Positions 1-64,000 of a stretch of 64,000 nucleotides of DNA are shown here, one piece after another. Each line of letters starts with the position of its first letter. Position 1 is the first letter of the stretch. The stretch spans positions 4,088,735 to 4,152,734 of the forward strand of contig OZ241969.1 of NCBI GenBank assembly GCA_965204165.1. Direction: 5' to 3'. The translations under genes and the position numbers were made by a program. This DNA comes from Candidatus Poriferihabitaceae bacterium (GTDB lineage: Bacteria > Pseudomonadota > Gammaproteobacteria > Arenicellales > Poriferihabitantaceae). Under the pieces are notes generated by a model. It was not told where the DNA came from, made no database searches, and was given only the letters and a program-made list of their open reading frames with translations.

Positions 1-391
1 CCGTGGACAAAACGATCGCCAGCGTCTTCCGTTGAGACTGCAGCTGGGCGCCAGCCAGCCGAAGCTGGCGGACGCCGTGGCCTTCATGGAGGCCAACCTG
101 GAGGAGCTGATCAGCCTGGACGAAATCGCTTTCCATGTGGGGTTGTCAAGACGCCAGCTTGAGCGGCTGTTCCAGAAGTACCTCCATTGCGTGCCCACCC
201 GCTACTATATGCGCCTCAGGCTGATGCACGCGCGCCAGCTCCTGCTGCAGACCAGCATGCCCATCGTGGACATCGCCTATGCCAGCGGCTTTGTGTCCAC
301 ACCGCACTTCAGCAAGTGCTACCGGGAGTTCTTCGGCATTCCGCCGCGCGAGGAGCGAAGAGCCCACAAGCAGATGGCGACTGCCTCCTGA
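1..391 (+). CDS. AraC/XylS-family transcriptional regulator, C-terminal HTH domain (5' end outside window; GlxA/GbdR-like)
   Basis: The reading frame is open to the window edge, so the listed start at 32 is internal. The two AraC HTH repeats are visible (LSLDEIAFHVGLSRRQLERLFQKYL and IVDIAYASGFVSTPHFSKCYREFFGIPP). Confidence 0.8.
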   Translation, partial: RGQNDRQRLPLRLQLGASQPKLADAVAFMEANLEELISLDEIAFHVGLSRRQLERLFQKYLHCVPTRYYMRLRLMHARQLLLQTSMPIVDIAYASGFVSTPHFSKCYREFFGIPPREERRAHKQMATAS

Positions 392-449
392 AGGACCGGG
401 TCACCCGCGCCATCCGGCGCCCGAAGCTGCAGGGAGTTCCGCTTCGCGG

Positions 450-2468
450 TCAGGCGTTGCGCCGGCGCCGACGCGGCCTTGACGGTCCGCCGCCTTCGGT
501 CCCCGTGGTTTCCGGTGACGGCAGTTCCACCGCCAGCGCCAGGTTGTGGAACGGGGCCGTCTTGTGCGGGATGGCCAACGCGTCGATGAAGTGCTCCTGG
601 AATTTCGGCTCCACGGCGGTTTCCACTTTCTGGATCCGTCGCACCACATCCTCGATCTCGGTTCTGGCGTCGATATCGAGCAATGCGATGGTGGCACCCG
701 TTCCCGCGGCATTGCCCGCGGAACTGACATGTTCCAGGGGACAGTCGGGAATCATGCCGAGCACCATGGCGTACTTCGTATCGATATGCGAACCGAAGGC
801 GCCGGCCAGCCGGATGCGTTCGATCTGTCCAGTGCCAAGCTTGTCCATCAGCAATGCGCAGCCCGCGTGGAGCGCCGCCTTGGCGAGCTGGATGGCGCGG
901 ACATCGTTCTGGGTGATCACGATCCGCAGGTCGCCCTGGTCATGCAGCACGTAGCTGAACGTCTTTTCCTGGGGTACGATGCGCCGGCTCTGCCGTGCCA
1001 GCTCCCCGCGGATAATGCCATCCGGGCGGATGATCCCGGCCAGGTACATTTCCGCGATTACCTCGATGATGCCGGAGCCGCAGATACCCGTGACACCCCC
1101 GCTCCCGACGGCATCGTCGAAACCTGGCTCGTCGGACCAGGTTTCCGAGCCGATGACCCGGAACCTCGGCTCCAGGGTGTTCCGGTCGATACGCACCCGC
1201 TCAATGGCGCCGGGCGCAGCGCGCTGCCCGCCGCTGATCTGGGCGCCCTCGAACGCCGGGCCGGTCGGACTGGATGCCGCCACCATGCGGCGGTGATTGC
1301 CGAGAACGATCTCGGCATTGGTACCCACATCCACCACCAGGGTCATTTCGCTGCGCTCGTACGGCGCCTCCGAAAGGACGACCGCGGCCGCATCGGCGCC
1401 GACATGTCCGGCGATGCAGGGCAGCACGTAGACGCGGGCACTCGGGTTGATGTCGAGATCAATCTCCGAGGCGCGGGCATCCAGGGCCTGGTCCGTGGCC
1501 AGGGCAAAGGGCGCGCCACCCAGTTCCACCGGACTGATGCCGAGCAGCAGATGATGCATCACCGGGTTGCCCACCAGGGTCATGTCCACGATGTCGGACA
1601 TCTCCACCCCCTCTTGCCCGGCCAGCTCCTCCACCAGCTCCTGGAGCGCCTCGCGGACCGCCCGGGTCATGTCCCTTTCTCCGCCCGGATTCATCATGGC
1701 GTAGGACACCCGGCTCATGAGATCCTCGCCGAAGCGGATCTGGGGATTCATCCGGCCCGCCGAGGCCGTGACCTGTCCCGTGGTGAGATCGCACAGATGG
1801 GCGGCGATGGTGGTGGATCCGACGTCCACGGCAATGCCGAATATGCGGTCCTTCAGTCCGGGCCACAGGCCGACAATCCGGTTGCCGTGGTGTACCGCTG
1901 CAGTGACACACCACGCGCCTTCCCTCAGGGTTGCCTGCAGTTTCCCGAGTATCTGGGCGTCACAGGTGAGCCCCGTCAGTCCCCATTCGAACTCCAGTGC
2001 GTCCTCGAGCCTCTGCAGGTCGCCGCTGGGTTCGTGCATGTTCGGCTCGGGCACTTCGATATAGTGGAGCTTGACCGCCGGATTCAGGTTGATGCTGTGC
2101 ACTTCGGCGCGTTTGCGCACCACCTGGCGGTGGGCCTGGCTCTCCGGAGGCACGTCGACCACTACATCGCCCTTAAGCAGGGCCTGGCAGCCGAGGCGCC
2201 GGGTCGGCGGGGTTCCGGACTTGAAGAACTCCAGTTCACTGGAGGAGTGGGGGCTAAGGTGCTCGGCGAGGGAATGGATGCCGAACTTGGCGAACTCACC
2301 GATACTCAGGTCGATCTGGCAACGGTCGCAGATTCCGCGGCCGCCACAGACCGTATCGAGGTCGACGCCCAGCATTCTTGCCGCATCCAGCACCGACTTT
2401 CCACGGGGAATCTTGCCCCGCTTGCCGGAAGGGGTAAACACGACCTGTACGGACTGGCTGTCGTTCAT
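450..2468 (-). CDS. RACo-like reductive activase of corrinoid proteins (2Fe-2S ferredoxin domain + ASKHA/DUF4445 ATPase)
   Basis: 672 aa. N-terminal plant-type 2Fe-2S motif CGGRGICDRCQ, followed by an ASKHA-like body (VVDVGTNAEIVLG). Lies next to the methyltransferase and corrinoid protein genes. Confidence 0.8.
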   Translation of the reverse strand: MNDSQSVQVVFTPSGKRGKIPRGKSVLDAARMLGVDLDTVCGGRGICDRCQIDLSIGEFAKFGIHSLAEHLSPHSSSELEFFKSGTPPTRRLGCQALLKGDVVVDVPPESQAHRQVVRKRAEVHSINLNPAVKLHYIEVPEPNMHEPSGDLQRLEDALEFEWGLTGLTCDAQILGKLQATLREGAWCVTAAVHHGNRIVGLWPGLKDRIFGIAVDVGSTTIAAHLCDLTTGQVTASAGRMNPQIRFGEDLMSRVSYAMMNPGGERDMTRAVREALQELVEELAGQEGVEMSDIVDMTLVGNPVMHHLLLGISPVELGGAPFALATDQALDARASEIDLDINPSARVYVLPCIAGHVGADAAAVVLSEAPYERSEMTLVVDVGTNAEIVLGNHRRMVAASSPTGPAFEGAQISGGQRAAPGAIERVRIDRNTLEPRFRVIGSETWSDEPGFDDAVGSGGVTGICGSGIIEVIAEMYLAGIIRPDGIIRGELARQSRRIVPQEKTFSYVLHDQGDLRIVITQNDVRAIQLAKAALHAGCALLMDKLGTGQIERIRLAGAFGSHIDTKYAMVLGMIPDCPLEHVSSAGNAAGTGATIALLDIDARTEIEDVVRRIQKVETAVEPKFQEHFIDALAIPHKTAPFHNLALAVELPSPETTGTEGGGPSRPRRRRRNA

Positions 2469-2817
2469 CCTCTGGATTCCCCGGAGTCAGCATGTGGACG
2501 CGGGCAAGGTGCGGCGGGCGCCCGGATTCCCGAAAAAGCGTTCCCGACGGCGGCGAAGCCCGCATGTTCGTTCAGTCTGTCCGCCATCGTGTTGATCGTG
2601 CGCCGTTACCGGCCCCGCCGGAAATGGACCCAGCCCCAACGGCCGGCGAACCACCGCCTGGCCACCAACGGGGAATCGTACCAGATCAGCGCATCACTGT
2701 TCAGAAGCCCGGTTCCCTGCCGGGCAGCCGCATTGGTCGCAGGTGACGCGGAATGGATCGCGACCGCGGCAGTGCACACCGCCGTGCAGGCCCGTCCCGG
2801 TCAGCGTGCCACCACCC

Positions 2818-3723
2818 TCAGGCGCGGCGTCTCCGCCGCCGGCCACCACGGCCTTCCGCAGGCGAATCCCCCTCCGGAACAGGCTGGCGGTATCTCTTCA
2901 GCCACCTGGAGCAGTTGTTGTCGTGACCCATGACCACGTTGGCCGCCATGATGCCCTGCATGACCTCTTCATGCAGTGGATTGGTGATCGCCGAGGTCAT
3001 GCCCGCGCCGATGGCCATGCTGAGAAAATGCGCGTCCATGCCCTTGCGGTTCGGAATGCCGAAACTGAAATTGGACGCGCCGCAGGTGGTATTCACCCGG
3101 AGTTCCTCCCGCAGCCGCTTGACCAGGTGAACAACCTGCCTGCCTGCGCTGTTGACCGCACCCACGGGCATGACCAGCGGATCGACCACGATGTCGCTGT
3201 AGTGAATGCCATGGTCCGCCGCGCGCTCGACGATCTTCTTCGCCACGTCAAAGCGCTCGTCCGGGTTCTCTGAAATGCCGGCTTCATCGTTGGATATGGC
3301 CACCACGGCACAGCCGTATTTCCTGACCAGGGGCAGGACGGCCTCTAGCCGATCGTCTTCGCCGGTCACCGAATTGAGCAGGGGCTTGCCCTGGTATACC
3401 TCGAGCCCGGCTTCCAGGGCGGCGACGATGGAAGAATCGATGGACAGGGGTACCGCGGTAATGGACTGCACCAGCTGGATCGCTTCCGCAAGAATTCTCG
3501 GTTCATCCGCCAGGGGAATGCCGGCGTTCACATCCAGCACGGAGGCCCCTGCGGCCACCTGGGAGAGGGCATCCGTCTCCACCCTGCTGTAGTCCCCGTT
3601 CTTCATTTCCTCGGCCAGGATCTTGCGGCCCGTGGGATTGATCCTCTCACCGATGATCACGAAGGGCCGGTCAAAGCCGATCTTGACCTCGCTGGTGGCT
3701 GAACTGATAACGGTCTCTGTCAT
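2818..3723 (-). CDS. methyltetrahydrofolate:corrinoid methyltransferase (pterin-binding domain protein)
   Basis: 301 aa. Pterin-binding barrel signature FVIIGERINPTGRK and LDVNAGIPL, resembling the MetH/AcsE pterin-binding module. Same operon orientation as the corrinoid protein. Confidence 0.8.
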   Translation of the reverse strand: MTETVISSATSEVKIGFDRPFVIIGERINPTGRKILAEEMKNGDYSRVETDALSQVAAGASVLDVNAGIPLADEPRILAEAIQLVQSITAVPLSIDSSIVAALEAGLEVYQGKPLLNSVTGEDDRLEAVLPLVRKYGCAVVAISNDEAGISENPDERFDVAKKIVERAADHGIHYSDIVVDPLVMPVGAVNSAGRQVVHLVKRLREELRVNTTCGASNFSFGIPNRKGMDAHFLSMAIGAGMTSAITNPLHEEVMQGIMAANVVMGHDNNCSRWLKRYRQPVPEGDSPAEGRGGRRRRRRA

Positions 3724-3767
3724 GGATAACTGTATGGTTGCATTTGTTCGGCCCGGGTCGGCTCCAG

Positions 3768-4070
3768 TCAGGCGGCCGGCTCCCTGCCCTCGTTTCGGAT
3801 CAGCGCCAGGAGGCGGTCCCTGTCGTATTCCGCTTCCAGGTGTTGAGCCGCTTCCCGGGCAATGGTCTCGAGATCATCGCCGCAGGGTTCGCTGACGCGC
3901 CTCCACTGCTCCAGGTAGGCGTCCGTGCCCACCATGCCCGCCCGCATGGCGGCATGGTCGATCGCCTCGGAAAAGCGACCGCTCAGTTCCACCTTGGCGC
4001 TCGTTCGCCGTTCCCTCGCCATCACTTGGGCGGGAATATCGCGCCAGTACACCGTAATCAGATTTGCCAT
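3768..4070 (-). CDS. small conserved protein of corrinoid-methyltransferase clusters (Virulence_fact/PF13769-like)
   Basis: 100-aa ORF packed between the MeTr and DUF1638 genes (MANLITVYWRDIPAQV...). The family assignment is from memory of similar clusters and was not verified. Confidence 0.45.
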   Translation of the reverse strand: MANLITVYWRDIPAQVMARERRTSAKVELSGRFSEAIDHAAMRAGMVGTDAYLEQWRRVSEPCGDDLETIAREAAQHLEAEYDRDRLLALIRNEGREPAA

Positions 4071-4135
4071 CGAACAGCTCCTGCAACAAGGCAGCCAGAA
4101 ATGTTACCCGGGTCGGTCGGCAATGGATCCGGGAA

Positions 4136-4741
4136 TCAGGCGGACTGTCCCGCCATTGCAACCCGCACCCGCAGCGCACTGCCAAGCCCACTGTCTCCGG
4201 TCATGACCCTTTCAAAGGCCAGGCCGAGATATTCCGCAGCGTCCCGGGCACGTTTCTCGATATCGGGATCATCCAGCTGGGCCAGGAGCACCAGCTTGCG
4301 GTAATTGCCGAAATAGACGTCCTTCAGCTCCGGGTGCCTGTCCAGCCCCAATCCCCTGACCATCACGCGCTCGAAGTGGCGCGCCAGGAAATCCGTCAGG
4401 TAGAACGTCCCCAGTTCCGCTTCCTGCAGTTCACCGAAGACCCGGCTGCCGGCGAACATCTCGTAGCAGTGGGCGCCCGGCAAACGTTCGATATCCTCTT
4501 CCGCAAGCATCCGGTCCAGTTCGCCCCCGGTTCCGCAGTCGGAATAGGCCACGAAAATTTCCCGGTACTGCGCCCGCGCCTCGCGGATCTTCTCCCTTAC
4601 CGCCTGCGTGATCCGTTCCGGGCGATTGTGCAGTTCGGCGGGCAGGCACTGGAAATCCATGTGCTCCCAACCGCTTGCGTCCCGGATCCTGACCAGATCA
4701 TGCGCAAGTGCGCCGCAGGCAATGACGAGAACCCTCTCCAC
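4136..4741 (-). CDS. DUF1638 domain protein
   Basis: 201 aa (MERVLVIACGALAHDL...CLPAELHNRPE...). This is the typical companion of B12-binding proteins in methyltransferase operons. Confidence 0.6.
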   Translation of the reverse strand: MERVLVIACGALAHDLVRIRDASGWEHMDFQCLPAELHNRPERITQAVREKIREARAQYREIFVAYSDCGTGGELDRMLAEEDIERLPGAHCYEMFAGSRVFGELQEAELGTFYLTDFLARHFERVMVRGLGLDRHPELKDVYFGNYRKLVLLAQLDDPDIEKRARDAAEYLGLAFERVMTGDSGLGSALRVRVAMAGQSA

Positions 4742-4768
4742 GCGCCATCAGTCTCCTGCGGCCGTCAA

Positions 4769-5470
4769 TCAGGCCGCGGCACGGCGCTGGGCCACCAGCG
4801 CCTGTGCGGTTTCAACCGCCACGGCGGCATCCCGGCAATACGCATCCGCACCCACGGCCTTGCCGAATTCCTCGTTCAGGGGCGCGCCGCCGACCAGCAC
4901 GATGTAGTCGTCCCGAATCCCCTTTTCGACCAGCGTGTCAATCACCACCTTCATGTAGGGCATGGTGGTGGTCAGCAGTGCGGACATGCCGAGAATATCC
5001 GGTTGATGCTTCTCGATCGCTTCCAGGTAGTTCTCCACCGGGTTGTCTATGCCGAGATCAATGACCTCGAAGCCCGCCCCTTCCATCATCATGGCCACCA
5101 GGTTCTTGCCGATGTCGTGGATATCGCCTTTCACGGTGCCGACCACCATCTTGCCGATCGGCTTGGCGCCGGTCTCCGCGAGCAACGGCCGCAGCACCTC
5201 CATCCCTCCTTTCATGGCGTTGGCCGACATCAGCACTTCCGGCACGAACAGGATTCCGTCCCGGAAATCAATGCCGACGATACGCATGCCCTCCACCAGT
5301 GCCTCGTCCAGGACCCGGGTGGCCGCCCAGCCGCGTTCCAGCAGGATGTTCGTGCCTTCGATGATCTCCTCCCGAAGACCGTCGTAGAGGTCGTCATGCA
5401 TCTGCTCTACCAGTTCGTCATCCGGAAGGCTGGCAAGATCGATATCGTCTTCGTAGGTTTCTTCTGACAT
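4769..5470 (-). CDS. corrinoid (cobalamin-binding) methyl-carrier protein
   Basis: B12-binding DxHxxG motif GDIHDIGKN, followed by a Rossmann-like domain and preceded by a helical cap. Start chosen at MSEETYED (cat at 5468-5470); the listed ORF extends to 5551. Confidence 0.85.
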   Translation of the reverse strand: MSEETYEDDIDLASLPDDELVEQMHDDLYDGLREEIIEGTNILLERGWAATRVLDEALVEGMRIVGIDFRDGILFVPEVLMSANAMKGGMEVLRPLLAETGAKPIGKMVVGTVKGDIHDIGKNLVAMMMEGAGFEVIDLGIDNPVENYLEAIEKHQPDILGMSALLTTTMPYMKVVIDTLVEKGIRDDYIVLVGGAPLNEEFGKAVGADAYCRDAAVAVETAQALVAQRRAAA

Positions 5471-5803
5471 TGGCGGGGTGGATGTGTGTTGATCAGTACA
5501 ACGGTACACCGGGCAGGCCGGCAAGCCGCAGCAGTCGCCTATTCTATGCAATCCCGCATCGCGAAAAACGGCCTGCGTGCGACAGATTCTGGATCAATGA
5601 GTGCGTCCATGAACAAGTTCCTCCTGCGGTCGGTTTTCATTAACATGCCTGACGATACGCCGTTTTTCAACCCGTCACAGCACATCGGCCCGGCCGGCAG
5701 CGACCGGGAATCGCGGTGCACGGTATCCGGCCGGCGCCCCTTTCGCTGGACCCCGGTCTGCACGGGGGATACAATCCGCGCCCGCCAAACCCGCCCTGAA
5801 ACC

Positions 5804-6373
5804 TTGGAACGAACCAGCAACACCCTTGCCATCAGACTGGCGCTGTTTCACGTCGCCATCATCGCGATTGCCAATTACACGGTCCAGTTCACCGGCACCT
5901 TTCTCGGCTACCATTTCACCTGGGCGATGTTCGTGTTCCCCTTGGTCATCCTGGCCACGGACTTGACGGTCAGGCTGTCAAACCAGCGCCTGGCCCGCCG
6001 AATTGTCGGATATGCCTACGTTCCCGCCATCCTCATCAGCGCCTGGCTGGCCGACTGGCGTATCGGGCTTGCAAGCGGCACCGCGTACCTGGTCGGGCAA
6101 CTGGTGGACATCACGGTGTTCCAGAAAGTCCGGGAGCGCTCCAGAGCCTGGTGGGTAGCACCGGCCATTTCGACGTTCTTTGCCAATATCATCGACACCT
6201 ACGTGTTCTACTCCGCCGCATTCGTCCAGTCCCGGGACCCGTTCATGTCGACGAACTGGCCCGAGGTGGCCACCGTGGACTTGGTCTTCAAGATCGTGGT
6301 ATCCATCCTCTTCTTCCTGCCCGCCTATGGCGTGGTCCTGTCCATGCTGCAGCGCCGGCTCACCCTGCACTGA
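5804..6373 (+). CDS. yhhQ: queuosine-precursor (preQ0/preQ1) transporter, YhhQ/VUT family
   Basis: LALFHVAIIAIANYTVQF...FPLVILATDLTVR...WWVAPAISTFFANIIDTYVF parallels E. coli YhhQ. The start is uncertain: TTG 5804 fits the YhhQ length, and ATG 5645 is the alternative. Confidence 0.7.
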   Translation: MERTSNTLAIRLALFHVAIIAIANYTVQFTGTFLGYHFTWAMFVFPLVILATDLTVRLSNQRLARRIVGYAYVPAILISAWLADWRIGLASGTAYLVGQLVDITVFQKVRERSRAWWVAPAISTFFANIIDTYVFYSAAFVQSRDPFMSTNWPEVATVDLVFKIVVSILFFLPAYGVVLSMLQRRLTLH

Positions 6374-6473
6374 GTCCTCCCGGCCGTGCACCGGGGCGGT
6401 CATGCCGAACGCACGGGAAGGGCGACTGGTGTGCGGTACCGGTCAGGGCGCCGCCGCCCGGAAAGCGCCCGGG

Positions 6474-7265
6474 TCAGGGATCCGGCAATTCCTCTTCCTC
6501 CGCCAGTTCCGCCTCCTCCCTGGCTGCCTTTTCCGCATCCTTCTTCGCGATGTATCGCGAGGTGAACAGGCCGAGTTCAAACAACAGCCATACGGGCACC
6601 GCGAGTAGCGTCTGGGAGAAGATGTCCGGCGGGGTCATCAGCATCCCCACCACGAACGCAATGATGATGATGTAGGGACGCTTCGTCTCCAGGTCTTCCG
6701 GTGTCGTGATGCCCAGTTTGACGAAAATGATGGTCGCCACAGGCACCTCGAACGCCACCCCGAATGCGAAGAACAGCTTGACCACGAAACTGAAGTAGGC
6801 ATTGATGTCCGTCATCACCTGGACCCCCTCCGGCGCACTGCCGGCGAAGAAGGCGAAAATGATGGGGAACACCACGAAGTAGGCGAACACGATTCCGAGG
6901 TAGAACAGCAGGCTGCTGGAGACGATGATCGGCAGCACCATCCGCTTCTCGTGCTGGTACAGCCCGGGGGCGACGAAGGCCCACATCTGGTACAGCACAT
7001 AGGGCACCGCGATGGCGAATGCGCAGGCAAACGCGAACTTGAACGGCACAAAGAACGGCCCGTGCGGCTCCGTGGAGATCATGCTGTTGCCTTCCGGCAG
7101 CGCCGACATGAGCGGCTTCGCCAGGATCTCGTAGAGATCGTTGGCGAAGGGCACCAGGCAGACAAAGATGACCACCACCGCCAGGATGGCGCGCAGCAGG
7201 CGGTCCCTGAGCTCCAGCAGGTGGGAGATCAGGGTGCCTTCACCCGTTGGAGTGTCCCTGCGCAC
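6474..7265 (-). CDS. tatC: twin-arginine translocase subunit TatC
   Basis: 263 aa, six-TM protein with the TatC N-terminus LISHLLELRDRLLRA. Follows tatA-tatB. Confidence 0.95.
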   Translation of the reverse strand: MRRDTPTGEGTLISHLLELRDRLLRAILAVVVIFVCLVPFANDLYEILAKPLMSALPEGNSMISTEPHGPFFVPFKFAFACAFAIAVPYVLYQMWAFVAPGLYQHEKRMVLPIIVSSSLLFYLGIVFAYFVVFPIIFAFFAGSAPEGVQVMTDINAYFSFVVKLFFAFGVAFEVPVATIIFVKLGITTPEDLETKRPYIIIIAFVVGMLMTPPDIFSQTLLAVPVWLLFELGLFTSRYIAKKDAEKAAREEAELAEEEELPDP

Positions 7266-7274
7266 CGGAGTGGC

Positions 7275-7781
7275 CTACTCCACCGGGGTTTTCGCCTCCG
7301 GGGACTTCTCCCCGGCAGCGGTTTCTCCGGCCGCGGCCGGCTCACTTCCGGCGTCCGTTCCGTCCGCCTTGTCCGGCCCGGCACCGGAACCGTCATCGGC
7401 GCCATCGATTTCACTTTCCATCTGCTTGGCGATCTCGTCGATCTCGTCGATGTCGGACTGGATCTCTTCTTTCAGCGGTGCGGCCTCCTCCACGACATCC
7501 TTGACGGAGGACCGGAGTTCTTCGGCGTCGCTGGCTTTCTTGATGGTGTCGGCCGCCTTGTTCACCTCCTTGTGGGCAGTGTCGAGGCCTTCCTTGAGCC
7601 CCGAAAGCTCGCTGGCCTTGAGTTCGCGGTCGATGTCGCGCTTCACGTCGGTGACCATGCGGCGGGCCTTGCCGATCCACAGGCCTGCCGTCCGCGCAAG
7701 CCCTGGCAGGCGCTCCGGTCCGACGATGATCAGTGCCACGACGCCGATAATCGTCAGTTCCCAGAAGCCAACATCAAACAT
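7275..7781 (-). CDS. tatB: twin-arginine translocase subunit TatB
   Basis: MFDVGFWELTIIGVVALIIVGPERLP followed by an amphipathic/acidic tail. Confidence 0.9.
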   Translation of the reverse strand: MFDVGFWELTIIGVVALIIVGPERLPGLARTAGLWIGKARRMVTDVKRDIDRELKASELSGLKEGLDTAHKEVNKAADTIKKASDAEELRSSVKDVVEEAAPLKEEIQSDIDEIDEIAKQMESEIDGADDGSGAGPDKADGTDAGSEPAAAGETAAGEKSPEAKTPVE

Positions 7782-7810
7782 GTCCGTCAGGCGTCAGCCC
7801 AATGCTCTTT

Positions 7811-8065
7811 TCAGGATTTCTCCCCGTCCGTCTTGTCCTCCGCGGTGTCGGCGACTTTCTCGGCGACCCCGTCTTGCGCTTCATCCAACTGCTCCTGGTC
7901 TTCCGGCTTTTCCTGGGAGTCGTCCTCCTTCATCGCCTTCTTGAAGCCCTTGATTGCGCCGCCGAGGTCACCGCCGAGGCCGCGCAGTTTCTTGGTGCCG
8001 AAGATCAGCAGCACGATGACCAGGATGATCAGTAACTGGAATGGACTAATTCCGCCAAAACCCAT
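7811..8065 (-). CDS. tatA: twin-arginine translocase subunit TatA
   Basis: [27 protein letters not shown] followed by an acidic tail. Confidence 0.9.
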
Positions 8066-8172
8066 GTTCTTTCTCCAATAGCGTTGAGAGTGAAGTTGTC
8101 CGCGGACAGGGACTGCCGCCCCACCGCCGCCGCCGGGCCGAGGCGCCGGAGGATTGATCGAAACCGTACATT

Positions 8173-8529
8173 CTAGCTGGAATCTGGCTGAGTGCGAGAA
8201 TTTTTTTCCGCCAGCCCGGACCGGCCCGAACGGGATTCCAGCACCGCCCGCACCTCCGCCAGCCCGAGATCGTACCGCGCCAGCACGACCATGAGGTGGA
8301 ACAGGAGGTCGGCCGACTCCTCGGCAATTTCCTCCCGGTTGCCCGATTTTGCGGCCAGCATGACCTCCGTCGCCTCTTCGCCGATCTTCTTCAGGAGCCG
8401 GTCCTCGTCCCCGTCCAGCAGGCTGGCCACGTAGGATTCCTCCGGATCAAGGCCCCTGCGGCGGGCGATCACGGACTCCAGCTGCGCCAGGACCGATCCG
8501 GCAGTGGCGCCATGGTCAGGGTTTGCCAT
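8173..8529 (-). CDS. hisE: phosphoribosyl-ATP pyrophosphatase
   Basis: [17 protein letters not shown]...[13 protein letters not shown]. Start at MANPDHG (cat 8527-8529). Overlaps the hisI stop. Confidence 0.9.
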
Positions 8530-8911
8530 AGATCTCTCCGGCATCCTTCAGCACCGGGTCCACCGCCACCCATTGCCCCTCCTCCTGTCTGAGATAGAAA
8601 CAGCTGTGCCGCCCGGTATGACAGGCGATGCCTCCCACCTGTTCCACCTGCATCAGGACCGTGTCGGCATCACAGTCGATGCGAATCTCCTTCAGCTTCT
8701 GCACGTGTCCGGACTCCTCCCCCTTGCGCCACAGCTTGCCCCGCGAGCGGGACCAGTAGACGGCACGGCCCTCCTTGAGGGTGAGGGCCAGCGCCTCACG
8801 GTTCATCCAGGCCATCATCAGCACCCTGCCGGTATCGTGTTCCTGGGCGATGGCGGCCACCAGTCCATCCCCGTTCCACCGGATGGCATCCAGTAATTGC
8901 GCGTCGTTCAT
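8516..8911 (-). CDS. hisI: phosphoribosyl-AMP cyclohydrolase
   Basis: [10 protein letters not shown]...[16 protein letters not shown]...IDCDADT..CHTG. Start at MNDAQLL (cat 8909-8911); the listed ORF is longer. Confidence 0.9.
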
Positions 8912-8972
8912 GTTCCTGCGGTTTGTGCTGTTCGTTCTGTCCGGAATACTATTTTGCGGTCCTTTGGCGGAA

Positions 8973-9749
8973 TCACAACCTGACCTCGATGCCACGGGCC
9001 GCCATATGCCGCTTGGCTTCCCCGACGGTGTGCTCCCCGAAATGAAATATGCTGGCTGCAAGCACGGCATCCGCGCCTCCCTGGATCACCCCTTCGGAGA
9101 GGTGATCGAGATTTCCCACACCGCCGGAAGCGATGACCGGAAGATTGACCGCCGAGGTCATTTCCCGGACCAGTTCGAGGTCGAATCCATTGCGGGTACC
9201 GTCACGATCCATACTGGTCACCAAGAGCTCCCCGGCGCCCAGATCCTCCATCCTGCGCGCCCAATCCACTGCATCGATACCGGTGGGGTTGCGCCCGCCG
9301 TGGGTGAATACCTCCCACGTCCGCCGGCCATCGCCCTCGTCCGGGGCACGTTTGGCGTCAATGGCCACGACAATGCACTGGTTGCCGAAATGCCCGCTGG
9401 CGTCCCGGATGAAATCCGGGTTCTGTACCGCCGAGGTGTTGATGGATATCTTGTCGGCGCCGGCATCCAGCAGGCGATGGATGTCATCCAGGCAACGGAC
9501 CCCCCCGCCCACGGTCAGGGGAATGAACACTTCCCCGGCCACCGCCTCCACCACGTGGACAATCGTGTCCCGCCGGTCGGAACTGGCGGTGATGTCGAGG
9601 AATGTAATTTCATCCGCGCCCTGGCGGTCGTAACCGCGTGCAACTTCCACCGGATCTCCCGCGTCCCGGATGTCGACGAATTGTACGCCTTTCACCACCC
9701 GGCCCGCGTCCACGTCCAGGCAGGGAATAATGCGGCGGGCAAGACCCAT
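8973..9749 (-). CDS. hisF: imidazole glycerol phosphate synthase cyclase subunit
   Basis: [17 protein letters not shown]...[11 protein letters not shown].... Confidence 0.95.
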
Positions 9750-9775
9750 GAATCGTGATCGCTGCGCAGGCCGGC

Positions 9776-10531
9776 CTAGAGGCCGAACACGCTTTGTCCG
9801 GCGATTTCGTCGGCGGTCTTCTGGCCCTCGGCGAAATCCAGGGTGCCTTCATAGATGGCCCTCCCGGTGATCGCTCCGATGATGCCCGAGTCCGACACCC
9901 TGGCGAGTTTCCTGACGTTCTCGATATTGTGGATGCCTCCGGAGGCAATGACCGGAATGTTGATGGCTTCGGCCAGCTTGACCGTGGCTTCTATGTTGAC
10001 GCCCTGCATCATGCCGTCCCGGGCGATATCGGTGTAAATGATGGCCTCGACGCCATCCTCCTCGAAATGCCGGGCCATGTCGATGGCGTCATGCTTGGAC
10101 AGCTTGGACCATCCGTCGGTCGCCACACGGCCCTCCTTCGCATCCAGGCCGATGATGATGTGGGTGGGGAATTCCGCGCACAGGTCGCTGATGAGGTGGG
10201 GTTCGTTGACCGCCTGGGTGCCGATGATGATGTAGCGGACACCGGCCTGGATGTAAACGTCCACGGTGGATTCGTTGCGGATACCCCCCCCAACCTGTAT
10301 GGGCATATCCGGATATTCCTCGGCAATATCATGGATGACGTCGGCATTGACCGGCTCGCCCCGGAACGCGCCGTCGAGGTCCACGATATGAAGCCTTCGG
10401 GCCCCTGCCTCCACCCAGCGCCTGGCCACTTCAACGGGCCGGTCCGAAAACACCGTGACATCCTGCATGTCGCCCTGCCGCAGGCGTACGCATTTGCCGT
10501 CTTTGAGATCAATTGCAGGTATCAAGAGCAT
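9776..10531 (-). CDS. hisA: ProFAR isomerase
   Basis: [20 protein letters not shown].... Confidence 0.95.
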
Positions 10532-10532
10532 G

Positions 10533-11195
10533 TCAGTGAACCCCTTTCCAATGAATGAAGTTTTGCAACAGGCGCAAACCGTCCCTCTGGCTTTTTTCCG
10601 GGTGAAACTGCGTGGCGAAAAGGTTGTCGCGGGTTGCCGCGGCGGTGAACCGGTTGCCGTACGTGCAGGTGCCCGCCACCTCGTGCTCGTTGTTGGCTTC
10701 CACGTAGTAGCTGTGCACGAAATAGAACCGCCGCTGGTCGTCTATCCCCCGCCAGAGGGGATGGCCGGACGTCTGCTGCACCTGGTTCCATCCCATATGC
10801 GGAATTTTCCGGCGGCCGTCTCCCCGGTGCGCTGCCTCATCCGCCTGTCCGCGTGAAGCGGCGAAATGACGCACCTCGCCGTCGAGCAGGCCGAGGCACG
10901 CCACCCCGCCGTTTTCCTCGCTGTATGCGTACAGGGCCTGCAGCCCGAGACAGATGCCGAGCACCGGGCCTTCGTCCAGGCGGACCCTGACTGCCGCTGC
11001 CAGTTCCGGCTGTTTCCCAAGCTGGCGCATCCAGGTGCCGATCGCGCCCTGTCCCGGCAGCACCAGATGGCCGGCGTTGCGGATATCCGAAGGGTCCGAA
11101 CTGATCCTGACGTCACCGGCACCCACATGCACGAGGGCCTTGTACACGGAATACAGGTTGCCGGTTCCCAGATTGACGATGACCACGGCGGGCAT
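10533..11195 (-). CDS. hisH: imidazole glycerol phosphate synthase glutaminase subunit
   Basis: VLPGQGA...LGICLGLQ...FHPEKS, a class I GATase. Confidence 0.95.
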
Positions 11196-11218
11196 TTGCC
11201 TGTTCCCTCGGGCCGGGG

Positions 11219-11809
11219 CTATAGCTGTCCCTTCGTGGATGGCACGCCGCGCATGCGCGGATCGATCTCGGCGGCCATTCTGAGTGCCCGCCCGAACGCC
11301 TTGAACATGGTTTCGGCAATGTGGTGGGAATTGGCGCCACGGAGGTTGTCCACATGCAGGGTCGCATGGGCATGGTTGCAGAATCCCTGGAAGAACTCGT
11401 GCACCAGGGTGGTGGCGAATCGGCCGACCATGGCATCGGGCCAGGAGACGTGCTGGACCAGCAACGGCCGACCGGAGAAATCGATGACCACCCTGCTCAG
11501 GGCTTCATCGAGGGGGACATAGGCATGGCCATAGCGGCGGATTCCCGCCTTGTCCCCCAGGGCCGCCGCAACCGCCTGGCCGATGGTGATGCCGATATCC
11601 TCCACCGTGTGGTGGTCGTCGATATGCAGGTCCCCCTCCGCGTCCACGGACAGGTCCACCACGCCGTGCCTTGCCACCTGGTCCAGCATGTGCTCGAGAA
11701 AGGGAACGCCTGTCTTGAAGCTGCCCTTTCCGGAACCGTCCAGGTTGAGCTTCACGGTAATGCGCGTTTCCGCAGTATTGCGGGATATTTCTGCGGTTCG
11801 TTCAGTCAT
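11219..11809 (-). CDS. hisB: imidazoleglycerol-phosphate dehydratase
   Basis: RNTAETRI...LEHMLDQ...[11 protein letters not shown]. Start at MTERTAE (cat 11807-11809). Confidence 0.95.
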
Positions 11810-12396
11810 GACGGAGGTGCTGGCGGGTATCCTTGCGCAACCGGGGGTCAAACACTGCAGGTCGTCTGTCGATGGTGAACTGGGTGAGTTGACGGGTATC
11901 TTTCGAAAGGCACGGGTATCCGGGGACGCGACGACCGTTCCGGGGTGATGCCGCAGGCGAAAGTCACCCTGGAACGGGGATGCACTTTCACAGAAATCGG
12001 GAAGGCGTAAGGGCGGTATCCACTCGCTTGGGACGATCTATTCTACCCGCAAACGACGGATATTTGTAGAAAACCCGTGACGTTTTCAGGCCCGTGGAAG
12101 CCAGGGACTGACAACGGGTCCTTAGTCCCGGGCCGGAAGGGCAGGTCCATGTCCCGGGAGTCCGGCCCGCCGGCCACGCACCCTCAGGCTCTGGCGGCGC
12201 CTCCCCGCCCGCCCATTCGGCAGCCCGGTCCGTTTCCGCCCGGATCACACCTGAAAAATAATTGAACCCAACGGATTGACGGCGGGCCAAGTTTCCTCCA
12301 TTCTAGTATAGGAGGTATTGCAGGGAACGGCTTCCGATTCACCCAGGGACACCAACGCCTGTCAGCGGGAGAGCCCCCGATCAACCGAAATTTTCC

Positions 12397-12885
12397 GTGT
12401 CGATGAAAGAAAGCTTGCTCGATGTCCTGATCTATCTGTTTGAAAACTATATGTTTGATGACGACGGCTACGAGCCGGACCAGGAAACCCTGGCGCTGGA
12501 ACTGAGCCAGGCAGGATTCGAACATGCAATGATCGACCAGGCATTTGACTGGCTCGAGAACCTGGCCCGGCTGTGCGAACAGAACCCGGAAGAGAATTCG
12601 ATCGGTCCTGCCGGCGCCGTCCGTCACTACACGCCCGAGGAATGCGAGCATCTCAACCTGGAAGCCCGGGGGCTCCTGCTCAGCCTGGAGCAATGCGGCG
12701 TGCTGAACGGGACTACCCGGGAGATGGTGATCGACCAGCTGATGGCCCTCGGCGTGGAACAGGTGGAGCTGGACCATATCAAGTGGGTGATCCTCATGGT
12801 GCTCAGCAACTACACCGGCGGCGAAGGGATCAGCGAACTGACGGAAACCCTGGTGCTCGACGGCCTGCACGCCTGCATCCACTGA
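12397..12885 (+). CDS. smg: Smg (DUF494) protein
   Basis: LLDVLIYLFENYM...AGFEHAMIDQAFDWLE. Canonical position just upstream of topA. Confidence 0.85.
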   Translation: MSMKESLLDVLIYLFENYMFDDDGYEPDQETLALELSQAGFEHAMIDQAFDWLENLARLCEQNPEENSIGPAGAVRHYTPEECEHLNLEARGLLLSLEQCGVLNGTTREMVIDQLMALGVEQVELDHIKWVILMVLSNYTGGEGISELTETLVLDGLHACIH

Positions 12886-12918
12886 CAATCCGCGTTATCT
12901 GTCTGTTCCGTTGTCCCG

Positions 12919-15357
12919 ATGGGCAAGCCGTTAATTATCGTCGAATCGCCGGCCAAGGCGCGCTCCATGTCGCGCTATCTCGGCAACGATTTTGTCGCGC
13001 TGGCCTCCTACGGCCATGTGCGGGATCTACCGCGCAAGGAAAATGCCGTGGATCCGGAGCAGGACTTCGAGATGAGATACGAGGTCATCGAGGGCAGCAG
13101 GAAACATGTCGACTCCATAGCCCGGGCGATGAAAAAGGCCGATGCCCTGTATCTGGCCACCGACCCGGACCGTGAGGGCGAGGCGATCTCCTGGCACCTG
13201 TATGAACTTCTCAAGGAGCGCAACCTGATCGAGGACAAGCCCGTATACCGGGTCGAGTTTCACGAGATTACCCGGGAGGCGATCCGCCATGCGGTACAGA
13301 ACCCGCGCACCCTGTCACACAATCTGGTCGACGCCTACCAGGCCCGCCGCGCCCTGGATCGCCTGGTGGGATTCAACCTGTCGCCGCTGTTGTGGAAAAA
13401 GATCCGGGCCGGTCTTTCCGCGGGCCGGGTGCAAAGCCCGGCCCTGCGGCTGATCTGCGAGCGGGACGAGGAGATCGCACGCTTCGTTCCGCAGGAATAC
13501 TGGACCATCGAGGCTGACTGCGTTGCGGAAGGCGCGGAGTTCGTCAGCAAACTGCGCCGGTTCGAAGGCGAGAAGCTGGCCAAGTTTTCCATCACCGACA
13601 GTACCAGGGCGGCAGAGGTCGAGCGCCGCCTGACCGGGGCGGCGGACGGACGCCTGCGGGTCGAATCGGTTGCCAGACGGGAAACCAAGGACTCCCCCAA
13701 GCCGCCGTTCACCACCTCCACGCTGCAGCAGGAGGCTTCGCGAAAGCTCGGGTTCAGCACCCGGCGGACGATGCAAACTGCCCAGCAGCTGTACGAAGGG
13801 ATCGACACCGGTTCCGGTTCCGCCGGACTCATCACCTACATGCGAACCGACTCGGTGGTGCTGGCCAGCGTGGCGGTGGCGGAAATCCGGGGGCTGATCG
13901 GGAAGCGCTACGGCGCGAACATGGTGCCGACCAATCCCAATACCTTTAGGAACAGGTCCAAGAATGCCCAGGAGGCCCACGAAGCGATCCGTCCCACGTC
14001 CGTGGAACGGATACCGGAAAGCCTCCGGGGCGCGCTCTCAGACGACCAGTACCGTCTGTACGACCTGATCTGGAAACGGACCATGGCCTGCCAGATGATT
14101 CCTGCCATCATCGACACGGTGACGGTGGATCTCTCGGCGGGGGATGCCGGCGTTTTCCGCGCCACGGGACGCACCGTCCGGGTGCCGGGATACATGTCCG
14201 TGTACAAGGAAGGGCGGGATGACAGGAAGGACAAGACCGACAAGGACATCGTTCTGCCCCCGATGCGGGAAGGGGACGCCGTGGCCCTGAAGCAGGTAAG
14301 GCCGGAGCAGCACTTCACCGAGCCGCCTCCCCGCTACAACGAGGCGTCCCTGGTCAAAACCCTGGAAGAATACGGCATCGGCCGGCCTTCCACGTGGACC
14401 AGCATCATCGGCACCCTGCTCAAGCAGGAATACGTCACGCTGGAGAAACGGCGTTTCGAAGCCACTGACCTCGGCAAGATCGTCAACCACTTTCTTTCCC
14501 GGCACTTCACGCAGTACGTTGACTACGAGTTCACGGCACGCATGGAGGATGCCCTGGACGAAATTTCCCGCGGCGAGAAGCAATGGGTGCCGCTGATGCG
14601 GGACTTCTGGGGTTCCTTCGAGAAACAGATCGAGGAGAAGACGGAAACCGTCAGCCGAGAGGATGCGATCCAGGCCCGCGTTCTAGGCGAGGACCCGAAG
14701 ACGGGGAAGCCGGTATCCGTGCGCCTCGGCCGGTATGGGCCGTATGCCCAGATCGGCACCCGCGAGGACGAAGAAAAGCCGAGTTTCGCCAGCCTGAGGC
14801 CGGAACAGAAGCTGGACGGGATTTCCCTTCAGGAGGCACTGGACCTGTTCCGGCTGCCACGGGGCATGGGTGAAACACCCGAGGGCGAACCGCTGACCGT
14901 GGCCATCGGCCGGTTTGGCCCCTATGTCCGCTATGGCGACAAGTTCGTATCCCTCGGCAAGGAACATGACCCGCTCACCGTGGACCGGGAAACCGTGCTG
15001 CAACTGGTGTCGGAAAAAAAGCAAGCGGATGCGAATCGCATCATCCTCAACTTCGAGGAAGCCGGGGTCCAGGTGCTCAACGGGCGCTACGGGCCCTACA
15101 TCACCAACGGGAGCGTCAACGCCAGGGTACCCAAGGATGTGGTCGAGCCCAAGACACTGACCCTGGAGGACTGTGAAGAACTTCTGAAGGAAGGCAAGCC
15201 CGCCCGGGGCAGGAAGAAGGCCGCCAGGAAGAAAGCAGCCGCGCGCAAGGTCGCAAAGAAAAAATCCGCCAAGAAGAAATCCGGGAAGAAGAAAGCGACC
15301 TCTGCCAGGGCCGCGAAAAAGAAATCGGGCGGGAAGCGGACAGCAACCCGCCCCTGA
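12919..15357 (+). CDS. topA: DNA topoisomerase I
   Basis: 812 aa. Toprim N-terminus LIIVESPAKA, core domains, and a Lys-rich C-terminal tail. Confidence 0.97.
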   Translation: MGKPLIIVESPAKARSMSRYLGNDFVALASYGHVRDLPRKENAVDPEQDFEMRYEVIEGSRKHVDSIARAMKKADALYLATDPDREGEAISWHLYELLKERNLIEDKPVYRVEFHEITREAIRHAVQNPRTLSHNLVDAYQARRALDRLVGFNLSPLLWKKIRAGLSAGRVQSPALRLICERDEEIARFVPQEYWTIEADCVAEGAEFVSKLRRFEGEKLAKFSITDSTRAAEVERRLTGAADGRLRVESVARRETKDSPKPPFTTSTLQQEASRKLGFSTRRTMQTAQQLYEGIDTGSGSAGLITYMRTDSVVLASVAVAEIRGLIGKRYGANMVPTNPNTFRNRSKNAQEAHEAIRPTSVERIPESLRGALSDDQYRLYDLIWKRTMACQMIPAIIDTVTVDLSAGDAGVFRATGRTVRVPGYMSVYKEGRDDRKDKTDKDIVLPPMREGDAVALKQVRPEQHFTEPPPRYNEASLVKTLEEYGIGRPSTWTSIIGTLLKQEYVTLEKRRFEATDLGKIVNHFLSRHFTQYVDYEFTARMEDALDEISRGEKQWVPLMRDFWGSFEKQIEEKTETVSREDAIQARVLGEDPKTGKPVSVRLGRYGPYAQIGTREDEEKPSFASLRPEQKLDGISLQEALDLFRLPRGMGETPEGEPLTVAIGRFGPYVRYGDKFVSLGKEHDPLTVDRETVLQLVSEKKQADANRIILNFEEAGVQVLNGRYGPYITNGSVNARVPKDVVEPKTLTLEDCEELLKEGKPARGRKKAARKKAAARKVAKKKSAKKKSGKKKATSARAAKKKSGGKRTATRP

Positions 15358-15529
15358 AGGGCTCCGGACGAAACCCGTCCGGCGGAAATCTCCCCGGCGG
15401 ACGGGAATTCGGCTGTTTCCGGAGAACCGGCATCCTGCGGTCATGGCCCGTATTGCCGTCATCCGGCAGCGGGTCACGCCGAGTCACCGGACGGGCGGCG
15501 TGCAATACCGCGCCCGCTTCCATGCCGGG

Positions 15530-16642
15530 TCAAAGAGCGCGTCGAATCGTGTCGATGATCCTGTCCTGGTCCGATGGTTCGAGGTACGGATGCATGGGCA
15601 GGCTGAACACCTCGTCCGCCAGGAGGTCGGAAACCGGCATGCCGACGCCGGCGCCTTCCGCGCCGCGGTACGCGGGCTGACGGTGCAGGGGGCATGAATA
15701 GTAGACTGCCGAAGGGATGCCCCCGTCATCCAGGGCCTTGCGGATCCGGTCCCTCTCGGTGGAGCGGAGCGTGTACTGGGCCCAGGTCGTGGTGCAGTTT
15801 GCGGGAATGGCCGGCGTCGCCACCAGATCGGCAAGCCCGCGGGTATATCGCTCCGCCACCTTCTGCCTGGCGGCGATTTCATCATCCAGCACCTTGAGCT
15901 TGCAGCGCAGTACCGCTGCCTGAATGGTATCCAGCCGGCCGGTGATGCCGGTGCGGACGTTGTCGTACTGGCTGGTGCCCATGCCATGAAAGCGTATGGA
16001 CCTGAGCACTTCGGCCCGCTCCCCGTCATCGGTGAAGACCGCACCGCCATCCCCGTAGCAGCCGAATGGCTTCGCCGGGAAGAAACTGGTGGCGGCGAGA
16101 TCACCGAACGTGCCGACCCTGCGACCTTCCCTGCCGCCCCCGAAGCTCTGGGCGGCGTCAGCCAGCACGAACAGGTCATGCCGTGCGGCGATCTCGCTGA
16201 TCGCCCCGTAGTCCGCAGGCAGACCGAACAGATCCACCGGTATGATGCCCCTGAGATTCATCCTGCCCTGCCCCCTGATCCGCCTGACGGTTTCCTCGAG
16301 CCGGTTCACGTCGATGTTGAACGTGGCGGCCTCCACATCGACAAAAACCACCGTGGCGCCCAACAGCTGGATCACTTCAGCGGTGGCCACAAACGTGAAC
16401 GACGGCGCGATCACCGCGTCGCCGGGCCCGACACCGTAACTCATCAGGGACATCAGCAGGGCATCGAAACCGCTGGCGGCGCTGACCACGTGCCCCGCGC
16501 CGCAATACTCGGCGATCTCATCCTCCAGGGCGTAGACCTCCGGCCCCATGATGTACTGGCCGTGTGCAAACACGGCATCGATCGAGTCACGGATGTCGGT
16601 TTCGAGGCGCCGGAACTGCGCATCGAGATCCACGAATTTCAT
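15530..16642 (-). CDS. DegT/DnrJ/EryC1/StrS-family PLP aminotransferase
   Basis: 370 aa (DLAATSFFPAKPFGCYGDGGAV with the PLP lysine context). Confidence 0.85.
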   Translation of the reverse strand: MKFVDLDAQFRRLETDIRDSIDAVFAHGQYIMGPEVYALEDEIAEYCGAGHVVSAASGFDALLMSLMSYGVGPGDAVIAPSFTFVATAEVIQLLGATVVFVDVEAATFNIDVNRLEETVRRIRGQGRMNLRGIIPVDLFGLPADYGAISEIAARHDLFVLADAAQSFGGGREGRRVGTFGDLAATSFFPAKPFGCYGDGGAVFTDDGERAEVLRSIRFHGMGTSQYDNVRTGITGRLDTIQAAVLRCKLKVLDDEIAARQKVAERYTRGLADLVATPAIPANCTTTWAQYTLRSTERDRIRKALDDGGIPSAVYYSCPLHRQPAYRGAEGAGVGMPVSDLLADEVFSLPMHPYLEPSDQDRIIDTIRRAL

Positions 16643-16681
16643 GACCGGATACCTGACGGATTGTGCATGTGTTCCCCTGGT

Positions 16682-17488
16682 TCAGCGGATGTCCAGTTGC
16701 CACGACCTGATGGGCGGCCGGTCCCGTCCGTCGCCCGGATACACCAGGGCGGCGACTGCCGGGAAAGGCATTTTGACCTGCACCCCCGCAAACGAGGCGG
16801 GCATGCCGCTGGTGTCCGTACCCGAAAAAAGTCCGGCCCGCGGCGTATCGAACCAGCAGGAACCGGGCATGTCGAACAGCGCCACCTGCCCCAGGTTGTA
16901 GCGGATGCCGACACCCAGGGCCTTGCCGTAGGCTTCCTTGCGTGTCCAGCAGCACAGCATGGCGTCATTGCGCAGTCTCTCCGGCATGGCATGCCAGGCA
17001 GTGCGTTCCGCGGCGGTCAGTTTTCTCGCGGCCAGGCAGTCCGCGCTGGTTCGCCGCGGCAGCACCTCGATGTCCACGCCGAGTTCCCGGTCGTCCGCCA
17101 GGGCGTACAGGACCCTGTCCCCCGAAAGACTGTAGTTGAACCTGAGCCGGCCGCCGGCGCCGTCAAGCAGTTCCGGCTTGCCGCGGGCACCATAACCGAA
17201 GCGGATGTCGTTCGCGGGAATGCCGGTATACGCCGACAGCAGGTACCGGGCGCCCGCCCGGCCGCCGAGATACAGCCGGCGTTTCCCGGCATCGACGATC
17301 CGCTCTCCACGGCTGATGTCGGCCGGCGTAAGACAGGCGGAAAGGGTGCCGCCGAGGGAACCAAGGTCAACAGCCCACAGGTGGATGTCGCCCTGCAGCG
17401 GCGCGGCGGCCCGGGGCCGGGGAACAGCAGGCCTCCAGTCCAGGGAGAGCATGCCGACATGGTCGCTCAGCGCCGGCTGGCTAGACAT
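16682..17488 (-). CDS. 4'-phosphopantetheinyl transferase (Sfp type)
   Basis: Motifs LGVDIE and CCWTRKEAYGKALG. ATG at 17486-17488; the listed ORF begins one TTG codon earlier. Confidence 0.8.
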   Translation of the reverse strand: MSSQPALSDHVGMLSLDWRPAVPRPRAAAPLQGDIHLWAVDLGSLGGTLSACLTPADISRGERIVDAGKRRLYLGGRAGARYLLSAYTGIPANDIRFGYGARGKPELLDGAGGRLRFNYSLSGDRVLYALADDRELGVDIEVLPRRTSADCLAARKLTAAERTAWHAMPERLRNDAMLCCWTRKEAYGKALGVGIRYNLGQVALFDMPGSCWFDTPRAGLFSGTDTSGMPASFAGVQVKMPFPAVAALVYPGDGRDRPPIRSWQLDIR

Positions 17489-17705
17489 CAAAGACCGGTG
17501 AATAGCTGTTCATCTGCGTCAGGGCGTTTTCCTCCGTACTGGTGTCGAGACCCTGATTCTTTCTCTGCAATATGCGGTACTGCAGCCCCTGGCGATCGAA
17601 CAGCGCCGTACCGCCGTCCAGTCCGAGTTCCACGACCAGTCCCTCGCCCGGCATGCTGAAGATGCCGACCAGCCGGGATTTCTCTCCTTGTTTGCGTCTG
17701 CTCAT
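17481..17705 (-). CDS. hypothetical 74-aa protein, translationally coupled to the PPTase gene
   Basis: MSRRKQGEKSRLVGIF...SPVFDV. Fills the ilvA-PPTase gap, its stop overlaps the PPTase ATG (ATGTCTAG), and it looks GC3-rich by eye. No family was recognised. Confidence 0.35.
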   Translation of the reverse strand: MSRRKQGEKSRLVGIFSMPGEGLVVELGLDGGTALFDRQGLQYRILQRKNQGLDTSTEENALTQMNSYSPVFDV

Positions 17706-17715
17706 GCTGCCACGC

Positions 17716-19254
17716 TCAGGACAGGAACAACCGATACACCGGATTGCCGGTTTCCTCGCGGTAGGTATACCCGAGGTTGCGTAAAAAGCCCCTGAATGCC
17801 GTCCGACCTTCGGGGGGCACCGCGATTCCGCACAGTACCCGTCCGAAGTCGGCGCCGTGGTGGCGGTAGTGGAACAGCGTGATATTGAAATTCGAACCCA
17901 GTTGGTCAAGGAATTCCCGCAACGCCCCAACACGTTCGGGAATCTCGAAACTGAAGATGCGTTCGTGTTCGAGTCCCGGCGCGCGGCCGCCCACCATGTG
18001 CCGCGCATGCACCTTGGCGACCTCGTTGTCGGTCAGGTCCAGCGTGGGGAAACCTACCGATTCAAGCTTGGTGACAAGTTTCTCGATCTCGTCCCTTTCC
18101 TTGATCTGGACGCCGACAAAGATATGTGCACACTCGTCGGTCGAATAGCGATAGTTGAATTCCGACACCTGCCGATTGCCGATGAAGCCGCAGAAACGCC
18201 GGAACGAGCCCGGCCTTTCGGGTATGGTCACGGCCAGGATGGCCTCGCGACGCTCGCCGATTTCGGCGCGTTCCGAAATGTGGCGCAAACGGTCGAAATT
18301 GATGTTGGCGCCGGAACACACCGCCACCAGGTTCTTGCCCCGGACTGTCTCGCCCCTGTCTTCCTGCTCCTTGAGCCATCGCTTGACGCCGGCGATCCCG
18401 AGTGCGCCCGACGGTTCCACCAGGGTCCGGGTATCCTCGAAAATGTCCTTGACCGCGGCACAGATTTCGTCCGTGCTGACCCGAATGAACTCGTCCACCA
18501 TGTCACGGCATAGCCGGAAGGTCTCCTTGCCCACCTGCTTGACGGCAACGCCATCGGCGAAGATGCCGACCTGCTTCAGCTTCAGCCGCCTGCCCGCCTT
18601 CACTGACCTGTACATGGCATCGGAATCCTCCGGCTCGACGCCGATGATGCGCACCCCGGGCTGGACCTGCTTGACATAGACCGCCACCCCCGCGGTCAGT
18701 CCACCGCCGCCCACCGGCAGGAAAATGGCGTCGACGGGATCAAGGCTCTGCTTGAGGATTTCCATGCCCACGGTTCCCTGGCCCGCGATGATGGCGGGGT
18801 CGTCGAACGGGGAAATCAGCAGCCTGTTCTCCTTGCGCGACAGGTTTGTTGCGTATTCTGACGCACCGTCGAAACTGTCACCGACCAGCCGTACCTCCGC
18901 ACCCCAGCGTTCCACGGCCTCGACCTTCACCGCGGGTGCGGTCTGGGGCATCACCACGATGGCACGGCAGCCCAGCTGGTGGGCGCTCATCGCCACACCG
19001 ATGGCATGGTTGCCGGCGGATGCCGCCACAACGCCACGGCGGAGCTGGGCTTTCGGCAGGGATGCCATCTTGTTGTAGGCGCCACGGATCTTGTAGCAAA
19101 ACACGGGCTGTTGATCTTCCCGCTTCAGCAGGACGTGATTGTCCAGGCGGTCCGACAAGAGCCGCGCATGATCGAGCGCCGTTTCGCGGGCAACATCGTA
19201 CACCCGGGCATTGAGGATGTCGGTCAGGTAGGTATGGGGGGACTTGGTTGTCAT
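17716..19254 (-). CDS. ilvA: biosynthetic threonine ammonia-lyase
   Basis: 512 aa. PLP motif CYKIRGAYNKM and two C-terminal ACT-like regulatory repeats. Confidence 0.95.
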   Translation of the reverse strand: MTTKSPHTYLTDILNARVYDVARETALDHARLLSDRLDNHVLLKREDQQPVFCYKIRGAYNKMASLPKAQLRRGVVAASAGNHAIGVAMSAHQLGCRAIVVMPQTAPAVKVEAVERWGAEVRLVGDSFDGASEYATNLSRKENRLLISPFDDPAIIAGQGTVGMEILKQSLDPVDAIFLPVGGGGLTAGVAVYVKQVQPGVRIIGVEPEDSDAMYRSVKAGRRLKLKQVGIFADGVAVKQVGKETFRLCRDMVDEFIRVSTDEICAAVKDIFEDTRTLVEPSGALGIAGVKRWLKEQEDRGETVRGKNLVAVCSGANINFDRLRHISERAEIGERREAILAVTIPERPGSFRRFCGFIGNRQVSEFNYRYSTDECAHIFVGVQIKERDEIEKLVTKLESVGFPTLDLTDNEVAKVHARHMVGGRAPGLEHERIFSFEIPERVGALREFLDQLGSNFNITLFHYRHHGADFGRVLCGIAVPPEGRTAFRGFLRNLGYTYREETGNPVYRLFLS

Positions 19255-19433
19255 GGAAATGTCATTGCAATCCAGAGGCTCTGCTGACGGTAGCGATTCG
19301 CGGAAAGGCGGAGATTATAATCCCCATTTTCCAGTACAGAAAACGCAGGTGTGAGGTTTCCCGTGTGAAGAGGAATTCAGACGGCCGGGCAGGCGCAGGC
19401 CGAAGGATGACGCGATGAAGACATGAAGATACG

Positions 19434-20051
19434 ATGAAGATACAGTTGGTGATTTGCATGTCGGCCGCGGTGGCCATCTCCGGCTGCGTGGCGATGTCCG
19501 AGGAGGAATGCCGGTCCGCGGACTGGCGTACGGTGGGATACGAGGACGGAGCCCGGGGAATACAGCGGATCTCGGATTACCGTCAGGCCTGCGCCAAGGC
19601 CGGGATTGTTCCCGATCTCGACGCCTATCTGCACGGGCTCGACGAAGGTCTGGCGGTCTACTGCCGTCCGTCTAGGGGATACCGGACTGGACGCAGCGGG
19701 CGTCTCTACGGCGGCGTGTGTCCCGAGGATCTGGAGCCGGGGTTTCTCGACGCCTATTCCGTGGGCCGCCGGGTGCATGCGGCCGAAGGCGAAGCGGCGG
19801 GCTGGCGAAGGACCGTCGGCAACCTCGATGATCGGATTGCCGAGGCCGAGGAGGTGATAGACGAACTGGAATGGCAACTCGACAACGCGGACCTGACGAC
19901 GGAGCAGCGCAGGGCCACGAGGGCGGATATCTACGAGTTGCTGACGGAGACCATTCCGTGGCTGCGCGAAGAGCGCAGGGAGGCGATCGCATCGCTGCGG
20001 TATGCGCTGGACAGGTTCGAGGCGCTTCTGGACAACCCGTACGAACGGTAG
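19434..20051 (+). CDS. DUF2799 lipoprotein
   Basis: Lipobox AISGC followed by ECRSADWRTVGYEDGARG, typical of DUF2799. Confidence 0.7.
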   Translation: MKIQLVICMSAAVAISGCVAMSEEECRSADWRTVGYEDGARGIQRISDYRQACAKAGIVPDLDAYLHGLDEGLAVYCRPSRGYRTGRSGRLYGGVCPEDLEPGFLDAYSVGRRVHAAEGEAAGWRRTVGNLDDRIAEAEEVIDELEWQLDNADLTTEQRRATRADIYELLTETIPWLREERREAIASLRYALDRFEALLDNPYER

Positions 20052-20420
20052 CGGCGCCCGGTCCGGTTCCGCCGGCACCGGATCGTGGAAGCTGCCCGGA
20101 CCCATAGGTACATGCCCACCCGGATCGAAGGGCCCGGACCGCATTGCACGGGCACTGCAGATGTTGACATGACGTCCCGGCGGACTATATCTTTCTTGGC
20201 ATCAACTTGCAGTCCACGTTGCTGCGGCGGTGCATGTCATGTCCGGTCCCGATACGGGCCCGGTGGATTCGAAGCACGTGGTCCAGGCCGGGCCGCCTGC
20301 TTCGTAGCCTGCCCCGGCCGAACCGGCATGCTTGCCGCCTTGCCATGAATCTCCGGTTTCGATGATGCCCGGCGCACCGCTTACCCGCGAAGTCGTTCGT
20401 AACCAGCCCCGTCCGGTCCT

Positions 20421-22760
20421 GTGGAAGAAAACGGCATAACAAAAGAGTCATTCGCAAAACGGTTTGCCGAAAGGGTGCTCGCGGCCCGCTGGCGGGTCAT
20501 CCTTGTCACGCTGTTCCTGGTTGCGGTCGCTTCAAGCGGTATTGCCCGGCTCGAATTCTCCGCCAACTACCGTATCTTCTTCGACGACGATAACCCGCAG
20601 CTTCTGGCCCTGGAAGCGCTGGAGAACACATACGGGAAGAACGAAAACATCGTGTTCCTGATTGTTCCGAACGATGGTGACGCCACATCGCAAGGCGCAC
20701 TGTCGGCCGCCGCCTGGCTCACGGAATCCGCCTGGCATACACCCTATTCGAGGCGCGTCGACTCGCTCGCCAATTTCCAATTCACAACCGCTGACGGCGA
20801 CGATCTGTACGTGCGGGATCTGGTTGATCCGCAGGAACTGGCCCAGCCTGAGGCGCGGTCCCGGATCCGGGATGTCGCTTCGTCCGACCCCCGTATCGCC
20901 GGCAGCATTCTTTCCCTGAACGGGGATGTCAGCGTGGTAAACGTCACCGTTGAACTGCCGGAGGAGGGCCTGCTGGAGGCCGTGGCCGAAATTGCCGGGT
21001 TCGCCAGGTCCGTCGCCGCGGAGGCGGAAGAACGGTTTCCCGGCGTGGACCTCCGTATCGTCGGCACGGTGATGATCAACCAGACATTCCTGGAAGCATC
21101 GATCGACAGCCAGAAGGTCTTCCTGCCCGCGAGCCTGCTGCTCATGGCCCTGATCCTCGGCGTCCTCACACGGGGCTGGGCGGGGGTGGCGGCTACCGGA
21201 TTGGTCATCGTCTTTTCCATTCTCGCGTCAATGGGCCTTGGCATGTGGGCCGGGATGCCCTTTTCCCCGCCCATCTCGCCGGCGCCCACCATCGTGCTGA
21301 TGATTGTCGTGGCGAACTGCGTGCACCTGCTGGTGGCCCTGCAGCAGTGCCTGCGTGCCGGGCATACCAGACACGACGCCATCGTCGAATCCGTCAGGCT
21401 GAACCTGTACCCGGTATTCCTGGCGAGTCTCACGACGACGCTTGGATTCCTCAGCATGAACTTCTCCGAGGTGCCGCCCTATCGCCATCTCGGCAACTTC
21501 GTCGCTTTCGGCATCGCCACCTCCTTCATCCTCTCCGTCACCTTCCTGCCGGCCCTGCTTTCGCTGCTCCCGGTCCGTGCCAAGAAGGAACGCCGGTTCG
21601 GCGGAACCGCCATGGTCCGCCTGGCGGATTCCGTGCTGCGCTACAGAAAGGCGATCCTGTGGGCATGGATTCTGATCGTGCCCCTGATGCTTCTGGCCAT
21701 TCCGCGCAACGAACTGAACGATGTCCTGGTTCATTTCTTCGATGAGAGCGTCGAGTTCCGGCAGGATACGGATTTCATGGACGAGCACCTGAGCGGCAAT
21801 ACCCTGCTCGAATACTCGCTGGAAGCAACGGTCGAGGGCGGTGTCACCGACCCCCTGTTCCTGGCCGACGTCTCGAAATTCGCCGACTGGTACCGCGAGC
21901 AGCCCCCGGTACGCCACGTGGCGGTCATCACCGACACCTTCCGCCAACTCAACAAGAGCATGCACGGCGACGACCCGGCTGCCTACCGGATCCCGGAAAG
22001 CCAGGACCTGGCGGCGCAGTACCTGCTGCTGTACGAACTCTCGCTTCCCCAGGGCCTGAACCTGAACAACCAGATCGACAGGTCCCGATCGGCCACCCGC
22101 GTGACGATTTCGGCTGAAACGCTGGATACACAGGAGGTGCTTGAACTGAACGCGCGTGCCAAGGCCTGGCTGAAGGAAAACGCGGCCCATGTCGCCGACG
22201 TCAACAGCACCGGGCCCGCAGCGCTGTTCGCCTACATCGGGCAGCGCAACATCCGTGCCATGCTGGTCGGGACGCTGGTCGTGCTCCTGGCCATTTCCGC
22301 CATTCTCCTCTTTGCCCTGCGGTCGCTCAGGCTGGGCCTGATCAGCATCATCCCCAATCTGGTCCCCGCCGCGCTGGGCTTCGGCGTCTGGGGGTTGACG
22401 GTGGGACAGGTGGGCCTGTCGTTATCCGTGGTGGTTGCCATGACCGTGGGCATCGTCGTGGACGATACGGTGCACTTTCTCAGCAAGTACCGCCGTGCGC
22501 GGCGGGAATACGGCCAGAACACCGAAGAAGCGGTGCATCACGCCTTTGACACCGCCGGCCGGGCCCTTTTCACAACGACGGTGGTGCTGGTGGCCGGCTT
22601 TCTGATCTTCGCGTTCTCCCCGTTCGTTCCCACCGCGCAGGTCGGGGTGCTGACCGCGATGATCATTGGCTTTGCATTCATTGCCGACCTGACGCTTCTG
22701 CCGGCGCTGCTGACGGTGGTGGACCGGGGTCCTGCCAGGCGGAACGCGCCAGCATCCTGA
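20421..22760 (+). CDS. RND-superfamily exporter (COG1033/MMPL-HpnN-like)
   Basis: 779 aa with two 6-TM bundles, each following a large soluble loop. GTG start. Confidence 0.85.
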   Translation: MEENGITKESFAKRFAERVLAARWRVILVTLFLVAVASSGIARLEFSANYRIFFDDDNPQLLALEALENTYGKNENIVFLIVPNDGDATSQGALSAAAWLTESAWHTPYSRRVDSLANFQFTTADGDDLYVRDLVDPQELAQPEARSRIRDVASSDPRIAGSILSLNGDVSVVNVTVELPEEGLLEAVAEIAGFARSVAAEAEERFPGVDLRIVGTVMINQTFLEASIDSQKVFLPASLLLMALILGVLTRGWAGVAATGLVIVFSILASMGLGMWAGMPFSPPISPAPTIVLMIVVANCVHLLVALQQCLRAGHTRHDAIVESVRLNLYPVFLASLTTTLGFLSMNFSEVPPYRHLGNFVAFGIATSFILSVTFLPALLSLLPVRAKKERRFGGTAMVRLADSVLRYRKAILWAWILIVPLMLLAIPRNELNDVLVHFFDESVEFRQDTDFMDEHLSGNTLLEYSLEATVEGGVTDPLFLADVSKFADWYREQPPVRHVAVITDTFRQLNKSMHGDDPAAYRIPESQDLAAQYLLLYELSLPQGLNLNNQIDRSRSATRVTISAETLDTQEVLELNARAKAWLKENAAHVADVNSTGPAALFAYIGQRNIRAMLVGTLVVLLAISAILLFALRSLRLGLISIIPNLVPAALGFGVWGLTVGQVGLSLSVVVAMTVGIVVDDTVHFLSKYRRARREYGQNTEEAVHHAFDTAGRALFTTTVVLVAGFLIFAFSPFVPTAQVGVLTAMIIGFAFIADLTLLPALLTVVDRGPARRNAPAS

Positions 22761-22819
22761 TCTGCCCCTTAAGGCGTGCAACCGACCCACATTGAACCGG
22801 ATTTCCCGACCCCTGGAAT

Positions 22820-22850
22820 TTGCTCTTTCCTGGTCGAGATTGCATATAAT
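22820..22850 (+). promoter_or_regulatory. candidate sigma70 promoter for the RiPP export operon
   Basis: Perfect TATAAT at 22845-22850 in a locally AT-richer spacer. TTGCTC at 22820-22825 gives a long 19-nt spacer; the alternative is an extended -10, TGcATATAA. Confidence 0.3.
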
Positions 22851-22914
22851 CTCCCAAATCTTCACTCAGACCGAATGAGATTCTCTTTGTCCTTGCTGGA
22901 TCTCTACGAGGAGG

Positions 22915-23478
22915 TTGCCCGCGGTCGTGTTCAATAATCCATTTGATTCATTTCACAATACGGTTGCCGAAGCAAAGGAGGAACGCGAACAGCTCGACCG
23001 GCTGCTGACAATCTCCACGCCCCGGGAGCGTCTGCTGGTCGCCGCCATCGCCGTGATGCTGCTCATCCTCGGGACCTGGTTCTTCTATGGCAACGTGCCC
23101 CGCAGCCTTGCGCTGGACGGCGTGCTGGTCGAGCCCGGCGAAGGCCTGTCCGAGGAAAGCAGGTCCTTGCAGGCGCTCGTCTGGGTCAAGAGCGACATCG
23201 CGCCGTATATAAAGGCCGGGATACCGGCGGTGATAGAGCTGGATATGGCGGACGGAAAGGCGGACACGCTTGACGGGGAGGTCGCGGACATTTCCGCCGT
23301 ACCCCTGCAAGGAGGGCTGGCGACGCTCGAGACCGCGGTGCCGGTGTCCGTCCACCGCATCGTCGTCACGCTCGATGAAAGTCACGACCTGACTTCCCTT
23401 GTGGACGGGGAGTGCCGGATCTTCCTCGAACTTGGCAGGCAATCACCGATTGCATTGTTCCGAATGAAGCAATCGTAA
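22915..23478 (+). CDS. short HlyD-like periplasmic adaptor of the NHLP bacteriocin export system
   Basis: 187 aa. The N-terminus (EQLDRLLTISTPRERLLVAAIAVMLLILGTWFF) looks like NHLP-system HlyD proteins, but the coiled-coil hairpin appears absent. Start (TTG 22915 or GTG 22927) is uncertain. Confidence 0.65.
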   Translation: MPAVVFNNPFDSFHNTVAEAKEEREQLDRLLTISTPRERLLVAAIAVMLLILGTWFFYGNVPRSLALDGVLVEPGEGLSEESRSLQALVWVKSDIAPYIKAGIPAVIELDMADGKADTLDGEVADISAVPLQGGLATLETAVPVSVHRIVVTLDESHDLTSLVDGECRIFLELGRQSPIALFRMKQS

Positions 23479-23479
23479 G

Positions 23480-25684
23480 ATGGTCGCCTCTAAAGGGGCT
23501 GCCGGTCAGGCCGCCACAGACTCCCGGAAACGGAAGGTAGTCACCCCGGTCCTGTTGCAGATGCACGCGTCGGAATGTGGCGCAGCCTGCCTCGGCATCA
23601 TCCTGGCCCACTTCGGGCGCTGGGTGCCGCTTACCGAATTGCGCGAAAAATGCGAGGTGAGCCGCGACGGCAGCAGTGCCGCGAGCATCCTGCGCGCCTC
23701 GAGACACTACGGCCTCGAATGCAATGGATTCAGCATGCGCGCCGAGCAACTGCAAAAGCTGGAACTGCCCCTGATACTGTTCTGGCAATTCAGCCATTTC
23801 GTCGTCCTCGAGGGGTTCGACGGCCGCAACTACCATCTCAATGACCCGTCCACGGGACGACGCAGGCTTTCCGTTGAAGAATTCAACAAGGGCTACAGCG
23901 GCGTTGCACTACGGTTCAAGCTCGGCGCCGATTTCAAGCCCGGCGGCGAGCAACCCGGCCTGTTCAGGCAACTGGGCACCCTGCTCGGCGGATCATGGAA
24001 TGTGCTTGCCGGGGTGATTGCCTGCGGGTTCATGCTGACGTTGCTGGCACTCCTCGTCCCCGTATCCATCAGTGTTTTCGTGGACGACGTCCTGGAAAAC
24101 CATGGACCCTGGGGCGGACTGGTGGCGGCCCTGCTGTGCGGCGGTGTCCTGGTATACATCCTGTCCCTGCTCAAGCACCGGTTCCTGAAGCGTCTCGCAA
24201 CCCGGATTTCGGTGACCGGCTACAATCGAGGCCTGTCGCGCCTGTTGCGGTTGCCGGTGGAGTTTTTCGAGCACCGGCTGGCCGGCGACCTGACCGACCG
24301 GGTCTCGTCCATTGACAGAATCGCGAAGAATCTGACGGACCAGTTCCTCGTGCTCATGATCGACATGGCCATGAGCGTGGTGTTGCTCATCGCCATGCTC
24401 GCCTACGATATCCGGCTGACGCTGGTTGTGCTGCTGCTGGCGCTTGTGCACGGCATCCTGGCCCACTTTCTGAACGCCCACCGGGCGGTCCGAAGCCAGA
24501 CGATGAGGCGCGAACAGGGATTGCTGATCGGCCTCGGCATGCAGATGCTGAACCATGCGGACAACCTGCGCATGACGGGAGCGGATGACCGGTTTTTTTC
24601 GCGCTGGAGCGGTCAGCAGGCACGCGAACTGCAGGCGCGCCAGGCCTATTCCGAACTGGGTTCCGTCAACACCGCGCTTCCGGGCCTGATTGCCACACTT
24701 CGCAGCGCGGCGATCCTCGGCATCGGAGGCAGCATGGTCATGAGCGGGCAGATGACCCTGGGGGCGCTGGTGGGCTTCTATATCCTGGCAGAACTGTTCC
24801 TGACCCCGATCGGGCACTTCCTGGAATTCGCCGACAAGCGCCAGGCGCTCGAAACCGACCTGCAGCGGGTCGATGACATCTCCAAGGCCGCCGAAGACCC
24901 GGTCTTCAACCGCCGGAGTCCGGAATCGGACTCGATTCCCACGTTCAACGGCCGGCTCCAGCTGGCAGGCCAGCTCGAACTGCGCCATGTCACCTTCGGT
25001 TTCAACAAGAGCCGCCCGCCCCTGATCAAGGACTTCAGCCTCGTGATCAGGCCGGGACAGCGGGTTGCCGTGGTCGGTCCCAGCGGCTCCGGCAAGTCGA
25101 CCCTGGCGCGCCTGGTTTCGGGTGTCTATCAGCCCTGGTCGGGGGAAATCCTGTTCGATGGCCACCTGCGGGATGAGATACCCGAGGAAGTGCTGCGGCA
25201 GTCCATTTCCATGGTGGATCAGGAGGTCGTGCTCTTTTCCGCGTCCGTACGCGACAATATCACCCTGTGGAATCCGGCCATCCCGGATGAAGCCATTTTC
25301 ACCGCGACGCGGGATGCCCAGATCCATGACGAAATTCTGATCCGGCCCCAAGGATATGCGACCCTGGTCGAAGAGGGCGGGGCGAATTTCAGCGGCGGCC
25401 AGCGGCAACGGCTGGAAATCGCCCGCGCGCTGGTGGGCCATCCGACGGTACTCATCCTGGACGAGGCGACCAGCGCTCTCGATGCCGCGACTGAGGAATT
25501 CGTTGATGATGCCCTTCGGCGGCGCGGCGTCACCTGCCTGATCGTGGCTCACCGGCTGAGCACCGTGCGGGATTGCGATGAAATCATCGTGCTCGACAAG
25601 GGCGTTACGGTGCAGCGCGGCACGCATTCCGAGCTGATTGCGGACCGGGAAGGCACGTACTACAAGCTGGTCAAGTCGGGCTGA
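23480..25684 (+). CDS. NHLP-family bacteriocin export ABC transporter, C39 peptidase/permease/ATPase
   Basis: C39 Cys/His motifs (ECGAACLGII, HFVVLEG), 6-TM domain, Walker A GPSGSGKST, signature FSGGQRQRL. Confidence 0.9.
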   Translation: MVASKGAAGQAATDSRKRKVVTPVLLQMHASECGAACLGIILAHFGRWVPLTELREKCEVSRDGSSAASILRASRHYGLECNGFSMRAEQLQKLELPLILFWQFSHFVVLEGFDGRNYHLNDPSTGRRRLSVEEFNKGYSGVALRFKLGADFKPGGEQPGLFRQLGTLLGGSWNVLAGVIACGFMLTLLALLVPVSISVFVDDVLENHGPWGGLVAALLCGGVLVYILSLLKHRFLKRLATRISVTGYNRGLSRLLRLPVEFFEHRLAGDLTDRVSSIDRIAKNLTDQFLVLMIDMAMSVVLLIAMLAYDIRLTLVVLLLALVHGILAHFLNAHRAVRSQTMRREQGLLIGLGMQMLNHADNLRMTGADDRFFSRWSGQQARELQARQAYSELGSVNTALPGLIATLRSAAILGIGGSMVMSGQMTLGALVGFYILAELFLTPIGHFLEFADKRQALETDLQRVDDISKAAEDPVFNRRSPESDSIPTFNGRLQLAGQLELRHVTFGFNKSRPPLIKDFSLVIRPGQRVAVVGPSGSGKSTLARLVSGVYQPWSGEILFDGHLRDEIPEEVLRQSISMVDQEVVLFSASVRDNITLWNPAIPDEAIFTATRDAQIHDEILIRPQGYATLVEEGGANFSGGQRQRLEIARALVGHPTVLILDEATSALDAATEEFVDDALRRRGVTCLIVAHRLSTVRDCDEIIVLDKGVTVQRGTHSELIADREGTYYKLVKSG

Positions 25685-28629
25685 TGAAGGACGCCGGACC
25701 GCAATACACATCCATCGCAGAGCTCGCCGCAAGCTCCGGCACAGCCGTGCCCTGCGCCGGCAACCTGCCGGTCAGGCTCGACGATCCGGACAGCGTCTGG
25801 TTCATCGATCAGGGCGCCGTCAACCTGTTTCTGATCGAATTCAAGGACGGGGTGGAACAGGCGGCACCACAGCATCTGCTGCGCCGGGATTCGGGATGGT
25901 TGCTGCCGGGCGTCGCCCCGGACGTACGGGACGATGGCCAGGACACTACGCTCAGCCTGATGGCCAAGGGAATGCCGGGCACAATGCTGAAACGGCTGCC
26001 GGCGTCCCTGCTGTCCCAGGCCGATCCGACGGAACTGGCGGAGCAGGCCGACACCTGGCTGAACGCCATCACCGGCACGCTGTCGCGCTTTGCGAGCCCC
26101 CTTCCGCGTCCGAACGCCTTGGCCGAACCCGGTCTGGCGCAAACCCTTTCTCCCCCCTGCACGCTGTCCACACGGCACCGCGTGGTATGGGTCAGCAAAC
26201 CGTCGCACGGCGCAGTCCTGTTCATGGATATCGTCGACCAGGCGGAACTTGCCGAGGCCGGCGGTGCAGGCGAAACCATGCTTCCGCTGACACGGACCAG
26301 CTGGATCACCCTGTTCGAAGAGACGACACTGACGGGCCAGTCTACCGAAACATTGGCGCAGCAAGGCACGCTGCTGCCGGCGCTCGCCACCTTCCACGCG
26401 GTCGCCTTCACCCTGGAACGCCTTAACCGCCGCCTGGCCGTGGTCGATGACGTGAATCTCGAGCGCGCGCGGACAACCAGCCGCCGCACGGCCGAAAAGG
26501 TTGCCAGGCAACGGCTTTTCAATATCTATGATCTGCCCATTGACCGGGATGCCAGTGTCGAGGACACGGCTCTGGAAGATGCCCTGCAGGTCATCGGCCG
26601 CCATGAAGGCATCGATTTCAGGATTCCGGCGCGCACGGGACCTGCCGATATTCCGATCGGTCTCGTGGACGTTCTCGACGCATCGGGCGTACGCGCCCGG
26701 CGCGTGCGTTTCAAGGACGAGGGAACCTGGTGGCGCGGGGACAGCAACGCGATGCTGGTATTCCGCCCGGAAGACGGGCAGCCCGTGGCGTTGCTTCCGG
26801 GAATGTTCGGGCGCTATCGGGAATACGACCCGGCCACCAAGCGCACTACGCGGATTACCGCGGACCGCGCCAGCGCGCTTGGAGAGGAAGCCTGGATGTT
26901 CTACCGGCCATTGCCGTCGGGGAACGTGAATCCGGCAGACCTGCTGAAAATCGCCCTGCACGGGTCGGCCGCGGATCTGGCGCGGCTGGTGATTGCCGGG
27001 CTCCCGGGCGGCCTGATCAAGCTCCTGCCGGCACTTGCGCTCGGATTCGTTGCGCATGAAGTTACTGCGGGCGGAAACGTCGAGGCGCTCTATGCCGTGG
27101 CCGTGGCGCTGGCGGGATTCGGCCTGCTCGGCGCCCTGCTGCATCTTCTTCAGGGCACTGCGATGATGCGGCTCGAGGCGCGCGCAGCGTCACGGGTCGA
27201 AGCCGCCTTCTGGGACCGCCTCATGCGTCTTCCGCCAAGCATCCTGCACCGCCAGCCGGCAGGCGACCTGGCCATGTCGGGAATGACCTTCCAGAATCTT
27301 CGCGACGGCCTGCAGGGAGTCGTTGCCGACAGCTTCCTGTCGATCATTTTCCTGCTTCCGACGTTCGGCGTCATCTTCTTCTACGATGCCACCCTCGGGA
27401 GCATCGCCCTCGCCTTCAGCCTGGCGTCCCTGCTGATCATCGCGGTCCTCGGATGGCGCCAGATTTTGCCGTATGGCCGGATGATCAGTGCGGCGCGGCG
27501 CGTAGCCGGCCAGCTGTTCCAGATCGTGGGCGGCATTACCAAGCTGCGCGTGGAAAATGCGGAAGGGTCGGCTTTCGCCATCTGGGCGCGGGGCTACCGC
27601 GAGCAGAAACGCGCGGAACTCGAACTGGGCGCGCTCGAGGGGCATTCCCGGGCATTTGGCGCCGCGCTCCCCTTTCTCGCCGGCGGGGTACTGCTTTTTG
27701 CGGTGGTGTCGGTGGGAGAACGGAACGTCCCGGTCGGCGATTTTCTTGTCGTCTACACGGTCTTCATCGTATTCCAGACCGCCATCGCCCGGCTCGGCGA
27801 GTCCTTCGGCACCGTTGCCGCCATGCTGCCGGCGTTCGAACAGATGCGCCCGCTACTCACCGCGGTTCCCGAGGCCGAGGTCGAAGGAGAGCCGGTTGAA
27901 TATCTGGGCGGCGACATCCTGTTCGACCACATTTCCTTCCGCTATGATCCCGACGGTCCGCTGATTCTCGACGGGGTCACGATCCGCGCCCGCCCCGGCG
28001 AATTCATCGCGATTGCCGGCGAGTCCGGTGCCGGCAAGAGCACCCTATTCCGGCTCGCACTCGGCATTGACCGGCCAACCGCCGGTGCGGTGTATTACGA
28101 CGGCCGTGACCTCAGGCACCTGAATCTGAAGCAGGTGCGCCGGAAAATCGGCGCAGTGCCGCAATCGGTGGGGCTCCATCCCCAGGACCTCTGGGACAAC
28201 CTGGTCAGTCACCACGACGAAGTGGCGAACGAGGAAGTATGGACCGCTGCCCGGGTCGCCGAAGTGGAAGACGAGATCAGGAGCATGCCCATGGGCATGA
28301 TGACCATGGTCGGCGCCAGCGGATCTGTCCTGTCGGGCGGCGAGAGCCAGCGCGTCACGATCGCCCGATCGGTGATCGGCAACCCGCGCATCATGCTGTT
28401 CGACGAGGCCACCAACTGGCTGGACAACGAAAGCCAGGCCAAGGTAATGCGGAACCTCACAACCCTGACAGCCACCCGGATGGTTATCGCCCACCGCCTG
28501 TCCACGCTGGAACAGGCTGACCGCATCTACGTGCTGCAGGCCGGAAAAGTCGTACAGAGCGGCTCCTTCGACGAACTCATGGCGGTCGACGGGGTATTCA
28601 AAGAACTGGTCAAGAGACAGGTCGCCTGA
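25684..28629 (+). CDS. NHLP-family bacteriocin export ABC transporter, permease/ATPase with N-terminal cNMP-binding-like domain
   Basis: 981 aa. N-terminal ~300 aa beta-rich domain, then TMD, Walker A GESGAGKST and LSGGESQRV. Start overlaps the upstream stop (TGATG). Confidence 0.85.
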   Translation: MKDAGPQYTSIAELAASSGTAVPCAGNLPVRLDDPDSVWFIDQGAVNLFLIEFKDGVEQAAPQHLLRRDSGWLLPGVAPDVRDDGQDTTLSLMAKGMPGTMLKRLPASLLSQADPTELAEQADTWLNAITGTLSRFASPLPRPNALAEPGLAQTLSPPCTLSTRHRVVWVSKPSHGAVLFMDIVDQAELAEAGGAGETMLPLTRTSWITLFEETTLTGQSTETLAQQGTLLPALATFHAVAFTLERLNRRLAVVDDVNLERARTTSRRTAEKVARQRLFNIYDLPIDRDASVEDTALEDALQVIGRHEGIDFRIPARTGPADIPIGLVDVLDASGVRARRVRFKDEGTWWRGDSNAMLVFRPEDGQPVALLPGMFGRYREYDPATKRTTRITADRASALGEEAWMFYRPLPSGNVNPADLLKIALHGSAADLARLVIAGLPGGLIKLLPALALGFVAHEVTAGGNVEALYAVAVALAGFGLLGALLHLLQGTAMMRLEARAASRVEAAFWDRLMRLPPSILHRQPAGDLAMSGMTFQNLRDGLQGVVADSFLSIIFLLPTFGVIFFYDATLGSIALAFSLASLLIIAVLGWRQILPYGRMISAARRVAGQLFQIVGGITKLRVENAEGSAFAIWARGYREQKRAELELGALEGHSRAFGAALPFLAGGVLLFAVVSVGERNVPVGDFLVVYTVFIVFQTAIARLGESFGTVAAMLPAFEQMRPLLTAVPEAEVEGEPVEYLGGDILFDHISFRYDPDGPLILDGVTIRARPGEFIAIAGESGAGKSTLFRLALGIDRPTAGAVYYDGRDLRHLNLKQVRRKIGAVPQSVGLHPQDLWDNLVSHHDEVANEEVWTAARVAEVEDEIRSMPMGMMTMVGASGSVLSGGESQRVTIARSVIGNPRIMLFDEATNWLDNESQAKVMRNLTTLTATRMVIAHRLSTLEQADRIYVLQAGKVVQSGSFDELMAVDGVFKELVKRQVA

Positions 28630-28722
28630 CCCGGAATTGCGGGTCGGAAGGCTGGCCCTGTTCCGTCATCCGGCTGCCGGGGACCCGCACCCGGCCACGT
28701 CTCGCGCAAATGGAAACCATCC

Positions 28723-30024
28723 ATGAAGAAACCTGCTGATGCAACCGATCGCATTGCTTCAAGAGCCGCCGAGGACAGCGACTTTCGCGCACGCCTTGTC
28801 ACGAATCCAAGGGAAACGATCGCAAGGGAATTCGGCGTTTCCCTGGACGAAGACCATGAGATACACGTGCACGAAGAAACCTATTCCGCCACGCACGTGG
28901 TGCTCCCGCCGCGCAGCAAATTCAGCGAGGCCGAGCGGAAGGAGGCGAAAGCCGGCGCAACGTCACTGGCGTTTCTTCGCAGGACGCTCCACGACCCCGC
29001 ACCGCCCATGCGCCCGCCCGCCCCCGAACGGGTGCGCTCCCGCAAGCACGCCGCCACCCCGAAGTCACTTGCCAAAGAGGGCAGGGAATGCATCCTCCGT
29101 GGCCTGGCCTTCCTGGAATCCGTGGTCGACGAATCCGGGGCCTGGCACTGCATCAGGTTCAATATCGCCGATCCGGACATTCCGCGGCATTTCGAAAAGC
29201 CCCCGTTCATTTCGGCCCATTGCGTGCTTGCCCTGGAAAGCAGCGATGAAGCCCGGGCCAAGGCCCTGTGCGACGCCACCAGGAAGTATCTCGGCAGCAC
29301 CATCGAGTATCCCGGATTGTGGCGCTACTACCGCCATCTTCCCCAGGATCTTGACAGCACCGCCGTCTGTTCGCTTGTCATCGGGACCCACCCCTGGATC
29401 TTTCTGGGAAGGAATGTCCGGCGAATACTGGCGAACCGCGACGACAACGGCTGTTTCATGACCTGGATGCTGGATGAAGCCGAACCCGATGTCGTGTCCA
29501 GCTTCCGTATCGAAGCCGATCCTGTGGTCAACGCGAATGTCATCGCCTACCTCGGCGACCACCCCGAAACCAGGGACGCCCAACGGTGGCTGGAGGCCCT
29601 GATCACCGAGGACCGGCTCAAGGACTCGTCCAAGTGGTATCCCGACACGGTCACGATCTACTATGCAACAACCCGTGCCATGATGCGCGCCGAACCCGCC
29701 CTCGACAGTCTGCGGCCGATACTTGCGGATCGAATCCTTGACCTGGGCGGCGGGAAGGGGGAATTCGGCAACCTCCTCCAGACCGCACAGGCGGTCTCGG
29801 CACTCTATAATATCGACCGCCTTGAAAGTATCGACGTGAAACGTCAGGTGGAAAGGATCATCGATTCGCAGCGTGAAGACGGCAGCTGGCCGGAACTGCT
29901 CGCGTTTGGCGACCAATCGCTGAGATGGGGCGCGTTCGGACAGATCGGGCACGGCTCTGAATCCGTGACCACCGCATTTTGCATCGAGGCCCTGGAGCGT
30001 CTCGTCGAGACCCTGGAAGCCTGA
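28723..30024 (+). CDS. NHLP leader-like domain fused to a squalene-hopene-cyclase/prenyltransferase-like alpha/alpha toroid domain
   Basis: Residues 1-78 align without gaps to the precursor at 31476-31727, including Ala-Gly at 77-78. The rest carries VVDESGAW, NRDDNGCF and SQREDGSW repeats, and GLWRYYRHLPQDLDSTAV resembles GGW..DxDDTA. Confidence 0.7.
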   Translation: MKKPADATDRIASRAAEDSDFRARLVTNPRETIAREFGVSLDEDHEIHVHEETYSATHVVLPPRSKFSEAERKEAKAGATSLAFLRRTLHDPAPPMRPPAPERVRSRKHAATPKSLAKEGRECILRGLAFLESVVDESGAWHCIRFNIADPDIPRHFEKPPFISAHCVLALESSDEARAKALCDATRKYLGSTIEYPGLWRYYRHLPQDLDSTAVCSLVIGTHPWIFLGRNVRRILANRDDNGCFMTWMLDEAEPDVVSSFRIEADPVVNANVIAYLGDHPETRDAQRWLEALITEDRLKDSSKWYPDTVTIYYATTRAMMRAEPALDSLRPILADRILDLGGGKGEFGNLLQTAQAVSALYNIDRLESIDVKRQVERIIDSQREDGSWPELLAFGDQSLRWGAFGQIGHGSESVTTAFCIEALERLVETLEA

Positions 30025-30235
30025 AGGACTTGGACACGCAAGCAAATACGGGAAATGACCGCACGACCGCCGAAGCCGGGGGCATGGAGCCCCGGGCGCA
30101 GGACCGGACCCGGCACTGCGCCGGCATGCCTGTGGCGCGGGTGATTGTCCCGGCCATACGCCGTTCCCGGCAGGCCCGGCGTCCGTCGGAATGGACTGTC
30201 CGGGCCCCCGTTCCCTGCAGTCCCGAGGAATAAAT

Positions 30236-31354
30236 ATGGATATTGACGAGGCAATCATTCTTACCCAGGACCGTCTTGCCGAAGAGGGCGGCAGCATGGG
30301 TGAACTGCTCGGACAGTTCCGGAACCGGGTCTCGCCGATTCTGATCGGAGACCCCGAATGGAAGCGCATCCTCGAATGTGCCGGGAAACTTCCCATCACA
30401 ATGGGCGCCCTTCCATTCGGCTTTGAACTGCCGCTTCATCTGCACAGCCCGCAAGCGGATTTCGGAGTCTCCATGGCGAGCGGGACCAGGACAGCGGATT
30501 TCTTCCATGAACGCGCCCGGACCGACACGAAGGATGAAACCGCCAGGGCGGTCTCGCGGCTGTTCAGGCAAATGGATTCCGGGCACTCTCCCCTGCGTGA
30601 CGTCGTCGGCCGCAAGCTGATGCTTGAATATGACATCGGTTCGGCGCGGGACGGGGAACGTTCGCTTCCGGGCATGTTCCTGAGACCCGGAGAACGCCCG
30701 ATCATCGGCGCCGGCGGCCAGGCGGATGAGGTCGGCATGGTGGTCGACGCGCTCGTTTCCTGCCTGGGCTGGGAAATGAATGATGACCAGCGGAATAATG
30801 TCCAGCGGGTTTACCTAGCGCAGCCGGAGGATACGCGCATGGATTCGTTTGGTGTTTTCCCGTCCCGCTCACGGTCAATTCGCCTGGCGATCATGGGCTT
30901 CAAGACGCCGCAGGAAACATGCGGCTATCTTGAACAGACGGGTTGGCCGGGCCAGATCTCGGCTGTCGATTCCGTGCTCGCACGCTTCCGGGAACGGGTG
31001 AAGATCGTCCGGACCGGGCTGAATATTGATGTTCGGGATGAGGGGGTCGGCCCGACGCTCGGCCTGACCCTCATTGTCAAGCAGAGATATACGAAGGATT
31101 CACGGTACTGGATCGACGGCCTGACCGACTGGGACCCGTTACTGAAGGCCTTGAGCCACGAGGACCTTGTGGCTCAGGAGAAACTGACGGCGCTTGCCGA
31201 CTGGGTTTCGAAACCGACAATTCTGTTTGCGAAGTCCGGGCGCTTTGTCCTATTGCGCGGCATTCACCACATCAAGCTGGTGATCACCGAAAACCGGCTG
31301 GGAAAAGCCAAGGCCTACGTATTTATGGTGCTTTCCGGGGCGGTCCCGGAATAG
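30236..31354 (+). CDS. hypothetical protein (372 aa), possible ABBA-barrel fold
   Basis: GAGGA RBS 6 nt before ATG 30236. Ten short alternating beta-like segments in five pairs (FGFELPLH/ADFGVSMA ... HHIKLVITE/AKAYVFMV). No family was recognised with certainty. Confidence 0.6.
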   Translation: MDIDEAIILTQDRLAEEGGSMGELLGQFRNRVSPILIGDPEWKRILECAGKLPITMGALPFGFELPLHLHSPQADFGVSMASGTRTADFFHERARTDTKDETARAVSRLFRQMDSGHSPLRDVVGRKLMLEYDIGSARDGERSLPGMFLRPGERPIIGAGGQADEVGMVVDALVSCLGWEMNDDQRNNVQRVYLAQPEDTRMDSFGVFPSRSRSIRLAIMGFKTPQETCGYLEQTGWPGQISAVDSVLARFRERVKIVRTGLNIDVRDEGVGPTLGLTLIVKQRYTKDSRYWIDGLTDWDPLLKALSHEDLVAQEKLTALADWVSKPTILFAKSGRFVLLRGIHHIKLVITENRLGKAKAYVFMVLSGAVPE

Positions 31355-31378
31355 ACAGGCTCCAAACAGGCAAACGAA

Positions 31379-31404
31379 ACCCCGCATCCGGCCGGATGCG
31401 GGGT
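31379..31404 (-). terminator. perfect 26-nt palindromic hairpin between convergent genes
   Basis: ACCCCGCATCCGG/CCGGATGCGGGGT. On the minus strand it is followed by TTCGTTTGCCTGTTTGG and lies about 70 nt past the precursor stop. Confidence 0.7.
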
Positions 31405-31475
31405 CATTCAAACACTCTATGTATGCGGACCCGGGTTGTTCCGCAAAATGGCCGGCTGATCACCGGCCGCTTCGT

Positions 31476-31727
31476 TTACCAGCAGCAGCAAAGACCGGCT
31501 GAGATGGCCTCAAGTTGCTCTTCGGTAATGTTCGGATCCGGCGGCAGGGCGAGATGCACCGTCTGCATGTCGCTCTCATGGATTATGATGTTCATCGAAT
31601 CGGGAATCGTGACCCCCAGTTCGCCACTGATCGTAGTCTTCGGATCGGCAAGCAACTGTTGCCTGAATTCCGTGTCCAGAGCAGACTTCTCGACAATCTG
31701 CTTCAGCATTTCATCACCGCTTCTCAT
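31476..31727 (-). CDS. NHLP (nitrile hydratase leader peptide)-type RiPP precursor, predicted core LCCCW
   Basis: 83 aa: ...DTEFRQQLLADPKTTISGELGVTIPDSMNIIIHESDMQTVHLALPPDPNITEEQLEAISAG-LCCCW-stop. AAGGGG RBS 7 nt upstream of the ATG. Confidence 0.85.
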   Translation of the reverse strand: MRSGDEMLKQIVEKSALDTEFRQQLLADPKTTISGELGVTIPDSMNIIIHESDMQTVHLALPPDPNITEEQLEAISAGLCCCW

Positions 31728-31825
31728 GACAGTACCCCTTTGATTTGGTTACGAACAATACACGACACAATAGCGGCTGAACGTAACATGACGATATGGC
31801 ATGGTCAAGAAATGCGGACGCCTGA

Positions 31826-33444
31826 CAGCAATTCCCGCTAAGGGTTAGCTCCATTGTGTCAGGGAGTGTGATCCGCAGGAGGTTGTGGTTTTAAAGGGAT
31901 CGGGGCGCAGCGGTCGTTACAGCCACCACTGGGGCTGTAGAACTCATCGGGTCGGTAAACGCTGAAGAATCGACCTGAACACCCGCCGGTCACGGCGTGA
32001 TTCAGGGCGGTTCAGGCAGCGCGGGATTGTTTTTGTACCCCCGCGCAATGACCTGATACAGTTTCTCCCAACTGTCTATCAGGAACAGGCTGAACAGGCC
32101 CCTCATCTTGCGCCACAGCGCGGCGCGGCTGTACATGGCCTGGTGTGCCGCATTGAATACGGCACAGCAGCGCAACTGGATCTGGTCCACCAGAAACGCC
32201 AGCATCATCAGGTGCATCAGCACCGTCGACAGGTGCTTGTTGCCGTGACCATAATTGTGTTCCAGGCCGTAACCCTGGTTCTTCAGCGTGTTGAAGGTTT
32301 CGTTCTCTATCTTCCAGCGGGCCCGGCCGGCCCGCATCAACTCCATCAGGTTCGATTCGTCGATCGGGATATCGGTGACCCAGCAAAAGCGCTGCACCTT
32401 GCCCCCGGGACGGTGCTCCCGGTACTCAAGGAAGTTCACCTCCAGATCAAAGTGGTCGTCGTTCAACGGCACCCGGTTCAGATACCGGAAGCGATGCACT
32501 ACCCCCTGCCCGTCCCGGCACTCATGTTCCGGAACGCCCCGGGTCTTCGACACCCAGTCGTACAGAAACCGGTGGTCCCCTTCCTTCGCACCCAGCACAT
32601 AGCGCATGTCCAGTGACTCCAGCAGCCGGATGTGCGGACCGTTCGAGGCCAGGCCATCTTCAACCACCAGCAACCGCAAATGCGGATGGTTGCGACGGAC
32701 ACGCTTCAGCAGCCGCCTTGCGGCATTCCGCTCACAGTCGTTCTTGCCGGATCCGTCCCCCTTCAGGATCGGTTCTGGCATCAGGGGGATCACCTCGCGG
32801 CAGTCCGGATGCACCAGCACCGCACCGAGCAACTGGTGATAGTACGTCACCCGACCGTCACGATGATGCTTGCTGCAGCAGTGCGCGCAATGCACCTTCT
32901 GCGAGGAGAACAGCCCGGTGCCGTCCACCGACAGCACATAGCGGCCGTCCAGCACCTCGAAACCCTCCAGACCCTTGCCCCGCTGCAGCAGCGCAAACAG
33001 CCGCTTGTATACCGGCTCGAACACCCCCGGGTCCAATTCGTCCAGCCGTTCCCTCATGTACGTGTCGCTCGGCGCCTGCGCCACCCCGTACAGATGCTTC
33101 AGATTGTGCCGCACCGCTTCCTCGGACTGCGACCGCTCGAACTGCAGCAGCGATGGATATTTCAGACCGAACATCGCCAGCGCCGACATCATGACGTCCG
33201 ACAACGGGAACTTGCGGGTGCGCTTCGTGTCCGGAATCTCCTCGAAACTCGACCGGATCGACTGCAGCAATCCCTGTGCGCTCAAGTGTTTGCGATTTGA
33301 TGGTTCACGCATCCAATTTCACCTGGTTCATGAAATTGGAACTGTATGATACCAGAATTCCTGAAAAACTTTACGAAAAAGTTTTTTCCGTATCTCTCTA
33401 TCACCTTGTATTTGCTTGACTTTTTAAACCAGCGGGAATTGCTG
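31826..33444 (-). mobile_element. IS element (IS4-like DDE transposase), 1619 bp, with 9-bp target site duplication
   Basis: Terminal inverted repeats CAGCAATTCCCGCT (31826-31839) and AGCGGGAATTGCTG (33431-33444). Flanked by direct GACGCCTGA at 31817-31825 and 33445-33453. Confidence 0.85.
32002..33312 (-). CDS. DDE transposase (IS4-like)
   Basis: 436 aa with HCAHCCSKHHRDG, LVVEDGLASNGPHI and RARWKIENETFNTLK (YREK-type region). Paralog at 60613-61926. Confidence 0.9.
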   Translation of the reverse strand: MREPSNRKHLSAQGLLQSIRSSFEEIPDTKRTRKFPLSDVMMSALAMFGLKYPSLLQFERSQSEEAVRHNLKHLYGVAQAPSDTYMRERLDELDPGVFEPVYKRLFALLQRGKGLEGFEVLDGRYVLSVDGTGLFSSQKVHCAHCCSKHHRDGRVTYYHQLLGAVLVHPDCREVIPLMPEPILKGDGSGKNDCERNAARRLLKRVRRNHPHLRLLVVEDGLASNGPHIRLLESLDMRYVLGAKEGDHRFLYDWVSKTRGVPEHECRDGQGVVHRFRYLNRVPLNDDHFDLEVNFLEYREHRPGGKVQRFCWVTDIPIDESNLMELMRAGRARWKIENETFNTLKNQGYGLEHNYGHGNKHLSTVLMHLMMLAFLVDQIQLRCCAVFNAAHQAMYSRAALWRKMRGLFSLFLIDSWEKLYQVIARGYKNNPALPEPP

Positions 33445-33459
33445 GACGCCTGAAAGTAT

Positions 33460-33504
33460 CCTTTACAAACCCTTTACACACCATTTACGAGAACCTTACA
33501 AAAC
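33460..33504. repeat. four tandem ~11-bp CC(T/A)TTACA-type repeats
   Basis: cctttacaaac / cctttacacac / catttacgagaa / ccttacaaaac, immediately outside the right target duplication of the IS. Confidence 0.6.
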
Positions 33505-33682
33505 ACTGAAAAATCTGGCCATGTGTGCATCGGCGCCAGCAATCGATTTCCCGTGGCGCGCACCTGCCGGCGCCGGAAATGATCGGCACAGTGCCGTGAA
33601 TTCCCGGGGGAATGTATCACGTCTGGAATTTCCCGCAAGGCCGCAGCTTCACCTTTACCGAGGTATCAATGTACAATGATTC

Positions 33683-34585
33683 ATGTCCACAACGGGGCCT
33701 GTGCGGATGTTCCCTGACCACGAAACCGACGCAAACAGGTATGTCCGCCAGGGCCGGCTCAAGGGCTTGCCAAACCGCCGGGGCGCCCGGTTGAATTCCG
33801 TGCACAGTGTCTTGGCGCTGGCATGCTTGTGCCTGCCAGGTGCACTTGCCCTTGCCGAGGAAGAAACGCCGGAAGACAAGGGCCTGAGGATCGCGCGCGA
33901 AGCAAGCGCCCTTAACGACGGCTTCGGGGATTACACCGCCGGCATGCGGATGGTGCTGCGCGACCGGCAGGGCCGGGAGAGTGTCCGTCAGATGCGCTTC
34001 AAGGTGCTGGAGATGCAGGAGGATGGCGACCGGAGCTTGTTCGTGTTCGACCAGCCACGGGACGTGCAGGGCACCGCCCTCCTGACGCACGCCCACATCA
34101 ACACCCAGGACGACCAGTGGCTGTATCTGCCGGCCCTGAAAAGGGTGAAGCGCATCAACGCCTCGTCACGTTCAGGGTCATTCATGGGGAGCGAGTTTTC
34201 CTACGAAGACATGAGCTCTTCGGAGGTGGAAGAGTACACCCATAGGTTTCTTCGCGACGAGCCATGCGGGGCGCTCACCTGTACGGTGATCGAGCAGGTC
34301 CCCCTGGACAGGAAATCCGGATACAGCCGCAAGGTCGTTTGGCAGGATACCGGCGAACTCCGAACCTGGAAGATGGAGCTTTACGACCGCAAGGACTCGC
34401 ATCTGAAAACTCTCACGTTCGAGAACTACCAGCAATACCTGGACCAGTACTGGCGGGCGGGAGAACAAACGATGGTTAACCACCTGACCGGTGCGAGCAC
34501 GGTGCTGCAATGGGCCGATTTCCGGTTTCGCACCGGACTTGATGAAAGCGAATTCACCAAACCGGCTCTGCGACGCGTGCGCTGA
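33683..34585 (+). CDS. outer-membrane lipoprotein-sorting (LolA-like) protein, usual partner of COG1033 RND exporters
   Basis: DDQWLYLPALKRVKRINASSRSGSFMGSEFSYEDM is typical of the LolA_like family. The signal peptide (SVLALACLCLPGALALA) suggests a later start, for example TTG 33791. Confidence 0.8.
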   Translation: MSTTGPVRMFPDHETDANRYVRQGRLKGLPNRRGARLNSVHSVLALACLCLPGALALAEEETPEDKGLRIAREASALNDGFGDYTAGMRMVLRDRQGRESVRQMRFKVLEMQEDGDRSLFVFDQPRDVQGTALLTHAHINTQDDQWLYLPALKRVKRINASSRSGSFMGSEFSYEDMSSSEVEEYTHRFLRDEPCGALTCTVIEQVPLDRKSGYSRKVVWQDTGELRTWKMELYDRKDSHLKTLTFENYQQYLDQYWRAGEQTMVNHLTGASTVLQWADFRFRTGLDESEFTKPALRRVR

Positions 34586-34802
34586 TGCGGCCCGGCAACG
34601 CAATTGCGGCCCTCCTGCGTGAGGTCTACCTGTTGATGTATGGAGACTGGGACGAGAACTCCTGGGTCAGGAAGAGAATTACAACGCTTTCATCTTCGGT
34701 CTGGAACGCACTGTCTACACGCTGTTCGGCTCCCGGACGGACCTGACCTACGACGTACGACGCGACAGTTTCCCGGGTGTGGGATTCACGTACAGTTTCT
34801 GA
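34585..34802 (+). pseudogene. remnant of an outer-membrane beta-barrel protein C-terminus (frameshifted fragment)
   Basis: Frame ending at 34802 reads ...NYNAFIFGLERTVYTLFGSRTDLTYDVRRDSFPGVGFTYSF-stop, an OMP-like terminal Phe beta-signal. It has no start codon. An upstream piece (..YGDWDENSWV..) sits in another frame. Confidence 0.35.
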
Positions 34803-35060
34803 TGGCGTCCGTGGCAGGGGCCTGGCGATCCGCGGCGGGGTTATGCCATCGGCCGGGGAGTCGGATATCGCCCCCATGAGCGGATTTCATGTGCTGAATC
34901 AACCAATTACCTTCCTTCCCAAACGGGTCGTCCGGAGAATTACAGGTCCGGGGGCCATGAAAAAAACAAACGATGGTGCTAAGATGACGACAGGTTGCCG
35001 GGCAATTGGCACATCCAGGTTTCCATTCTGGCGCAATTGACCGGCATCTGCGGAAGTCAA

Positions 35061-35092
35061 TCAGGGTGATCCATCAGGGTGATCCATCAGGG
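35061..35092. repeat. 13-bp tandem duplication (TCAGGGTGATCCA x2.5) spanning the halogenase start codon
   Basis: Units at 35061-35073 and 35074-35086, plus a partial third at 35087-35092. Each full unit carries a GTG; only 35079 is in frame. Confidence 0.8.
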
Positions 35093-36353
35093 CAGCAAAT
35101 CCTTGCAGAAGATCGCGGTTGTGGGACGCGGAACCGCGGGGTCTCTGGCTGCCGCCAGCGTAACGCGCCTTCTCTCCGGCCGGGACTACGAGCTGCACCA
35201 CATCTATGACTCGCGTATCCCGGTCATCGGCGTGGGTGAAGGCAGCTGGCCGAGCCTGGTTCAGCAGTTGCAGCACCTGACGGATCTGCCCCACGATACC
35301 GTCCAGCAGCGTCTCAAAGGAACTCGCAAGTACGGGGTCGCATTCGAGGGATGGGGGGTGCGCGACCAGGATTTCACCCACTACTTCATGCCGGTAAAGG
35401 AGTCCTACGCCTATCACCTGTCCGCCGACCTGATGGGGGACCTGCTGCACGAAAGCACGCACGCGCGCCACATCGACGCGAAAGTGCTCGGGATCACCAG
35501 GGTGGACGGCGGCGCGGAAGTGGAATTCGAGGGCCTGGCGCCGGAACGCTACGACCTGGTCTTCGATGCCCGCGGATTTCCCAGGGAACTCCAGCCCGAA
35601 CAGCACATCGACATTTCGTTCATTCCCACCAATACGGCCGTCATCCGCCGCTGCCCGGCAATCTTCGGGGAGGATCGGGGCGGACCGGTCCTGCAACATA
35701 CCTATACCCGCGCGGTTGCGCGTCCGCACGGCTGGATTTTCGTCATTCCGCTTCAAGTACACACATCCTACGGGTACATCTTCAACCGCGATGTATCCGG
35801 CCTTGACGAAGTCGAGTCGGATTTCGATGCCTTCCTTGCAACCGATGGCGTACCGGAATTCGAGCAGCGCGCCGTCATCCAGTTCCCCAATTTCGTCCAT
35901 CGGCAGATGTACGACGGCGCGGTGGCCCGCATCGGCAATGCGGCGGCCTTCATGGAGCCCCTCGAGGCAACGGCCATCGTGTCCGCCCAGTTGCAGATCG
36001 GGATGGTCCTCCAAACGCGTCTCAACCGCCCAATCGAGCATATTGAACGCGACGCACCGGTTGTCAACCGGTTCCTCGTCAACAACATGCTCTGTTACGG
36101 CCTGTTCGTCGGCTGGCACTACTGCCTTGGCTCAAAGTACGACAGCGGGTTCTGGTGCCATGCCCGTGACCACGTCTGGCCACGGCACCGCAAGGCGGCG
36201 GCTCCCGAGTCCGTGGACTGCGACGCACTCCGCAAGTTCGACGGCATGTTCGAACTGATGCGCCAGCCGGAAATCGGCGAGGCGGACTGGAACCGGATGT
36301 GCGCAGTCCCCCTCACAAGCTATGACCAGATGTCCCGCGGTCTTGGCTGCTGA
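35079..36353 (+). CDS. FAD-dependent tryptophan-halogenase-family protein
   Basis: GxGxxG (VVGRGTAGSLAA), IGVGEGSWPSL, GWIFVIPL (WxWxIP-like) and FMEPLEATAI (F.EPLES-like). Confidence 0.8.
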   Translation: MIHQGSKSLQKIAVVGRGTAGSLAAASVTRLLSGRDYELHHIYDSRIPVIGVGEGSWPSLVQQLQHLTDLPHDTVQQRLKGTRKYGVAFEGWGVRDQDFTHYFMPVKESYAYHLSADLMGDLLHESTHARHIDAKVLGITRVDGGAEVEFEGLAPERYDLVFDARGFPRELQPEQHIDISFIPTNTAVIRRCPAIFGEDRGGPVLQHTYTRAVARPHGWIFVIPLQVHTSYGYIFNRDVSGLDEVESDFDAFLATDGVPEFEQRAVIQFPNFVHRQMYDGAVARIGNAAAFMEPLEATAIVSAQLQIGMVLQTRLNRPIEHIERDAPVVNRFLVNNMLCYGLFVGWHYCLGSKYDSGFWCHARDHVWPRHRKAAAPESVDCDALRKFDGMFELMRQPEIGEADWNRMCAVPLTSYDQMSRGLGC

Positions 36354-36409
36354 CCCCTCCCCCGGAACAGTACAGCCGGGATTCCCCTGCAACAGCGCCT
36401 GCCCCGGGA

Positions 36410-36808
36410 TCAGGCCAGGGTGTCCACCAGTCGCGCTTCCGTAATTCTGCGGTCCCGGGTCAGCAGCGTCGCGCCGAGCACCCGGGCCGTGGCAACCAGG
36501 ATGCGGTCTGCCGGGTCACGATGGAAGGAATCGGGCAACGAGGCCAACTCGGCCGCGATCGCCGGTGATATTCCATTTCGCCGCACCAGTGGAGGTGCCG
36601 CCAGCTTCCCCAGCCACTCCCGCAGGGGAATCGTGAGGCGAATCCGGCCAAGGCTGTGCAGCATGGCCACTTCCCACAGGGAGATATCGGAGATCAGCAA
36701 CGGCGAATCCGCATCGGCGGCTGCAATCACTTCCTGCTGGTCACGGGACAGCCGGCCCCGGTCTTCATGCCACCAGAGCAGAATGTGTGTGTCGAGCAGG
36801 GCCTTCAC
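36410..36808 (-). CDS. vapC: type II toxin VapC (PIN domain)
   Basis: 132 aa (LLDTHILLW..., acidic PIN residues). Overlaps the antitoxin stop by 4 nt. Confidence 0.85.
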   Translation of the reverse strand: MKALLDTHILLWWHEDRGRLSRDQQEVIAAADADSPLLISDISLWEVAMLHSLGRIRLTIPLREWLGKLAAPPLVRRNGISPAIAAELASLPDSFHRDPADRILVATARVLGATLLTRDRRITEARLVDTLA

Positions 36809-37059
36809 GGCTTCAGGACGTCCCAGTATTCTTCCGGCAACACCGGCTTCACAACATCCCCGACCAGTTCGACCGTCCCGGCCAGCTCGGCCTGGGGAAA
36901 CGCCCTGTCTTCCCCGGTAGGACGAACCAGCACCGCAACGGGTCTCCCGCGCTTCAGAATGACCACCCGTTCCCCCGTCTCATGGACGCGGTCAAGGATG
37001 GCAAGGCAGCGGGCCTTGAAGTCGGATGCATTGATGGTTGTCATATGACTAGTATCCAT
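36805..37059 (-). CDS. type II antitoxin (Phd/YefM-like)
   Basis: MTTINASDFKARCLAILDRVHETGERVVILKRGRPVAVL. The start may be 37044 rather than 37059. Palindromes GTCATATGAC (37040-37049) and ATGACTGGTCAT (37058-37069) lie at the 5' end. Confidence 0.75.
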   Translation of the reverse strand: MDTSHMTTINASDFKARCLAILDRVHETGERVVILKRGRPVAVLVRPTGEDRAFPQAELAGTVELVGDVVKPVLPEEYWDVLKP

Positions 37060-37211
37060 GACTGGTCATATATGTCAAGGCCAGAATTCCGGAGGTTTCG
37101 GTACACTGCCCTTGACCGCACAGTTACGGGAAAGGAATAATTCCACTCAGAACAAAACTTTGCGATTCAGGGGTTTGTCTGAGCCACTGATGAGCATTCC
37201 GGGTATCCACT

Positions 37212-39611
37212 ATGGTCGCAGTAGCAGTTTCCACAGATCGGGCGATAGAGCCGTCACTACGGAACGCCATTCCGCATTTCCTGCCCCTCGCGGTCTTTCC
37301 CCTGATTTTCGCCGCCGCCCTGTACGGCGGCTGGTGGATCGCCGGGCCGTTCGTCTTTTTCATGATCGCGGGTCCGCTGGACCTTGCCTTCGGCCTGGAC
37401 GGGCGGAACATGAACCCGAGGGCGACACCGGAACACCGGCTGGTCTGGTACAACCTGTCGGCATGGCTTTGGGCATTGCTCTGGCCGGCGGCATTCGTGT
37501 TCACGCTATGGCAGATCTTCATGGTCGGACACCTGGCTCCCTGGGAAGGTGCGCTGCTGGCGATTGTGCTGGGCGTGGAAGGTCAGGGAGTATTCATCGT
37601 CGGGCACGAACTGATTCACCGGCGCACGACGTGGGAGCGGTACGTCGGGGAATTCCTGCTTGCCTCCGTTTCGTACCCGCACTACGCCACGGAACATTTC
37701 TATATCCATCATGCCTATGTCGGCACGCCGAAAGACGTGGGCTCCGCGCCCAAGGGACAGAGCTTCTGGACGTATTTCCCCCGCGAGTTGGCAAGCAACA
37801 TCCTTGGGGCCTGGAAGGTTGAACGCGGACGGATGGCGCACCGGCAGTTGCCGACCTGGCATTTCAGCAATCCGTTCTGGCGGTACGGCCTTGAAACCGC
37901 CGCCTGGTACGCGTTCGTCTATGCGTTGGGGGGATGGTGGTCTGTTCTGATCTTCATGTTCCTGTGTCTCGGGATCGTGTTCTCGATGAAAATCAGCAAC
38001 TACGTCCAGCATTACGGCCTGCGCCGGATACGCCTGCCCAATGGCCGGTTCGAAAGGGTCAGCCTGCGGCATTCATGGGGCGCCGACTACAAGTTCAGCA
38101 ACTGGATGTTCTTCAACATGCAACGCCATCCCGACCACCATGTCTCGGCGGGCAGGCGCTACCCGCTGCTGCAGCATCACGGCGAAGACGAAACTCCCCA
38201 GCTGCCGGGAACCTACGGCACGATGTTTGGCCTGGCCCTGCGCCCGAAGCGCTTCTTCGAGACGATGGACCCTCTGGTGGATCAATGGCGGGCCCACTTC
38301 TACCCCGAAATCGAGGACTGGAGCGCCTACGACAGCCCGGTTTCCGAGGCACGCCCGGAGGCACTCGACGCGATCATGGAGATTTACGGCGCCGCTCCCC
38401 GCCTGGTCAGGGTAATCGAGAGGGACCCGGAACTGCTCGATAGCCTGAAGGACAGGGAGTTCACCGATCTGGAGATGCCCGAGGGATTCGGACCGGACCC
38501 GGAATTTGAAAGGATTGCCCGCAGCGGCCTCGTGCGCGTCTACTGGACCCACGAGTTCGGTGTCGTGGAAATGAAGGAACAGATCGCCGAAATACCGGTA
38601 AAGGATGCCGCCGACGCCGCGGAGATGGTTCGGGACTGGTCGAACAACAAGGTGTTCCAGATCGGCATGCATACGTTGCGCGGCAACCTGACGCCGACCG
38701 AGGCCGGGATCGCGCTGGCCAATGTCGCCGAATCCTCGATCGACGCCGTTCTACAGGCCGTCGTGGAAGATGTTGCCGACCGTGATCCCCGCCCGGACGA
38801 AGGCGGGATGACCGCCGTCATCTTCGACGATCTGGCCAGTCGGGAAGTCGCGCCCCGTGCCGCACTCGAGATCATGTTCGTTTTCGAGGGCGGATCCGCC
38901 GATCGTCATGCGGCCCTGTACCGCCTGTATCATGGGGCACTTCGCATACTGACCCGGGCCAGCCTGCTGTTCGAGCCGACATCGGGGAAAGCCCGCGATC
39001 GCGGCGTCTATGCGCTTGACGAATTCGTGGAACACCACCGGACCGCTCCGGCAAGCGAACTGCTGGACCTGACCCGGGCGCGGTGGATCTTTACCCAGGG
39101 AGAACCCGGTATCGGGCAACGTTTCGATGATGCCCGATATTCCCTGCTTGCCGACGGCCCGACACGGGATGCGCTGATCCGGGAGCTGGGCAACGGGGCA
39201 GGCAATGAAACCAGGACCGGACAATCGCTGATCTCCAGCATGCAACAGGGGCTCCGTGATGTCGAGCGCGCCGCACGCCTGCTGCAGTTGACCCACCTGC
39301 CGGAGATGCCGGGAAGCCTGATTACCAGCAACGCGGCTTCCGTTTTCCAGGCGGGCCAGGCGCTTGAAGTGATTCCCCGTGAGGTTGCGGAGCAACTTTC
39401 CGGGGCTGCCCGCATGTGGCGGAACCTGTACGGCATCCGGCAACTGGTCATGGAGGATGACACGCCGGTCGAATCCATGCCAGACAAGGTCAGGACGGCC
39501 TTTGCCCGGTCCTGCGACCATGCCGATTTCGACGAGTTGACCGAAGCGGTCCGGGAAGCCACCGCCGCCACCGAGAGCGGACTGGCCGCCATCATCGCCC
39601 GGGGCAGTTGA
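37212..39611 (+). CDS. AlkB-like membrane di-iron hydroxylase/desaturase fused to a degenerate GlnE-like (adenylyltransferase-type) domain
   Basis: His boxes HELIHRR, EHFYIHH, NYVQHYGL and MQRHPDHH lie in residues ~130-340. Residues ~400-799 resemble GlnE repeats (..IGMHTLRGNLTPTEAG.., ..LDLTRARWIF.., ..GLRDVERAARLLQL..) but lack the GKLGG-type motif. Confidence 0.75.
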   Translation: MVAVAVSTDRAIEPSLRNAIPHFLPLAVFPLIFAAALYGGWWIAGPFVFFMIAGPLDLAFGLDGRNMNPRATPEHRLVWYNLSAWLWALLWPAAFVFTLWQIFMVGHLAPWEGALLAIVLGVEGQGVFIVGHELIHRRTTWERYVGEFLLASVSYPHYATEHFYIHHAYVGTPKDVGSAPKGQSFWTYFPRELASNILGAWKVERGRMAHRQLPTWHFSNPFWRYGLETAAWYAFVYALGGWWSVLIFMFLCLGIVFSMKISNYVQHYGLRRIRLPNGRFERVSLRHSWGADYKFSNWMFFNMQRHPDHHVSAGRRYPLLQHHGEDETPQLPGTYGTMFGLALRPKRFFETMDPLVDQWRAHFYPEIEDWSAYDSPVSEARPEALDAIMEIYGAAPRLVRVIERDPELLDSLKDREFTDLEMPEGFGPDPEFERIARSGLVRVYWTHEFGVVEMKEQIAEIPVKDAADAAEMVRDWSNNKVFQIGMHTLRGNLTPTEAGIALANVAESSIDAVLQAVVEDVADRDPRPDEGGMTAVIFDDLASREVAPRAALEIMFVFEGGSADRHAALYRLYHGALRILTRASLLFEPTSGKARDRGVYALDEFVEHHRTAPASELLDLTRARWIFTQGEPGIGQRFDDARYSLLADGPTRDALIRELGNGAGNETRTGQSLISSMQQGLRDVERAARLLQLTHLPEMPGSLITSNAASVFQAGQALEVIPREVAEQLSGAARMWRNLYGIRQLVMEDDTPVESMPDKVRTAFARSCDHADFDELTEAVREATAATESGLAAIIARGS

Positions 39612-39668
39612 CGGAACCGCCAGGTGCGGCAACATGCAGGGCACAGTACAACAAGACCGGTGCAGGCC

Positions 39669-39761
39669 ATGACCACCCCGGGTTCCGCCTGCGGGTGCGG
39701 GATGTGCCGCGGCGGCTGTTGCGCCGGAAACCTGAAAGAAATCATGCGCAGCCATGGATGA
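39669..39761 (+). CDS. candidate Cys/Gly-rich small ORF (30 aa; 45 aa if GTG 39624)
   Basis: MTTPGSACGCGMCRGGCCAGNLKEIMRSHG. Its stop overlaps the heterocyclase start (ATGGATGA). Not in the ORF track because it is under 60 aa. No strong RBS. Confidence 0.3.
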   Translation: MTTPGSACGCGMCRGGCCAGNLKEIMRSHG

Positions 39762-42054
39762 ACGCGGGCGGCTGAAGGCTACTGCCGCAGACTTAAGTGA
39801 GATAGAACGACCGGTACTTACACCGCATCTCGAATACCGCCCGATCGGCGACGGGCAGGTGCTCCTGGTTTCCGAGACCTTCAACACACTGCTGCACGGA
39901 AAGGTATACGGGGACCTCCTGCCGCTGCTGGACGGCAGCCGCGCGCGGGAAAGCATCGTCGTGGCCCTTGACGGGATGCATCCGGCAGCGGACGTGCGCA
40001 AGGCCCTGGCCTCCCTGGCCGCCAAGGGCTACGTCGTTTCGGGCGATCACGGCATGGACCGGGGCAAGGCGGCATTCTGGTCCTCTCTCGGCGCGTCCCC
40101 CCGCCGGGCCGAGGAGCGGTTGGGTGCCGCGGGGGTGGCGATTCATGGCGACGACGGACGTCTCGCGGAACGGCTTGAAAGCCTGGGTGTTGCACCCGGT
40201 TCCGACAGCCCCGCCCTGTCCGTCTATGTTGCCTCCGACTATCTCGATGACGAATATGACGGGATCAACCGGCATCACCTGGAATCCGGCACGCCCTGGA
40301 TTCTGATCCGGCCGAGGGGCATGCAGCCCCTCTTCGGTCCCGTCTTCCGGCCCGCGGAGGACAGTCCCTGCTGGGCGTGCCTCTCCTACCGGTTACGGAA
40401 CAACCAGGAAGTCCATTCCTTCTTGCGCAACCTCTCCGGCAAGGCGGCGGCCTTCCGACCCACTGCAGCCGAACCGGCGGTACTGGACGTCGTCTGCGGA
40501 ATGGTCGCCGTCGAGATTGCCAAGTGGCTGGTTCTCGGCAAAGCGGCACCGCTGCACGACAAGGCAATCACACTGGATACTGCCGGCATGAACTGCGAGC
40601 ATCATCCGGTCGTCCGCCGGCCGCAATGCCCGGTTTGCGGCAGCGAGGCGTACTACAGCCCCGACCGGCCGGCAACGCCGGTACGGCTGCAGGCCAGCCC
40701 GAAGGAGCTTCGCAACAGCGGCGGTTTGCGTGCCATGTCGCCTGCACGGACACTGGAAAAGTATGAGCACCTGATCAGCCCGGTGAGCGGTGTCGTCACA
40801 TGGGTCGCGCGCACGACGCCGAAGACGGATTCCTGGCTGCATGTACACTGGGCCGGCAGCAATCTCGCATTGAGAATCAAGAACCTGAGTTCACTGCGCC
40901 GCAGCCTGCGGAGCAAGAGCGCCGGCAAGGGAAGCACTGCGGAGCAATCCAGGGTGAGTGCCCTGTGCGAGGCGATCGAACGCTATTCCGGGGCCTTCCA
41001 TGGCGACGAAATCCGCTGCCGCAGACGTCTGGCGGATTTTGCCGGCAACGCAGACGGGCAGGCGATACACCCGAACGAAGTCCAGTTGTTCAGCGGTTGG
41101 CAACTCGACCATGCGGAAAAGATCAACGCCCGCGGCCACCCCTACAATGTCGTTCCGCCCCGGTTCGACCCGGACAGGGAACTGGACTGGTCTCCCGTGT
41201 GGTCGCCCACCCGGGACCGGCAGCGCTATCTGCCGACAGCCATGCTCTACGGAATGACCCCGGAACAGCGCGGCACCGCGGGGCTCTGGGCCGATTCCAA
41301 TGGATGCGCCGCCGGCAACACCCTCGAGGAAGCCGTGTTGCAGGGATTCTATGAACTGGTCGAACGCGACGCCTTTGCAATCTGGTGGTACAACCGACTG
41401 CAAAGACCCGGCGTGGACCTCGAAAGCTTTGGCGACGAATACCTGGCATCCGCGCCCGGTTACTACCGTGAATATCATCGTGACATGTGGGTGCTGGACC
41501 TCACCGGTGACCTGGAGATCCCCGCCTTCGTTGCACTGTCCCGCAGGACCGACAGCGAAACGGAAGACATCATCTACGGTGCCGGCGCACACTCCGATCC
41601 GCAAATTGCGGCCCTCAGGGCCGTTCGCGAGCTGAACCAGTGCCTGACCTGGGTTCCCCGCCCGGGCACTGGCCACACCCGCTACGGGGTCGACGACCCG
41701 ATGTGCCTCTGGTGGTGGAAGAACGGGAAACTGGCGGACAACCCCCACCTCGCGCCTCTGCCCAATGCCAGGCTGCGAAGCAGTTCGGATTACGCGCCTC
41801 CGGAAACGGAGGATCTGAGACAGGACGTGGAATGGTGCCGGGGGCTGGTTGAGGCCAGGGGGATGGAGTTTCTGGTACTCGACCAGACCCGCCCAGACAT
41901 CGGCATGCCGGTGGTGCGCGTGATCGTGCCCGGCCTGCGTCATTTCTGGGAACGGTTCGCTCCGGGACGCCTTTACGATGTGCCGGTGGCACTGGGCTGG
42001 ACCGGGCAACCACTCAAGGAATCCGACCTGAATCCCGTGCCCGTCATTGCTTGA
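39754..42054 (+). CDS. PatD/TruD-like fused E1-like (RRE) + YcaO cyclodehydratase (azoline-forming heterocyclase)
   Basis: 766 aa. N-terminus LEYRPIGDGQVLLVSETFNTLLHGKVYGDLLPLLDG parallels cyanobactin heterocyclases. YcaO motif SALCEAIERYSG and a Pro-rich C-terminus NPVPVIA. Confidence 0.9.
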   Translation: MDERGRLKATAADLSEIERPVLTPHLEYRPIGDGQVLLVSETFNTLLHGKVYGDLLPLLDGSRARESIVVALDGMHPAADVRKALASLAAKGYVVSGDHGMDRGKAAFWSSLGASPRRAEERLGAAGVAIHGDDGRLAERLESLGVAPGSDSPALSVYVASDYLDDEYDGINRHHLESGTPWILIRPRGMQPLFGPVFRPAEDSPCWACLSYRLRNNQEVHSFLRNLSGKAAAFRPTAAEPAVLDVVCGMVAVEIAKWLVLGKAAPLHDKAITLDTAGMNCEHHPVVRRPQCPVCGSEAYYSPDRPATPVRLQASPKELRNSGGLRAMSPARTLEKYEHLISPVSGVVTWVARTTPKTDSWLHVHWAGSNLALRIKNLSSLRRSLRSKSAGKGSTAEQSRVSALCEAIERYSGAFHGDEIRCRRRLADFAGNADGQAIHPNEVQLFSGWQLDHAEKINARGHPYNVVPPRFDPDRELDWSPVWSPTRDRQRYLPTAMLYGMTPEQRGTAGLWADSNGCAAGNTLEEAVLQGFYELVERDAFAIWWYNRLQRPGVDLESFGDEYLASAPGYYREYHRDMWVLDLTGDLEIPAFVALSRRTDSETEDIIYGAGAHSDPQIAALRAVRELNQCLTWVPRPGTGHTRYGVDDPMCLWWWKNGKLADNPHLAPLPNARLRSSSDYAPPETEDLRQDVEWCRGLVEARGMEFLVLDQTRPDIGMPVVRVIVPGLRHFWERFAPGRLYDVPVALGWTGQPLKESDLNPVPVIA

Positions 42055-42202
42055 GGGCCGTCACGAACCCCGGAACAAACCGCCCCATCAGCCTACGGCC
42101 GGAGGACCACGCGTATGCGGTCCGGCGGCACCCGTCTAGAGCGGCTGCGGATAAAGTTTGTTAGAATGTTTGCCCTACTTCACAACCTTCCTGAATTCGA
42201 AC

Positions 42203-42853
42203 ATGGATTTCGAAGCAGCACGTGCCAACATGATCGATCAGCAGATCCGGCCCTGGAACGTGCTGGACCTGCAGACGCTGAACGCCCTGGAATCGGTAAG
42301 ACGCGAGGACTTCGTGCCCAAGGACTACCGGAATCTGGCGTTCGCGGATGTGAAGATTCCCCTGGGGGACGGCGAAGTGATGCTGGAACCCAAGGTCAGC
42401 GCACGGATGATGGAGTCACTGCAACTCTCCACGAACGACAGGGTGCTGGAAGTCGGCACCGGGACGGGCTACCTCACCGCAGTACTCAGCCAGGTCTGTG
42501 CCCATGTAACCAGCGTGGAAATCAACCCGGCACTTTTGGAGCAGGCGCGGCGGAATCTCGGCATGGCCGGCCTTGAGAACGTTGCCCTGGAACAGGGGGA
42601 TGCACATGACGGCTGGGGAACCGAAGGCGCCTACGACGCCATCGTGGTGAACGGTTCCATGGCCCGGATTTCGGACGGGCTGCTCGCCGGACTCGCAAAG
42701 GATGGACGTCTCGTGGGAATCGAGGGCCATTCTCCTGCCATGCGGGTTGTGCTTTATCAGCGCACCGACGGGGGCGTGACGCACCGCAGCCTGTTCGAGA
42801 CCGAGGCCCCGCGCCTGAAAAACGCCGAAGATCCCCCGGAGTTCGAATTTTGA
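42203..42853 (+). CDS. protein-L-isoaspartate O-methyltransferase-like SAM methyltransferase
   Basis: VLEVGTGTGYLTAVLS. Conserved pairing with tolC. Start at MDFEAARA (ATG 42203). Confidence 0.8.
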   Translation: MDFEAARANMIDQQIRPWNVLDLQTLNALESVRREDFVPKDYRNLAFADVKIPLGDGEVMLEPKVSARMMESLQLSTNDRVLEVGTGTGYLTAVLSQVCAHVTSVEINPALLEQARRNLGMAGLENVALEQGDAHDGWGTEGAYDAIVVNGSMARISDGLLAGLAKDGRLVGIEGHSPAMRVVLYQRTDGGVTHRSLFETEAPRLKNAEDPPEFEF

Positions 42854-42902
42854 CTTTCCGAATTCGGGATTTTTCCATATACATTTCATCCGGGTTACTG
42901 TC

Positions 42903-44288
42903 ATGAAAAGAATACCTGGCGCGGTGCCTGCGACTCTTCGGGGGATTCTGCTGTCGATGATGCTGACAGGCAGTTACACTGCAAACGGCGAAGACCTCTG
43001 GGATGTCTACCAGTTGGCGCTTGAAAGCGATGCCATCTATCTCGCCGCCAAGGAAAGCTACGAGGCCGCCCGGCTCAATCTGCCCCTGGCCCGGACCGGC
43101 TTCAAGCCCACCGTCAACGGCAAGGGGACACTCGGTAAGCAGCGCAGCGATTTCAGGGGCCCGACCACCACCGGCGACAATAACGAGATCAGCGTCAACC
43201 TCAACCTCCCGCTGCTGAACCGGACGACCCGGATCCAGATCAGCCAGGCTGAACTGGAGGTGCAACGGGCACTCCTGCAGTTCGACAACGCAAGGGACGA
43301 CCTGACCCTGCGGGTGGCGGAGCGTTACTTCAACCTCCTGGCCGCCCGGGACGCCAAGGAGGTGGCCCGGCTGCAGAAGATCGCCATCAAGCGGCAGATG
43401 GACCTGGCGGAGGAAAGGCTCGAGGTCGGTCTTGGAACCCGTACCGACCTGTTTGATGCCCGGGCGCGTTTCCAGCAGGCGGACGCCGACCTGATCGCAT
43501 CCGACATCGAGATCAGCAATGCGCGCCAAGCGCTGATCGAGATCATCAACATCACCCCGCGGACCATCTCCGAACTGGCGGAGGATTCCCCCCTGGACCC
43601 GCCGGAACCCGACGATATCGATCACTGGGTAAACCTTGCGCGAACCAACAACCTCCAGGTCAAATCGGAGGAACTGAACCTCCTGCTGGCCGGCCACGAG
43701 GTGGACCGGCAACGGGCGAGACGAAGCCCCACGGTGGCTTTCGAGGCCAGCCAGCGCTGGGCCGACAACGGCAGCGGTGCCGGGGGCGGCGCGACCAACA
43801 GTACCAGCCTCGGGGTGACCCTGAATCTGCCGCTGTACCTGGGCGGCTCCGTGGACCTGAGAACCCGGCAGGCGGGCCTGCGCCAGAACGAGGCGGAACA
43901 GGTTCTCGAGGCGTCCCGCCGCAGCGCGACGTCATCCACCACCACCGCCTTTCTCGCGATCACCAACGGCATCAGCCAGGTAATCGCGCTGGCGGAAGCC
44001 ATCGTGGCCGGCGAAAGTGCGCTCAAGGCCAAGGAGGAAGGCTTCAGCGCCGGCCTGACCACAAACCTAGACGTGCTCGACGCCCAGCGGGACCTGTCCT
44101 TGTCCCGCACGAACTATCTGCGGGCCCGGTACAACTACATCCTTTCGCTCCTGCGCCTGGAAAAGGCCACCGGTGACCTGGGCGACGAGGACATCCGGTT
44201 CATCAACGGCTGGCTCAGCGACCGGAACACCGCCTACCGGGACGAGGAATTCTTAAGGGACTTCCCTTTCATCAAGCCGCTCGGGTAG
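42903..44288 (+). CDS. tolC: TolC-family outer membrane channel
   Basis: 461 aa with signal peptide and two OEP repeats (DLWDVYQLALESD..., NYLRARYNYILSLLRLEKATG). Confidence 0.9.
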   Translation: MKRIPGAVPATLRGILLSMMLTGSYTANGEDLWDVYQLALESDAIYLAAKESYEAARLNLPLARTGFKPTVNGKGTLGKQRSDFRGPTTTGDNNEISVNLNLPLLNRTTRIQISQAELEVQRALLQFDNARDDLTLRVAERYFNLLAARDAKEVARLQKIAIKRQMDLAEERLEVGLGTRTDLFDARARFQQADADLIASDIEISNARQALIEIINITPRTISELAEDSPLDPPEPDDIDHWVNLARTNNLQVKSEELNLLLAGHEVDRQRARRSPTVAFEASQRWADNGSGAGGGATNSTSLGVTLNLPLYLGGSVDLRTRQAGLRQNEAEQVLEASRRSATSSTTTAFLAITNGISQVIALAEAIVAGESALKAKEEGFSAGLTTNLDVLDAQRDLSLSRTNYLRARYNYILSLLRLEKATGDLGDEDIRFINGWLSDRNTAYRDEEFLRDFPFIKPLG

Positions 44289-44475
44289 ATCAGACGGCCC
44301 TGGGGCAAACCGGCGCAGGGCAATCCGCAGGCAGGGATGGCCGGAATCACCCGGCCAGTTGCGCTTCTTGGCTCCCGGCGACCGCCTCCCCCCGGCGCAT
44401 CACCCGTATCCCGTCACTGCCGGTCATGCCGACGGCATCCGCGGCCGCACGGTCCGCCGCAGGTGAAGGATGGCG

Positions 44476-45924
44476 TCAATTCTTCCAGAACACCGGACTG
44501 AACAGCACGAGCAGTGTAAACAGCTCCAGCCGGCCCAGCAGCATGGCCGCGATCAGGATGACCTTTCCCCCATCCGCGACACCGGCGTAGTTCTGCGATA
44601 CACCGGCCAGCCCCGGTCCCAGGTTGTTCAGGCAGGCGGTAACCGCCGAGAATGCCGTGACGTGGTCGCTGCCGGTTCCGATCAGTGCAACCAACAGGAT
44701 GACGTAGCTCAGGACGTAGAGCGCGAAAAAACCCCATACCGCATTGATGACGTTTTCCTGCACCAGCTTTCCGCCGATCTTGATGGGTATGACCGCGTTC
44801 GGATGCACCAGCCGGGTGGTTTCCCGGGAACCCTGCTTGAACAGCAGAAGGAGCCGGATCACCTTGATGCCTCCGGCCGTGGAGCCGGCGCATCCGCCGA
44901 TGGTGCTCATGAGGATCAGCAGCACGGGGAGAAACGAAGGCCAAAGATGGAATTCCGATGTGATGAACCCGGTGGTGGTCACCACGGAAATGACCTGCAC
45001 GGCGCCGTCGACGACCGTTTCCTGCAGGTCGGAAAAGTGCTCGTACCGGTGCAATACGAAGACACTGAGCAGCGAAATGCCGGCCACAATCAACAGGTAG
45101 GTGCGGGCTTCGGGATCCTCCAGATAGGTCCGTACGCGCCTGGAGTAGAACGCGGTGTAGTGCAGCGCGAAATTGAATCCGGACAGCAGCATGAACACGC
45201 CTGCAACGAGATTGACGGCGTTGCTGTCGAACCAGGCCAGGCTGTCGTCATGGGTGGAGAATCCGCCGATGGCGACGGTGGAGTAAGCATGGCAGAGTGC
45301 GTCGAACCAACTCATGCCTGCCATCCGGTAACCGAGCATGCAGGCGAGGGTCAGCGTCACGTAGACGTACCAGAGCTTCTTGGCTGTTTCCGCGATTCTT
45401 GGCGCCAGCCGGTTCTGCTTCATCGGGCCCGGCGTCTCTGCACGGTAGAGCTGCATGCCCCCGACCCCCAGCATGGGCATGACTGCCACCGCCAGCACGA
45501 TGATCCCCATGCCGCCGAGCCACTGAAGCTGCTGCCGGTAGTAGAGAATGGACGGCGGGAGCCCGTCGATGCCGGTGAGCACGGAGGCGCCGGTCGTGCT
45601 GAGCCCGGACATGGACTCGAACAACGCGTCGATCACACCCAGTGACGGAGATTCCAGCAGTAACAGCGGCACCGCACTGAGACTGGACAGCACGGTCCAG
45701 AACAGCACTACGATGAGAAATCCTTCGCGAAACCGCAACTCCCTGGGGTCATTCCGCAACGGGAACCAGAACAGCAAGCCCAGTCCCAGAATCAGGCAAA
45801 AAGCGATGATGAAGGGCATCAGCTGGCCGTCTTTCCAGATCCAGGACACCAGCATCGGCGGCAGCATGGAGGTACTGTAAAGACCCAGCATGATGCCAAG
45901 AATACGGAATACCGGGGAGCGCAC
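44476..45924 (-). CDS. trkH: Trk potassium uptake system membrane subunit
   Basis: 482 aa polytopic protein with repeated selectivity-filter-like GF/GG motifs. Adjacent to trkA. Confidence 0.95.
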   Translation of the reverse strand: MRSPVFRILGIMLGLYSTSMLPPMLVSWIWKDGQLMPFIIAFCLILGLGLLFWFPLRNDPRELRFREGFLIVVLFWTVLSSLSAVPLLLLESPSLGVIDALFESMSGLSTTGASVLTGIDGLPPSILYYRQQLQWLGGMGIIVLAVAVMPMLGVGGMQLYRAETPGPMKQNRLAPRIAETAKKLWYVYVTLTLACMLGYRMAGMSWFDALCHAYSTVAIGGFSTHDDSLAWFDSNAVNLVAGVFMLLSGFNFALHYTAFYSRRVRTYLEDPEARTYLLIVAGISLLSVFVLHRYEHFSDLQETVVDGAVQVISVVTTTGFITSEFHLWPSFLPVLLILMSTIGGCAGSTAGGIKVIRLLLLFKQGSRETTRLVHPNAVIPIKIGGKLVQENVINAVWGFFALYVLSYVILLVALIGTGSDHVTAFSAVTACLNNLGPGLAGVSQNYAGVADGGKVILIAAMLLGRLELFTLLVLFSPVFWKN

Positions 45925-45935
45925 GGGTTCTGTTC

Positions 45936-47318
45936 CTAGAAAAAACCGGGGGTGACCTGGAACAGTTTTTCCACTTCGGGAATCCGCCGCTTGTCGATGA
46001 GGAAGATGATGATGTGATCAAGCTCCTGGACCACGACTTCGTCGTCAAGAGGCACCAGGGTGTCCTCCCGCAGGATGGCGCCGATGGTGGCGCCTTCCGG
46101 CAACTGGATCTCCGCAAGCCGCCGTCCCACCAGCTTCGAATGCCTGCGATCACCGTGCGCCACCGCCTCGATCGCCTCGGCCACGCCCCGGCGGAGTGAA
46201 TGGGCGGCCACCACGTCCCCCCTTCGCACCCTGGAAAGCAGCGCGCTGACCGTGGACATCCGCGGGGAAATGGCAATATCAAGCACGTCGCTCTCAATCA
46301 GGTCCACGTAGGCCGGGCGGTTGACGATGGCCATGGCCCGGCGGGCGCCCAGGCGCTTGGCCAGCATGGCGGACAGGATATTGGCCTCGTCCGCGTTGGT
46401 GAGCGAACAGAACAGTTCCATGCTATCGATGTTTTCCTGGCGGAGCAGTTCCTCGTCGGCGGCATCACCCTGGAGGACCATGCTGCTGCCCAGTTTCTCC
46501 GACACCAGCCTGGCCCTGTCCGCGTCACGCTCGATCAGCTTTACCTGGTATCCGGAACTCTCCAGCGACAGTGCCAGCTGCAGCCCGATGTTCCCGGCAC
46601 CGGCCAGTATGACCTTGTTGCCGACCTCCTCGATGGTACGCAGTTCCTGCATGACCTTGTGGATATCCTCCTGCGTGGCGATGAAAAACACCTCGTCATC
46701 CGGTTCGATGACGGTACGCCCCGTGGGAATGATCGCGCGGTCCTGGCGGTAGATCGCAGCGACCCGGGAATTCACCGAAGGCAGATGATCCTTGAGTTCC
46801 CGCAACTGGTGGCCCACCAGGGCGCCGCCGTAATAGGCCCTGAGCGCCACCAGGTGCACCTTTCCCCGGGCGAAATCGATGACCTGCAGGGCACCGGGGA
46901 ATTCGATCAGGCGACTGATCTGGTTGGTGACGATCTGTTCCGGGCTGATGATGCTGTCCACCGGAATCGCCTCGTCGCTGAACAGGGACTTATGCTGCAG
47001 GTAGTCGGGTGAGCGGACCCGGGCCATCTTGGTGGAGATTTTGAAGAGGGTGTGCGCAACCTGGCAGGCCACCATGTTGACCTCATCGTAATGGGTGACC
47101 GCAAGCAGAAGATCCACGTCGGCCGCCCCGGCCTGGGCCAGAACCTCCGGGGAGGAGGCCTCGCCAACCACGGTGCGAATATCCATCCGGTCCTGCAGGC
47201 TGTCCAGCAATTGCCGGTTCTGGTCCACCAGGGTAATGTCATTGTTCTCCCGGGAGAGTATCTCGGCGATTGAGCTGCCGACCTGGCCAGCCCCGAGGAT
47301 GATGATTTTCATGGACAC
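45936..47318 (-). CDS. trkA: Trk system NAD-binding subunit
   Basis: MKIIILGAGQVGSS and a second VILAGAGNIGLQ Rossmann repeat. Confidence 0.95.
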   Translation of the reverse strand: MSMKIIILGAGQVGSSIAEILSRENNDITLVDQNRQLLDSLQDRMDIRTVVGEASSPEVLAQAGAADVDLLLAVTHYDEVNMVACQVAHTLFKISTKMARVRSPDYLQHKSLFSDEAIPVDSIISPEQIVTNQISRLIEFPGALQVIDFARGKVHLVALRAYYGGALVGHQLRELKDHLPSVNSRVAAIYRQDRAIIPTGRTVIEPDDEVFFIATQEDIHKVMQELRTIEEVGNKVILAGAGNIGLQLALSLESSGYQVKLIERDADRARLVSEKLGSSMVLQGDAADEELLRQENIDSMELFCSLTNADEANILSAMLAKRLGARRAMAIVNRPAYVDLIESDVLDIAISPRMSTVSALLSRVRRGDVVAAHSLRRGVAEAIEAVAHGDRRHSKLVGRRLAEIQLPEGATIGAILREDTLVPLDDEVVVQELDHIIIFLIDKRRIPEVEKLFQVTPGFF

Positions 47319-47357
47319 TTTCGCGTTGCCGCCGGCCTCACGTACAGGCAGACGGGA

Positions 47358-48665
47358 TTATAGTTTACCCAACCGGCAATAATAAAAGCCGTCCCCGTCA
47401 TGGACGCCGGGCAGTCGCTGGATCCCGTGGCGGGTGGCAAGGCCGGGAATCACGGCCAGGGGATTCACCCTAGCGCCGGTATGCCGGCGCAGAAATCCGT
47501 CGATTACGCCGTCATTTTCCCGGGGCATGATCGAGCACGTGACATACAGGAGCGTCCCGCCCGGAACCAGCAGTTCCCAGGCGGTTTCCAGCAGGTGTTG
47601 CTGCTGCGTTGCGAATCGTTCGAGATCTCCGGGCTGCCGGCGATGGCGGATATCCGGATGTCGGCGGATCACGCCGGTTCCCGAGCAGGGCACGTCCAGC
47701 AGTATACAGTCCCAGGGATCCCATTCCCCCCAGTCGGCCAGTTCCTCAAGACCGCCCGTCCGAATATCCGCCTCGAGCCCGATGCGCCGAAGATTCTGCC
47801 GTATGCCGTCCGCGCGCTCCGGCATATCCACGGCAGTAAGCCGGATCCCGGGCTCGCTTTCAAGCATGGCGCATGTCTTGCCGCCCGGGGCCGCGCAGGC
47901 GTCGAGCACCCGCAATCCGGGCCGAAGGTCCATCGCGGCCACGCACAGCTGGGCGGATTCGTCCTGCACCGACACCCAGCCCTCCTCAAACATGGGGATG
48001 GCGCCCACACCCGAAGGACAGGCCAGGTTCATCCCCACCGGCGAATCCCGGGTGATCTCCACACCGATGCCGCGGTCATCCAGCAGTGCCAGGTAACCTT
48101 CCCGGGTCGTTTTCAGGGGGTTGACCCTGAGAGTCATGGGAGGACGTTCATTGAACGCGTGAAAGATCGCCCCGGCGTGGTCGGGCCAGGCCTGCTGGAT
48201 CCACTGGTGCAGATGTGTCGGCAACGACGTGCGCTGGGCCGGGGCCAGCTCCTCTTCGAGTTCCGTCAGGCGCCCGTCGTCCCGCTTGCGAAGGTAGCCA
48301 CGCAAAACGCCATTGACCAGTCCCCGGGCCCAAGCCTGGCGGGAGGCACCCAGCGCGGCAACAGACTGGTTGACGGCGGCATGATCCGGCACGCGCATGT
48401 GGATGATCTGGTAAAGCCCCGCCACCAGCAGGAAATGGATCATCCGGTCCTTCCTGCGGATGGGCTTTGAGAGCAGCGAGAAAATGATCCCGTCCAGATG
48501 GCAGTAGTGCCGGCATCCGCCGAAACTGATTTCCCGCAGTGCGCCGACCTGGTCCGGCCGGACCCGTCTTTCCTGTGCCTGGAGCGTCTGGTCCAGGGAG
48601 CGGCCCTGGTCGATGACATCGCGTAACACATGGGCCGCGGCGATCTGCAGGGAGGCCCTAGCCAA
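47358..48665 (-). CDS. rsmB: 16S rRNA (cytosine967-C5)-methyltransferase
   Basis: NusB-like N-terminal domain, DACAAPGGKT and DVPCSGTGVIRRHPD. TTG 48665 start is inferred from alignment to E. coli RsmB length; the listed ORF extends to 48776, inside fmt. Confidence 0.9.
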   Translation of the reverse strand: MARASLQIAAAHVLRDVIDQGRSLDQTLQAQERRVRPDQVGALREISFGGCRHYCHLDGIIFSLLSKPIRRKDRMIHFLLVAGLYQIIHMRVPDHAAVNQSVAALGASRQAWARGLVNGVLRGYLRKRDDGRLTELEEELAPAQRTSLPTHLHQWIQQAWPDHAGAIFHAFNERPPMTLRVNPLKTTREGYLALLDDRGIGVEITRDSPVGMNLACPSGVGAIPMFEEGWVSVQDESAQLCVAAMDLRPGLRVLDACAAPGGKTCAMLESEPGIRLTAVDMPERADGIRQNLRRIGLEADIRTGGLEELADWGEWDPWDCILLDVPCSGTGVIRRHPDIRHRRQPGDLERFATQQQHLLETAWELLVPGGTLLYVTCSIMPRENDGVIDGFLRRHTGARVNPLAVIPGLATRHGIQRLPGVHDGDGFYYCRLGKL

Positions 48666-49599
48666 GTCGTTCGCCCGCCGAAATGCCGGTACCGTTGAGA
48701 AAATCCCGCGCCTCCATGGCCCTTGCGCCGGCACTTTGCAGCCGGGCCACGCGGATGGCGCCCCGGCCGCAGGCAATGACGATTCCCTCGGCGCCCGCGG
48801 ACAGCACCTCTCCGGGCGCCCCCCCTGCTCCGATACCGGGTTCTTCCCAGGCCATCAGCAACCGCAGCCTCTTCCCGCGAAAGGAAGTCGAGGTCATCGG
48901 CCAGGGATTGAATGCCCGGATCCTGCGGGCAATGTCCACGGCGGATCCGTTCCAGTTGATCCGCGCCTCCTCCGGGGAGAACTTGGCCGCGTAGGTGACC
49001 TGGCCGGGATCCTGGTCCACTGCGGGAAGCGTTTCTTCCAGAATGCCGTCAAGGTGGTCCAAGAGCAGCTGTCCACCGGCCGTTGCCAACTTGGCCTGCA
49101 ATGTGCCGCCGGTATCCCGCGCGTCCACCGCCACCTCCGACCGGGCGTACACCGGGCCGTCGTCCAGCCCGGCCTCCATCCGCATCAGGGAGACGCCGGT
49201 GACCGCATCCCCCGCTTCGATGGCACGCTGCACCGGTGCCGCCCCGCGCCAGCGCGGCAACAGCGAGCCGTGCACGTTGACACAGCCCCGCGTGGGTACG
49301 GCCAGGATTGCCGGGGGCAGGATCAGCCCGTAGGCAGCCACCACCACCAGGCCAGGTTCCAGGCGGGTCAGTGTTTCCGCGGCATCCCCCGTATCCAGGT
49401 AGTGGGGCTGGCTGACCGGGATGTCCAGTGCGGCCGCAAGGGCCTTGACAGGCGACGGGGTCAGCTTCCTGCCGCGTCCGGCAGGCCTGTCCGGCTGCGT
49501 GTACACGACCACGACCTCGACGCCTGCATGGGACGCCAGCGCCTCCAGGCTGGGTAGGGCGAATTCAGAAGTGCCAGCGAAGACGACTTTTGCTGACAA
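48658..49599 (-). CDS. fmt: methionyl-tRNA formyltransferase
   Basis: HGSLLPRWRGAAPVQRAI. Confidence 0.95.
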   Translation of the reverse strand: MSAKVVFAGTSEFALPSLEALASHAGVEVVVVYTQPDRPAGRGRKLTPSPVKALAAALDIPVSQPHYLDTGDAAETLTRLEPGLVVVAAYGLILPPAILAVPTRGCVNVHGSLLPRWRGAAPVQRAIEAGDAVTGVSLMRMEAGLDDGPVYARSEVAVDARDTGGTLQAKLATAGGQLLLDHLDGILEETLPAVDQDPGQVTYAAKFSPEEARINWNGSAVDIARRIRAFNPWPMTSTSFRGKRLRLLMAWEEPGIGAGGAPGEVLSAGAEGIVIACGRGAIRVARLQSAGARAMEARDFLNGTGISAGERLG

Positions 49600-49655
49600 G
49601 GCGTGTCGAGCCGGTTGCGTGGAAACGCGGAAGTTTTCCTGGCGGGCTGTTCCGG

Positions 49656-50165
49656 TCAGGCCGCCTGGGCCTGCTTCTGCTCCTTCAGCAGCTTCTTCCG
49701 GACGCGGTACTGTTTGATGCGGGAAAGATAGTCCACGAACACCTTCCCGTCCAGATGGTCCACTTCATGCTGTATGCATACCGACAGAATACCGTCCGCC
49801 TCGAATTCGAACGGTTCACCGTCGACATTCATGGCCCTGACATGCACACGCTCCGCCCGTTCCACGGGGGCAAAGAACCCCGGAACGGAAAGGCAGCCCT
49901 CCTCGTACTCCCGTGTGCCTTCCAAGGGCTTGATCTCGGGATTGACGAAGACCAGAAGATCGTCCTTCTCCTCGGTTAGATCCATCACGATCACGCGCAA
50001 CGGCACGTTGACCTGGACCGCCGCAAGACCGATCCCCGGCGCGGCATACATCGTCTCCGCCATGTCCGCCACTAGGGTCTTCAGTTCCTGGTCGAATTCG
50101 GTCACGGGACTGGCGCGCTGCCGAAGCCGTTTGTCCGGGTAGACCAGAATGTCGCGTATCGCCAT
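49656..50165 (-). CDS. def: peptide deformylase
   Basis: [25 protein letters not shown]. Confidence 0.95.
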
Positions 50166-50289
50166 GATCTTCGGTTAGGGTCCCAAGGGTACGATTGTAG
50201 TTTCCAGGGCCCCAAAGGTCCAGTTGACCCAAGGTAATCCCCCGGCAGGAAGGTTCCTGCGGAAGAGCCCGGGCGGGACGCCGCCCCGT

Positions 50290-51018
50290 TCAGAACACCT
50301 CGCCGAACAGCTTGATCATCGCCGCCCAGGAATCCCGGTCCGCATCCGCATCGTATCCCACCGGAAGCCCGAACTTGCGCCCGTTTTCATCAGCCTCCCG
50401 ACTGCTGAAACCATGCATGGCGCCCGGGTGCACGATGACCTCATAGTCCGCATTCGCCACGTCCATCTCATTGCGAAAGGCCGCCACGTCATCCATGGAC
50501 ACCATGGCATCCGCGCCACCATGGCAGACCAGCACCCTGGCCTTCACCTCGCCCGGACCGGGTTCGTGGAATGACCCAAGGGCCCCGTGGAAGCTGACTG
50601 CCGCGCCGAGAGGCATGCTGATCCGCGCCATGTGCAGTGCCATGGCGCCTCCGAAGCAGTAGCCGATGGCGGCAGTGCGCCCGGCGTCCACCCGGGACTG
50701 TTCCAGCAGGGTATCAAGGCCGGCCCTGAGCCGTCCGGTGCCGGCGGCCATGTCCCCCAGCACCGCATTCATCGCGGCGCCGGCTTCGTCCGGCGTTGCG
50801 GCGGTATGACCATCCCCGTACATGTCGATGGCAAGCGCGCAATATCCCTGTTCCGCCAACTGATCGGCGCGGCCGCGGATATAGTCAGTCAGACCCCACC
50901 ATTCATGAATCACCACAATACCCGGTCTCGGCCCTTCAAGATCGCCGTCCCAGGCCAGGTACCCGACATGATCCGTGGTGCCGCTGTTATAGTTGATAGC
51001 CTGTGACTGGAGATTCAT
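50290..51018 (-). CDS. dienelactone hydrolase family protein
   Basis: GYCFGG nucleophile elbow. Start at MNLQSQA (cat 51016-51018). Confidence 0.85.
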   Translation of the reverse strand: MNLQSQAINYNSGTTDHVGYLAWDGDLEGPRPGIVVIHEWWGLTDYIRGRADQLAEQGYCALAIDMYGDGHTAATPDEAGAAMNAVLGDMAAGTGRLRAGLDTLLEQSRVDAGRTAAIGYCFGGAMALHMARISMPLGAAVSFHGALGSFHEPGPGEVKARVLVCHGGADAMVSMDDVAAFRNEMDVANADYEVIVHPGAMHGFSSREADENGRKFGLPVGYDADADRDSWAAMIKLFGEVF

Positions 51019-51081
51019 GGCCGTATTCTCTGGAGAGTCTGCGATACGGCATTGTAATGACCAGCGGGCGATAAGAAAAGG

Positions 51082-51099
51082 TGCCTTCGGTCTTACTCC
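51082..51099. repeat. left copy of an 18-bp direct repeat flanking the DUF4338-ISAs1 segment
   Basis: TGCCTTCGGTCTTACTCC, versus TGCCTTGGGTCTTACTCC at 53207-53224 (17/18 identical). Confidence 0.7.
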
Positions 51100-51220
51100 A
51101 GGGTAATTCTTTTCTGCAGAGTTTTTTCTTCCGGTCAAAGGACTTACCCCAAACACTGGACTTTTCCCCCGGGTACTGGTATAAATCCCGTCACAAGACC
51201 ATCAGACGGACATACGCAAG

Positions 51221-52998
51221 GTGGACCTTTCAGAGGTGTCGGTAGACATCGTGCCGGCAACAGATGAACCCCGGTTCCGGGACCTGATGCAGGCGCATCA
51301 CTATCTCGGCTCGGTGCCGGCGCGGGGCGAGACGCTGCGCTATGTGGCCCATCACCGGGGGCGCTGGCTGGCACTGGCCATGTTTTCGGCATCGGCGCTG
51401 AAATGCGGCGCCCGGGACCGGTGGATCGGCTGGGAGTACGGCATCCGGTTCGGCCGCCTGCACCTGATCACCAACAACTCGCGCTTCCTGATCCTGCCCG
51501 GCGCACCGCGCAACCTCGGCTCGCGCGTGCTTTCCCTGTGCACCCGCCGCCTCGCCCGCGACTGGCCGCTCCGCTTCGGTCACGGCCTCCTGCTGGTGGA
51601 GACCTTCGTCGACCCCGCCCGCTTCCACGGCACCGTCTACCGCGCCGCCAACTGGATCGAGGTCGGGCATACCCGGGGCTTCGGCCGCGAGGGCCCGGGC
51701 TACAGCGAACACGCAAATCCCAAGCTCGTCTTCGTCCATCCCCTGTCGCGCACCGCCCGCGCCCGCCTCCGGGACCCCTGCCTCGACACCACACTGCAAC
51801 ATGGAGTACCCAGGATGACTCTCACCGCCGAACAGATGCGATCCCTGCCCGACTTCTTCCGCGACATCGACGATCCCCGACGCCGCCAGGGCCGCCGCCA
51901 CGCCCTGTCCACCATGCTGGCATTGGCAGCAGCGGCCACGCTCTGCGGCATGCGCGGCTACAAGGCCATGAGCGAATGGATCGACGACCTCAGCCCCAGG
52001 GTCCTGGAACGTTTCCGCGTACGCCGTTCCAGGAGCGGACACCAGGTGCCCAGCCTGTCCGCCATCCGCAGCGTCCTCATCCGCATCGACCCGGACCAGT
52101 TCGATGCCGCCCTGCGGGCGTGGCACCAGGTCCATGGCCCAAAGGACACCGCCATTGCCGTCGACGGCAAGACCATCCGGGGCGCCATCGATGACCAGGG
52201 CAACCGGCCCCATGTGCTCGGCGCCGTCGGCCACCACACCGGAATCCCCTGGAGTCAAAAAAAGTCGGCCTGAAACCGGGGGCCGATGACGAAACCAAAC
52301 GCACCAACGAGATCGGCATCGTCATCCCGCTGCTCGACACCCTCTCCGACATCGAAGGATGCACCATCACCACCGATGCCATGCTCACCCAACGCAAGCT
52401 CGCCGACTATCTCCACGGACGCCGCGCCCACTACCTCTTCACCGTCAAGGGCAACCAGAAAAACCTGCTCGCCGATATCCGACTGCTCCTCGACCGCCAC
52501 ATCCAGCGCCGTCCGCCGGACTTCACCGACCAGGCCCCCAAACCCGTCCATGGCCGCCGGGAGCGCCGTTCCGTCTGGGTCTCGGACAAGCTCAACCACT
52601 ACCTCCAGTTCCCCAACGTCGGACAGGTCTTCGCCGTGATGCGTGAAACCACCGAAACCGCAACCGGCAGGAAACGCCGTGAGATCGCCTACGGAATCAC
52701 CAGCCTGACCCCAAATGACGCCTCCCCCGAGCGAATCCTCTCCCTCAACCGCGGGCACTGGTCCGTCGAGGCCATGCATCATGTCCTCGACTGGACCTTC
52801 GACGAGGACCGCAGCCGAATCCGGGCCGGACACGGTCCCCAGAACATGTCCCGCCTCAGGCGATTCGCCATCGGCATCATACAGAGCCGGGGCCTCGCCG
52901 TCGCCGAAACCATGCGCCACCTCGCCAGGAATCCCCGACGCATGCTCGACTTCCTCAAGATGACCGACAACGCCAGGCCATACCCGGCTACCGGCTGA
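51221..52998 (+). pseudogene. DUF4338-ISAs1-family transposase, split by a -1 frame change at an A7 run
   Basis: N-terminus HHYLG..RWLALAMFSASALKCGARDRWIGW..NNSRFLILPG is DUF4338. FFRDIDDPRRRQGRRH is the ISAs1-associated domain. The DDE part continues in frame -1 after 52257-52263 (..SQKK/VGLKPGADDE..TTDAMLTQ..HWSVEAMHHVLD). Confidence 0.75.
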
Positions 52999-53206
52999 GC
53001 ATCCCTCCAGGCCCCGAATCCTCAGCCCCTCAACACACAGGGGCGGGAACAGTCATGCCTCAACGGAACGGAAATCCACCTCCGGGAACATCAACCTGCC
53101 CGGTGTAACCACCATGGCGGCCAATTCAGTCCAAAGTGGCCAAAATAATCCGTGATAAATCCCAAGCACGGCAGTAACGATCTCTTCGGGCGAATCAGAA
53201 CAAATT

Positions 53207-53224
53207 TGCCTTGGGTCTTACTCC
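53207..53224. repeat. right copy of the 18-bp direct repeat
   Basis: TGCCTTGGGTCTTACTCC; see 51082-51099. Confidence 0.7.
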
Positions 53225-53353
53225 CCCTGCCCGCCTGTTTTTCCACGAAGGACCCTCCTCCCCACTCCGAAATTCATCACTCGCCGCTATCCCCGAATCA
53301 GGCATCCCCGAGAGACTTGGGTGCCTTGGACAGTGCGAAACGCTAAATCCGCC

Positions 53354-53382
53354 TTGTCATTTTGTACCACTTATGGTACATA
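53354..53382 (+). promoter_or_regulatory. candidate higBA promoter with operator palindrome
   Basis: TTGTCA-17 nt-TACATA. The spacer contains GTACCActtaTGGTAC (inverted 6-mers). Confidence 0.35.
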
Positions 53383-53388
53383 TGGTGA

Positions 53389-53739
53389 GTGACGATGATG
53401 AAGCAGTTCCCGGCAAGGTTCTTTGAGTCCGATGCCGGAAACCAACCAGTCCGGGATTGGCTATTGTCCCTGTCAGCTGAAGATCGCAAGATCATTGGCG
53501 ACGACATCAGGACGGCTGAATTCGGCTGGCCGGTTGGCATGCCGCTTTGTCGGTCTATCAAAGGCCAGAACGGACTTTGGGAGATCAGGAGCAATCTGAA
53601 TGGTGGCCGCATCGCCCGCGTTTTCTTCTGTGCCCATGAGGGTAACATGGTCTTGCTGCAAGGATTCATCAAGAAAAGCCGGGCGACGCAGGACAGGGAA
53701 ATCGCTGTTGCCGTGGGACGAATGAGAGGTTTGACATGA
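53389..53739 (+). CDS. higB: RelE/ParE-superfamily toxin (HigB/Gp49-like)
   Basis: 116 aa (FFESDAGNQPVRDWLLSL...GLWEIRSNL..GRIARVFF). Toxin-first order, overlapping the antitoxin by 4 nt. Confidence 0.8.
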   Translation: MTMMKQFPARFFESDAGNQPVRDWLLSLSAEDRKIIGDDIRTAEFGWPVGMPLCRSIKGQNGLWEIRSNLNGGRIARVFFCAHEGNMVLLQGFIKKSRATQDREIAVAVGRMRGLT

Positions 53740-54029
53740 GCAAAAATATTGAGCAAGGCAAAGCCGGGCAACTCTTCGGAGACTTCCTCAAGGAGCAAGG
53801 CACACTTGAGGACACTACCGAACGAGCCATCAAACGCGTGCTTGCCTATCAGCTTGCCACCGAAATGAAGCGACAGAATATCACCAAGGTCGAAATGGCC
53901 CGGCGTCTGGATACCAGCCGCTCGCAACTCGACCGACTGCTTGATCCTGAAAAAGACAACGTAACCTTGGCTACCCTGGCGCGCGCAGCGAAAGCAGTTG
54001 GCCGCACACTGCATCTGGAACTGCAGTAG
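53736..54029 (+). CDS. higA: XRE-family HTH antitoxin (HigA-like)
   Basis: ITKVEMARRLDTSRSQLDRLLDP. Confidence 0.8.
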   Translation: MSKNIEQGKAGQLFGDFLKEQGTLEDTTERAIKRVLAYQLATEMKRQNITKVEMARRLDTSRSQLDRLLDPEKDNVTLATLARAAKAVGRTLHLELQ

Positions 54030-54243
54030 CAGGCGAATTGCCTTCTTCCTGCCTCTGAGTCTGACTGCAACTTGGCAACATCGTCGGGAACCGGCCGGTG
54101 CCGATGGCCCCGGCCACTTGCTGGTACGTATAGTCGTACTCTCCCCGAATCCAGAAACAGTTTTCCTCGTATCCGGCCGGCACGGCAACCTGTGTGCTCA
54201 GTCGGCCCGGTAGGATATGCAGATCGGTGCCGATCCGGGAGAA

Positions 54244-54963
54244 TTATTCATGACCTACTCCCGAACCCAGAAACATCTCCAAAATCCGGGCGTGACCGAT
54301 TGCCTGGTCGCTCGTTCCTGACCAGGTGATACGGCCTGATTCAAGTACGGCAACTCGATCGGCCGCACGCAAGACCCGCTCGGTATTCTGTTCGACGACC
54401 AGGATAGCGAGGCCTTCATCCCGAAGTTCGGACAGGGCGCGGTAGCACTCGTCGATCGCGATCGGCATCAGACCGAGGGACAGTTCGTCGATCAGAAGAA
54501 TCGCCGGCATCGCCATCGTCGCCCTGCTGATCGCGAGCATCTGCTGCTCGCCGCCGGAGAGGGACCCGGCGAGTTGACGGCGCCGTTCAGACAGACGCGG
54601 GAAAGTTTCGAAGACCTTTTCGCGTGCCTGGCTGAGTGCCTTATTGCCCAGGCGTGTCCCGCCGACCGTAAGGTTCTCGTCGACAGTCAGATCGGCAAAA
54701 ACCCGGCGACCCTCCGGCACGAGCGCCATACCCTCGGTAATCCGGGAATGGGCAGGCATCGTGGTGATGTCGTTCCCGTCGACCCGGACCGTACCCCGGC
54801 GCACGGGAATCAATCCCGCCAGGGCCATGATGGTCGCGCTCTTGCCGGCGCCATTGGCACCGAGGAGGCCGAGCATCTCACCGGCTCCAATCTTGATAGA
54901 AAGGTCATGAACGGCGGTGACATCGCCATAACCGCAGCTGAGCTTCTCAACCTCCAGCTTCAT
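54244..54963 (-). CDS. HAAT-family ABC transporter ATP-binding protein (LivF-like)
   Basis: GANGAGKS, LSGGEQQML. Confidence 0.9.
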   Translation of the reverse strand: MKLEVEKLSCGYGDVTAVHDLSIKIGAGEMLGLLGANGAGKSATIMALAGLIPVRRGTVRVDGNDITTMPAHSRITEGMALVPEGRRVFADLTVDENLTVGGTRLGNKALSQAREKVFETFPRLSERRRQLAGSLSGGEQQMLAISRATMAMPAILLIDELSLGLMPIAIDECYRALSELRDEGLAILVVEQNTERVLRAADRVAVLESGRITWSGTSDQAIGHARILEMFLGSGVGHE

Positions 54964-55709
54964 GCCCGCTCCTCACCAAGGTATGCGCGCCGGAGTTCGG
55001 GACTTGCCAGCACTTCATCGGCCCGGCCGTCGACGAGTCCCCTGCCATTGTCCTGGACGTAAATCCGGGGGCAGATACGGGAGACCTCGCCAACGTTGTG
55101 CTCAATAAGGACGATGCCGCGGTGCTTCCCCGCCAGGGTTGCGATCAGGTCCGCCATGGCACGGGCTTCCCCCTGGTTGAGGCCTGCCAGCGGCTCGTCA
55201 AGAAGGAGCAGCACAGGTTCCAGCGCAAGGGCACGGGCGACTTCAAGACGCTTCAGGTCGCCAAGCGGAAGTTCCGTCGGCATCATACTTAGGGCATCGC
55301 CCAGACCGACGAAATCAAGAAGCTCCCCTGCTTTCGCCCGTTCCGTTTCGCGATCGGTACGAAGCAGGGCAGCGAGAGGACTCACCATGCGGTGGGCGCC
55401 CGCCGCGAGCGCGACGTTGTCAACCAGGGAAAGGGATGCAAGCGGCTTCACAATCTGCTGGGCCAACGCCAACCCGGCACGGATGCGGCGGTCGACCGGC
55501 CAGCGGGTCACATCCTCGCCGCGGAAAAGAACCCGCCCGGTTTGCGGGCGCAGCACCCCGGTAATGATGCGCATCAGGGTTGTCTTTCCGGCACCGTTGG
55601 GACCGATGAACCCCAGCATCTCGCCCTGGTCCACACTGAGCGAGACATCCTCGACTGCTACCACCCCACCGAAACGCATGGTGACATTCTCGACCTTGAG
55701 CAGACTCAT
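54960..55709 (-). CDS. HAAT-family ABC transporter ATP-binding protein (LivG-like)
   Basis: MSLLKVENVTMRFGG..GPNGAGKTT. Start at cat 55707-55709; the listed ORF is longer. Confidence 0.9.
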   Translation of the reverse strand: MSLLKVENVTMRFGGVVAVEDVSLSVDQGEMLGFIGPNGAGKTTLMRIITGVLRPQTGRVLFRGEDVTRWPVDRRIRAGLALAQQIVKPLASLSLVDNVALAAGAHRMVSPLAALLRTDRETERAKAGELLDFVGLGDALSMMPTELPLGDLKRLEVARALALEPVLLLLDEPLAGLNQGEARAMADLIATLAGKHRGIVLIEHNVGEVSRICPRIYVQDNGRGLVDGRADEVLASPELRRAYLGEERA

Positions 55710-56551
55710 CGCCGGATTCTCATGGCCAGTGTCCGCGCAAGCCCGGCAACACCGCCAGGCGCATACCGTACGGTGGCGAAGACCAGCACACCGTAAAGCA
55801 GGAGTTTGTAGTCGTCGACGAACTGCAGGAACAGCGGCAGCACGGACAGTATTGCCGCCACAAGGGCCACGCCCCAAATCGAGCCGATGCCTCCGACGAT
55901 CACCATCACGAGCACCGTGATCGACTCCAGGAAACCGAAACTGTCCGGTCCGATGAAACGGATGTGATGGGCGTAGAGCCCTCCTGCAACCCCAGCCCCC
56001 GCGGTCCCGATGACGAAGGCCCACAGCTTGAACCGCGGCACGTCGATACCCAGGATTCGTGCGGTGTCTTCGTCATCGGCTACGGAATCGAACGCGAAAC
56101 CCATCCAGGAACGGCGGATATGCACGGTCAGGAGCACAAAGAGGACCGTGCACAACAAGGACAGGGCGAGGAGGCCGGGGCGGCCGAAGGCCACCGACGG
56201 AATGCCCGATATGCCGATTTCTCCACCAAGCATCTCCTGCTTGCGCACGAAGCCGACGAACAGGAAGGCCACCCCCATGGTGGTGATGGCGAGGAAGTCA
56301 TCACGCACACGCAGAGACGCCATGCCGACAACGAACCCCACCGCGCCCGCTGCCGCGGCGGCTGGCAGCAGGGCCAGCGCGAGGGGCATGCCCGCCTTGG
56401 TCAGCAGTGCCGCGGTATAGGCGCCTATTCCATAGAATGCCGCATGGCCGAGACTGACCTGTCCGCAGAAGCCGGTAATGACATTCAGCGAGAGCGCGAA
56501 CAGGATCGAGATCGCCATGGTGGTGAGGACGGTGATTTCGTAGGCCATCAA
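55706..56551 (-). CDS. HAAT-family ABC transporter permease (LivM-like)
   Basis: 281 aa polytopic (GQVSLGHAAFYGIGAY). Confidence 0.9.
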   Translation of the reverse strand: MMAYEITVLTTMAISILFALSLNVITGFCGQVSLGHAAFYGIGAYTAALLTKAGMPLALALLPAAAAAGAVGFVVGMASLRVRDDFLAITTMGVAFLFVGFVRKQEMLGGEIGISGIPSVAFGRPGLLALSLLCTVLFVLLTVHIRRSWMGFAFDSVADDEDTARILGIDVPRFKLWAFVIGTAGAGVAGGLYAHHIRFIGPDSFGFLESITVLVMVIVGGIGSIWGVALVAAILSVLPLFLQFVDDYKLLLYGVLVFATVRYAPGGVAGLARTLAMRIRR

Positions 56552-56552
56552 T

Positions 56553-57416
56553 TCATCCTCGCGAGAGCAGGCCCCGGGGCCTGACCATCAGCACCAGGAC
56601 CAGGAATGCGAAGGCGATGGCGTCGCGATCGAGCAGGTGCCCGATATAGATCGTCCCGAAGCTCTCGATCACGCCGAGCGCCAGGGAGGCCACCAGGGTC
56701 CCCCGCACCGATCCGAGCCCCCCAAGGACGATGATCGCCAGGGCCTTGTAGGCGGGCACTGCGCCCATTGTCGGTTCGACAAGGTTGTTGAGTAGTGCCA
56801 CCATCACACCCGCGAGAGCGGCCAGCGCGGAGCCGATGAAGAAATTAAGGTAGCGTACCTTCTCGATGTTGATGCCGAAGCTCGCCGCAATGTCCGGATC
56901 CGACACGGTGGCCCTCCACGCGACACCGGTACGGGTCGAACCCGACAGCCATGCAAGGATACCGATGATGACCACCGAGAGCCCCACCACCAACAGCCGC
57001 GCATGGGAAAGGAAGACGCCGGGGAAAACCTCCACCTGTGTCTGCAAGGGGGGCGTTACGAATGAGAGGCCGTATGGGCCGAAAACCAACCGGTAAATCT
57101 CCTCTGCGGCGATGAACAGCCCGATGGACGCAATGAGGGCAACAAGCGGCGATCTGCTCAGCAACGGCCGGTAACAGATGCGGTACACGCCGATGCCGAT
57201 CACCCCGACCGACACCATCGCAAGCAGGATGGCAAGGGGCAGGCTTCCTGTCCCGTTGGTCACAATAACACCGACGTACCCTCCCAGTGTAAACAGCGCG
57301 GCGTGTGCCACATGAAGGATACGCAGCAATCCGTATACCAGTGTGAGTCCGAGCGCGATCAGGGCGTAAATCGCGCCCTGTACCAAGCCCTGTAAGCCCA
57401 GATCAAGCAGAAGCAC
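56553..57416 (-). CDS. HAAT-family ABC transporter permease (LivH-like)
   Basis: 287 aa polytopic (GLQGLVQGAIYALIALGLTLVYG). Confidence 0.9.
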   Translation of the reverse strand: MLLLDLGLQGLVQGAIYALIALGLTLVYGLLRILHVAHAALFTLGGYVGVIVTNGTGSLPLAILLAMVSVGVIGIGVYRICYRPLLSRSPLVALIASIGLFIAAEEIYRLVFGPYGLSFVTPPLQTQVEVFPGVFLSHARLLVVGLSVVIIGILAWLSGSTRTGVAWRATVSDPDIAASFGINIEKVRYLNFFIGSALAALAGVMVALLNNLVEPTMGAVPAYKALAIIVLGGLGSVRGTLVASLALGVIESFGTIYIGHLLDRDAIAFAFLVLVLMVRPRGLLSRG

Positions 57417-57627
57417 CCATCTACCTCGTATTCGTCAGCCGGTTGCGTCCAGGTGCTCGGCGTTCCGCCACCCGGCCATCACGGCGGCAGGCGCCGTTCA
57501 CCCACGGACAGCACCGGGCTTAAGGCGGCCCCTTCGTCTCGACAACGACAGGGCACCTATCACATATTGAATACCAGCACTCGGTGGTGGACAGGATATG
57601 TTGCAACACCCATCCGTTGTCGTTCTG

Positions 57628-58773
57628 TTACTCCTCCGGTGGCGCCAGCAGAACCGGGTCGGAGATGACCGCGTAATGGCGCCACGCGCCATCCTTTACC
57701 ACCTGGACCTGGACATCCTTTTTCACCTCCCCGAGCGCATTGAACGAGATATGGCCGGTGGATGCGTCGACGCTGGTTTCGGCAATGGCGTTGCGCAGTG
57801 TCGCCCCGTCGCTTGCTCCGGCCTTCTTCAGTGCCTCGGCCATAACGAGAACCGCGGTATGGGCGGAAGCCGCCACCATGTCCGTAGGATAGCCCGCCTT
57901 CTCCTCGAAACCACTGATGAACGCCTGTGTGATCGGGTTCGCTGAATCGCGGTCAAGCGACGTGGTGATGATCACCCCTTCCGCATCCGGTCCGGCAATC
58001 TCGATGAACTTCTGGCTGTCGTAACCTTCCTGGCCGATTACCGGGGCGGTAATTCCCGCAGCCCGAATCTGCCGTACCAAAGGGCCGGCGGTGAAGAAGT
58101 AACCCGAAGCATAAATCGCATCCGGGTTGTCCGACTTGACCTTGGCGACGATGGGGCCGAACTCGCGATCCTTGATCGAATACTCGGATTCACCCGTGAT
58201 CTCAATGCCGAATTCGGCTGCCTTCTCCTTGAACCCGTTTGCAAGCGACTTACCGAAGTCGTTGTTGAGTGTGATCATCGCAACGCGCTTGAGCCCCATC
58301 AGATCCCCGATCAGCTTTGCCCCGGCACGTCCCTGCACTTCCCCCATGAAAGACGTGCGGAATACATAGTCGCCTGCTCTCGTGATATCCGGATGGACCG
58401 CGTAGGCCGAAATATAGGGGATGGCGTTCTCCTGGAAGATGGTCGCCGCAGCCCGGGTGGAACCGGAATAGCTCCCGGAGATCCCGGCCGTGACCCCGTC
58501 CTGCGTGGTCAGTTTCACCGCAAGCGGCGCCGCCTCCTTGGGACTTGCCTGGTCGTCGTAAACCACGAGCTCCATCGGCACGCCGTTGATGCCGCCTGCG
58601 GCATTGACCTGCTCCACCCCAAGTTGGGCGCCGATCAGGGCGGAATTGCCGTCCGCCGCCGCGAATCCGGTCAAGGGTGCGTTGAATCCGATCTTGACAG
58701 AGTCGGCTGAAGCCGCAAACGTTGCCGCAAGCAAAGTTGCAGCACAAAATACAAGCTTGGTGGAGACTTTCAT
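57628..58773 (-). CDS. HAAT-family periplasmic substrate-binding protein
   Basis: Signal peptide MKVSTKLVFCAATLLAATFAASA followed by a type I PBP fold (IGFNAPLTG...). Start at cat 58771-58773. Confidence 0.9.
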   Translation of the reverse strand: MKVSTKLVFCAATLLAATFAASADSVKIGFNAPLTGFAAADGNSALIGAQLGVEQVNAAGGINGVPMELVVYDDQASPKEAAPLAVKLTTQDGVTAGISGSYSGSTRAAATIFQENAIPYISAYAVHPDITRAGDYVFRTSFMGEVQGRAGAKLIGDLMGLKRVAMITLNNDFGKSLANGFKEKAAEFGIEITGESEYSIKDREFGPIVAKVKSDNPDAIYASGYFFTAGPLVRQIRAAGITAPVIGQEGYDSQKFIEIAGPDAEGVIITTSLDRDSANPITQAFISGFEEKAGYPTDMVAASAHTAVLVMAEALKKAGASDGATLRNAIAETSVDASTGHISFNALGEVKKDVQVQVVKDGAWRHYAVISDPVLLAPPEE

Positions 58774-58780
58774 CAGAGCC

Positions 58781-60302
58781 ACTTGCAAAATTCCGGCGAG
58801 AGAGAGGTATTGTGCAACGCACAATAAGAATGGCCGGATAGCGCCATCGCTGGCGATCAATTACGGATGGATTTTGCCGTCCGGGAGGGCGTGAAGTACC
58901 CCGACGAGGGGATTCCGGTGGTTTCGGGACGAGCCTTTCCATGCCATCTTTGCGGATGGCAGGGTATTCAGCAGGGAAATCGGTTCGGGGTTCGACTCAG
59001 GTCCCGAGCCGGAGAAGCTGGTCCACCGTGAGTGCGAGGATGCCCCACATCAGGTGGCAGTTCACCTTGGTGGGTCCCCGCACGCGGACATGGCGGCCGC
59101 CGAACTCGTCCTTGAGCCGTCCGTTGATCCGCTCGATGTTGGACCGTTCACGGTAACGCACCGTCTTGTGATCGATATGCCCGGCGGCGCGCTGGGCGCG
59201 GGCCTCCCGGCGGAGACTTTCCTTGAGTGCCCGGTCCCGGCGGGGATTGGTGTCGATGATCGGCACATGGCCCAGGGATTCGCTGTAGGCCCTGATTTCC
59301 GGGGCGTCGTAGGCGCTGTCCATGACTTCGTAGCACGCGGTCACCCGCCGGTCGCTTTGCGCGGCCAGCGGAATGGCGGCCTGGCTGTCATGGAGGAAGG
59401 CCGAGGTCAGGATGCAGCTGACCGGTATGCCGCCGTCCGCGCCGTCGATGTGGAGCTTGTATCCCTTCCAGGAGGTCAGGAACCCCTTGGCGTTGCGCTT
59501 GGTGCCGATGCCGCATTTCCGCGGCAGGTCCGCCATCATTTCCCCGAAGGACATCTGCAACTGCCGCTCCAGTCTGCGTTCGGGCTTCCCTTCGGACGAA
59601 TCCCCCTTGGGCGGACGCCCCGGCTTGCGCTTCGCGGTTTTTCCCTTCTTCCCATCCTTGCCATTGCCTTCATCCTTGTCCGAAGCCTTTTTCCGTTCCG
59701 GTTTCTCCCGGGCCTCGATCGCCGTCGAGTCCCGGGACAGGTGCCCGACGATCACATCGTCCCTGCCCAGGGTGCTCCGGATCAGCGCCTCGTGCATCCT
59801 CCCCGGCAGGTCGCCTTCAGCGAACAAGGCAAACGCCCTGGAGAACGTCGCCTCGCTCGGCACCTCGGAACACCGGCTCCACCCGCACATCCTGCGCAGC
59901 GCCGGGTCCGACAGGATCCGGTCCATCAGGTGCCGGGTGGTGGGCAGATCCCAGATGGCCTTGGCGATGAACGCCGTCGCCAGGGCCACCCGATCCGCCG
60001 TCGGACGTCCGGCGCTCACCGGGCAGGCCGGGAAGAAGGTTTCCACCTTCACCCAGTCAAGGACCGCGATCAGGCGCCGGTGCTTCTCCGACAGCCGGCC
60101 GGTCCGGTCCTCGATGGCCGGGAAAATTTCGTCTTGAAAAAGGTAGCGGAGGTTGGATATAGTCGTCGCAAGGGGCATCGGGTTGTTCGGCGGCGCAGTG
60201 TGTGTTTCAAGACTTCACTATACCACCGTCCGACCCCTTGGCCCTGCTTTGAAAATCGCCTGTTGGGGTGAAAAACTCGCTCAATCAGGCAATTTTGCAA
60301 GT
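58781..60302 (-). mobile_element. IS element (IS5/IS4-superfamily transposase), boundaries inferred from a 12-bp terminal inverted repeat
   Basis: ACTTGCAAAATT at 58781-58792 and its exact reverse complement AATTTTGCAAGT at 60291-60302 bracket the transposase ORF. No clear target duplication was seen. Confidence 0.55.
58997..60178 (-). CDS. DDE transposase (DDE_Tnp_1, IS5/IS4 superfamily)
   Basis: 393 aa (HLSRDSTAIE, GYKLHI, VMDSAYDA, YRERSNIERINGRLKDEFG). Confidence 0.85.
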   Translation of the reverse strand: MPLATTISNLRYLFQDEIFPAIEDRTGRLSEKHRRLIAVLDWVKVETFFPACPVSAGRPTADRVALATAFIAKAIWDLPTTRHLMDRILSDPALRRMCGWSRCSEVPSEATFSRAFALFAEGDLPGRMHEALIRSTLGRDDVIVGHLSRDSTAIEAREKPERKKASDKDEGNGKDGKKGKTAKRKPGRPPKGDSSEGKPERRLERQLQMSFGEMMADLPRKCGIGTKRNAKGFLTSWKGYKLHIDGADGGIPVSCILTSAFLHDSQAAIPLAAQSDRRVTACYEVMDSAYDAPEIRAYSESLGHVPIIDTNPRRDRALKESLRREARAQRAAGHIDHKTVRYRERSNIERINGRLKDEFGGRHVRVRGPTKVNCHLMWGILALTVDQLLRLGT

Positions 60303-60438
60303 CCTTCATCATTGCTTTCCTCTCATTTACTGACATAGTGAATTATATTCACGTAATTGATATTTGGTAATCTGAATAATTTGGCATTCGGCAAGCGTTG
60401 AAGAACCCCGCATCGACCGGACAAGCAGAAGCTACCCA

Positions 60439-62058
60439 CAGCAATTCCCGCTAATTCTATCACGGATTGGATTCGGCGGATTTCATGGTTTGAGCCCCTG
60501 TTCCCCGACTACGCGGGGAGGGAACCCCCTCCGGGCGGTGTGCCGGATTGTCTGCTGGCCACATGATTCCCCGAAGAACCGGCCCGTTGCATATTCGGAC
60601 ACGGCCGCCGGGTCAGGAAGTGTCGAAGGGCACCAACTCCGTCTTCCGGTGCCCGAACGCGATCGCCCGGTACAGGGTCTCCCAGTCCGGAATGTAGAAC
60701 TCCGTGAACAGCCCGCGCAACCGCACCCACAGGTATTTCGAACCGCCCGCCTTCTCCCGGGCCGCCCGGAACAGCGCACAGCACCGCTGCTGCACCTGGT
60801 CGATGAGGAACGCCAGCATCGTCAGGTGGGCGAACACCGTCGCCAGATGCCGCTTGCCGTGACCAAAGTTGTGCTCGAAGCCGTAGCCTTGGTTCTTCAG
60901 GGTGTTGAACGTCTCGTTCTCGATGCGCCAACGGGCGCGTCCGGCCCGCATCAGGTCATGCGCGTTCGATTCCGTGACCTCCATGTCCGTGACCCAGGAG
61001 AAGTGCAGTTCCCGGCCATCGGGGCGGGTCTCCCGGCACGCCAGGAAGTTCACTGCCAGATCGGGGTTCGCCTGGTTCAGCGGTACGCCGTTCAGAAACC
61101 GGAACCGGAAACGGCTGCCGCCCCCTTCCGACCTCTCCACGGTACGGGTCGCCGCCGAGGCCTCGACACGGCGGAACAGTTCCCCATGGTCCCCCGGCTT
61201 CACGCCCAGGACATACCGCATGTCCAGTTCCCCCAGCAGCCGGATGTGCGGCCCGTTCGACGCCAGCGCATCCTCCACCACCAGCAGCTTCAGGTGCGGA
61301 TGCTCGCGACGGACGTCACGCAGCAGACGCTTCGCCGCGTTGCGCTCGCAGTCGTTCTTCCGCGAACCGTCCGAACGCATGATCGGTTCCGGCGCCAGCG
61401 GGAACACCTCCCGGTGCTCCGGGTGGACCAGTACCGCCCCCAGCATCTGGTGGTACCAGGTGGTGCTGCCGTCACGGTGATGTTTCTCGCAGCAATGGTC
61501 GCAATGCACACTCTTCGACGAGAAGTACCCCGTCCCGTCCACCGACAGCAGATGATGGCCCAGCCAGGTGAAACCCTCCAGACCCTTGCCACGCTGAAGG
61601 GCCGCGAACACACCCTTGAAGGCACCCCGCAGCGCACGCGGGTCCACCAGGTCCAGGCGCTCGCGCATCGCCGTGTCCGACGGCGCGCGGCCAACCCCGT
61701 ACAGTTCCCTGAGGTTCGACCGGATCCGGCCCTCGTCCCGTGCGTCCTGCTCGAAACTCAGCAGCGACGGGTACTTCAGCGCGAATACCGCCAGACCCGA
61801 CATCAGGCAGTCCGTCAGTGCCAGGCCCCGGCTCACGATGGGATCCTCAATGCGATCAAAATGCCCACGCACCACCCGAAGCAGACCCGGAACGCTCAGG
61901 GTCTTGCGAAACACGGCTTTCGACATGACAGATCATCCGATATCGTGAAATCAGACGGATCATACCGCCTTTTCAGGAAAAGTCTGCGAACCGCCTTCCC
62001 CCAGCACCGCCTCAAACCCACGTCTTTATTGGACTACAGATGATGGCGGGAATTGCTG
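60439..62058 (-). mobile_element. second IS4-like element, 1620 bp, with 9-bp target site duplication
   Basis: IRs CAGCAATTCCCGCT (60439-60452) and GGCGGGAATTGCTG (62045-62058). Direct AGCTACCCA at 60430-60438 and 62059-62067. Confidence 0.85.
60613..61926 (-). CDS. DDE transposase (IS4-like), diverged paralog of 32002-33312
   Basis: 437 aa, collinear with the other copy (HCDHCCEKHHRDG, LVVEDALASNGPHI, RARWRIENETFNTLK). Roughly 60 percent identical by eye. Confidence 0.9.
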   Translation of the reverse strand: MSKAVFRKTLSVPGLLRVVRGHFDRIEDPIVSRGLALTDCLMSGLAVFALKYPSLLSFEQDARDEGRIRSNLRELYGVGRAPSDTAMRERLDLVDPRALRGAFKGVFAALQRGKGLEGFTWLGHHLLSVDGTGYFSSKSVHCDHCCEKHHRDGSTTWYHQMLGAVLVHPEHREVFPLAPEPIMRSDGSRKNDCERNAAKRLLRDVRREHPHLKLLVVEDALASNGPHIRLLGELDMRYVLGVKPGDHGELFRRVEASAATRTVERSEGGGSRFRFRFLNGVPLNQANPDLAVNFLACRETRPDGRELHFSWVTDMEVTESNAHDLMRAGRARWRIENETFNTLKNQGYGFEHNFGHGKRHLATVFAHLTMLAFLIDQVQQRCCALFRAAREKAGGSKYLWVRLRGLFTEFYIPDWETLYRAIAFGHRKTELVPFDTS

Positions 62059-62125
62059 AGCTACCCAAGAATCTACTTGGCCTGTTTTGCCGATTCTGCA
62101 AAATTTTATTTGCGACTGAATATGG

Positions 62126-62154
62126 TTGCATTTTCTTGAAATGGTACCTATACT
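62126..62154 (+). promoter_or_regulatory. candidate sigma70 promoter of hicAB
   Basis: TTGCAT (62126-62131), 17-nt spacer, TATACT (62149-62154). GAGGG RBS before ATG 62190. Confidence 0.5.
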
Positions 62155-62189
62155 GCTTCTGAGAAGCATAATGTGAGTGCGAGGGCGGT

Positions 62190-62444
62190 ATGAGTCGGCG
62201 CAACAAACTGGTTGCCCGGCTAAGGGGTAAACCGAAGAACTTTACCTGGGACGAACTGGTCAGGCTGCTGGAAGGGTTGGGTTACAGCGAGGCAGCGGCC
62301 GGCAAGACGGGTGGGTCCCGACGGCGCTTTCTTCATGCCACTGCGCCCACCATTGCATTGCATAAACCACACCCCGGCAACATCGTCAAGATGTATGTCA
62401 TCAGAGACGTGTTGCGGGTGCTGATTGAGGAGGATCTGATATGA
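62190..62444 (+). CDS. hicA: type II toxin HicA
   Basis: 84 aa (FTWDELVRLLEGLGY...GGSRRRF...IALHKPHPGN). Confidence 0.85.
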   Translation: MSRRNKLVARLRGKPKNFTWDELVRLLEGLGYSEAAAGKTGGSRRRFLHATAPTIALHKPHPGNIVKMYVIRDVLRVLIEEDLI

Positions 62445-62791
62445 CCACGATGCTGGAATACAGGGGTTATCTCGGCTCGATCGAGTATAGTGATGATGAC
62501 GAGGTGCTGCATGGACGACTTGAGTTCATCCGGGACCTAGTGATCTATGAGGGCGATGACGCCAAAAGCCTCAAGGCAGCGTTTCAGGAGGCTGTGGACG
62601 ATTATCTTGGGCTTTGCGAGGCCGAAGGCCGCACACCCGATGTGCCGCTGAAGGGCAGTTTCAACGTGCGCCCCGGCCGCGACCTGCATCGCCGCGCAAT
62701 GCTCTGTGCCAAGCGCCGGGGGATCAACCTCAACACCGTCGTCAGCGATGCGCTGCGACGCTATCTCGAACACGATGAGCATACGGTTTAA
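62441..62791 (+). CDS. hicB: type II antitoxin HicB
   Basis: YRGYLGSIEYSDDDEVLHGRLEFIRDLVIYEGD plus a C-terminal RHH-like tail. Overlaps hicA by 4 nt. Confidence 0.85.
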   Translation: MTTMLEYRGYLGSIEYSDDDEVLHGRLEFIRDLVIYEGDDAKSLKAAFQEAVDDYLGLCEAEGRTPDVPLKGSFNVRPGRDLHRRAMLCAKRRGINLNTVVSDALRRYLEHDEHTV

Positions 62792-62824
62792 CTCCGGCCA
62801 GCGGATTCAGCCGGAGCTTTCTTA
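62792..62824 (+). terminator. rho-independent terminator after hicB
   Basis: CTCCGGC-11 nt loop-GCCGGAG followed by CTTTCTTA. Confidence 0.55.
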
Positions 62825-62942
62825 CGAGATTGCTGACGTGGGCACGGGCGTCAGCCTGACGATGATCACGATATTCCTCCTGATTTGCCTTTTGCCGGTG
62901 GACACATCTTCACCACCGGTTACAAACTGAAAACCTGAGCCC

Positions 62943-64000
62943 GTGTCCACACAACGCATCCGTTTTCTCTTTCTCAACATCGGGCACTTCCTGGATCACC
63001 TGTTCGTGCTGATCTTCGCCACTGCCGCGGCCCTGACGCTGGTGACGGAATGGAACATGTCCTACGGGGAACTGATTCCCTATGCCACACCCGGGTTCGT
63101 CGCTTTCGGTGTATGCGCCATCCCGGCCGGTTGGCTCGCGGACAAATGGAGTCGCGAGGGCATGATCGTGGTGTTCTTTGTCGGCATCGGCGCCACTTCC
63201 ATCCTGGCGGGATTTGCCGATTCACCACTCGAGTTGGCGGTATATCTCACCCTTGTCGGAGCGATGGCGGCCATCTATCACCCCGTCGGGCTCGCCCTCG
63301 TGGTTCAGGGCAGGGAACGCACCGGGGTTCCCCTGGCCATCAACGGCATCTTCGGCAACATGGGGGTTGCGTCCGCGGCACTGATCACGGGATTCCTGAT
63401 TGACACCGCGGGCTGGCGCCAGGCTTTCATCTTTCCGGGGGTATTGTCGATCCTGGTGGGGCTTGGTTTTCTCGGCTTCCTTCGACAGCACCGGCATGTC
63501 GTGGAGTCAACCGGCACGGCGTCTGGTCAAACGGCAGCCGCGCCGGGCCATTCCCGGAACGTTCTGGTCAAGGCCTTCGCCATCGTACTGGTGACCACGG
63601 GAATCGGCGGGGTGGTGTTCCAGAGCACCACGTTCGCATTGCCCAAGGTATTCGAAGAACGGTTGGGCGATTTGGCCCAGAGCGCCACCGCGATCGGCGG
63701 ATACGCCTTTCTGGTGTTTACTGTGGCGGCATTCGCCCAGTTGATCGTGGGCTGGCTGGTAGACCGCTTCCCGATACGGCGGATATTCGCCCTCCTGGCC
63801 CTGGTCCAGGCAGTGTTTCTGCTGGCCATGACCCAGCTGTCGGGCATTGCCGCGCTCCTGATTTCGCTGGCGTTCATGCTGGCGGTATTCGGGCAGATCC
63901 CCATCAACGACGTGCTGGTGGGGCGGCTCTCGAAAAGCGAGTGGCGCGCCAGGGCCTATGCGCTGCGCTATATCGTGACGTTCTCGGTGATGGCATCCAC
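62943..64000 (+). CDS. MFS transporter (3' end outside window)
   Basis: GTG 62943. VSTQRIRFLFLNIGHFLDHLFVLIF...AIPAGWLADKWSREG... is open to the window edge. It is missing from the ORF track because it has no stop. Confidence 0.8.
   Translation, partial: MSTQRIRFLFLNIGHFLDHLFVLIFATAAALTLVTEWNMSYGELIPYATPGFVAFGVCAIPAGWLADKWSREGMIVVFFVGIGATSILAGFADSPLELAVYLTLVGAMAAIYHPVGLALVVQGRERTGVPLAINGIFGNMGVASAALITGFLIDTAGWRQAFIFPGVLSILVGLGFLGFLRQHRHVVESTGTASGQTAAAPGHSRNVLVKAFAIVLVTTGIGGVVFQSTTFALPKVFEERLGDLAQSATAIGGYAFLVFTVAAFAQLIVGWLVDRFPIRRIFALLALVQAVFLLAMTQLSGIAALLISLAFMLAVFGQIPINDVLVGRLSKSEWRARAYALRYIVTFSVMAS

Follow-up and report, generated by a model that had tools for sequence, protein, structure and literature searches.

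The window that we analysed, a stretch of 64,000 nucleotides from the chromosome of a Candidatus Poriferihabitaceae bacterium, very probably carries an intact copy of the srp cassette in a gammaproteobacterial sponge symbiont. Since srp is a sponge-derived RiPP proteusin system, the locus is already known and not new. The srp cluster of marine-sponge bacteria was published by Nguyen et al. in 2021 (JACS, doi 10.1021/jacs.1c03474). Follow-up papers on the system (PMC10858898, PMC10286304) describe SrpE, whose core is LCCCW, SrpC, which cyclodehydrates it, and SrpI, which brominates it. These are the only srp proteins with published activities, and their chemistry gives a small peptide that bears sulfur-containing rings and whose tryptophan is brominated. 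According to the literature, the mature product was never isolated and was still termed cryptic in 2025, so everything placed after bromination is what we infer. A preliminary description of this DNA, drawn from its letters, had called it an NHLP/proteusin RiPP locus. HMM scans bore this out, and every gene that it listed was present with the proposed family assignment. It had known of no described pathway with this set of genes; the published srp cluster, with its LCCCW core, is one, and SrpI, which the description had named, pointed the right way.

The precursor occurs in at least 284 species genomes, which belong to several phyla. Across the 85 loci that we compared, one and the same set of 11 genes keeps together, an RND pump and a LolA-like gene included, at 49 to 88% amino acid identity in Gemmatimonadota, Alpha- and Gammaproteobacteria, Binatia, Chloroflexota and Acidobacteriota, with the gene order shuffled between lineages. 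All percentages for distant loci refer to the 54 of them that have full flanks. Only 43 to 46% of these had the halogenase, RND and LolA-like genes within 10 kb, in part because of limited flank length. Where the preliminary description had allowed for unrelated neighbours in related genomes, the co-occurrence check found the opposite, a gene set shared across phyla. Near-identical loci free of the insertion sequence (IS) described below were found in sponge metagenomes, sponge MAGs and contigs labelled NGUY21-1_SAMN175243xx.

The precursor gene srpE (31476-31727) lies on the minus strand, a point corrected relative to the earlier account. Its 252 bp encode 83 aa, which match TIGR03793 (66.8 bits) and are 81% identical to published SrpE with all 83 aa aligned. 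The 78-aa leader contains the motif NITEEQL, the variant of Waterworth et al. (NLTEEQL in published srp), and ends in an AG cleavage site before the core LCCCW; this AG site and core are invariant in 85 of 85 loci. Both the 252-bp gene and the ITEEQL variant agree with a sponge metatranscriptome study, in which the precursor family is transcribed at a high level (bioRxiv 10.1101/2023.06.09.544420). Directly past the stop codon is a terminator-like G+C-rich hairpin with a T-run (31449-31469, minus strand). A promoter-like TTGACC-17 nt-TACGTT lies at 31807-31779, its hexamers read by eye and its -10 below the tool threshold. Because of these two elements, srpE looks monocistronic.

The fused cyclodehydratase gene (39754-42054, plus strand) matches TIGR03604 (9e-79), TIGR03882 (3e-44), PF02624 (2e-95) and PF21084 (2e-7). 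Its product consists of an N-terminal winged-helix (RRE-like) domain, an E1-like domain and a YcaO domain; it is 61 to 67% identical in relatives and found in 74% of distant loci. It matches the role of SrpC by described function (PMC10858898, PMC10286304) and by analogy is expected to convert the three core cysteines to thiazolines. The gene srpI (35079-36353, plus strand; PF04820, 8e-43) encodes a flavin-dependent peptidyl tryptophan halogenase that is 79% identical to published SrpI over the full length and keeps the catalytic lysine K84 as well as Y102 and Y110. SrpI has been characterised as an obligate indole-6 brominase (Trp-6) that acts on the C-terminal tryptophan. The pairing of a YcaO enzyme and a peptidyl tryptophan halogenase with a precursor ending in tryptophan, as proposed in the preliminary description, is supported at the sequence level, and we agree with it that the locus contains no azoline dehydrogenase.

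The window and published srp share the 83-aa NHLP precursor with identical core and AG site, the SrpI-type halogenase with its catalytic lysine, the fused YcaO enzyme, the lack of an azoline dehydrogenase and occurrence in sponge-microbiome genomes of many phyla. In the lineage of the window, however, the YcaO/AlkB-like pair flanks the halogenase from the opposite side and a PIN/Phd module is added, and in the window strain only, an IS lies upstream of srpE. The mpr pathway of Methylovulum psychrotolerans (MprE/MprC/MprD) is reportedly a proteusin azol(in)e pathway described in ACS Chem Biol in 2022. In PMC10286304, it likewise combines NHLP precursors with an RRE-bearing YcaO cyclodehydratase, but it has ten precursors and, in MprD, an azoline oxidase, where the locus described here has one precursor and no dehydrogenase. 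SrpI accepts Mpr leaders, whereas MprC rejects the SrpE leader (PMC10286304). The mpp cluster of Moorena producens (MppE/MppM/MppC/MppI) also has a long structured leader and an SrpI-like tryptophan brominase, and its ABBA-type prenyltransferase lipidates the tryptophan indole only with the leader attached (PMC12715784, PMC11791876). It differs in being a lanthipeptide system with a Nif11 leader, LanM and no YcaO enzyme, and no terpene-cyclase-like partner is described for it (PMC12715784, PMC11791876). The preliminary description had also called parts of the locus cyanobactin-like. With the cyanobactin genes (PatA/D/E/F/G) the locus does have in common the fused E1/YcaO heterocyclase (TIGR03882 and TIGR03604), and also an ABBA-fold prenyltransferase if the assignment given below holds. 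The likeness ends there: we found neither the subtilisin proteases PatA/PatG nor a precursor built of recognition-sequence cassettes, and no signals of macrocyclisation, in the locus, which instead has an NHLP-type leader and a C39 ABC transporter for cleavage and export.

Three further cassette proteins are candidates for chemistry beyond bromination. The conserved 372-aa protein (30236-31354, plus strand) had no Pfam, NCBIfam or PDB sequence match and, at the sequence level, no match to any prenyltransferase. Its AF2 model (pLDDT 83.8, pTM 0.85) contains five alpha-alpha-beta-beta repeats, and the top 50 Foldseek matches (E 6e-6) were all ABBA prenyltransferases, including 6-DMATS, PriB, IptA, CloQ, NphB, AmbP1/3 and CymD. 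The model predicts an ABBA (PT-barrel) aromatic prenyltransferase fold, at moderate TM-scores of 0.44 to 0.57. MppC, in contrast, can be recognised directly as an ABBA prenyltransferase, the srp protein through its predicted fold only. In P0373, P0347 and P0400, a domain of the 372-aa type is fused to a toroid domain.

In the window, this toroid is encoded separately (28723-30024, plus strand) and is itself fused to an NHLP leader-like domain of about residues 1-78 that ends in EAKAG. TIGR03793 (48.4 bits, missing its cut-off of 50.9) and PF02979 (32 bits, passing its cut-off of 27) cover residues 6-72. The rest is a single-domain class II terpene-cyclase-like alpha/alpha toroid with a weak PF13243 match; its homologues number more than 1,100. 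A profile of the wider family matched drimenol synthase (9mhs, E 1.9e-29), SHC (1e-23), AstC (6e-20) and 8paj/8pak (1e-17) in the PDB, and class II cyclases of the drimane and single-domain types (AsDMS 9mhs/9m7d, SsDMS 8zg0, AstC, 8paj/8pak, MstE 6sbg) matched the family at E 1e-14 to 2e-29. Judged from these profiles, the domain that had been called SHC-like belongs to the class II terpene cyclases. The DLDST motif of the srp toroid (D209-T213) is invariant, the wider family has PPDLDDTA, and in the alignment DLD(D/S)T faces DDLDTT, with D333 of AsDMS corresponding to D211 of the window protein. The srp domain carries DLDS in place of DxDD. It differs from class II cyclases in the leader-like fusion and RiPP cassette context, in the serine at the third acidic position and in lacking a partner domain of the HAD or class I kind. 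The AF2 model of the fusion is poor (pLDDT 51), and no prenyl-diphosphate synthase was found within the cassette.

The third candidate, an AlkB-like::GlnE-like fusion (37212-39611, plus strand; PF00487 2e-27, PDB AlkB 8f6t 4e-50, GlnE models 9e-19), adjoins the YcaO gene in most lineages. Its AlkB-type membrane di-iron monooxygenase domain (about residues 1-360) contains all four His boxes, which are invariant in a conservation profile of 44 homologues. In the same profile, a conserved middle region is followed by a poorly conserved GlnE-like C-terminal domain, in which the nucleotidyltransferase motif is degenerate.

A competing account, to which we give slightly less than an even chance, limits the product to the brominated tris-thiazoline pentapeptide and assigns the 372-aa, toroid and AlkB-like proteins to immunity, regulation, scaffolding or export. 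Published activities are confined to SrpE, SrpC and SrpI, the 372-aa protein lacks a sequence-level prenyltransferase signature, the srp toroid has DLDS and not DxDD, and its NHLP-like domain could merely dock the protein to the leader-binding machinery. However, the 372-aa, toroid and AlkB-like genes are linked to srpE in 80%, 87% and 69% of distant loci, compared to 43% for the halogenase. Furthermore, the matches by fold and by profile point specifically to prenyltransferases and class II cyclases, the first two domains are fused in other organisms, and the AlkB His boxes are invariant.

The export genes bear on a second alternative. The NHLP-type peptidase-containing ABC exporter (PCAT; 23480-25684, plus strand) scored 857 bits with TIGR03796 (cut-off 853) and 3e-34 with PF03412, and its catalytic-Cys motif, taken straight from the translation, is QMHASECGAACL. 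As the preliminary description noted, there is no separate leader protease; the role falls to the C39 domain of this exporter, which is expected from its family to cut after EAISAG of SrpE. PCAT cargos are normally small peptides. It could nevertheless be supposed that the C39 exporter also carries the NHLP-fused cyclase-like protein, whose leader-like domain, ending in EAKAG much as the SrpE leader ends in EAISAG, would be a double-glycine secretion signal, and that the cut enzyme is delivered to the periplasm, where, alongside the RND/LolA-like pair, it would act on the exported peptide. The domain does align with NHLP leaders up to G78, which is invariant in 36 homologues, and the cassette holds a dedicated PCAT and envelope transport genes. 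We consider this unlikely: about 355 aa of folded protein would be an unusual load for a PCAT, and the fusion does not keep the L(X)4L motif on which C39 domains and SrpI rely, having KFSEAER instead.

A second NHLP-type ABC exporter subunit (25684-28629, plus strand) is found in 93% of distant loci; TIGR03797 matched residues 295-980 at 666 bits, below its cut-off of 709, and the 294-aa N-terminal extension had no family match. The short HlyD-like membrane protein (22915-23478, plus strand) matched TIGR03794 (24 bits) over its N-terminal 50 residues only (25-76). Its length is conserved (183 to 187 aa across loci, 183 aa in relatives), so it is not a truncated pseudogene; the gene occurs in 29 of the 54 distant loci (49 to 72% identity), always beside the first ABC exporter gene. 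An RND/MMPL-type exporter with a sterol-sensing domain (HAE3/HpnN-like; 20421-22760, plus strand; PF03176 4e-34, PF12349 2e-14, TIGR00921 and HpnN models) is beside srpE in 24 of 54 (78 to 86% amino acid identity). It is a conserved cassette member and not just the border gene for which it had been taken, and the conserved unit begins with it, at 20421. The LolA_like/DUF1329 periplasmic lipid-carrier-type protein (33683-34585, plus strand; PF17131, 6e-61), whose start is called at 33707 (292 aa) in relatives, had been read as an interruption; it too is a conserved cassette member (25 of 54 loci, 72 to 80% identity) and is probably the partner of the RND pump.

The true additions lie outside the conserved cassette, although the preliminary description had correctly placed an IS and a VapBC-type module inside the locus. 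The IS4-family element (31826-33444, minus strand, 1619 bp; transposase 32002-33312, PF01609 and IS4 models) has perfect 14-bp terminal inverted repeats (CAGCAATTCCCGCT) and a 9-bp target duplication (GACGCCTGA) at 31817-31825 and 33445-33453. It sits between srpE and the LolA-like gene, upstream of srpE by 98 bp and of the -35-like hexamer by 19 bp, and could alter srpE expression. Its site is empty in the relative L001, with flanks 99.4 to 99.7% identical in DNA, and its transposase was found in none of the 85 related loci; it is a recent, clean, strain-specific intergenic insertion outside the pathway. The PIN toxin (36410-36808) and Phd/YefM antitoxin (36805-37059) genes, on the minus strand between srpI and the AlkB-like gene (PF01850 2e-13, PF02604 4e-12), were seen only in close relatives (L001-L003, L005, L014, L021) and in none of the 54 distant loci, and are a lineage-specific insertion. 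The Cys/Gly-rich 45-codon ORF (39624-39761, plus strand), previously counted as part of the locus, exists but is not a conserved gene. It had no family match in HMM scans, none of the distant loci had a counterpart between the AlkB-like and YcaO genes, and its Cys codons are replaced even among close relatives (L014, L021). Because it is absent beyond close relatives and these codons are not maintained, it is probably a spurious, chance ORF in 63% G+C DNA. pcm and tolC are ordinary, lineage-specific chromosomal neighbours outside the pathway.

The preliminary description had called the locus fragmented and possibly decaying or assembled from pieces. The conserved genes are all full length and 99 to 100% identical to those of IS-free relatives, and we judge the locus intact because of these full-length genes, the clean intergenic IS and the empty site in a relative. 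A mosaic of unrelated cyanobactin-like, halogenase, terpenoid-cyclase-like and di-iron oxygenase parts that is decaying or was recently put together, and that has no coherent function, is highly improbable: the IS and toxin-antitoxin module within the locus and the lineage-dependent gene order would fit, but the gene set is shared across phyla at high identity, gene lengths equal those of IS-free relatives with no frameshifts or truncations, the IS is intergenic with its target duplication intact, the precursor family is strongly transcribed in sponges (bioRxiv 10.1101/2023.06.09.544420), and the co-occurrence test proposed with this idea contradicts it.

In our model of the srp pathway, the first steps would proceed as in experiments with close homologues, in which the 83-aa NHLP precursor SrpE is bound via its leader, the SrpC-type E1/YcaO enzyme turns the three cysteines of LCCCW into thiazolines, and the SrpI-type halogenase brominates C6 of the C-terminal tryptophan, strictly leader-dependently via the N(I/L)TEEQL motif (PMC10858898, PMC10286304). 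The 372-aa ABBA-fold protein may then prenylate the peptide, most plausibly at the indole, a logic proposed by analogy with the leader-dependent indole prenylation of mpp. The NHLP-fused class II terpene-cyclase-like protein could work on the resulting prenyl chain; we know of no precedent for a peptide-bound prenyl chain as a class II cyclase substrate. The AlkB-type di-iron enzyme would oxidise the product. From its family, the PCAT would cut after EAISAG with its C39 domain and export the pentapeptide, with the other ABC subunit and the short HlyD-like protein assisting. The HpnN-like RND pump and LolA-like carrier would move a lipophilic product through the envelope. The extra chemistry finds support in the ABBA fold, the aligned catalytic aspartate, the natural fusions, the invariant AlkB His boxes and the mpp precedent. 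Several conserved cassette genes give a hint of a lipid (terpene) attachment step not described before, and because the predicted ABBA-fold protein and the class II cyclase-like domain occur here together and are fused elsewhere, the cryptic srp product may be a peptide-terpenoid hybrid.

The region at 22820-42054 is the srp cluster, already published, and not the new RiPP island for which the preliminary description took it; sponge metagenomes in the public domain hold near-identical loci. The proteusin-brominase literature leads to the papers of the Agarwal laboratory. [quoted passage not shown] Obligate bromination of this Trp at C6 was shown for the homologue SrpI (PMC10286304), and the SrpE leader and the SrpI sequence are printed in the supplement of the same paper. 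The window precursor (srpE, 31476-31727, reverse strand; 83 aa, with the C-terminal end ...NITEEQLEAISAGLCCCW) scored 66.8 bits against TIGR03793, above the cut-off of 50.9. It is 81% identical to the published SrpE over 83 of 83 aa, and the C-termini are identical (EAISAG|LCCCW). Its leader motif reads NITEEQL, whereas that of SrpE is NLTEEQL. Like the window gene, the precursor gene reported from a sponge metatranscriptome is 252 bp long; it carries the ITEEQL motif variant and is very highly transcribed, across phyla (bioRxiv 10.1101/2023.06.09.544420). The Trp-halogenase-family enzyme (35079-36353, forward strand; PF04820, 8e-43) is 79% identical to the published SrpI over its full length, and the catalytic Lys84 and the self-brominated Tyr102 and Tyr110 of SrpI are aligned and conserved in it. 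The link to SrpI drawn in the preliminary description pointed the right way. A fused RRE/E1/YcaO protein, a winged-helix/E1-like/YcaO cyclodehydratase matching TIGR03882 and TIGR03604 (39754-42054, forward strand), is present and conserved alongside srpE; by its family it is a candidate for the role of SrpC, the cyclodehydratase that makes the three thiazolines. Cyanobactin pathways are marked by N-C macrocyclization, by the proteases PatA/PatG and by a precursor of the PatE type that carries recognition sequences. The window precursor is of the NHLP type, and neither the proteases nor a PatE-type precursor was found among the ORFs of 20.4-44.3 kb by ORF listing and profile scans.

The same listing and scans also bore out the gene inventory drawn up from the sequence alone. 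To the left of srpE, the forward strand encodes an RND/MMPL exporter with a sterol-sensing domain (20421-22760), a HlyD-like protein of 187 aa (22915-23478), an NHLP-type ABC exporter with a C39 peptidase domain (ABC1, 23480-25684), a second NHLP-type ABC subunit (ABC2, 25684-28629), a 433-aa NHLP-fused protein (28723-30024) and a 372-aa protein without a family match (30236-31354). On the other side of srpE lie an IS4-like transposase (32002-33312, reverse strand), a LolA-like protein (33683-34585, forward strand; PF17131, 6e-61), the halogenase, a PIN/Phd toxin-antitoxin pair (36410-37059, reverse strand), an AlkB-like::GlnE-like fusion (37212-39611, forward strand), a Cys/Gly-rich ORF of 45 codons (39624-39761, forward strand) and the YcaO gene, which is followed downstream on the same strand by pcm and tolC. 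The wider flanks consist of ordinary chromosomal genes, with topA and ilvA on one side and trkH, trkA and rsmB on the other. Four long ORFs outside the cassette had no Pfam match at E <= 1e-5 (546-2933, 4064-5467 and 15986-17659 on the forward strand and 19377-20144 on the reverse strand); given the high G+C of the DNA, some of them may be spurious. Two 1-kb segments (53001-54000 and 62001-63000) have a G+C of about 0.545 each, against about 0.62-0.65 elsewhere in the window. Between the LolA-like gene and the halogenase lies an 83-codon ORF (34626-34877, reverse strand), which is a gene call in public assemblies. It has no family match, and weak counterparts (44-59% identity) recur at the equivalent place in a small number of distant loci (L041, L050, L054, L069 and L079); it may be a small gene or merely a conserved intergenic stretch.

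An exact-sequence look-up found the identical precursor on five contigs, including sponge metagenomes and a sponge MAG. In all five, gene order and gene lengths are as in the window, except that no transposase separates the precursor from the LolA-like gene. One comes from the sponge MAG and two are labelled NGUY21-1_SAMN175243xx, which suggests samples of the 2021 srp study. Precursor relatives were encoded in at least 284 genomes in a scan with one genome per species. The best 80 of these are 84-94% identical to the window precursor; their sources are sponge MAGs assigned to Gemmatimonadota, Alpha- and Gammaproteobacteria, Binatia, Chloroflexota, Acidobacteriota and others. Host sponges of such MAGs include Smenospongia, Ircinia, Spongia and Aplysina. 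Among the loci compared, two from Gammaproteobacteria MAGs (L014 and L021) are closest to the window, with 94-100% protein identity, and the precursor end AG|LCCCW is invariant in all 85.

The preliminary description had proposed a check of co-occurrence, and we ran it as a tblastn comparison of every window protein against the 85 loci; the outcome favours a coherent unit. Shares were taken from the 54 distant loci whose 10-kb flanks were complete; as the cassette extends beyond a single flank of this size, these shares are minimum values. ABC2 was found in 93% of the distant loci (71-84% aa identity), the NHLP-fused protein in 87% (61-78%), the 372-aa protein in 80% (62-80%), YcaO in 74% (61-67%) and the AlkB-like fusion in 69% (51-58%). 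ABC1 and the short HlyD-like protein each occurred in 54% (78-85% and 49-72% identity, respectively), the LolA-like protein in 46% (72-80%), the RND pump in 44% (78-86%) and the halogenase in 43% (68-82%). Conversely, the transposase, the PIN/Phd pair, pcm, tolC and the Cys/Gly-rich ORF were found in none of the 54 within the 10-kb flanks. Since the RND and LolA-like genes co-occur with srpE in distant loci, both belong to the cassette, although they had been read as its border and as an interruption, respectively; their co-occurrence, at 72-86% identity across phyla, rules them out as unrelated neighbours. The comparison defines a conserved cassette of 11 genes and strips out the IS, the toxin-antitoxin module, the Cys/Gly-rich ORF, pcm and tolC.

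Gene order varies by lineage while the gene set is constant, a common order being halogenase, LolA-like, srpE, 372-aa gene, YcaO, AlkB-like, NHLP fusion, ABC2, ABC1, HlyD-like and RND. The order is shuffled even though the cassette proteins are 70-88% and the precursor 84-94% identical between phyla (L006-L085 against the window). High cross-phylum identity combined with shuffled order implies that the cassette was transferred horizontally, recently and repeatedly, and rearranged within sponge microbiomes. Loci of Gemmatimonadota/Longimicrobiales (L007, L008, L012, L017, L027-L029, L037, L043 and L063) have their genes in the order srpE, halogenase, HlyD-like, ABC1, ABC2, NHLP-cyclase and YcaO, and showed no 372-aa gene within the 10-kb flank. 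There, this gene may lie just past the flank or be truly absent, which bears on the prenylation hypothesis set out below. A single 4.1-Mb MAG contig (CBDBZU010000004.1) carries three srpE-like genes (L033, L042 and L055), one with the cassette and two (84% identity) without cassette genes within 10 kb; the latter two are orphan precursor copies.

Alignment with a related locus free of the IS (L001; 99.4-99.7% identity on both sides) placed the IS4-family element at 31826-33444. It has perfect terminal inverted repeats of 14 bp (CAGCAATTCCCGCT) and is flanked by a 9-bp direct duplication of its target (GACGCCTGA). The element sits between the divergently oriented srpE and LolA-like genes. In the direction of srpE transcription it precedes the start codon by 98 bp, and by 19 bp a promoter-like TTGACC-17 nt-TACGTT, a site read by eye whose -10 element falls below the scan threshold. 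Every conserved gene is whole, neither interrupted nor truncated; contrary to the initial impression of a fragmented island, then, the locus is not in decay. A terminator-like hairpin lies 3' of srpE, consistent with the published finding that the precursor is transcribed on its own, as a very abundant message. The Cys/Gly-rich ORF had been listed among the parts of the island, and we treat it as spurious. It sits in the AlkB-like/YcaO spacer, which in every distant lineage is short and of unrelated sequence, and it has no family match. As a second YcaO substrate it was rejected, as it has a counterpart in no distant locus and its Cys codons are replaced even in two close relatives, L014 and L021.

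Over 900 homologues of the 372-aa protein were found, none of them named or carrying a Pfam domain. The protein itself gave no Pfam (Trp_DMAT/Orf2-type), NCBIfam or PDB sequence match, profile search included. Its AlphaFold2 model, built with 37 homologues, reached a pLDDT of 83.8 and a pTM of 0.85. The model contains 10 strands in five pairs with two helices before each pair, that is, the five alpha-alpha-beta-beta repeats of the PT-barrel pattern. When the model was compared with the PDB using Foldseek, all of the 50 best matches were ABBA aromatic prenyltransferases (E from 6e-6; TM 0.44-0.57). Many of these are indole prenyltransferases (6-DMATS, 5-DMATS, PriB, IptA and CymD), and CloQ, NphB, EpzP, AmbP1/3 and AtaPT were also matched. 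At the level of its predicted structure only, the 372-aa protein is of the ABBA (PT-barrel) fold; no sequence-level link to known prenyltransferases emerged, even by profiles that included fusion proteins.

In the NHLP-fused protein, the N-terminal ~70 residues form an NHLP/nitrile-hydratase-alpha-like leader domain and the remainder gave weak squalene-hopene-cyclase repeat matches. Single-sequence and shallow-profile searches of the PDB with this remainder, the toroid domain, yielded only marginal matches to SHC and GGTase-beta repeats, and PF13243 matched weakly in 36 of 36 srp members. An exhaustive search found 828 relatives of the domain among cluster representatives. We rest the assignment on a profile of the wider family (A4), made from the window domain and 49 relatives at 27-43% identity and searched against the PDB; the AlphaFold2 model of the whole protein was poor (pLDDT 51), and its Foldseek matches to class II cyclases were taken as a lead only. 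The profile matched drimenol synthase at 1.9e-29 over 284 positions, squalene-hopene cyclase at 9e-24, AstC at 6e-20, the single-domain cyclases 8paj/8pak at about 1e-17, drimenyl-diphosphate synthases at 1e-14 to 5e-16 and the prenylcyclase 6ij1 at 8e-14, as well as lanosterol synthase and MstE. These matches identify the C-terminal domain of 28723-30024 as a class II terpene-cyclase homologue (alpha/alpha toroid). A LanC-like domain was dismissed, as there was no LANC_like match at E up to 1 and the core is without Ser/Thr. The acid motif is PPDLDDTA in the wider family and invariantly DLDST (D209-L-D211-S-T) in the srp subfamily, in which the third Asp of the DxDD of class II terpene cyclases is thus Ser. 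The central Asp, D211, aligns with D333 of AsDMS, the residue mutated in the AsDMS D333N structures. The NHLP-like domain ends in ...EAKAG, with G78 invariant, which is reminiscent of the SrpE cleavage site; it is without an L(X)4L motif.

Elsewhere, fusion proteins of 667-691 aa carry the cyclase domain as their C-terminal half and an N-terminal half homologous to the 372-aa protein (P0373, E 3e-9 against 150 sequences; P0347, hhalign E 3e-5 over 301 columns; and P0400). The motifs FGFE, LE, IRL, R..IDV, HIK and KAY are common to the fusion proteins and the 372-aa protein. These fusions argue that the two srp proteins would act in one sequence of pathway steps. Other relatives of the cyclase-like domain (P0328, P0322 and P0313) are fused to a P450, a sulfotransferase and a weak Trp_DMAT-like region; the domain seems to represent a broader family of tailoring enzymes that has no name yet.

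The N-terminal domain of the AlkB-like fusion matched AlkB (PDB 8f6t, 3.8e-50), and its four His boxes (HELIHR, EHFYIHH, NYVQHYG and QRHPDHH) are invariant in 44 homologues. This domain is a predicted member of the AlkB-type membrane di-iron monooxygenase family. The GlnE-like C-terminus is poorly conserved, and by eye DDLAS...AALEI replaces the G-S...D-x-D of the GlnE nucleotidyltransferase motif. We accordingly rejected an active nucleotidyltransferase; the motif replacement and the poor conservation indicate that the domain is probably noncatalytic.

Of the three export components, ABC1 alone passes its curated cut-off (TIGR03796, 857 bits against 853). ABC2 scored 666 bits against TIGR03797 (cut-off, 709), and the HlyD-like protein scored 24 bits against TIGR03794 (cut-off, 156), matching over its first ~50 residues only, with 187 aa against a model of 421 positions. 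The predicted exporter is like the NHLP export system, apparently in a divergent form. That the short HlyD-like gene is a truncated pseudogene was ruled out, since an equal length is kept in other phyla. Residues 1-294 of ABC2 (25684-26565) form an N-terminal extension outside the TIGR03797 model, without a Pfam match.

[quoted passage not shown] From their families, cleavage after AG would fall to the C39 domain, and export of the product to the two ABC subunits together with the short HlyD-like protein. A conservative explanation gives the accessory proteins other roles and leaves the brominated tris-thiazoline pentapeptide, for which Table S1 of PMC10286304 gives m/z 647.06, as the only product. 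We tentatively propose, as a possible but rather doubtful alternative, that the srp cassette makes a peptide-terpenoid hybrid. With lower confidence than the preceding steps, the ABBA-fold 372-aa protein would prenylate the leader-bound peptide, perhaps with farnesyl; the NHLP-fused class II cyclase would protonate and cyclize the prenyl chain; the AlkB-type enzyme would hydroxylate the product; and the HpnN-like RND pump and the LolA-like carrier would place the lipophilic product in the envelope. A precedent for the prenylation exists in the mpp cluster, where an ABBA enzyme geranylates the Trp indole only on the leader-bearing peptide, beside a SrpI-like brominase. The drimentine pathway, in which a farnesylated Trp diketopiperazine is converted to a drimane, is a functional analogue outside RiPPs. 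To our knowledge, RiPP tailoring in which a terpene cyclase with a fused leader domain acts on a ribosomal peptide would be of a new kind. The searchable literature, which leaves out the primary papers of 2021 and 2022, makes no mention of a prenyltransferase or terpene-cyclase role in srp.

No RiPP cluster of sponge microbiomes is more widespread than srp. As a discovery, the locus adds little: the precursor, cyclodehydratase and brominase of this cluster family have been in the literature, and in use as biocatalysts, since 2021. The precursor gene ranks among the most strongly transcribed in sponge microbiomes, yet a 2025 review still terms the mature product cryptic and its ecological role unclear. 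Three "hypothetical" genes now have proposed, testable functions (prenyl transfer, class II cyclization and AlkB-type oxidation), to be followed by lipid-type export. The prenyltransferase and terpene-cyclase assignments provide a concrete hypothesis for the cryptic end product, with a minority chance of something notable. If true, the hypothesis would explain the absence of the natural product from heterologous work with SrpC and SrpI alone and would tell chemists which masses to seek.

Follow-up and report, generated by a model that had tools for sequence, protein, structure and literature searches.

The analysed window, a 64,000-nucleotide stretch of contig OZ241969.1 of a Candidatus Poriferihabitaceae bacterium, contains the published srp (sponge-derived RiPP proteusin) cluster, with an LCCCW precursor, a YcaO cyclodehydratase and a Trp brominase encoded in one locus. 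The SrpE-type NHLP precursor (31476-31727, minus strand; TIGR03793, 66.8 bits) reads ...EAISAG followed by LCCCW, the published srp core, which is present in 41 of the 43 precursors recovered. The remaining genes described below are located on the plus strand. They include an MMPL/RND-type transporter with a sterol-sensing-like domain (20421-22760; Pfam MMPL and Sterol-sensing), a C39-peptidase ABC exporter (NHLM ABC1, 23480-25684; TIGR03796, 857 bits, and Pfam Peptidase_C39), a second ABC exporter subunit (NHLM ABC2, 25684-28629; TIGR03797, E 7e-200), a flavin-dependent, SrpI-like Trp halogenase (35079-36353; Pfam Trp_halogenase, E 7.7e-43), a 799-aa protein combining fatty acid desaturase-like membrane and GlnE-like domains (37212-39611; Pfam FA_desaturase, E 1.8e-27, and GlnE, E 5.9e-6) and a fused E1-like/YcaO cyclodehydratase resembling SrpC (39754-42054; Pfam YcaO, E 2.3e-95, with TIGR03604 and TIGR03882). 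TolC-type, HlyD-like and LolA-like genes also belong to the cluster, and of the window ORFs that were scanned, none was seen to encode a prenyl-diphosphate synthase. Searches for the fusion protein described below recovered 53 genomic loci carrying its family, 37 of which were long and served for gene-presence counts: the cyclodehydratase was found in 30/37, the desaturase/GlnE-like protein, a conserved cluster member, in 28/37, the halogenase in 27/37 and the RND-type transporter in 20/37.

The locus shares with the published system (SrpE, SrpC, SrpI) the LCCCW core on an NHLP leader, the fused YcaO protein, the Trp halogenase, the NHLM-type exporters and the occurrence in many phyla of uncultured bacteria. 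In the srp literature other than the founding paper, the chemistry comprises thiazolines and Trp-6 bromination (6-bromo-Trp) only, the product is called cryptic (PMC10286304; PMC10858898; bioRxiv 10.1101/2023.06.09.544420), and neither an NHLP-cyclase fusion nor a prenyltransferase-like gene is mentioned. Few biosynthetic loci of sponge microbiomes are as widely shared or as highly transcribed as the srp cluster. The srp literature, the 2021 founding paper (Nguyen et al., JACS) excepted, yielded no report of a prenylated or cyclised srp product, and no mention of an NHLP-cyclase fusion, a terpene cyclase or a prenyl step was found in the srp, NHLP and sponge-RiPP literature with the same exception; an earlier annotation of the fusion gene in the founding paper is conceivable. 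A search for literature linking NHLP with class II cyclases found none.

The fusion gene, designated T433 (28723-30024, plus strand), lies immediately downstream of NHLM ABC2, and the two are adjacent in 39/41 loci. It starts with ATG, ends with the stop codon at 30022-30024 and encodes 433 aa. Its product is composed of an NHLP domain (residues 1-78, 28723-28956), delimited by TIGR03793, Pfam NHase_alpha, the precursor alignment and the structure 8tb1; a highly conserved segment directly after Gly78 (residues 79-99, 28957-29019); a variable linker of low identity and low pLDDT (residues 100-120, 29020-29082); and a single (α/α) toroid of the class II terpene-cyclase type (residues 121-433, 29083-30021), indicated by AlphaFold 2 (AF2) modelling, Foldseek and profile searches. 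Among 52 orthologues the mean pairwise identity is 62-63% in the NHLP domain, 76% in residues 79-99, 37% in the linker and 75% in the enzyme domain; the contrast between 63% in the NHLP domain and 37% in the linker shows the former to be under purifying selection. Residues 79-99 read A-A-S-L-E-F-L-R-K-T-L-H-D-P-A-P-P-x-R-P-P, with S81, L85, T88, P92, A93 and P94 invariant in the same set. In the AF2 model pLDDT falls to about 57 at residues 101-110, and the linker is probably flexible.

The fused architecture itself might have been suspected to result from an assembly error or a frameshift that fused an enzyme gene to the precursor gene in front of it, a doubt already raised in the preliminary description, which had called for a database search. 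Such neighbours do exist, since in cluster types L055 and L058 the toroid is encoded on its own, with the gene for an NHLP precursor just upstream. The search, however, revealed more than 1,100 homologues, nearly all of the best 120 listed being full-length and 72-100% identical, as well as the 53 loci. The architecture recurs at 428-440 aa in independent assemblies, including closed long-read chromosomes, and the metagenome-assembled genomes with T433 homologues span at least eight phyla with nearly always the same gene neighbours. The junction, i.e., residues 79-99, is moreover strongly conserved at the protein level, and an artefact can practically be dismissed.

The preliminary description, made from the sequence alone, had regarded residues 1-78 as a paralogous leader alignable to the precursor without gaps, with 17 identities in a block of 46 residues and Ala-Gly at residues 77-78 of both proteins. 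A BLASTP comparison with residues 1-78 of the 83-aa precursor is indeed ungapped (23/78 identities, 29%, E 3e-14), and a hand count over D18..P63 gives 17/46. Ala-Gly is present in both proteins of the window (KEAKAG in T433, AISAG in the precursor), but family-wide residue 77 is mostly Thr. The NCBIfam NHLP leader model TIGR03793 matches T433 residues 6-66 (E 6.3e-13) with 48.4 bits, just below the curated cutoff of 50.9; the match covers model positions 4-63 of 77 and does not reach the cleavage motif. With Pfam NHase_alpha the score is 32.1 bits and exceeds the gathering score of 27.2, and a TIGR03793 match at E <= 1e-5 was obtained for 32/32 family members. The best PDB sequence matches of residues 9-78 are the NHLP NMR structure 8tb1 (MprE7; E 1.5e-4) and nitrile hydratase alpha chains. 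The AF2 model contains helices α1-3, two short strands and a helix at residues 69-76, and this predicted helix-helix-helix-strand-strand-helix order is shared with NHLP leaders, to which T433 is homologous over residues 6-78. The HMM scoring proposed earlier thus identifies the N-terminus as a genuine NHLP-type domain, though one under the curated cutoff.

The NHLP domain of T433 is 36-42% identical to the precursor leaders of clusters with stand-alone cyclases versus 29% to SrpE. The fused leader is therefore more than a plain paralogue of the precursor in its own cluster, and its origin as a recent SrpE duplicate was rejected on the same grounds. NHLPs are folded domains, and different enzymes bind different surfaces of them (PMC12455567); a Leu-x4-Leu motif is needed for leader binding by the YcaO RRE (MprC; PMC12455567) and by SrpI. 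In the 52 orthologues of T433 this motif is degenerate (L/F67...R72), which makes it doubtful that the enzyme is recruited by the same leader-recognition element as the substrate, one of the possibilities proposed at the outset. NHLP leaders precede a short core, whereas in T433 the domain precedes a 355-aa enzyme, and both its cleavage and its Leu-x4-Leu motifs are degenerate.

The C-terminal part had been described as similar to squalene-hopene cyclase (SHC), with the motifs VVDESGAW (residues 134-141), NRDDNGCF (238-245), SQREDGSW (382-389) and GLWRYYRHLPQDLDSTAVCSLV (198-219), all of which are present in T433. AF2 modelling, suggested in the same description, predicts a single (α/α) toroid with pLDDT mostly above 90, and a Foldseek search with this toroid placed class II terpene cyclases in all of the top 37 positions (E 2.5e-11 to 2.5e-4); the best match was the cyclase domain of AsDMS (9m7d, E 2.5e-11), followed by 8pak, 6ij1, MstE and SHC. 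A search of the PDB with the T433 family profile identified the drimenol synthase 9mhs_B (E 4.5e-23) with coverage of the whole domain. A LanC-like or protein-prenyltransferase-like fold was rejected on the Foldseek ranking: a LanC entry is absent from the top 50, GGTase-beta first appears at rank 50 with E 1.9e-3, versus 2.5e-11 for the terpene cyclases, and the Pfam Prenyltrans match is weak (E 0.011).

The resemblance of GLWRYYRHLPQDLDSTAVCSLV to the acid motif of class II cyclases is borne out by the alignment, in which D209-L-D211-S-T213 (29347-29361, plus strand), with Ser in the third position, falls exactly on the catalytic DLDTT of drimenol synthase AsDMS; the entry of the AsDMS mutant D333N shows DLNTT in the same columns, and D211 is the predicted general acid of T433. 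The Ser in place of the last Asp might have indicated a dead enzyme. This was rejected: besides the correspondence to DLDTT, stand-alone toroid relatives carry DLDDT or DLDSL, active DxDTT enzymes exist, and a characterised drimenol synthase in the PDB has the motif DxD(T/S)T. In 95 sequences of the T433 family D209 and D211 are nearly invariant, and Q383, G387 and W389 are invariant. The latter residues belong to the QW motif Q383-R-E-D-G387-S-W389 (29869-29889, plus strand), whose pattern Q383xxxG387xW389 aligns with the QW repeats of SHC; VVDESGAW and NRDDNGCF are only QW-like. By predicted fold, DxDD-type motif and QW motif, the C-terminal domain is assigned to the class II (protonation-dependent) terpene-cyclase type.

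Among known proteins the closest parallels to the toroid are the class II cyclases AsDMS (9mhs, 9m7d), AstC and MstE (6sbb), which likewise possess one toroid, a DxD(D/T/S)T motif in the same position and a QW motif; the Cystobacter/Archangium 'SHC' (8pak, 8paj) and the Actinoplanes prenylcyclase (6ij1) also resemble T433 in the toroid, the acid motif and the QW motif. Such single- or beta-domain cyclases are of a similar size (about 310-350 aa), but their identity to T433 is only 16-21%, their substrates are free farnesyl diphosphate (FPP) or small prenylated aromatics, and they have neither a RiPP leader domain nor a RiPP cluster around them. The fusion partner of AsDMS and AstC is a HAD phosphatase, that of T433 an NHLP domain.

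Downstream of T433 lies a second gene, U387 (30236-31354, plus strand), with a 372-aa product whose start was placed at M16 of a 387-aa ORF. No match to it was found in Pfam and NCBIfam. AF2 modelling predicted five alpha-alpha-beta-beta repeats (a PT-barrel) with a pLDDT of 79, on a shallow alignment and with two of the five models exceeding 70, and in a Foldseek search with this model ABBA prenyltransferases accounted for 50/50 of the best PDB matches (E from 2.4e-5, TM about 0.5, 9-15% identity), many of them Trp or indole prenyltransferases. U387 accordingly models as an ABBA-type aromatic prenyltransferase-like protein. It is located within 10 kb of T433 in 36/37 long loci. Elsewhere proteins of 650-700 aa carry a U387-family domain N-terminal to a toroid-family domain, as evidenced by an HMM match to the protein P0238 (E 2.4e-11) and by an hhalign comparison of the U387 family with the fusion N-domain (probability 97.4%, E 1e-11, 288 columns). 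A BLASTP comparison of U387 with another such fusion, P0178, was not significant, so the link exists only at the HMM and profile-profile level; the U387-homologous N-domain of P0178 gives a weak match to Pfam Trp_DMAT (E 1.9e-4, below cutoff).

Four other cluster types (L054, L055, L057 and L058) combine NHLP precursors and U387-like genes with a stand-alone toroid whose motif reads DLDDT or DLDSL, and in them the cores of 7 of the 12 complete precursors end in Trp. For ten relatives of the toroid domain, both stand-alone and fused, the cluster names gave no useful information. RND, LolA and desaturase genes are absent from L054, L055 and L058, which retain the toroid, the NHLP precursor and the U387-like gene. 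In L055 and L058 the precursor gene is directly upstream of the cyclase gene on the same strand; this tandem therefore offers a simple route to an NHLP-cyclase fusion. The stand-alone toroid homologues evidently function without a fused NHLP.

Starting from the domain identities, the catalytic-motif alignment, the conservation, the gene linkage and the gene fusions reported above, we infer as the best model, with a probability of roughly 0.4, that T433 is a tailoring cyclase of the srp pathway which acts together with U387 on a prenylated C-terminal Trp and keeps its own NHLP domain uncleaved, in cis. The LCCCW core of SrpE would be heterocyclised by YcaO and its C-terminal Trp brominated, both steps having been published; U387 would then attach a prenyl chain to this Trp, and the chain would be protonated and cyclised by the T433 toroid with D211 as the general acid. 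There is precedent for such a substrate, as PalQ prenylates the C-terminal Trp of the NHLP precursor PalX (PMC10853753). The NHLP domain of T433 would be a leader domain that is retained and has no role as a secretion signal or cleavable leader; it may derive from the leader of a precursor gene once located just upstream of a stand-alone cyclase gene, and may occupy or activate the leader-docking surface of the cyclase or prenyltransferase, or dock the cyclase to partner or exporter machinery. The leader-fused cyclase-type enzyme in the cluster suggests that the srp product is prenylated and cyclised. Against the model stand the literature result and the negative scan for a prenyl-diphosphate synthase given above, the moderate quality of the U387 model, and the stand-alone homologues, which do without a fused NHLP. 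The fuller proposal, in which the pathway would make a terpenoid-peptide hybrid by ABBA-type prenylation of (bromo)Trp, class II cyclisation and a leader-in-cis cyclase, is doubtful at present.

According to another explanation, also considered in the preliminary description, the NHLP domain is a double-glycine export signal, the C39 ABC transporter cuts after G78, and the cyclase works in the periplasm or extracellularly. Class II cyclisation requires no ATP or cofactor, as would suit an exported enzyme, and in 39/41 loci the T433 gene directly follows the two NHLM ABC exporter genes; the cluster also contains the TolC-type and HlyD-like genes. G78 is invariant in the 52 orthologues, residue 77 (position -2) is small (Thr 37, Ala 10, Ser 3), and residue 67 (position -12) stays hydrophobic (L, F or Y); the invariance of G78 still allows either cleavage or a structural role. 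The sequence around it, however, lacks the hydrophobic -4 and -7 positions of a double-Gly-type cleavage motif: position -7 is Arg in 49/52 and -4 is Ala in 51/52 orthologues. C39 proteases require hydrophobic residues at both positions, LahT is blocked by the change of Leu-7 to Lys or Asp, a charged residue at Leu-7 or Val-4 prevents processing, and the known cleavage motifs are GG, GA or GS (PMC6363468), whereas T433 has Thr at -2 in 71% of the sequences. The NHLP HMM match ends at model position 63 of 77. Instead of a short C-terminal core to be modified, a 21-residue segment, the linker and a 313-residue enzyme domain follow G78; the would-be new N-terminus, residues 79-99, is highly conserved and precedes a variable linker, and thus looks like part of a domain and not like a junction. 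To our knowledge, a folded 355-aa toroid is also much larger than the known cargo of PCATs. The case for a conserved cleavage site and a cleaved secretion leader is hence weak, and export of the enzyme in this way seems quite unlikely.

The NHLP domain may also serve as a decoy or scaffold that binds the recognition sites of SrpE (on the YcaO RRE, SrpI or C39), tethering the cyclase or competing with the substrate as a regulator. The conservation of the NHLP body and its homology to the SrpE leader are in line with this, as is the binding of different enzymes to different NHLP surfaces (PMC12455567), and the cyclase-prenyltransferase-like fusions in other taxa show a tendency to form physical complexes. 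The motif used by the YcaO RRE (MprC) and SrpI is, however, the one that has become L/F67...R72 in T433, the domain is farther from SrpE (29%) than from the leaders of other clusters (36-42%), and it would be strange for more than 1,000 clusters to conserve, in stoichiometric amounts, a protein that competes with the substrate; such a role is unlikely. We consider it similarly unlikely that the toroid is directed at lipids or is non-catalytic, i.e., that it cyclises or binds a free isoprenoid or lipid, or is a binding or immunity protein, with the NHLP domain only localising it to the peptide machinery. The MMPL/sterol-sensing RND, LolA-like and FA-desaturase-like genes that travel with the cluster would fit this, the closest solved relatives use free farnesyl diphosphate or small aromatic prenyl compounds, and the third acidic position of the motif is Ser and not Asp. 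Yet the family stays with NHLP precursors and prenyltransferase-like genes in L054, L055 and L058, which lack RND, LolA and desaturase genes; the near invariance of the Asp residues and the invariance of the QW residues in the 95 sequences, and the presence of DxD(T/S)T in the drimenol synthase characterised in the PDB, also count against this reading. A free isoprenoid is a possible substrate of the toroid in place of a peptide-borne one, a point that counts against the cyclase acting on prenylated Trp.

Prenylation of Trp in a ribosomal peptide is known from PalX/PalQ and ComX/ComQ, and the cores in the toroid clusters mostly end in Trp; PalQ and ComQ, however, have the isoprenoid-synthase (class I) fold and work with no separate cyclase, whereas U387 models as an ABBA barrel. 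Fusions of a leader to LctM or LynD made in the laboratory are constitutively active RiPP enzymes; as in T433, leader and enzyme form one polypeptide with a flexible linker, but those are laboratory constructs and T433 is natural. In borosins it is the core that is joined to the enzyme, and not a leader. If the proposal of a terpenoid-peptide hybrid made with an uncleaved leader in cis is correct, T433 would be such an enzyme of natural origin, using its own NHLP domain instead of reading the leader of the substrate, and would be the first terpene cyclase in RiPP maturation, present in more than 1,000 sponge-symbiont genomes of at least eight phyla. An NHLP-enzyme fusion of this kind would bear on leader recognition in proteusins and on the engineering of leader-independent RiPP enzymes. 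For srp itself, two near-universal genes, T433 and U387, to which the srp literature outside the founding paper assigns no function, receive candidate roles as a terpene-cyclase-like and prenyltransferase-like pair, which turns the missing steps into a specific chemical hypothesis. The ABBA-like model of U387, the fusions between the U387 and toroid families and the stand-alone pairs in other NHLP clusters are new points of the present study; the last of these point to a broader set of NHLP clusters, so far undescribed, in which Trp-terminated cores go together with the toroid and prenyltransferase-like pair.

The locus is the published srp cluster of sponge-derived RiPP proteusins, since a precursor with an NHLP leader and an LCCCW core occurs together with a YcaO protein and a Trp brominase. 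In the published chemistry, SrpC (the YcaO cyclodehydratase) turns three Cys residues into thiazolines and SrpI (the brominase), which depends on the leader, adds bromine to C6 of the C-terminal Trp; the final product is still termed cryptic. The listed genes begin with an MMPL/RND transporter with a sterol-sensing-like domain (20421-22760, forward strand), a short HlyD-like protein of 187 aa (22915-23478, forward; TIGR03794), a C39-peptidase ABC exporter (TIGR03796, 857 bits) and a second ABC subunit, ABC2 (TIGR03797). They are followed by T433, the 433-aa fusion protein (ATG start, 28723-30024, forward), its partner U387 (372 aa, 30236-31354, forward) and, on the opposite strand, the precursor SrpE (31476-31727), in which LCCCW directly follows AISAG. 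A DDE transposase (32002-33312, reverse), a LolA-like protein (33683-34585, forward), the Trp halogenase, a PIN/Phd toxin-antitoxin pair (36410-37059, reverse), a 799-aa desaturase-like/GlnE-like protein (37212-39611, forward), the fused E1-like/YcaO cyclodehydratase and a TolC homologue (42903-44288, forward) complete the series. The cluster and the fold families are already known; in the literature covered, which did not include the founding 2021 srp paper, no description was found of a RiPP cluster with a class II enzyme of the terpene-cyclase type, of an enzyme joined to an NHLP leader domain or of an ABBA-like partner in srp.

The C-terminal domain of T433 very probably has a class II cyclase-type fold and motif. 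In the AlphaFold2 model, for which 95 sequences were used, the pLDDT exceeds 90 across most of residues 113-433, and the first 37 PDB matches in a Foldseek search of the toroid are class II terpene cyclases only. Among them are the drimenol synthase AsDMS (cyclase domain, E 2.5e-11), squalene-hopene cyclase, oxidosqualene cyclase, drimenyl diphosphate synthase and the monodomain cyclases 8pak, 8paj, 6ij1 and MstE; GGTase-beta is reached only at rank 50, and no LanC entry, a fold that the preliminary description had named as one that would refute it, is present among the top 50. The family profile matches drimenol synthase over the entire toroid domain (E 4.5e-23) and aligns LPxDLD(D/S)T with FPDDLDTTS of AsDMS; the entry of the AsDMS D333N mutant reads DDLNTTS in these columns, so that, by alignment, D211 of T433 corresponds to the catalytic Asp. 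Among 95 family members, D209, D211, Q383, G387 and W389 show little or no variation. The squalene-hopene-cyclase-like fold and acid motif (DLDST) proposed earlier are thus upheld, and every C-terminal motif quoted then is found in the sequence. The acid motif of stand-alone toroid relatives is DLDDT or DLDSL, which rules out reading the Ser of T433 as a lesion and makes it a tolerated variant.

BLASTP aligned T433 with the 83-aa precursor without gaps over residues 1-78 of both proteins (23 identities, E 3e-14), as a manual alignment had suggested; the 17 identities counted in a 46-residue block were recovered at D18-P63 (17/46), and Ala77-Gly78 is common to both. The N-terminus is an NHLP-type domain: TIGR03793 (NHLP leader, NCBIfam) matches residues 6-66 with an E-value of 6.3e-13, but the score of 48.4 bits is slightly under the curated cutoff of 50.9 and the match covers only model positions 4-63 of 77, compared to 4-77 and 66.8 bits for the true precursor. 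Pfam NHase_alpha exceeds its gathering threshold, and the PDB entries that match the N-terminus best in sequence are alpha chains of nitrile hydratase and 8tb1, an NMR structure of an NHLP. Among 52 orthologues, the mean pairwise identity is 63% for residues 1-63, 62% for residues 64-78, 76% for residues 79-99, 37% for residues 100-120 and 75% for the toroid; judged from sequence, the NHLP domain is under selection. Counting back from G78, position -7 is Arg in 49/52 orthologues, position -4 is Ala in 51/52 and position -2 is Thr in 37/52, the SrpE counterparts being Leu, Ile and Ala. In C39 proteases, the -4, -7 and -12 residues sit in a hydrophobic groove, and a charged residue at -7 or -4 leads to failure (PMC6363468); the Leu-x4-Leu element, the same as the -7/-12 region, is required by the YcaO protein MprC and by SrpI. 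Set against these needs, the substitutions indicate that the leader-specific recognition features are gone from the NHLP domain of T433. The residues directly after G78 rank among the best-conserved parts of the protein, unlike what a scissile junction would show, and T433 is probably not cleaved at G78.

The true start of U387 is M16 of its ORF, at 30236, and searches of Pfam and NCBIfam gave no match. The predicted structure contains five alpha-alpha-beta-beta repeats, and each of the top 50 fold matches is an ABBA aromatic prenyltransferase (PriB, EpzP, DMATS1, IptA, 5- and 6-DMATS, CloQ, NphB and CymD among them), with a model of moderate quality (pLDDT 79; TM ~0.5). Proteins of 650-700 aa carrying the toroid at the C-terminus emerged from an exhaustive search for this domain; the U387 HMM matches the N-terminal halves of two such fusions (P0238, E 2.4e-11; P0263, E 1.6e-5), and a profile-profile comparison of U387 with seven fusion N-domains gave a probability of 97.4% (E 1e-11, 288 columns). 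One of the seven has a weak match to Pfam Trp_DMAT. These gene fusions indicate that the two families are functionally coupled, and coupling of T433 with U387 is likely.

A protein search returned more than 1,100 T433 homologues, the best 120 of which are nearly all 428-451 aa long and 72-100% identical, and a genome scan found 53 loci, several on closed chromosomes; this recurrence of the fusion architecture excludes an assembly or frameshift artefact, whose probability is negligible. The MAG labels include Gammaproteobacteria, Alphaproteobacteria, Binatia, Bryobacterales, Nitrospirales, Nitrospinota, Gemmatimonadota and others. The orthologues of the 53 loci are 61-95% identical and are spread over at least eight bacterial phyla in shuffled gene order, which implies, as far as sequences can tell, that the whole cluster has been passed horizontally and extensively between uncultured bacteria that seem to be associated with sponges. 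The genes up to 10 kb from T433 were compared in the 37 loci that span 19 kb or more: U387 is present in 36, the LCCCW-type precursor in 33, YcaO in 30, the desaturase-like gene in 28 and the halogenase in 27; ABC2 immediately precedes T433 in 39/41 loci. The gene set is stable across lineages, with its order reshuffled: here, the desaturase-like gene and YcaO, which come directly after T433 in many other loci, are cut off from T433, U387 and the precursor by the transposase and the PIN/Phd pair.

The toroid is also found alone (300-345 aa, 40-46% identity), and NHLP precursors, U387-like genes and the toroid occur together in all four such loci examined (L054, L055, L057 and L058). In L054, two U387-like genes accompany an NHLP precursor, and two P450s and a PCAT exporter are also present; L055 has three precursors, YcaO and one U387-like gene; in L058, several precursors alternate with U387-like genes, and a JmjC-type protein is encoded as well. 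The cores are short and end in Trp in 7/12 complete precursors (FTSVGGPIW, FTTGNNPLW, YSFNEPW, ...YNINW, ...ITSDW, ...GGSNW and ...LGLRW). An NHLP precursor can be prenylated on its conserved C-terminal Trp, as in PalX/PalQ (PMC10853753); by analogy, this precedent and the Trp-ending cores support, short of proof, modification of the terminal Trp by the prenyltransferase-like enzyme and subsequent processing of the prenyl group by the toroid. The NHLP domain of T433 is 36-42% identical to all twelve leaders of these clusters and 29% identical to SrpE of its own cluster, and in L055 and L058 the toroid gene is immediately preceded by a precursor gene in the same orientation. The simplest history would be the fusion of such a precursor to the downstream cyclase, the leader body being kept while its motifs for cleavage and for the RRE degenerated.

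The analysis shows what the domains are, how the catalytic motif aligns, what is conserved and that T433 is linked to U387, the precursor and the exporters; it also shows the prenyltransferase-like/toroid fusions. On the reading we prefer, U387 would prenylate the SrpE-derived peptide on its C-terminal Trp, T433 would cyclise the prenyl chain via protonation at D211, and the NHLP domain would remain attached and act either as an in-cis leader or as a module for docking; a possible reason for this is that the SrpE leader is tuned to YcaO and the brominase. We give this whole package a probability of about 0.4; no prenyl-diphosphate synthase gene was found among the window ORFs scanned. A secreted cyclase, for which the invariant G78 and the C39 exporter could be cited, sits poorly with Arg at -7 and is quite improbable. 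A decoy or scaffold working through the ordinary leader sites would draw on the conserved leader body and has the degenerate Leu-x4-Leu element to explain; we consider it unlikely. The same holds for a lipid-directed or non-catalytic toroid, which would have to accommodate the near-invariant acid motif and the linkage to the precursor.

Several further features accompany the cluster. The N-terminal extension of ABC2 (residues 1-~290; 25684-26560, forward) lies outside every ABC family model and could be a non-catalytic leader-binding domain, possibly a docking site for the NHLP domain of T433. The MMPL/RND transporter, the LolA-like protein and the TolC homologue hint at the handling of a lipophilic product. 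Only the first ~50 residues of the HlyD-like protein match the 421-position NHLM HlyD model TIGR03794, and the gene is retained at the 187-aa length in 31/37 loci. The 799-aa protein, kept in 28/37 loci, has a membrane domain resembling fatty-acid desaturases and, towards its C-terminus, a region resembling the adenylyltransferase GlnE, and the srp literature covered gives no role for it. The array at L058:7600-21300, with at least six NHLP precursor genes interleaved with four U387-like genes next to a stand-alone toroid (433 aa including a C-terminal extension; DLDSL motif), seems to represent a distinct proteusin family that is so far undescribed. L037:19664-19918 (forward) and L025:18567-18857 (forward) each hold a second precursor gene whose leader resembles that of SrpE; their variant cores, MCCCGI and WCCCGN after AISAG, have the Trp missing or shifted to the first core position.

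Follow-up and report, generated by a model that had tools for sequence, protein, structure and literature searches.

The srpE gene and the element upstream of it

The window, as we call the whole 64,000-nucleotide stretch of DNA analyzed here, contains on its minus strand an open reading frame of 83 codons (31476..31727), whose translation is MRSGDEMLKQIVEKSALDTEFRQQLLADPKTTISGELGVTIPDSMNIIIHESDMQTVHLALPPDPNITEEQLEAISAGLCCCW followed by a stop codon. Its translation, its match to the family model TIGR03793, its identity with the published SrpE peptide and its signature of purifying selection identify it as srpE, the gene for an 83-aa precursor of the NHLP (proteusin) type. The product scores 66.8 bits against TIGR03793 (cutoff 50.9, E 1.1e-18), with residues 6-78 aligning to positions 4-77 of the 77-position model. 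Since residue 78 is matched to the last position of the model, the similarity stops exactly at G78 and leaves over only the pentapeptide LCCCW. The leader (residues 1-78, 31494-31727) terminates in EEQLEAISAG, which includes a double-glycine-type motif, and is followed by the core LCCCW (31479-31493) and the stop codon (31476-31478). The supplement that describes SrpE (PMC10286304) places the double-glycine boundary between leader and core at the same AG and likewise defines the core as LCCCW. The NHLP leader and the double-glycine-type motif proposed in the first-pass annotation of this locus are thus both borne out, as are the reading frame and its good ribosome-binding site, with the Shine-Dalgarno-like sequence AAGGGG (31735-31740, minus strand) read from the sequence at a spacing of 7 nt from the ATG at 31727.

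Located 3' of the srpE stop codon is a G+C hairpin with a short U-run (31445..31469, minus strand), whose stem GGCCGG...CCGGCC (31450-31468) precedes AUUUUG and folds with an energy of -18.2 kcal/mol (z = -3.0). Its earlier description as a perfect hairpin terminator is right as to the hairpin but slightly generous as to the terminator, because the T-run on the minus strand is below the length for the terminator rule of the tool used, and the same stem is scored as a terminator on the plus strand only, for the convergent gene at 30236-31354. The hairpin probably also serves this second gene.

The srpE reading frame is a real gene under strong purifying selection. Among 79 distinct DNA versions of srpE, the differences at the first, second and third codon positions number 681, 172 and 2298, respectively, with 2076 synonymous versus 688 non-synonymous codon changes, and a stop codon directly follows the Trp codon in every version. 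At the protein level, LCCCW forms the C-terminus of 119 of the 120 best database homologues of the window peptide, arguing against a chance reading frame and confirming the conservation of the terminal CCCW, and the Leu and the three Cys of the core are kept as strictly as the Trp in these sequences.

Upstream of srpE, the window carries a 1.6-kb insertion sequence of the IS4 family (31826..33444, minus strand), recognized by its junctions and by blastn comparison with the reference locus L001. Its transposase gene (32002-33312, minus strand) shows DDE_Tnp_1 and IS4 matches, its ends are formed by 14-bp inverted repeats (CAGCAATTCCCGCT), and the 9-bp target duplication GACGCCTGA is found at 31817-31825 and 33445-33453. 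The insertion is precise and absent from four near-identical reference contigs, which are otherwise 99% identical; a second copy of the element occupies positions 60439-62058 of the window. Given that only 98 bp separate the element from the srpE ATG, it may disturb expression, and one could envisage that the srp locus is crippled in this genome, with srpE cut off from its promoter and the gene intact but silent. The precise insertion, its target duplication and its absence from the four close contigs are compatible with such a scenario, as is a simple promoter scan, which detected no sigma-70-like promoter reading toward srpE within the 98 bp that are left. However, the same scan is equally blank on the srpE strand of the uninterrupted reference and, finding no site with or without the element, is uninformative about the effect of the insertion. 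Moreover, IS elements can supply outward-reading promoters, and the srpE reading frame and all genes of the cluster are intact, so that a silenced locus appears quite improbable.

Maturation genes and identity with the published srp system

The maturation and export genes that accompany srpE are encoded on the plus strand; their conservation was assessed as co-occurrence within 10 kb of srpE at 85 srpE loci. The enzyme at 39754..42054 is a predicted fused cyclodehydratase, which we label SrpC-type by its domain content (wHTH leader-binding, E1-like and SagD-type YcaO domains). It scores 320 bits against YcaO and lies above the cutoffs of both TIGR03604 (265 bits, cutoff 219) and TIGR03882 (151 bits, cutoff 37), in agreement with the azoline-forming YcaO postulated at this position, and its C-terminus reads ...NPVPVIA. 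Next to it, as in most srp loci, lies a gene (37212..39611) for a 799-aa fusion of a membrane di-iron hydroxylase/desaturase (FA_desaturase, 97 bits) with a GlnE-like nucleotidyltransferase half (GlnE matches), which contains the AlkB-type His boxes HELIHR, EHFYIHH, NYVQHYGL and MQRHPDHH and is present at 50 of the 85 loci. The product of the gene at 35079..36353 (Trp_halogenase, 147 bits) shares 79% identity with published SrpI along its full length and, with the catalytic K84 as well as Y102 and Y110 conserved in the alignment, is a predicted SrpI orthologue, i.e., a putative flavin-dependent peptidyl Trp brominase. As a halogenase gene is found within 10 kb of srpE at only 39 of the 85 loci, bromination is not universal.

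Export is represented by genes that agree in part with the NHLP-type export models. The C39-peptidase ABC exporter already noted at 23480..25684 is NHLP bacteriocin export subunit 1 (TIGR03796, 857.4 bits, over the cutoff of 853.3; Peptidase_C39, 118 bits) and, judging from its sequence, presumably cuts the leader after AG. It is followed by a second NHLP-export ABC subunit (25684..28629; 981 aa, of which 295 form an N-terminal extension), which scores below the cutoff of its model (TIGR03797, 666 bits, cutoff 709.4), and preceded by a short protein of 183-187 aa (22915..23478), whose weakly HlyD-like N-terminus gives 24 bits over residues 25-76 against TIGR03794 (cutoff 156) and which is conserved beside the exporter (41/85 loci). 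A TolC-family outer-membrane channel (42903..44288; TIGR01844, 269 bits, cutoff 225), also adjacent in the loci L001 and L003, is a possible exit duct for the exporter. Two further genes point to the transport of lipid-type molecules: one for an MMPL/HpnN-like RND transporter (20421..22760; MMPL, 118 bits; matches to HAE3 TIGR00921 and HpnN TIGR03480, both below their curated cutoffs), resembling lipid-type exporters and found at 30 of the 85 loci, and one for a LolA-like or TP_0789-like protein of the periplasmic lipid-carrier type (33683..34585; PF17131, 205.7 bits; 38/85 loci).

Several other reading frames were considered and set aside. The 83-aa frame at 34626-34877 (minus strand) was rejected as a second precursor, its translation being devoid of NHLP features; the 166-aa frame at 36420-36920 (plus strand) is probably spurious, as the reference contig has a Phd/PIN pair on the other strand; and the PCMT-like methyltransferase at 42158-42853 scores below its family cutoff and is present at only 5 of the 85 loci, all from the closest relatives.

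Comparison with the literature, based on later papers of the laboratory that described srp and on their supplement, leaves little doubt about the nature of the locus. The window peptide and published SrpE are identical in 67 of 83 residues (81%; 94% positives, no gaps) and in the entire LCCCW core, and the two systems also share the peptide length of 83 aa, the gene length of 252 bp, the AG boundary, a YcaO enzyme of the fused type and the ITEEQL variant of the leader. NGUY21-tagged metagenome records and MAGs with sponge-study bin names contain a peptide of exactly this sequence and a near-identical cluster, and one of the NGUY21-tagged contigs that carry the exact peptide is 99.4-99.7% identical to positions 21476-43355 of the window (22 kb). 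A preprint describes a highly transcribed 252-bp precursor gene with an ITEEQL consensus and an LCCCW core, which srpE of the window matches exactly, reports the ITEEQL variant from symbionts of Spongia and Ircinia and ranks SrpE-type peptides with the RiPP precursors that are most widely distributed and most strongly transcribed in sponge microbiomes. The core, singled out in the first-pass annotation as exceptional, is therefore anything but rare. We conclude that the reading frame is very probably srpE, the precursor gene of the srp ('sponge-derived RiPP proteusin') cluster of what is probably an uncultured sponge symbiont, with the pathway proposed below. Differences from the published system include the L(X)4L motif of the leader, in which residue 67 is Ile instead of Leu, the position of the YcaO and AlkB-like genes beyond the halogenase gene, on its far side, in contrast to the commonest srp operon order, the IS4 insertion that ends 98 bp before srpE and a toxin-antitoxin pair of the Phd/PIN type within the cluster.

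Peptide and tailoring chemistry are thus already known, and their recovery from the window is the rediscovery of a published system. The primary srp paper is reportedly that of Nguyen et al. (J Am Chem Soc, 2021), and peptide, core, cyclodehydratase and brominase are said to have been published then. With further detail added later, finding the peptide again matters little in itself; the raw sequence alone did allow the correct biosynthetic logic to be reconstructed. In published experiments, the YcaO enzyme SrpC cyclodehydrates the three contiguous Cys of LCCCW to thiazolines, and halogenation of the C-terminal Trp by SrpI depends on the leader (PMC10858898, PMC10286304), supporting the earlier assignment of the three Cys to the YcaO enzyme at 39754 and of the Trp to the halogenase. 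In Escherichia coli, SrpE was only partially modified by SrpC (PMC10286304). The chlorinated product that had also been envisaged is not to be expected: SrpI is an obligate brominase that does not chlorinate, so that only a +Br shift is anticipated. By analogy to these orthologues, the 78-residue nitrile-hydratase-like leader would dock the peptide onto its maturases, the E1-like/YcaO enzyme (39754) would use ATP to cyclodehydrate the three Cys of LCCCW to thiazolines, and the C-terminal Trp would be brominated by the SrpI-type enzyme at 35079. For the final step, we infer from the motif and from family membership that the C39 ABC exporter (23480) and its partner (25684) would cut after Ala-Gly and export the product.

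A related system is MprE/MprC/MprD of Methylovulum psychrotolerans, in which an NHLP leader with an L(X)4L motif likewise directs a fused YcaO enzyme to form azolines in a short core; indeed, among solved structures it is 8TB1, a solution structure from the MprE system, that matches the window peptide best (E 1.9e-10). The Mpr cluster differs in having ten varied cores and the azoline oxidase MprD, whereas family-model scans of the window proteins found no FMN-type azoline dehydrogenase.

Two conserved neighbors of srpE

Beyond what is published, our analysis adds the IS4 element near srpE, two neighbors resembling a prenyltransferase and a terpene cyclase, and distant counterparts of this gene pair that accompany NHLP cores ending in Trp. 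What remains of use is that the most constant companions of srpE resemble a prenyltransferase and a terpene cyclase, with genes for lipid-type tailoring and transport in the vicinity.

The first of the two genes (30236..31354, plus strand) is convergent with srpE and found within 10 kb of it at 62 of the 85 loci, at a median gap of 140 bp. It encodes a conserved protein of 372 aa, with the start codon inferred from homologues. Its AF2 model (pLDDT 86.3, with paired strands) appears to fit a ten-stranded antiparallel barrel of alpha-beta-beta-alpha repeats, and the best 50 Foldseek matches of this model in the PDB belong without exception to the ABBA prenyltransferases, with E-values from about 1e-5 to 4e-4 but modest TM-scores (0.37-0.55, or about 0.45-0.55 in general). 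Judging from the model, the protein thus looks like a PT-barrel prenyltransferase of the aromatic type. At the sequence level, the family has no relevant Pfam, NCBIfam or PDB match: neither 40 close members nor 52 diverse members, the latter collected in a profile search of 1.84 billion representatives, nor their profiles searched against PDB sequences yielded a match to PTase_Orf2, Trp_DMAT or a solved relative.

The second gene (28723..30024, plus strand; within 10 kb of srpE at 61 of the 85 loci) encodes a protein of 433 aa that combines an N-terminal NHLP-like domain with an alpha/alpha barrel resembling class II terpene cyclases. The NHLP-like domain, which scores just below the cutoff of TIGR03793 (48.4 bits), aligns with SrpE without gaps at 31% identity and has an AG at the same position, where G78-A79 is invariant. 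The structural model of the protein, although of moderate confidence (pLDDT 67), retrieves drimenol synthase, MstE, small squalene-hopene cyclases and SsDMS (Foldseek E 5e-8 to 1e-4), and PF13243 is precomputed for many of the homologues. The barrel domain contains an invariant D209-L-D211-S-T; this motif is not the canonical DxDD, but in a HMMER alignment its surroundings, PQDLDST, fall on PADADST in 8paj, a cyclase of solved structure, and distant homologues carry the canonical DVDDT and DTDDT. From the model, the C-terminal domain looks like a class II terpene cyclase. A LanC-like reading of the protein was also considered and dropped, since the fold matches are terpene cyclases and not LanC.

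Both genes accompany srpE more constantly than the halogenase gene does, and as a rule they belong to one operon with the gene for the YcaO enzyme. Remote counterparts of the two genes adjoin other NHLP precursors, whose short cores share only the terminal Trp, and a natural fusion of the two types of domain exists.

Nature of the end product

Prenyltransferase-cyclase maturases have a precedent in NctPC and ChrPC, whose primary paper is reportedly that of Hubrich et al. (Chem, 2024). In a review, these proteins are listed as maturases of RiPPs, and NctPC is described as a PT-barrel-type prenyltransferase, of low similarity to the cyanobactin enzymes, joined to an MstE-like class II cyclase and acting on a Trp residue (PMC13290415). 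Likened by fold and by the description given there, the window pair shares both folds of NctPC, and MstE itself is among its structural matches; it differs in being split into two separate genes, in the NHLP-like domain of the cyclase-like protein and in the DLDST motif. A further related system is that of PalX, likewise an NHLP-type precursor, in which the conserved C-terminal Trp is prenylated in a reaction enhanced by the NHLP domain (PMC10853753). In contrast, the enzyme responsible, PalQ, has an isoprenoid-synthase (trans-IDS-like) fold, and its system contains no YcaO enzyme, halogenase or cyclase (PMC10853753).

Given the resemblance of the gene pair to NctPC, the true srp product may carry a cyclized isoprenoid. 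In this extension of the pathway, the PT-barrel-like 372-aa protein and the NHLP-fused cyclase-like protein would probably attach an isoprenoid to the Trp before cyclizing it. It is conceivable, and we propose it tentatively, that srp is a peptide-terpenoid pathway that goes beyond azolines and bromo-Trp to place a cyclized isoprenoid on the C-terminal (6-bromo)Trp. By analogy to NctPC, the 372-aa protein would then be a split-off, highly divergent PT-barrel prenyltransferase and the 433-aa protein its class II cyclase partner with a captured NHLP-like domain, which could serve as a built-in leader mimic for docking on the same machinery, whereas the AlkB-like/GlnE-like fusion and the HpnN-like and LolA-like transport proteins would process and move a lipidic product. 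The brominated tris-thiazoline pentapeptide predicted earlier agrees with the known modifications of SrpE, but with neighbors of this kind it may be an intermediate rather than the end product. If so, the masses sought in sponge extracts so far have been the wrong ones, and the most widespread RiPP of sponge microbiomes has a very different, still undetected structure. The calculated [M+H]+ of the core is 573.18 for the tris-thiazoline and 651.09/653.09 for its brominated form, to which a prenyl group would add 68.06, 136.13, 204.19 or 272.25, giving, for instance, 923.34 for Br + C20. A literature search outside Nguyen et al. 2021 and Hubrich et al. 2024 found no link between the srp cluster and a prenyltransferase or cyclase; outside the primary 2021 paper, it also found no report of a mature natural srp product, and a survey from 2025 states that final srp structures vary.

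We consider it rather unlikely that the end product is simply leaderless Leu-(thiazoline)3-(6-Br)Trp, with the PT-barrel-like and cyclase-like neighbors binding it, conferring immunity or acting on a different substrate. Experiments have so far demonstrated only cyclodehydration and bromination, the 372-aa protein lacks sequence similarity to known prenyltransferases, and the DLDST motif of the putative cyclase is non-canonical. However, the presence of the two genes at 61-62 of the 85 loci, compared with 39 for the halogenase gene, and their usual place in the YcaO operon speak against this reading. The distant pairs next to NHLP precursors with Trp as the only shared core residue, the natural two-domain fusion and the modification of a RiPP Trp by the same domain pair in NctPC (PMC13290415) likewise favor a role of the pair in peptide maturation.

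Two further products appear less plausible than the peptide-terpenoid. The tandem thiazolines could make the peptide a metal-binding, chalkophore- or siderophore-like molecule, as suggested by analogy to tandem-thiazoline metallophores and in keeping with the dedicated export machinery of the cluster. Yet, the scan of the cluster genes turned up neither a receptor for metal uptake nor a gene of the TonB type, and the accessory genes that are conserved suggest a lipid or isoprenoid chemistry combined with transport of the lipid type, making a metallophore very unlikely. Finally, SrpE could act as a scaffold from which the modified Trp is released as a small brominated (terpenoid) indole, as in scaffold-peptide pathways such as the one leading to the ammosamides. 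Sponges reportedly contain numerous small indole alkaloids that are brominated and whose origin is unknown, and the modified residue is indeed the last one of the peptide. Nevertheless, such a release seems extremely improbable: family-model scans found no protease or PEARL-type release enzyme among the cluster genes, the Leu and the three Cys are kept as strictly as the Trp, and the C39 exporter and its matching AG site argue for export of the whole core.

Identity and conservation of srpE

On the basis of its sequence, the 83-codon open reading frame on the minus strand (31476-31727), translated as the 83 residues MRSGDEMLKQIVEKSALDTEFRQQLLADPKTTISGELGVTIPDSMNIIIHESDMQTVHLALPPDPNITEEQLEAISAGLCCCW followed by TAA, can be identified as srpE, a finding that is already known. 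In the "srp" (sponge-derived RiPP proteusin) clusters described by the Agarwal laboratory, SrpE is the proteusin precursor, and the halogenase SrpI, which depends on the leader, brominates the C-terminal Trp of SrpE (PMC10858898, PMC10286304); the SrpE leader and SrpI sequences are printed in the supplement of PMC10286304. The window peptide aligns with published SrpE without gaps at 81% identity and, from residue 57 to the C-terminus, differs from it only at position 67 (I67 instead of L67). Similarly, the window halogenase (35079-36353, +) matches SrpI at 79% identity along its full length and retains the catalytic Lys84 as well as the two self-brominated Tyr residues. A sponge metatranscriptome preprint found "a single 252 bp gene" to dominate RiPP expression; this gene encodes an NHLP precursor whose core is LCCCW and whose consensus reads ITEEQL in place of LTEEQL, and window srpE shares both this length and the ITEEQL variant.

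Scored against the TIGR03793 model, the srpE product reached 66.8 bits (curated cutoff 50.9), with G78 at the last model position and exactly LCCCW remaining, in agreement with the NHLP-leader precursor proposed in the first-pass annotation. The proposed ribosome-binding site likewise holds, with AAGGGG located 7 nt upstream of the ATG. The supposedly perfect terminator is less clear-cut: the stop codon is followed by a G+C hairpin and then AUUUUG (-18.2 kcal/mol, z = -3.0 upon folding), and a terminator scan scored this stem on the opposite strand only, for the convergent gene. The hairpin is plausibly a two-way terminator that is not of the textbook type.

In a search across 5.8 billion proteins, 696 srpE homologues were retrieved. 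Among the best 120 of them, 118 are exactly 83 residues long and 119 finish with LCCCW, confirming the terminal CCCW; the sole departure among these 120 reads ...EAVSVGHCCFW instead of ...SAGLCCCW. When 79 distinct srpE DNA versions from genomes were each compared with the window version, 681, 172 and 2298 differences fell on codon positions 1, 2 and 3, respectively, and 2076 codon changes were synonymous as opposed to 688 non-synonymous ones. The core Leu and Cys codons vary synonymously, and the stop codon directly follows the Trp codon in all 79 versions. These patterns indicate that srpE is translated and subject to strong purifying selection.

Relatives of srpE with 84-94% identity occur at no fewer than 284 genome loci, in metagenome-assembled genomes of Gemmatimonadota, Alpha- and Gammaproteobacteria, Chloroflexota, Binatia and Acidobacteriota, a host range that agrees with the published cross-phylum spread of srp clusters. 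The peptide, previously taken to be exceptional, is common, and srp is a very common sponge-symbiont cluster. The exact window peptide was found on five public contigs, two of them tagged NGUY21 (BioSamples SAMN17524319 and SAMN17524316). These two presumably belong to the metagenomic data of Nguyen et al. 2021, and one of them matches window positions 21476-43355 at 99.4-99.7% identity, with the exception of one insertion.

In the window, an IS4-family element of 1,619 bp (31826-33444) precedes the srpE start codon by 98 bp. It carries 14-bp inverted repeats (CAGCAATTCCCGCT) and is flanked by a 9-bp target duplication (GACGCCTGA); a second copy of about 1,620 bp is located at 60439-62058. Near-identical contigs from other samples lack the insertion near srpE, which is recent.

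Cluster composition and maturation

The proteins encoded in the window were compared with 85 loci, comprising the five exact-peptide loci and 80 genome loci, and a gene was counted if it lay within 10 kb of srpE. Most constant were the two ABC subunits, the C39-peptidase exporter (23480-25684, +; TIGR03796, 857 bits) in 64 loci and its partner (25684-28629, +) in 63, followed by a 372-residue protein (30236-31354, +) in 62 and a 433-residue protein (28723-30024, +) in 61. The YcaO protein (39754-42054, +), which combines leader-binding, E1-like and YcaO cyclodehydratase domains, was present in 53 loci, a 799-residue fusion protein (37212-39611, +) in 50 and the halogenase in 39. The exporter, the Trp-halogenase family protein and the fused YcaO cyclodehydratase assigned as neighbours in the first-pass annotation are borne out. 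In the most frequent layout, srpE is convergent with an operon encoding ABC subunit 2, the 433-residue protein, the 799-residue fusion, YcaO and the 372-residue protein, with a median gap of 140 bp between srpE and the gene for the latter. srpE stands alone in 9 of the 85 loci, several of which are short contigs, and one genome (contig CBDBZU010000004.1) has three srpE copies, two of them without cluster genes within 10 kb.

For the published orthologues, the three Cys residues of SrpE undergo ATP-dependent cyclodehydration by the YcaO enzyme, as had been proposed for the window peptide, and the flavin enzyme SrpI, which binds the leader at its L(X)4L stretch, brominates the indole of the terminal Trp (PMC10858898, PMC10286304). 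SrpI has no chlorination activity (PMC10858898, PMC10286304), so that of the suggested Br or Cl shifts only bromination stands. Family-model scans of the cluster genes revealed no FMN-type azoline dehydrogenase; therefore, thiazolines rather than thiazoles are expected. The C39 transporter pair would then cleave after Ala-Gly and export the product, for which a TolC-family channel encoded at 42903 may provide the exit duct. Apart from the restriction to bromine, the commonness of the peptide and the metal-binding idea, for which gene content offers no support, the earlier biosynthetic interpretation is supported.

A 2025 survey lists the srp accessory genes as "several genes of unknown function". 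Among them, the 799-residue fusion, whose gene adjoins that of YcaO in most srp loci, consists of a GlnE-like nucleotidyltransferase half and a membrane di-iron domain of the hydroxylase/desaturase kind. The His boxes of the di-iron domain (HELIHR, EHFYIHH, NYVQHYGL and MQRHPDHH) appear to be of the AlkB type. An HpnN-like MMPL/RND transporter (20421-22760, +; 30 of 85 loci) and a LolA-like (TP_0789-like) protein (33683-34585, +; 38 of 85) belong to lipid-moving types and hint at a lipidic product. An isoaspartate O-methyltransferase-like gene immediately after YcaO (42158-42853, +; 152.8 bits, cutoff 188) probably lies outside the pathway, since it occurs with srpE in the closest relatives alone (5 of 85 loci). 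A toxin-antitoxin pair (36410-37059, -), made up of a Phd/YefM antitoxin and a PIN toxin and located between the genes for the halogenase and the AlkB-like protein, is likewise limited to the closest relatives of the cluster; an overlapping 166-residue frame on the plus strand is probably spurious.

A prenyltransferase-like and cyclase-like pair

While the SrpE finding itself is of low interest, the 372- and 433-residue proteins, together with the lipid-type genes, merit further study. The 372-residue protein has no match in Pfam, NCBIfam or PDB sequences, and its wider family (682 representatives among 1.84 billion proteins in a profile search) has no Pfam model. Its AlphaFold model (pLDDT 86.3, pTM 0.86) shows paired strands and helices, and the 50 best PDB structures listed by Foldseek all belong to the ABBA aromatic prenyltransferases, with many indole or tryptophan prenyltransferases among them, so that a PT-barrel fold is predicted with confidence. 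The 433-residue protein starts with an NHLP-like domain (TIGR03793, 48.4 bits, just below the cutoff) that is 31% identical to SrpE without gaps and places an invariant Gly78-Ala79 at the position of the SrpE cleavage site. This domain may act as a mimic of the leader, as an export signal or in docking. The C-terminal domain (pLDDT 67) resembles single-domain class II terpene cyclases, such as drimenol synthase, MstE and small squalene-hopene cyclases, and an alignment with the solved cyclase 8paj pairs its invariant PQDLDST with PADADST. The fusion seems to be specific to srp clusters, because distant homologues of the cyclase-like domain lack the NHLP part.

The conserved pair and the lipid-type genes suggest that the srp natural product is a terpenoid-bearing peptide. 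According to the summary in a review (PMC13290415, citing Hubrich et al., Chem 2024), the maturase NctPC geranylgeranylates a RiPP Trp and then cyclises the chain, so that the pairing of prenyltransferase and cyclase is itself no longer new. PalQ, whose fold differs from the PT barrel, acts as a prenyltransferase on the C-terminal Trp of PalX, a further NHLP precursor (PMC10853753). In the literature searched, to which the primary srp and NctPC papers did not belong, no link of such chemistry to the srp cluster was found. It is conceivable, at somewhat less than even chances, that the srp cluster encodes a split NctPC-like maturase whose cyclase has acquired an NHLP-like domain. Against this reading, family, PDB-sequence and profile searches gave no sequence-level link between the 372-residue family and prenyltransferases, the Foldseek TM-scores of its member in the window are only about 0.5, and the cyclase-like model is of moderate quality (pLDDT 67) with a non-canonical DLDST motif.

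The neighbourhoods of five distant family members, 25-31% identical to the 372-residue protein, show that the pair travels with NHLP precursors. In locus L089, the prenyltransferase-like gene clusters with YcaO and three NHLP precursors (853-1116, 1672-1935 and 4580-4837), which end in FTSVGGPIW, FTTGNNPLW and YSFNEPW after ...SGG|. It is directly preceded, with an overlap, by the gene for a 334-residue cyclase-like homologue that has no NHLP domain and carries a canonical DVDDT motif. Another member is followed by a 317-residue cyclase-like homologue with DTDDTA, and a further one, on a short contig, adjoins a truncated NHLP precursor. The representative search also yielded a protein fragment, P0499, in which the C-terminal end of a cyclase-like domain is naturally fused to a PT-barrel-like domain that follows it, a Rosetta-stone link connecting the two families. 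In L086, the prenyltransferase-like gene lies just downstream of an 83-residue NHLP precursor (7519-7770) ending in ...VAGG|RGGNW, and in L091 it is found beside a C39 exporter and a precursor (924-1190) finishing with ...GG|GNQVFCSGWL. The short cores in L086, L089 and L091 all have Trp as their last or penultimate residue.
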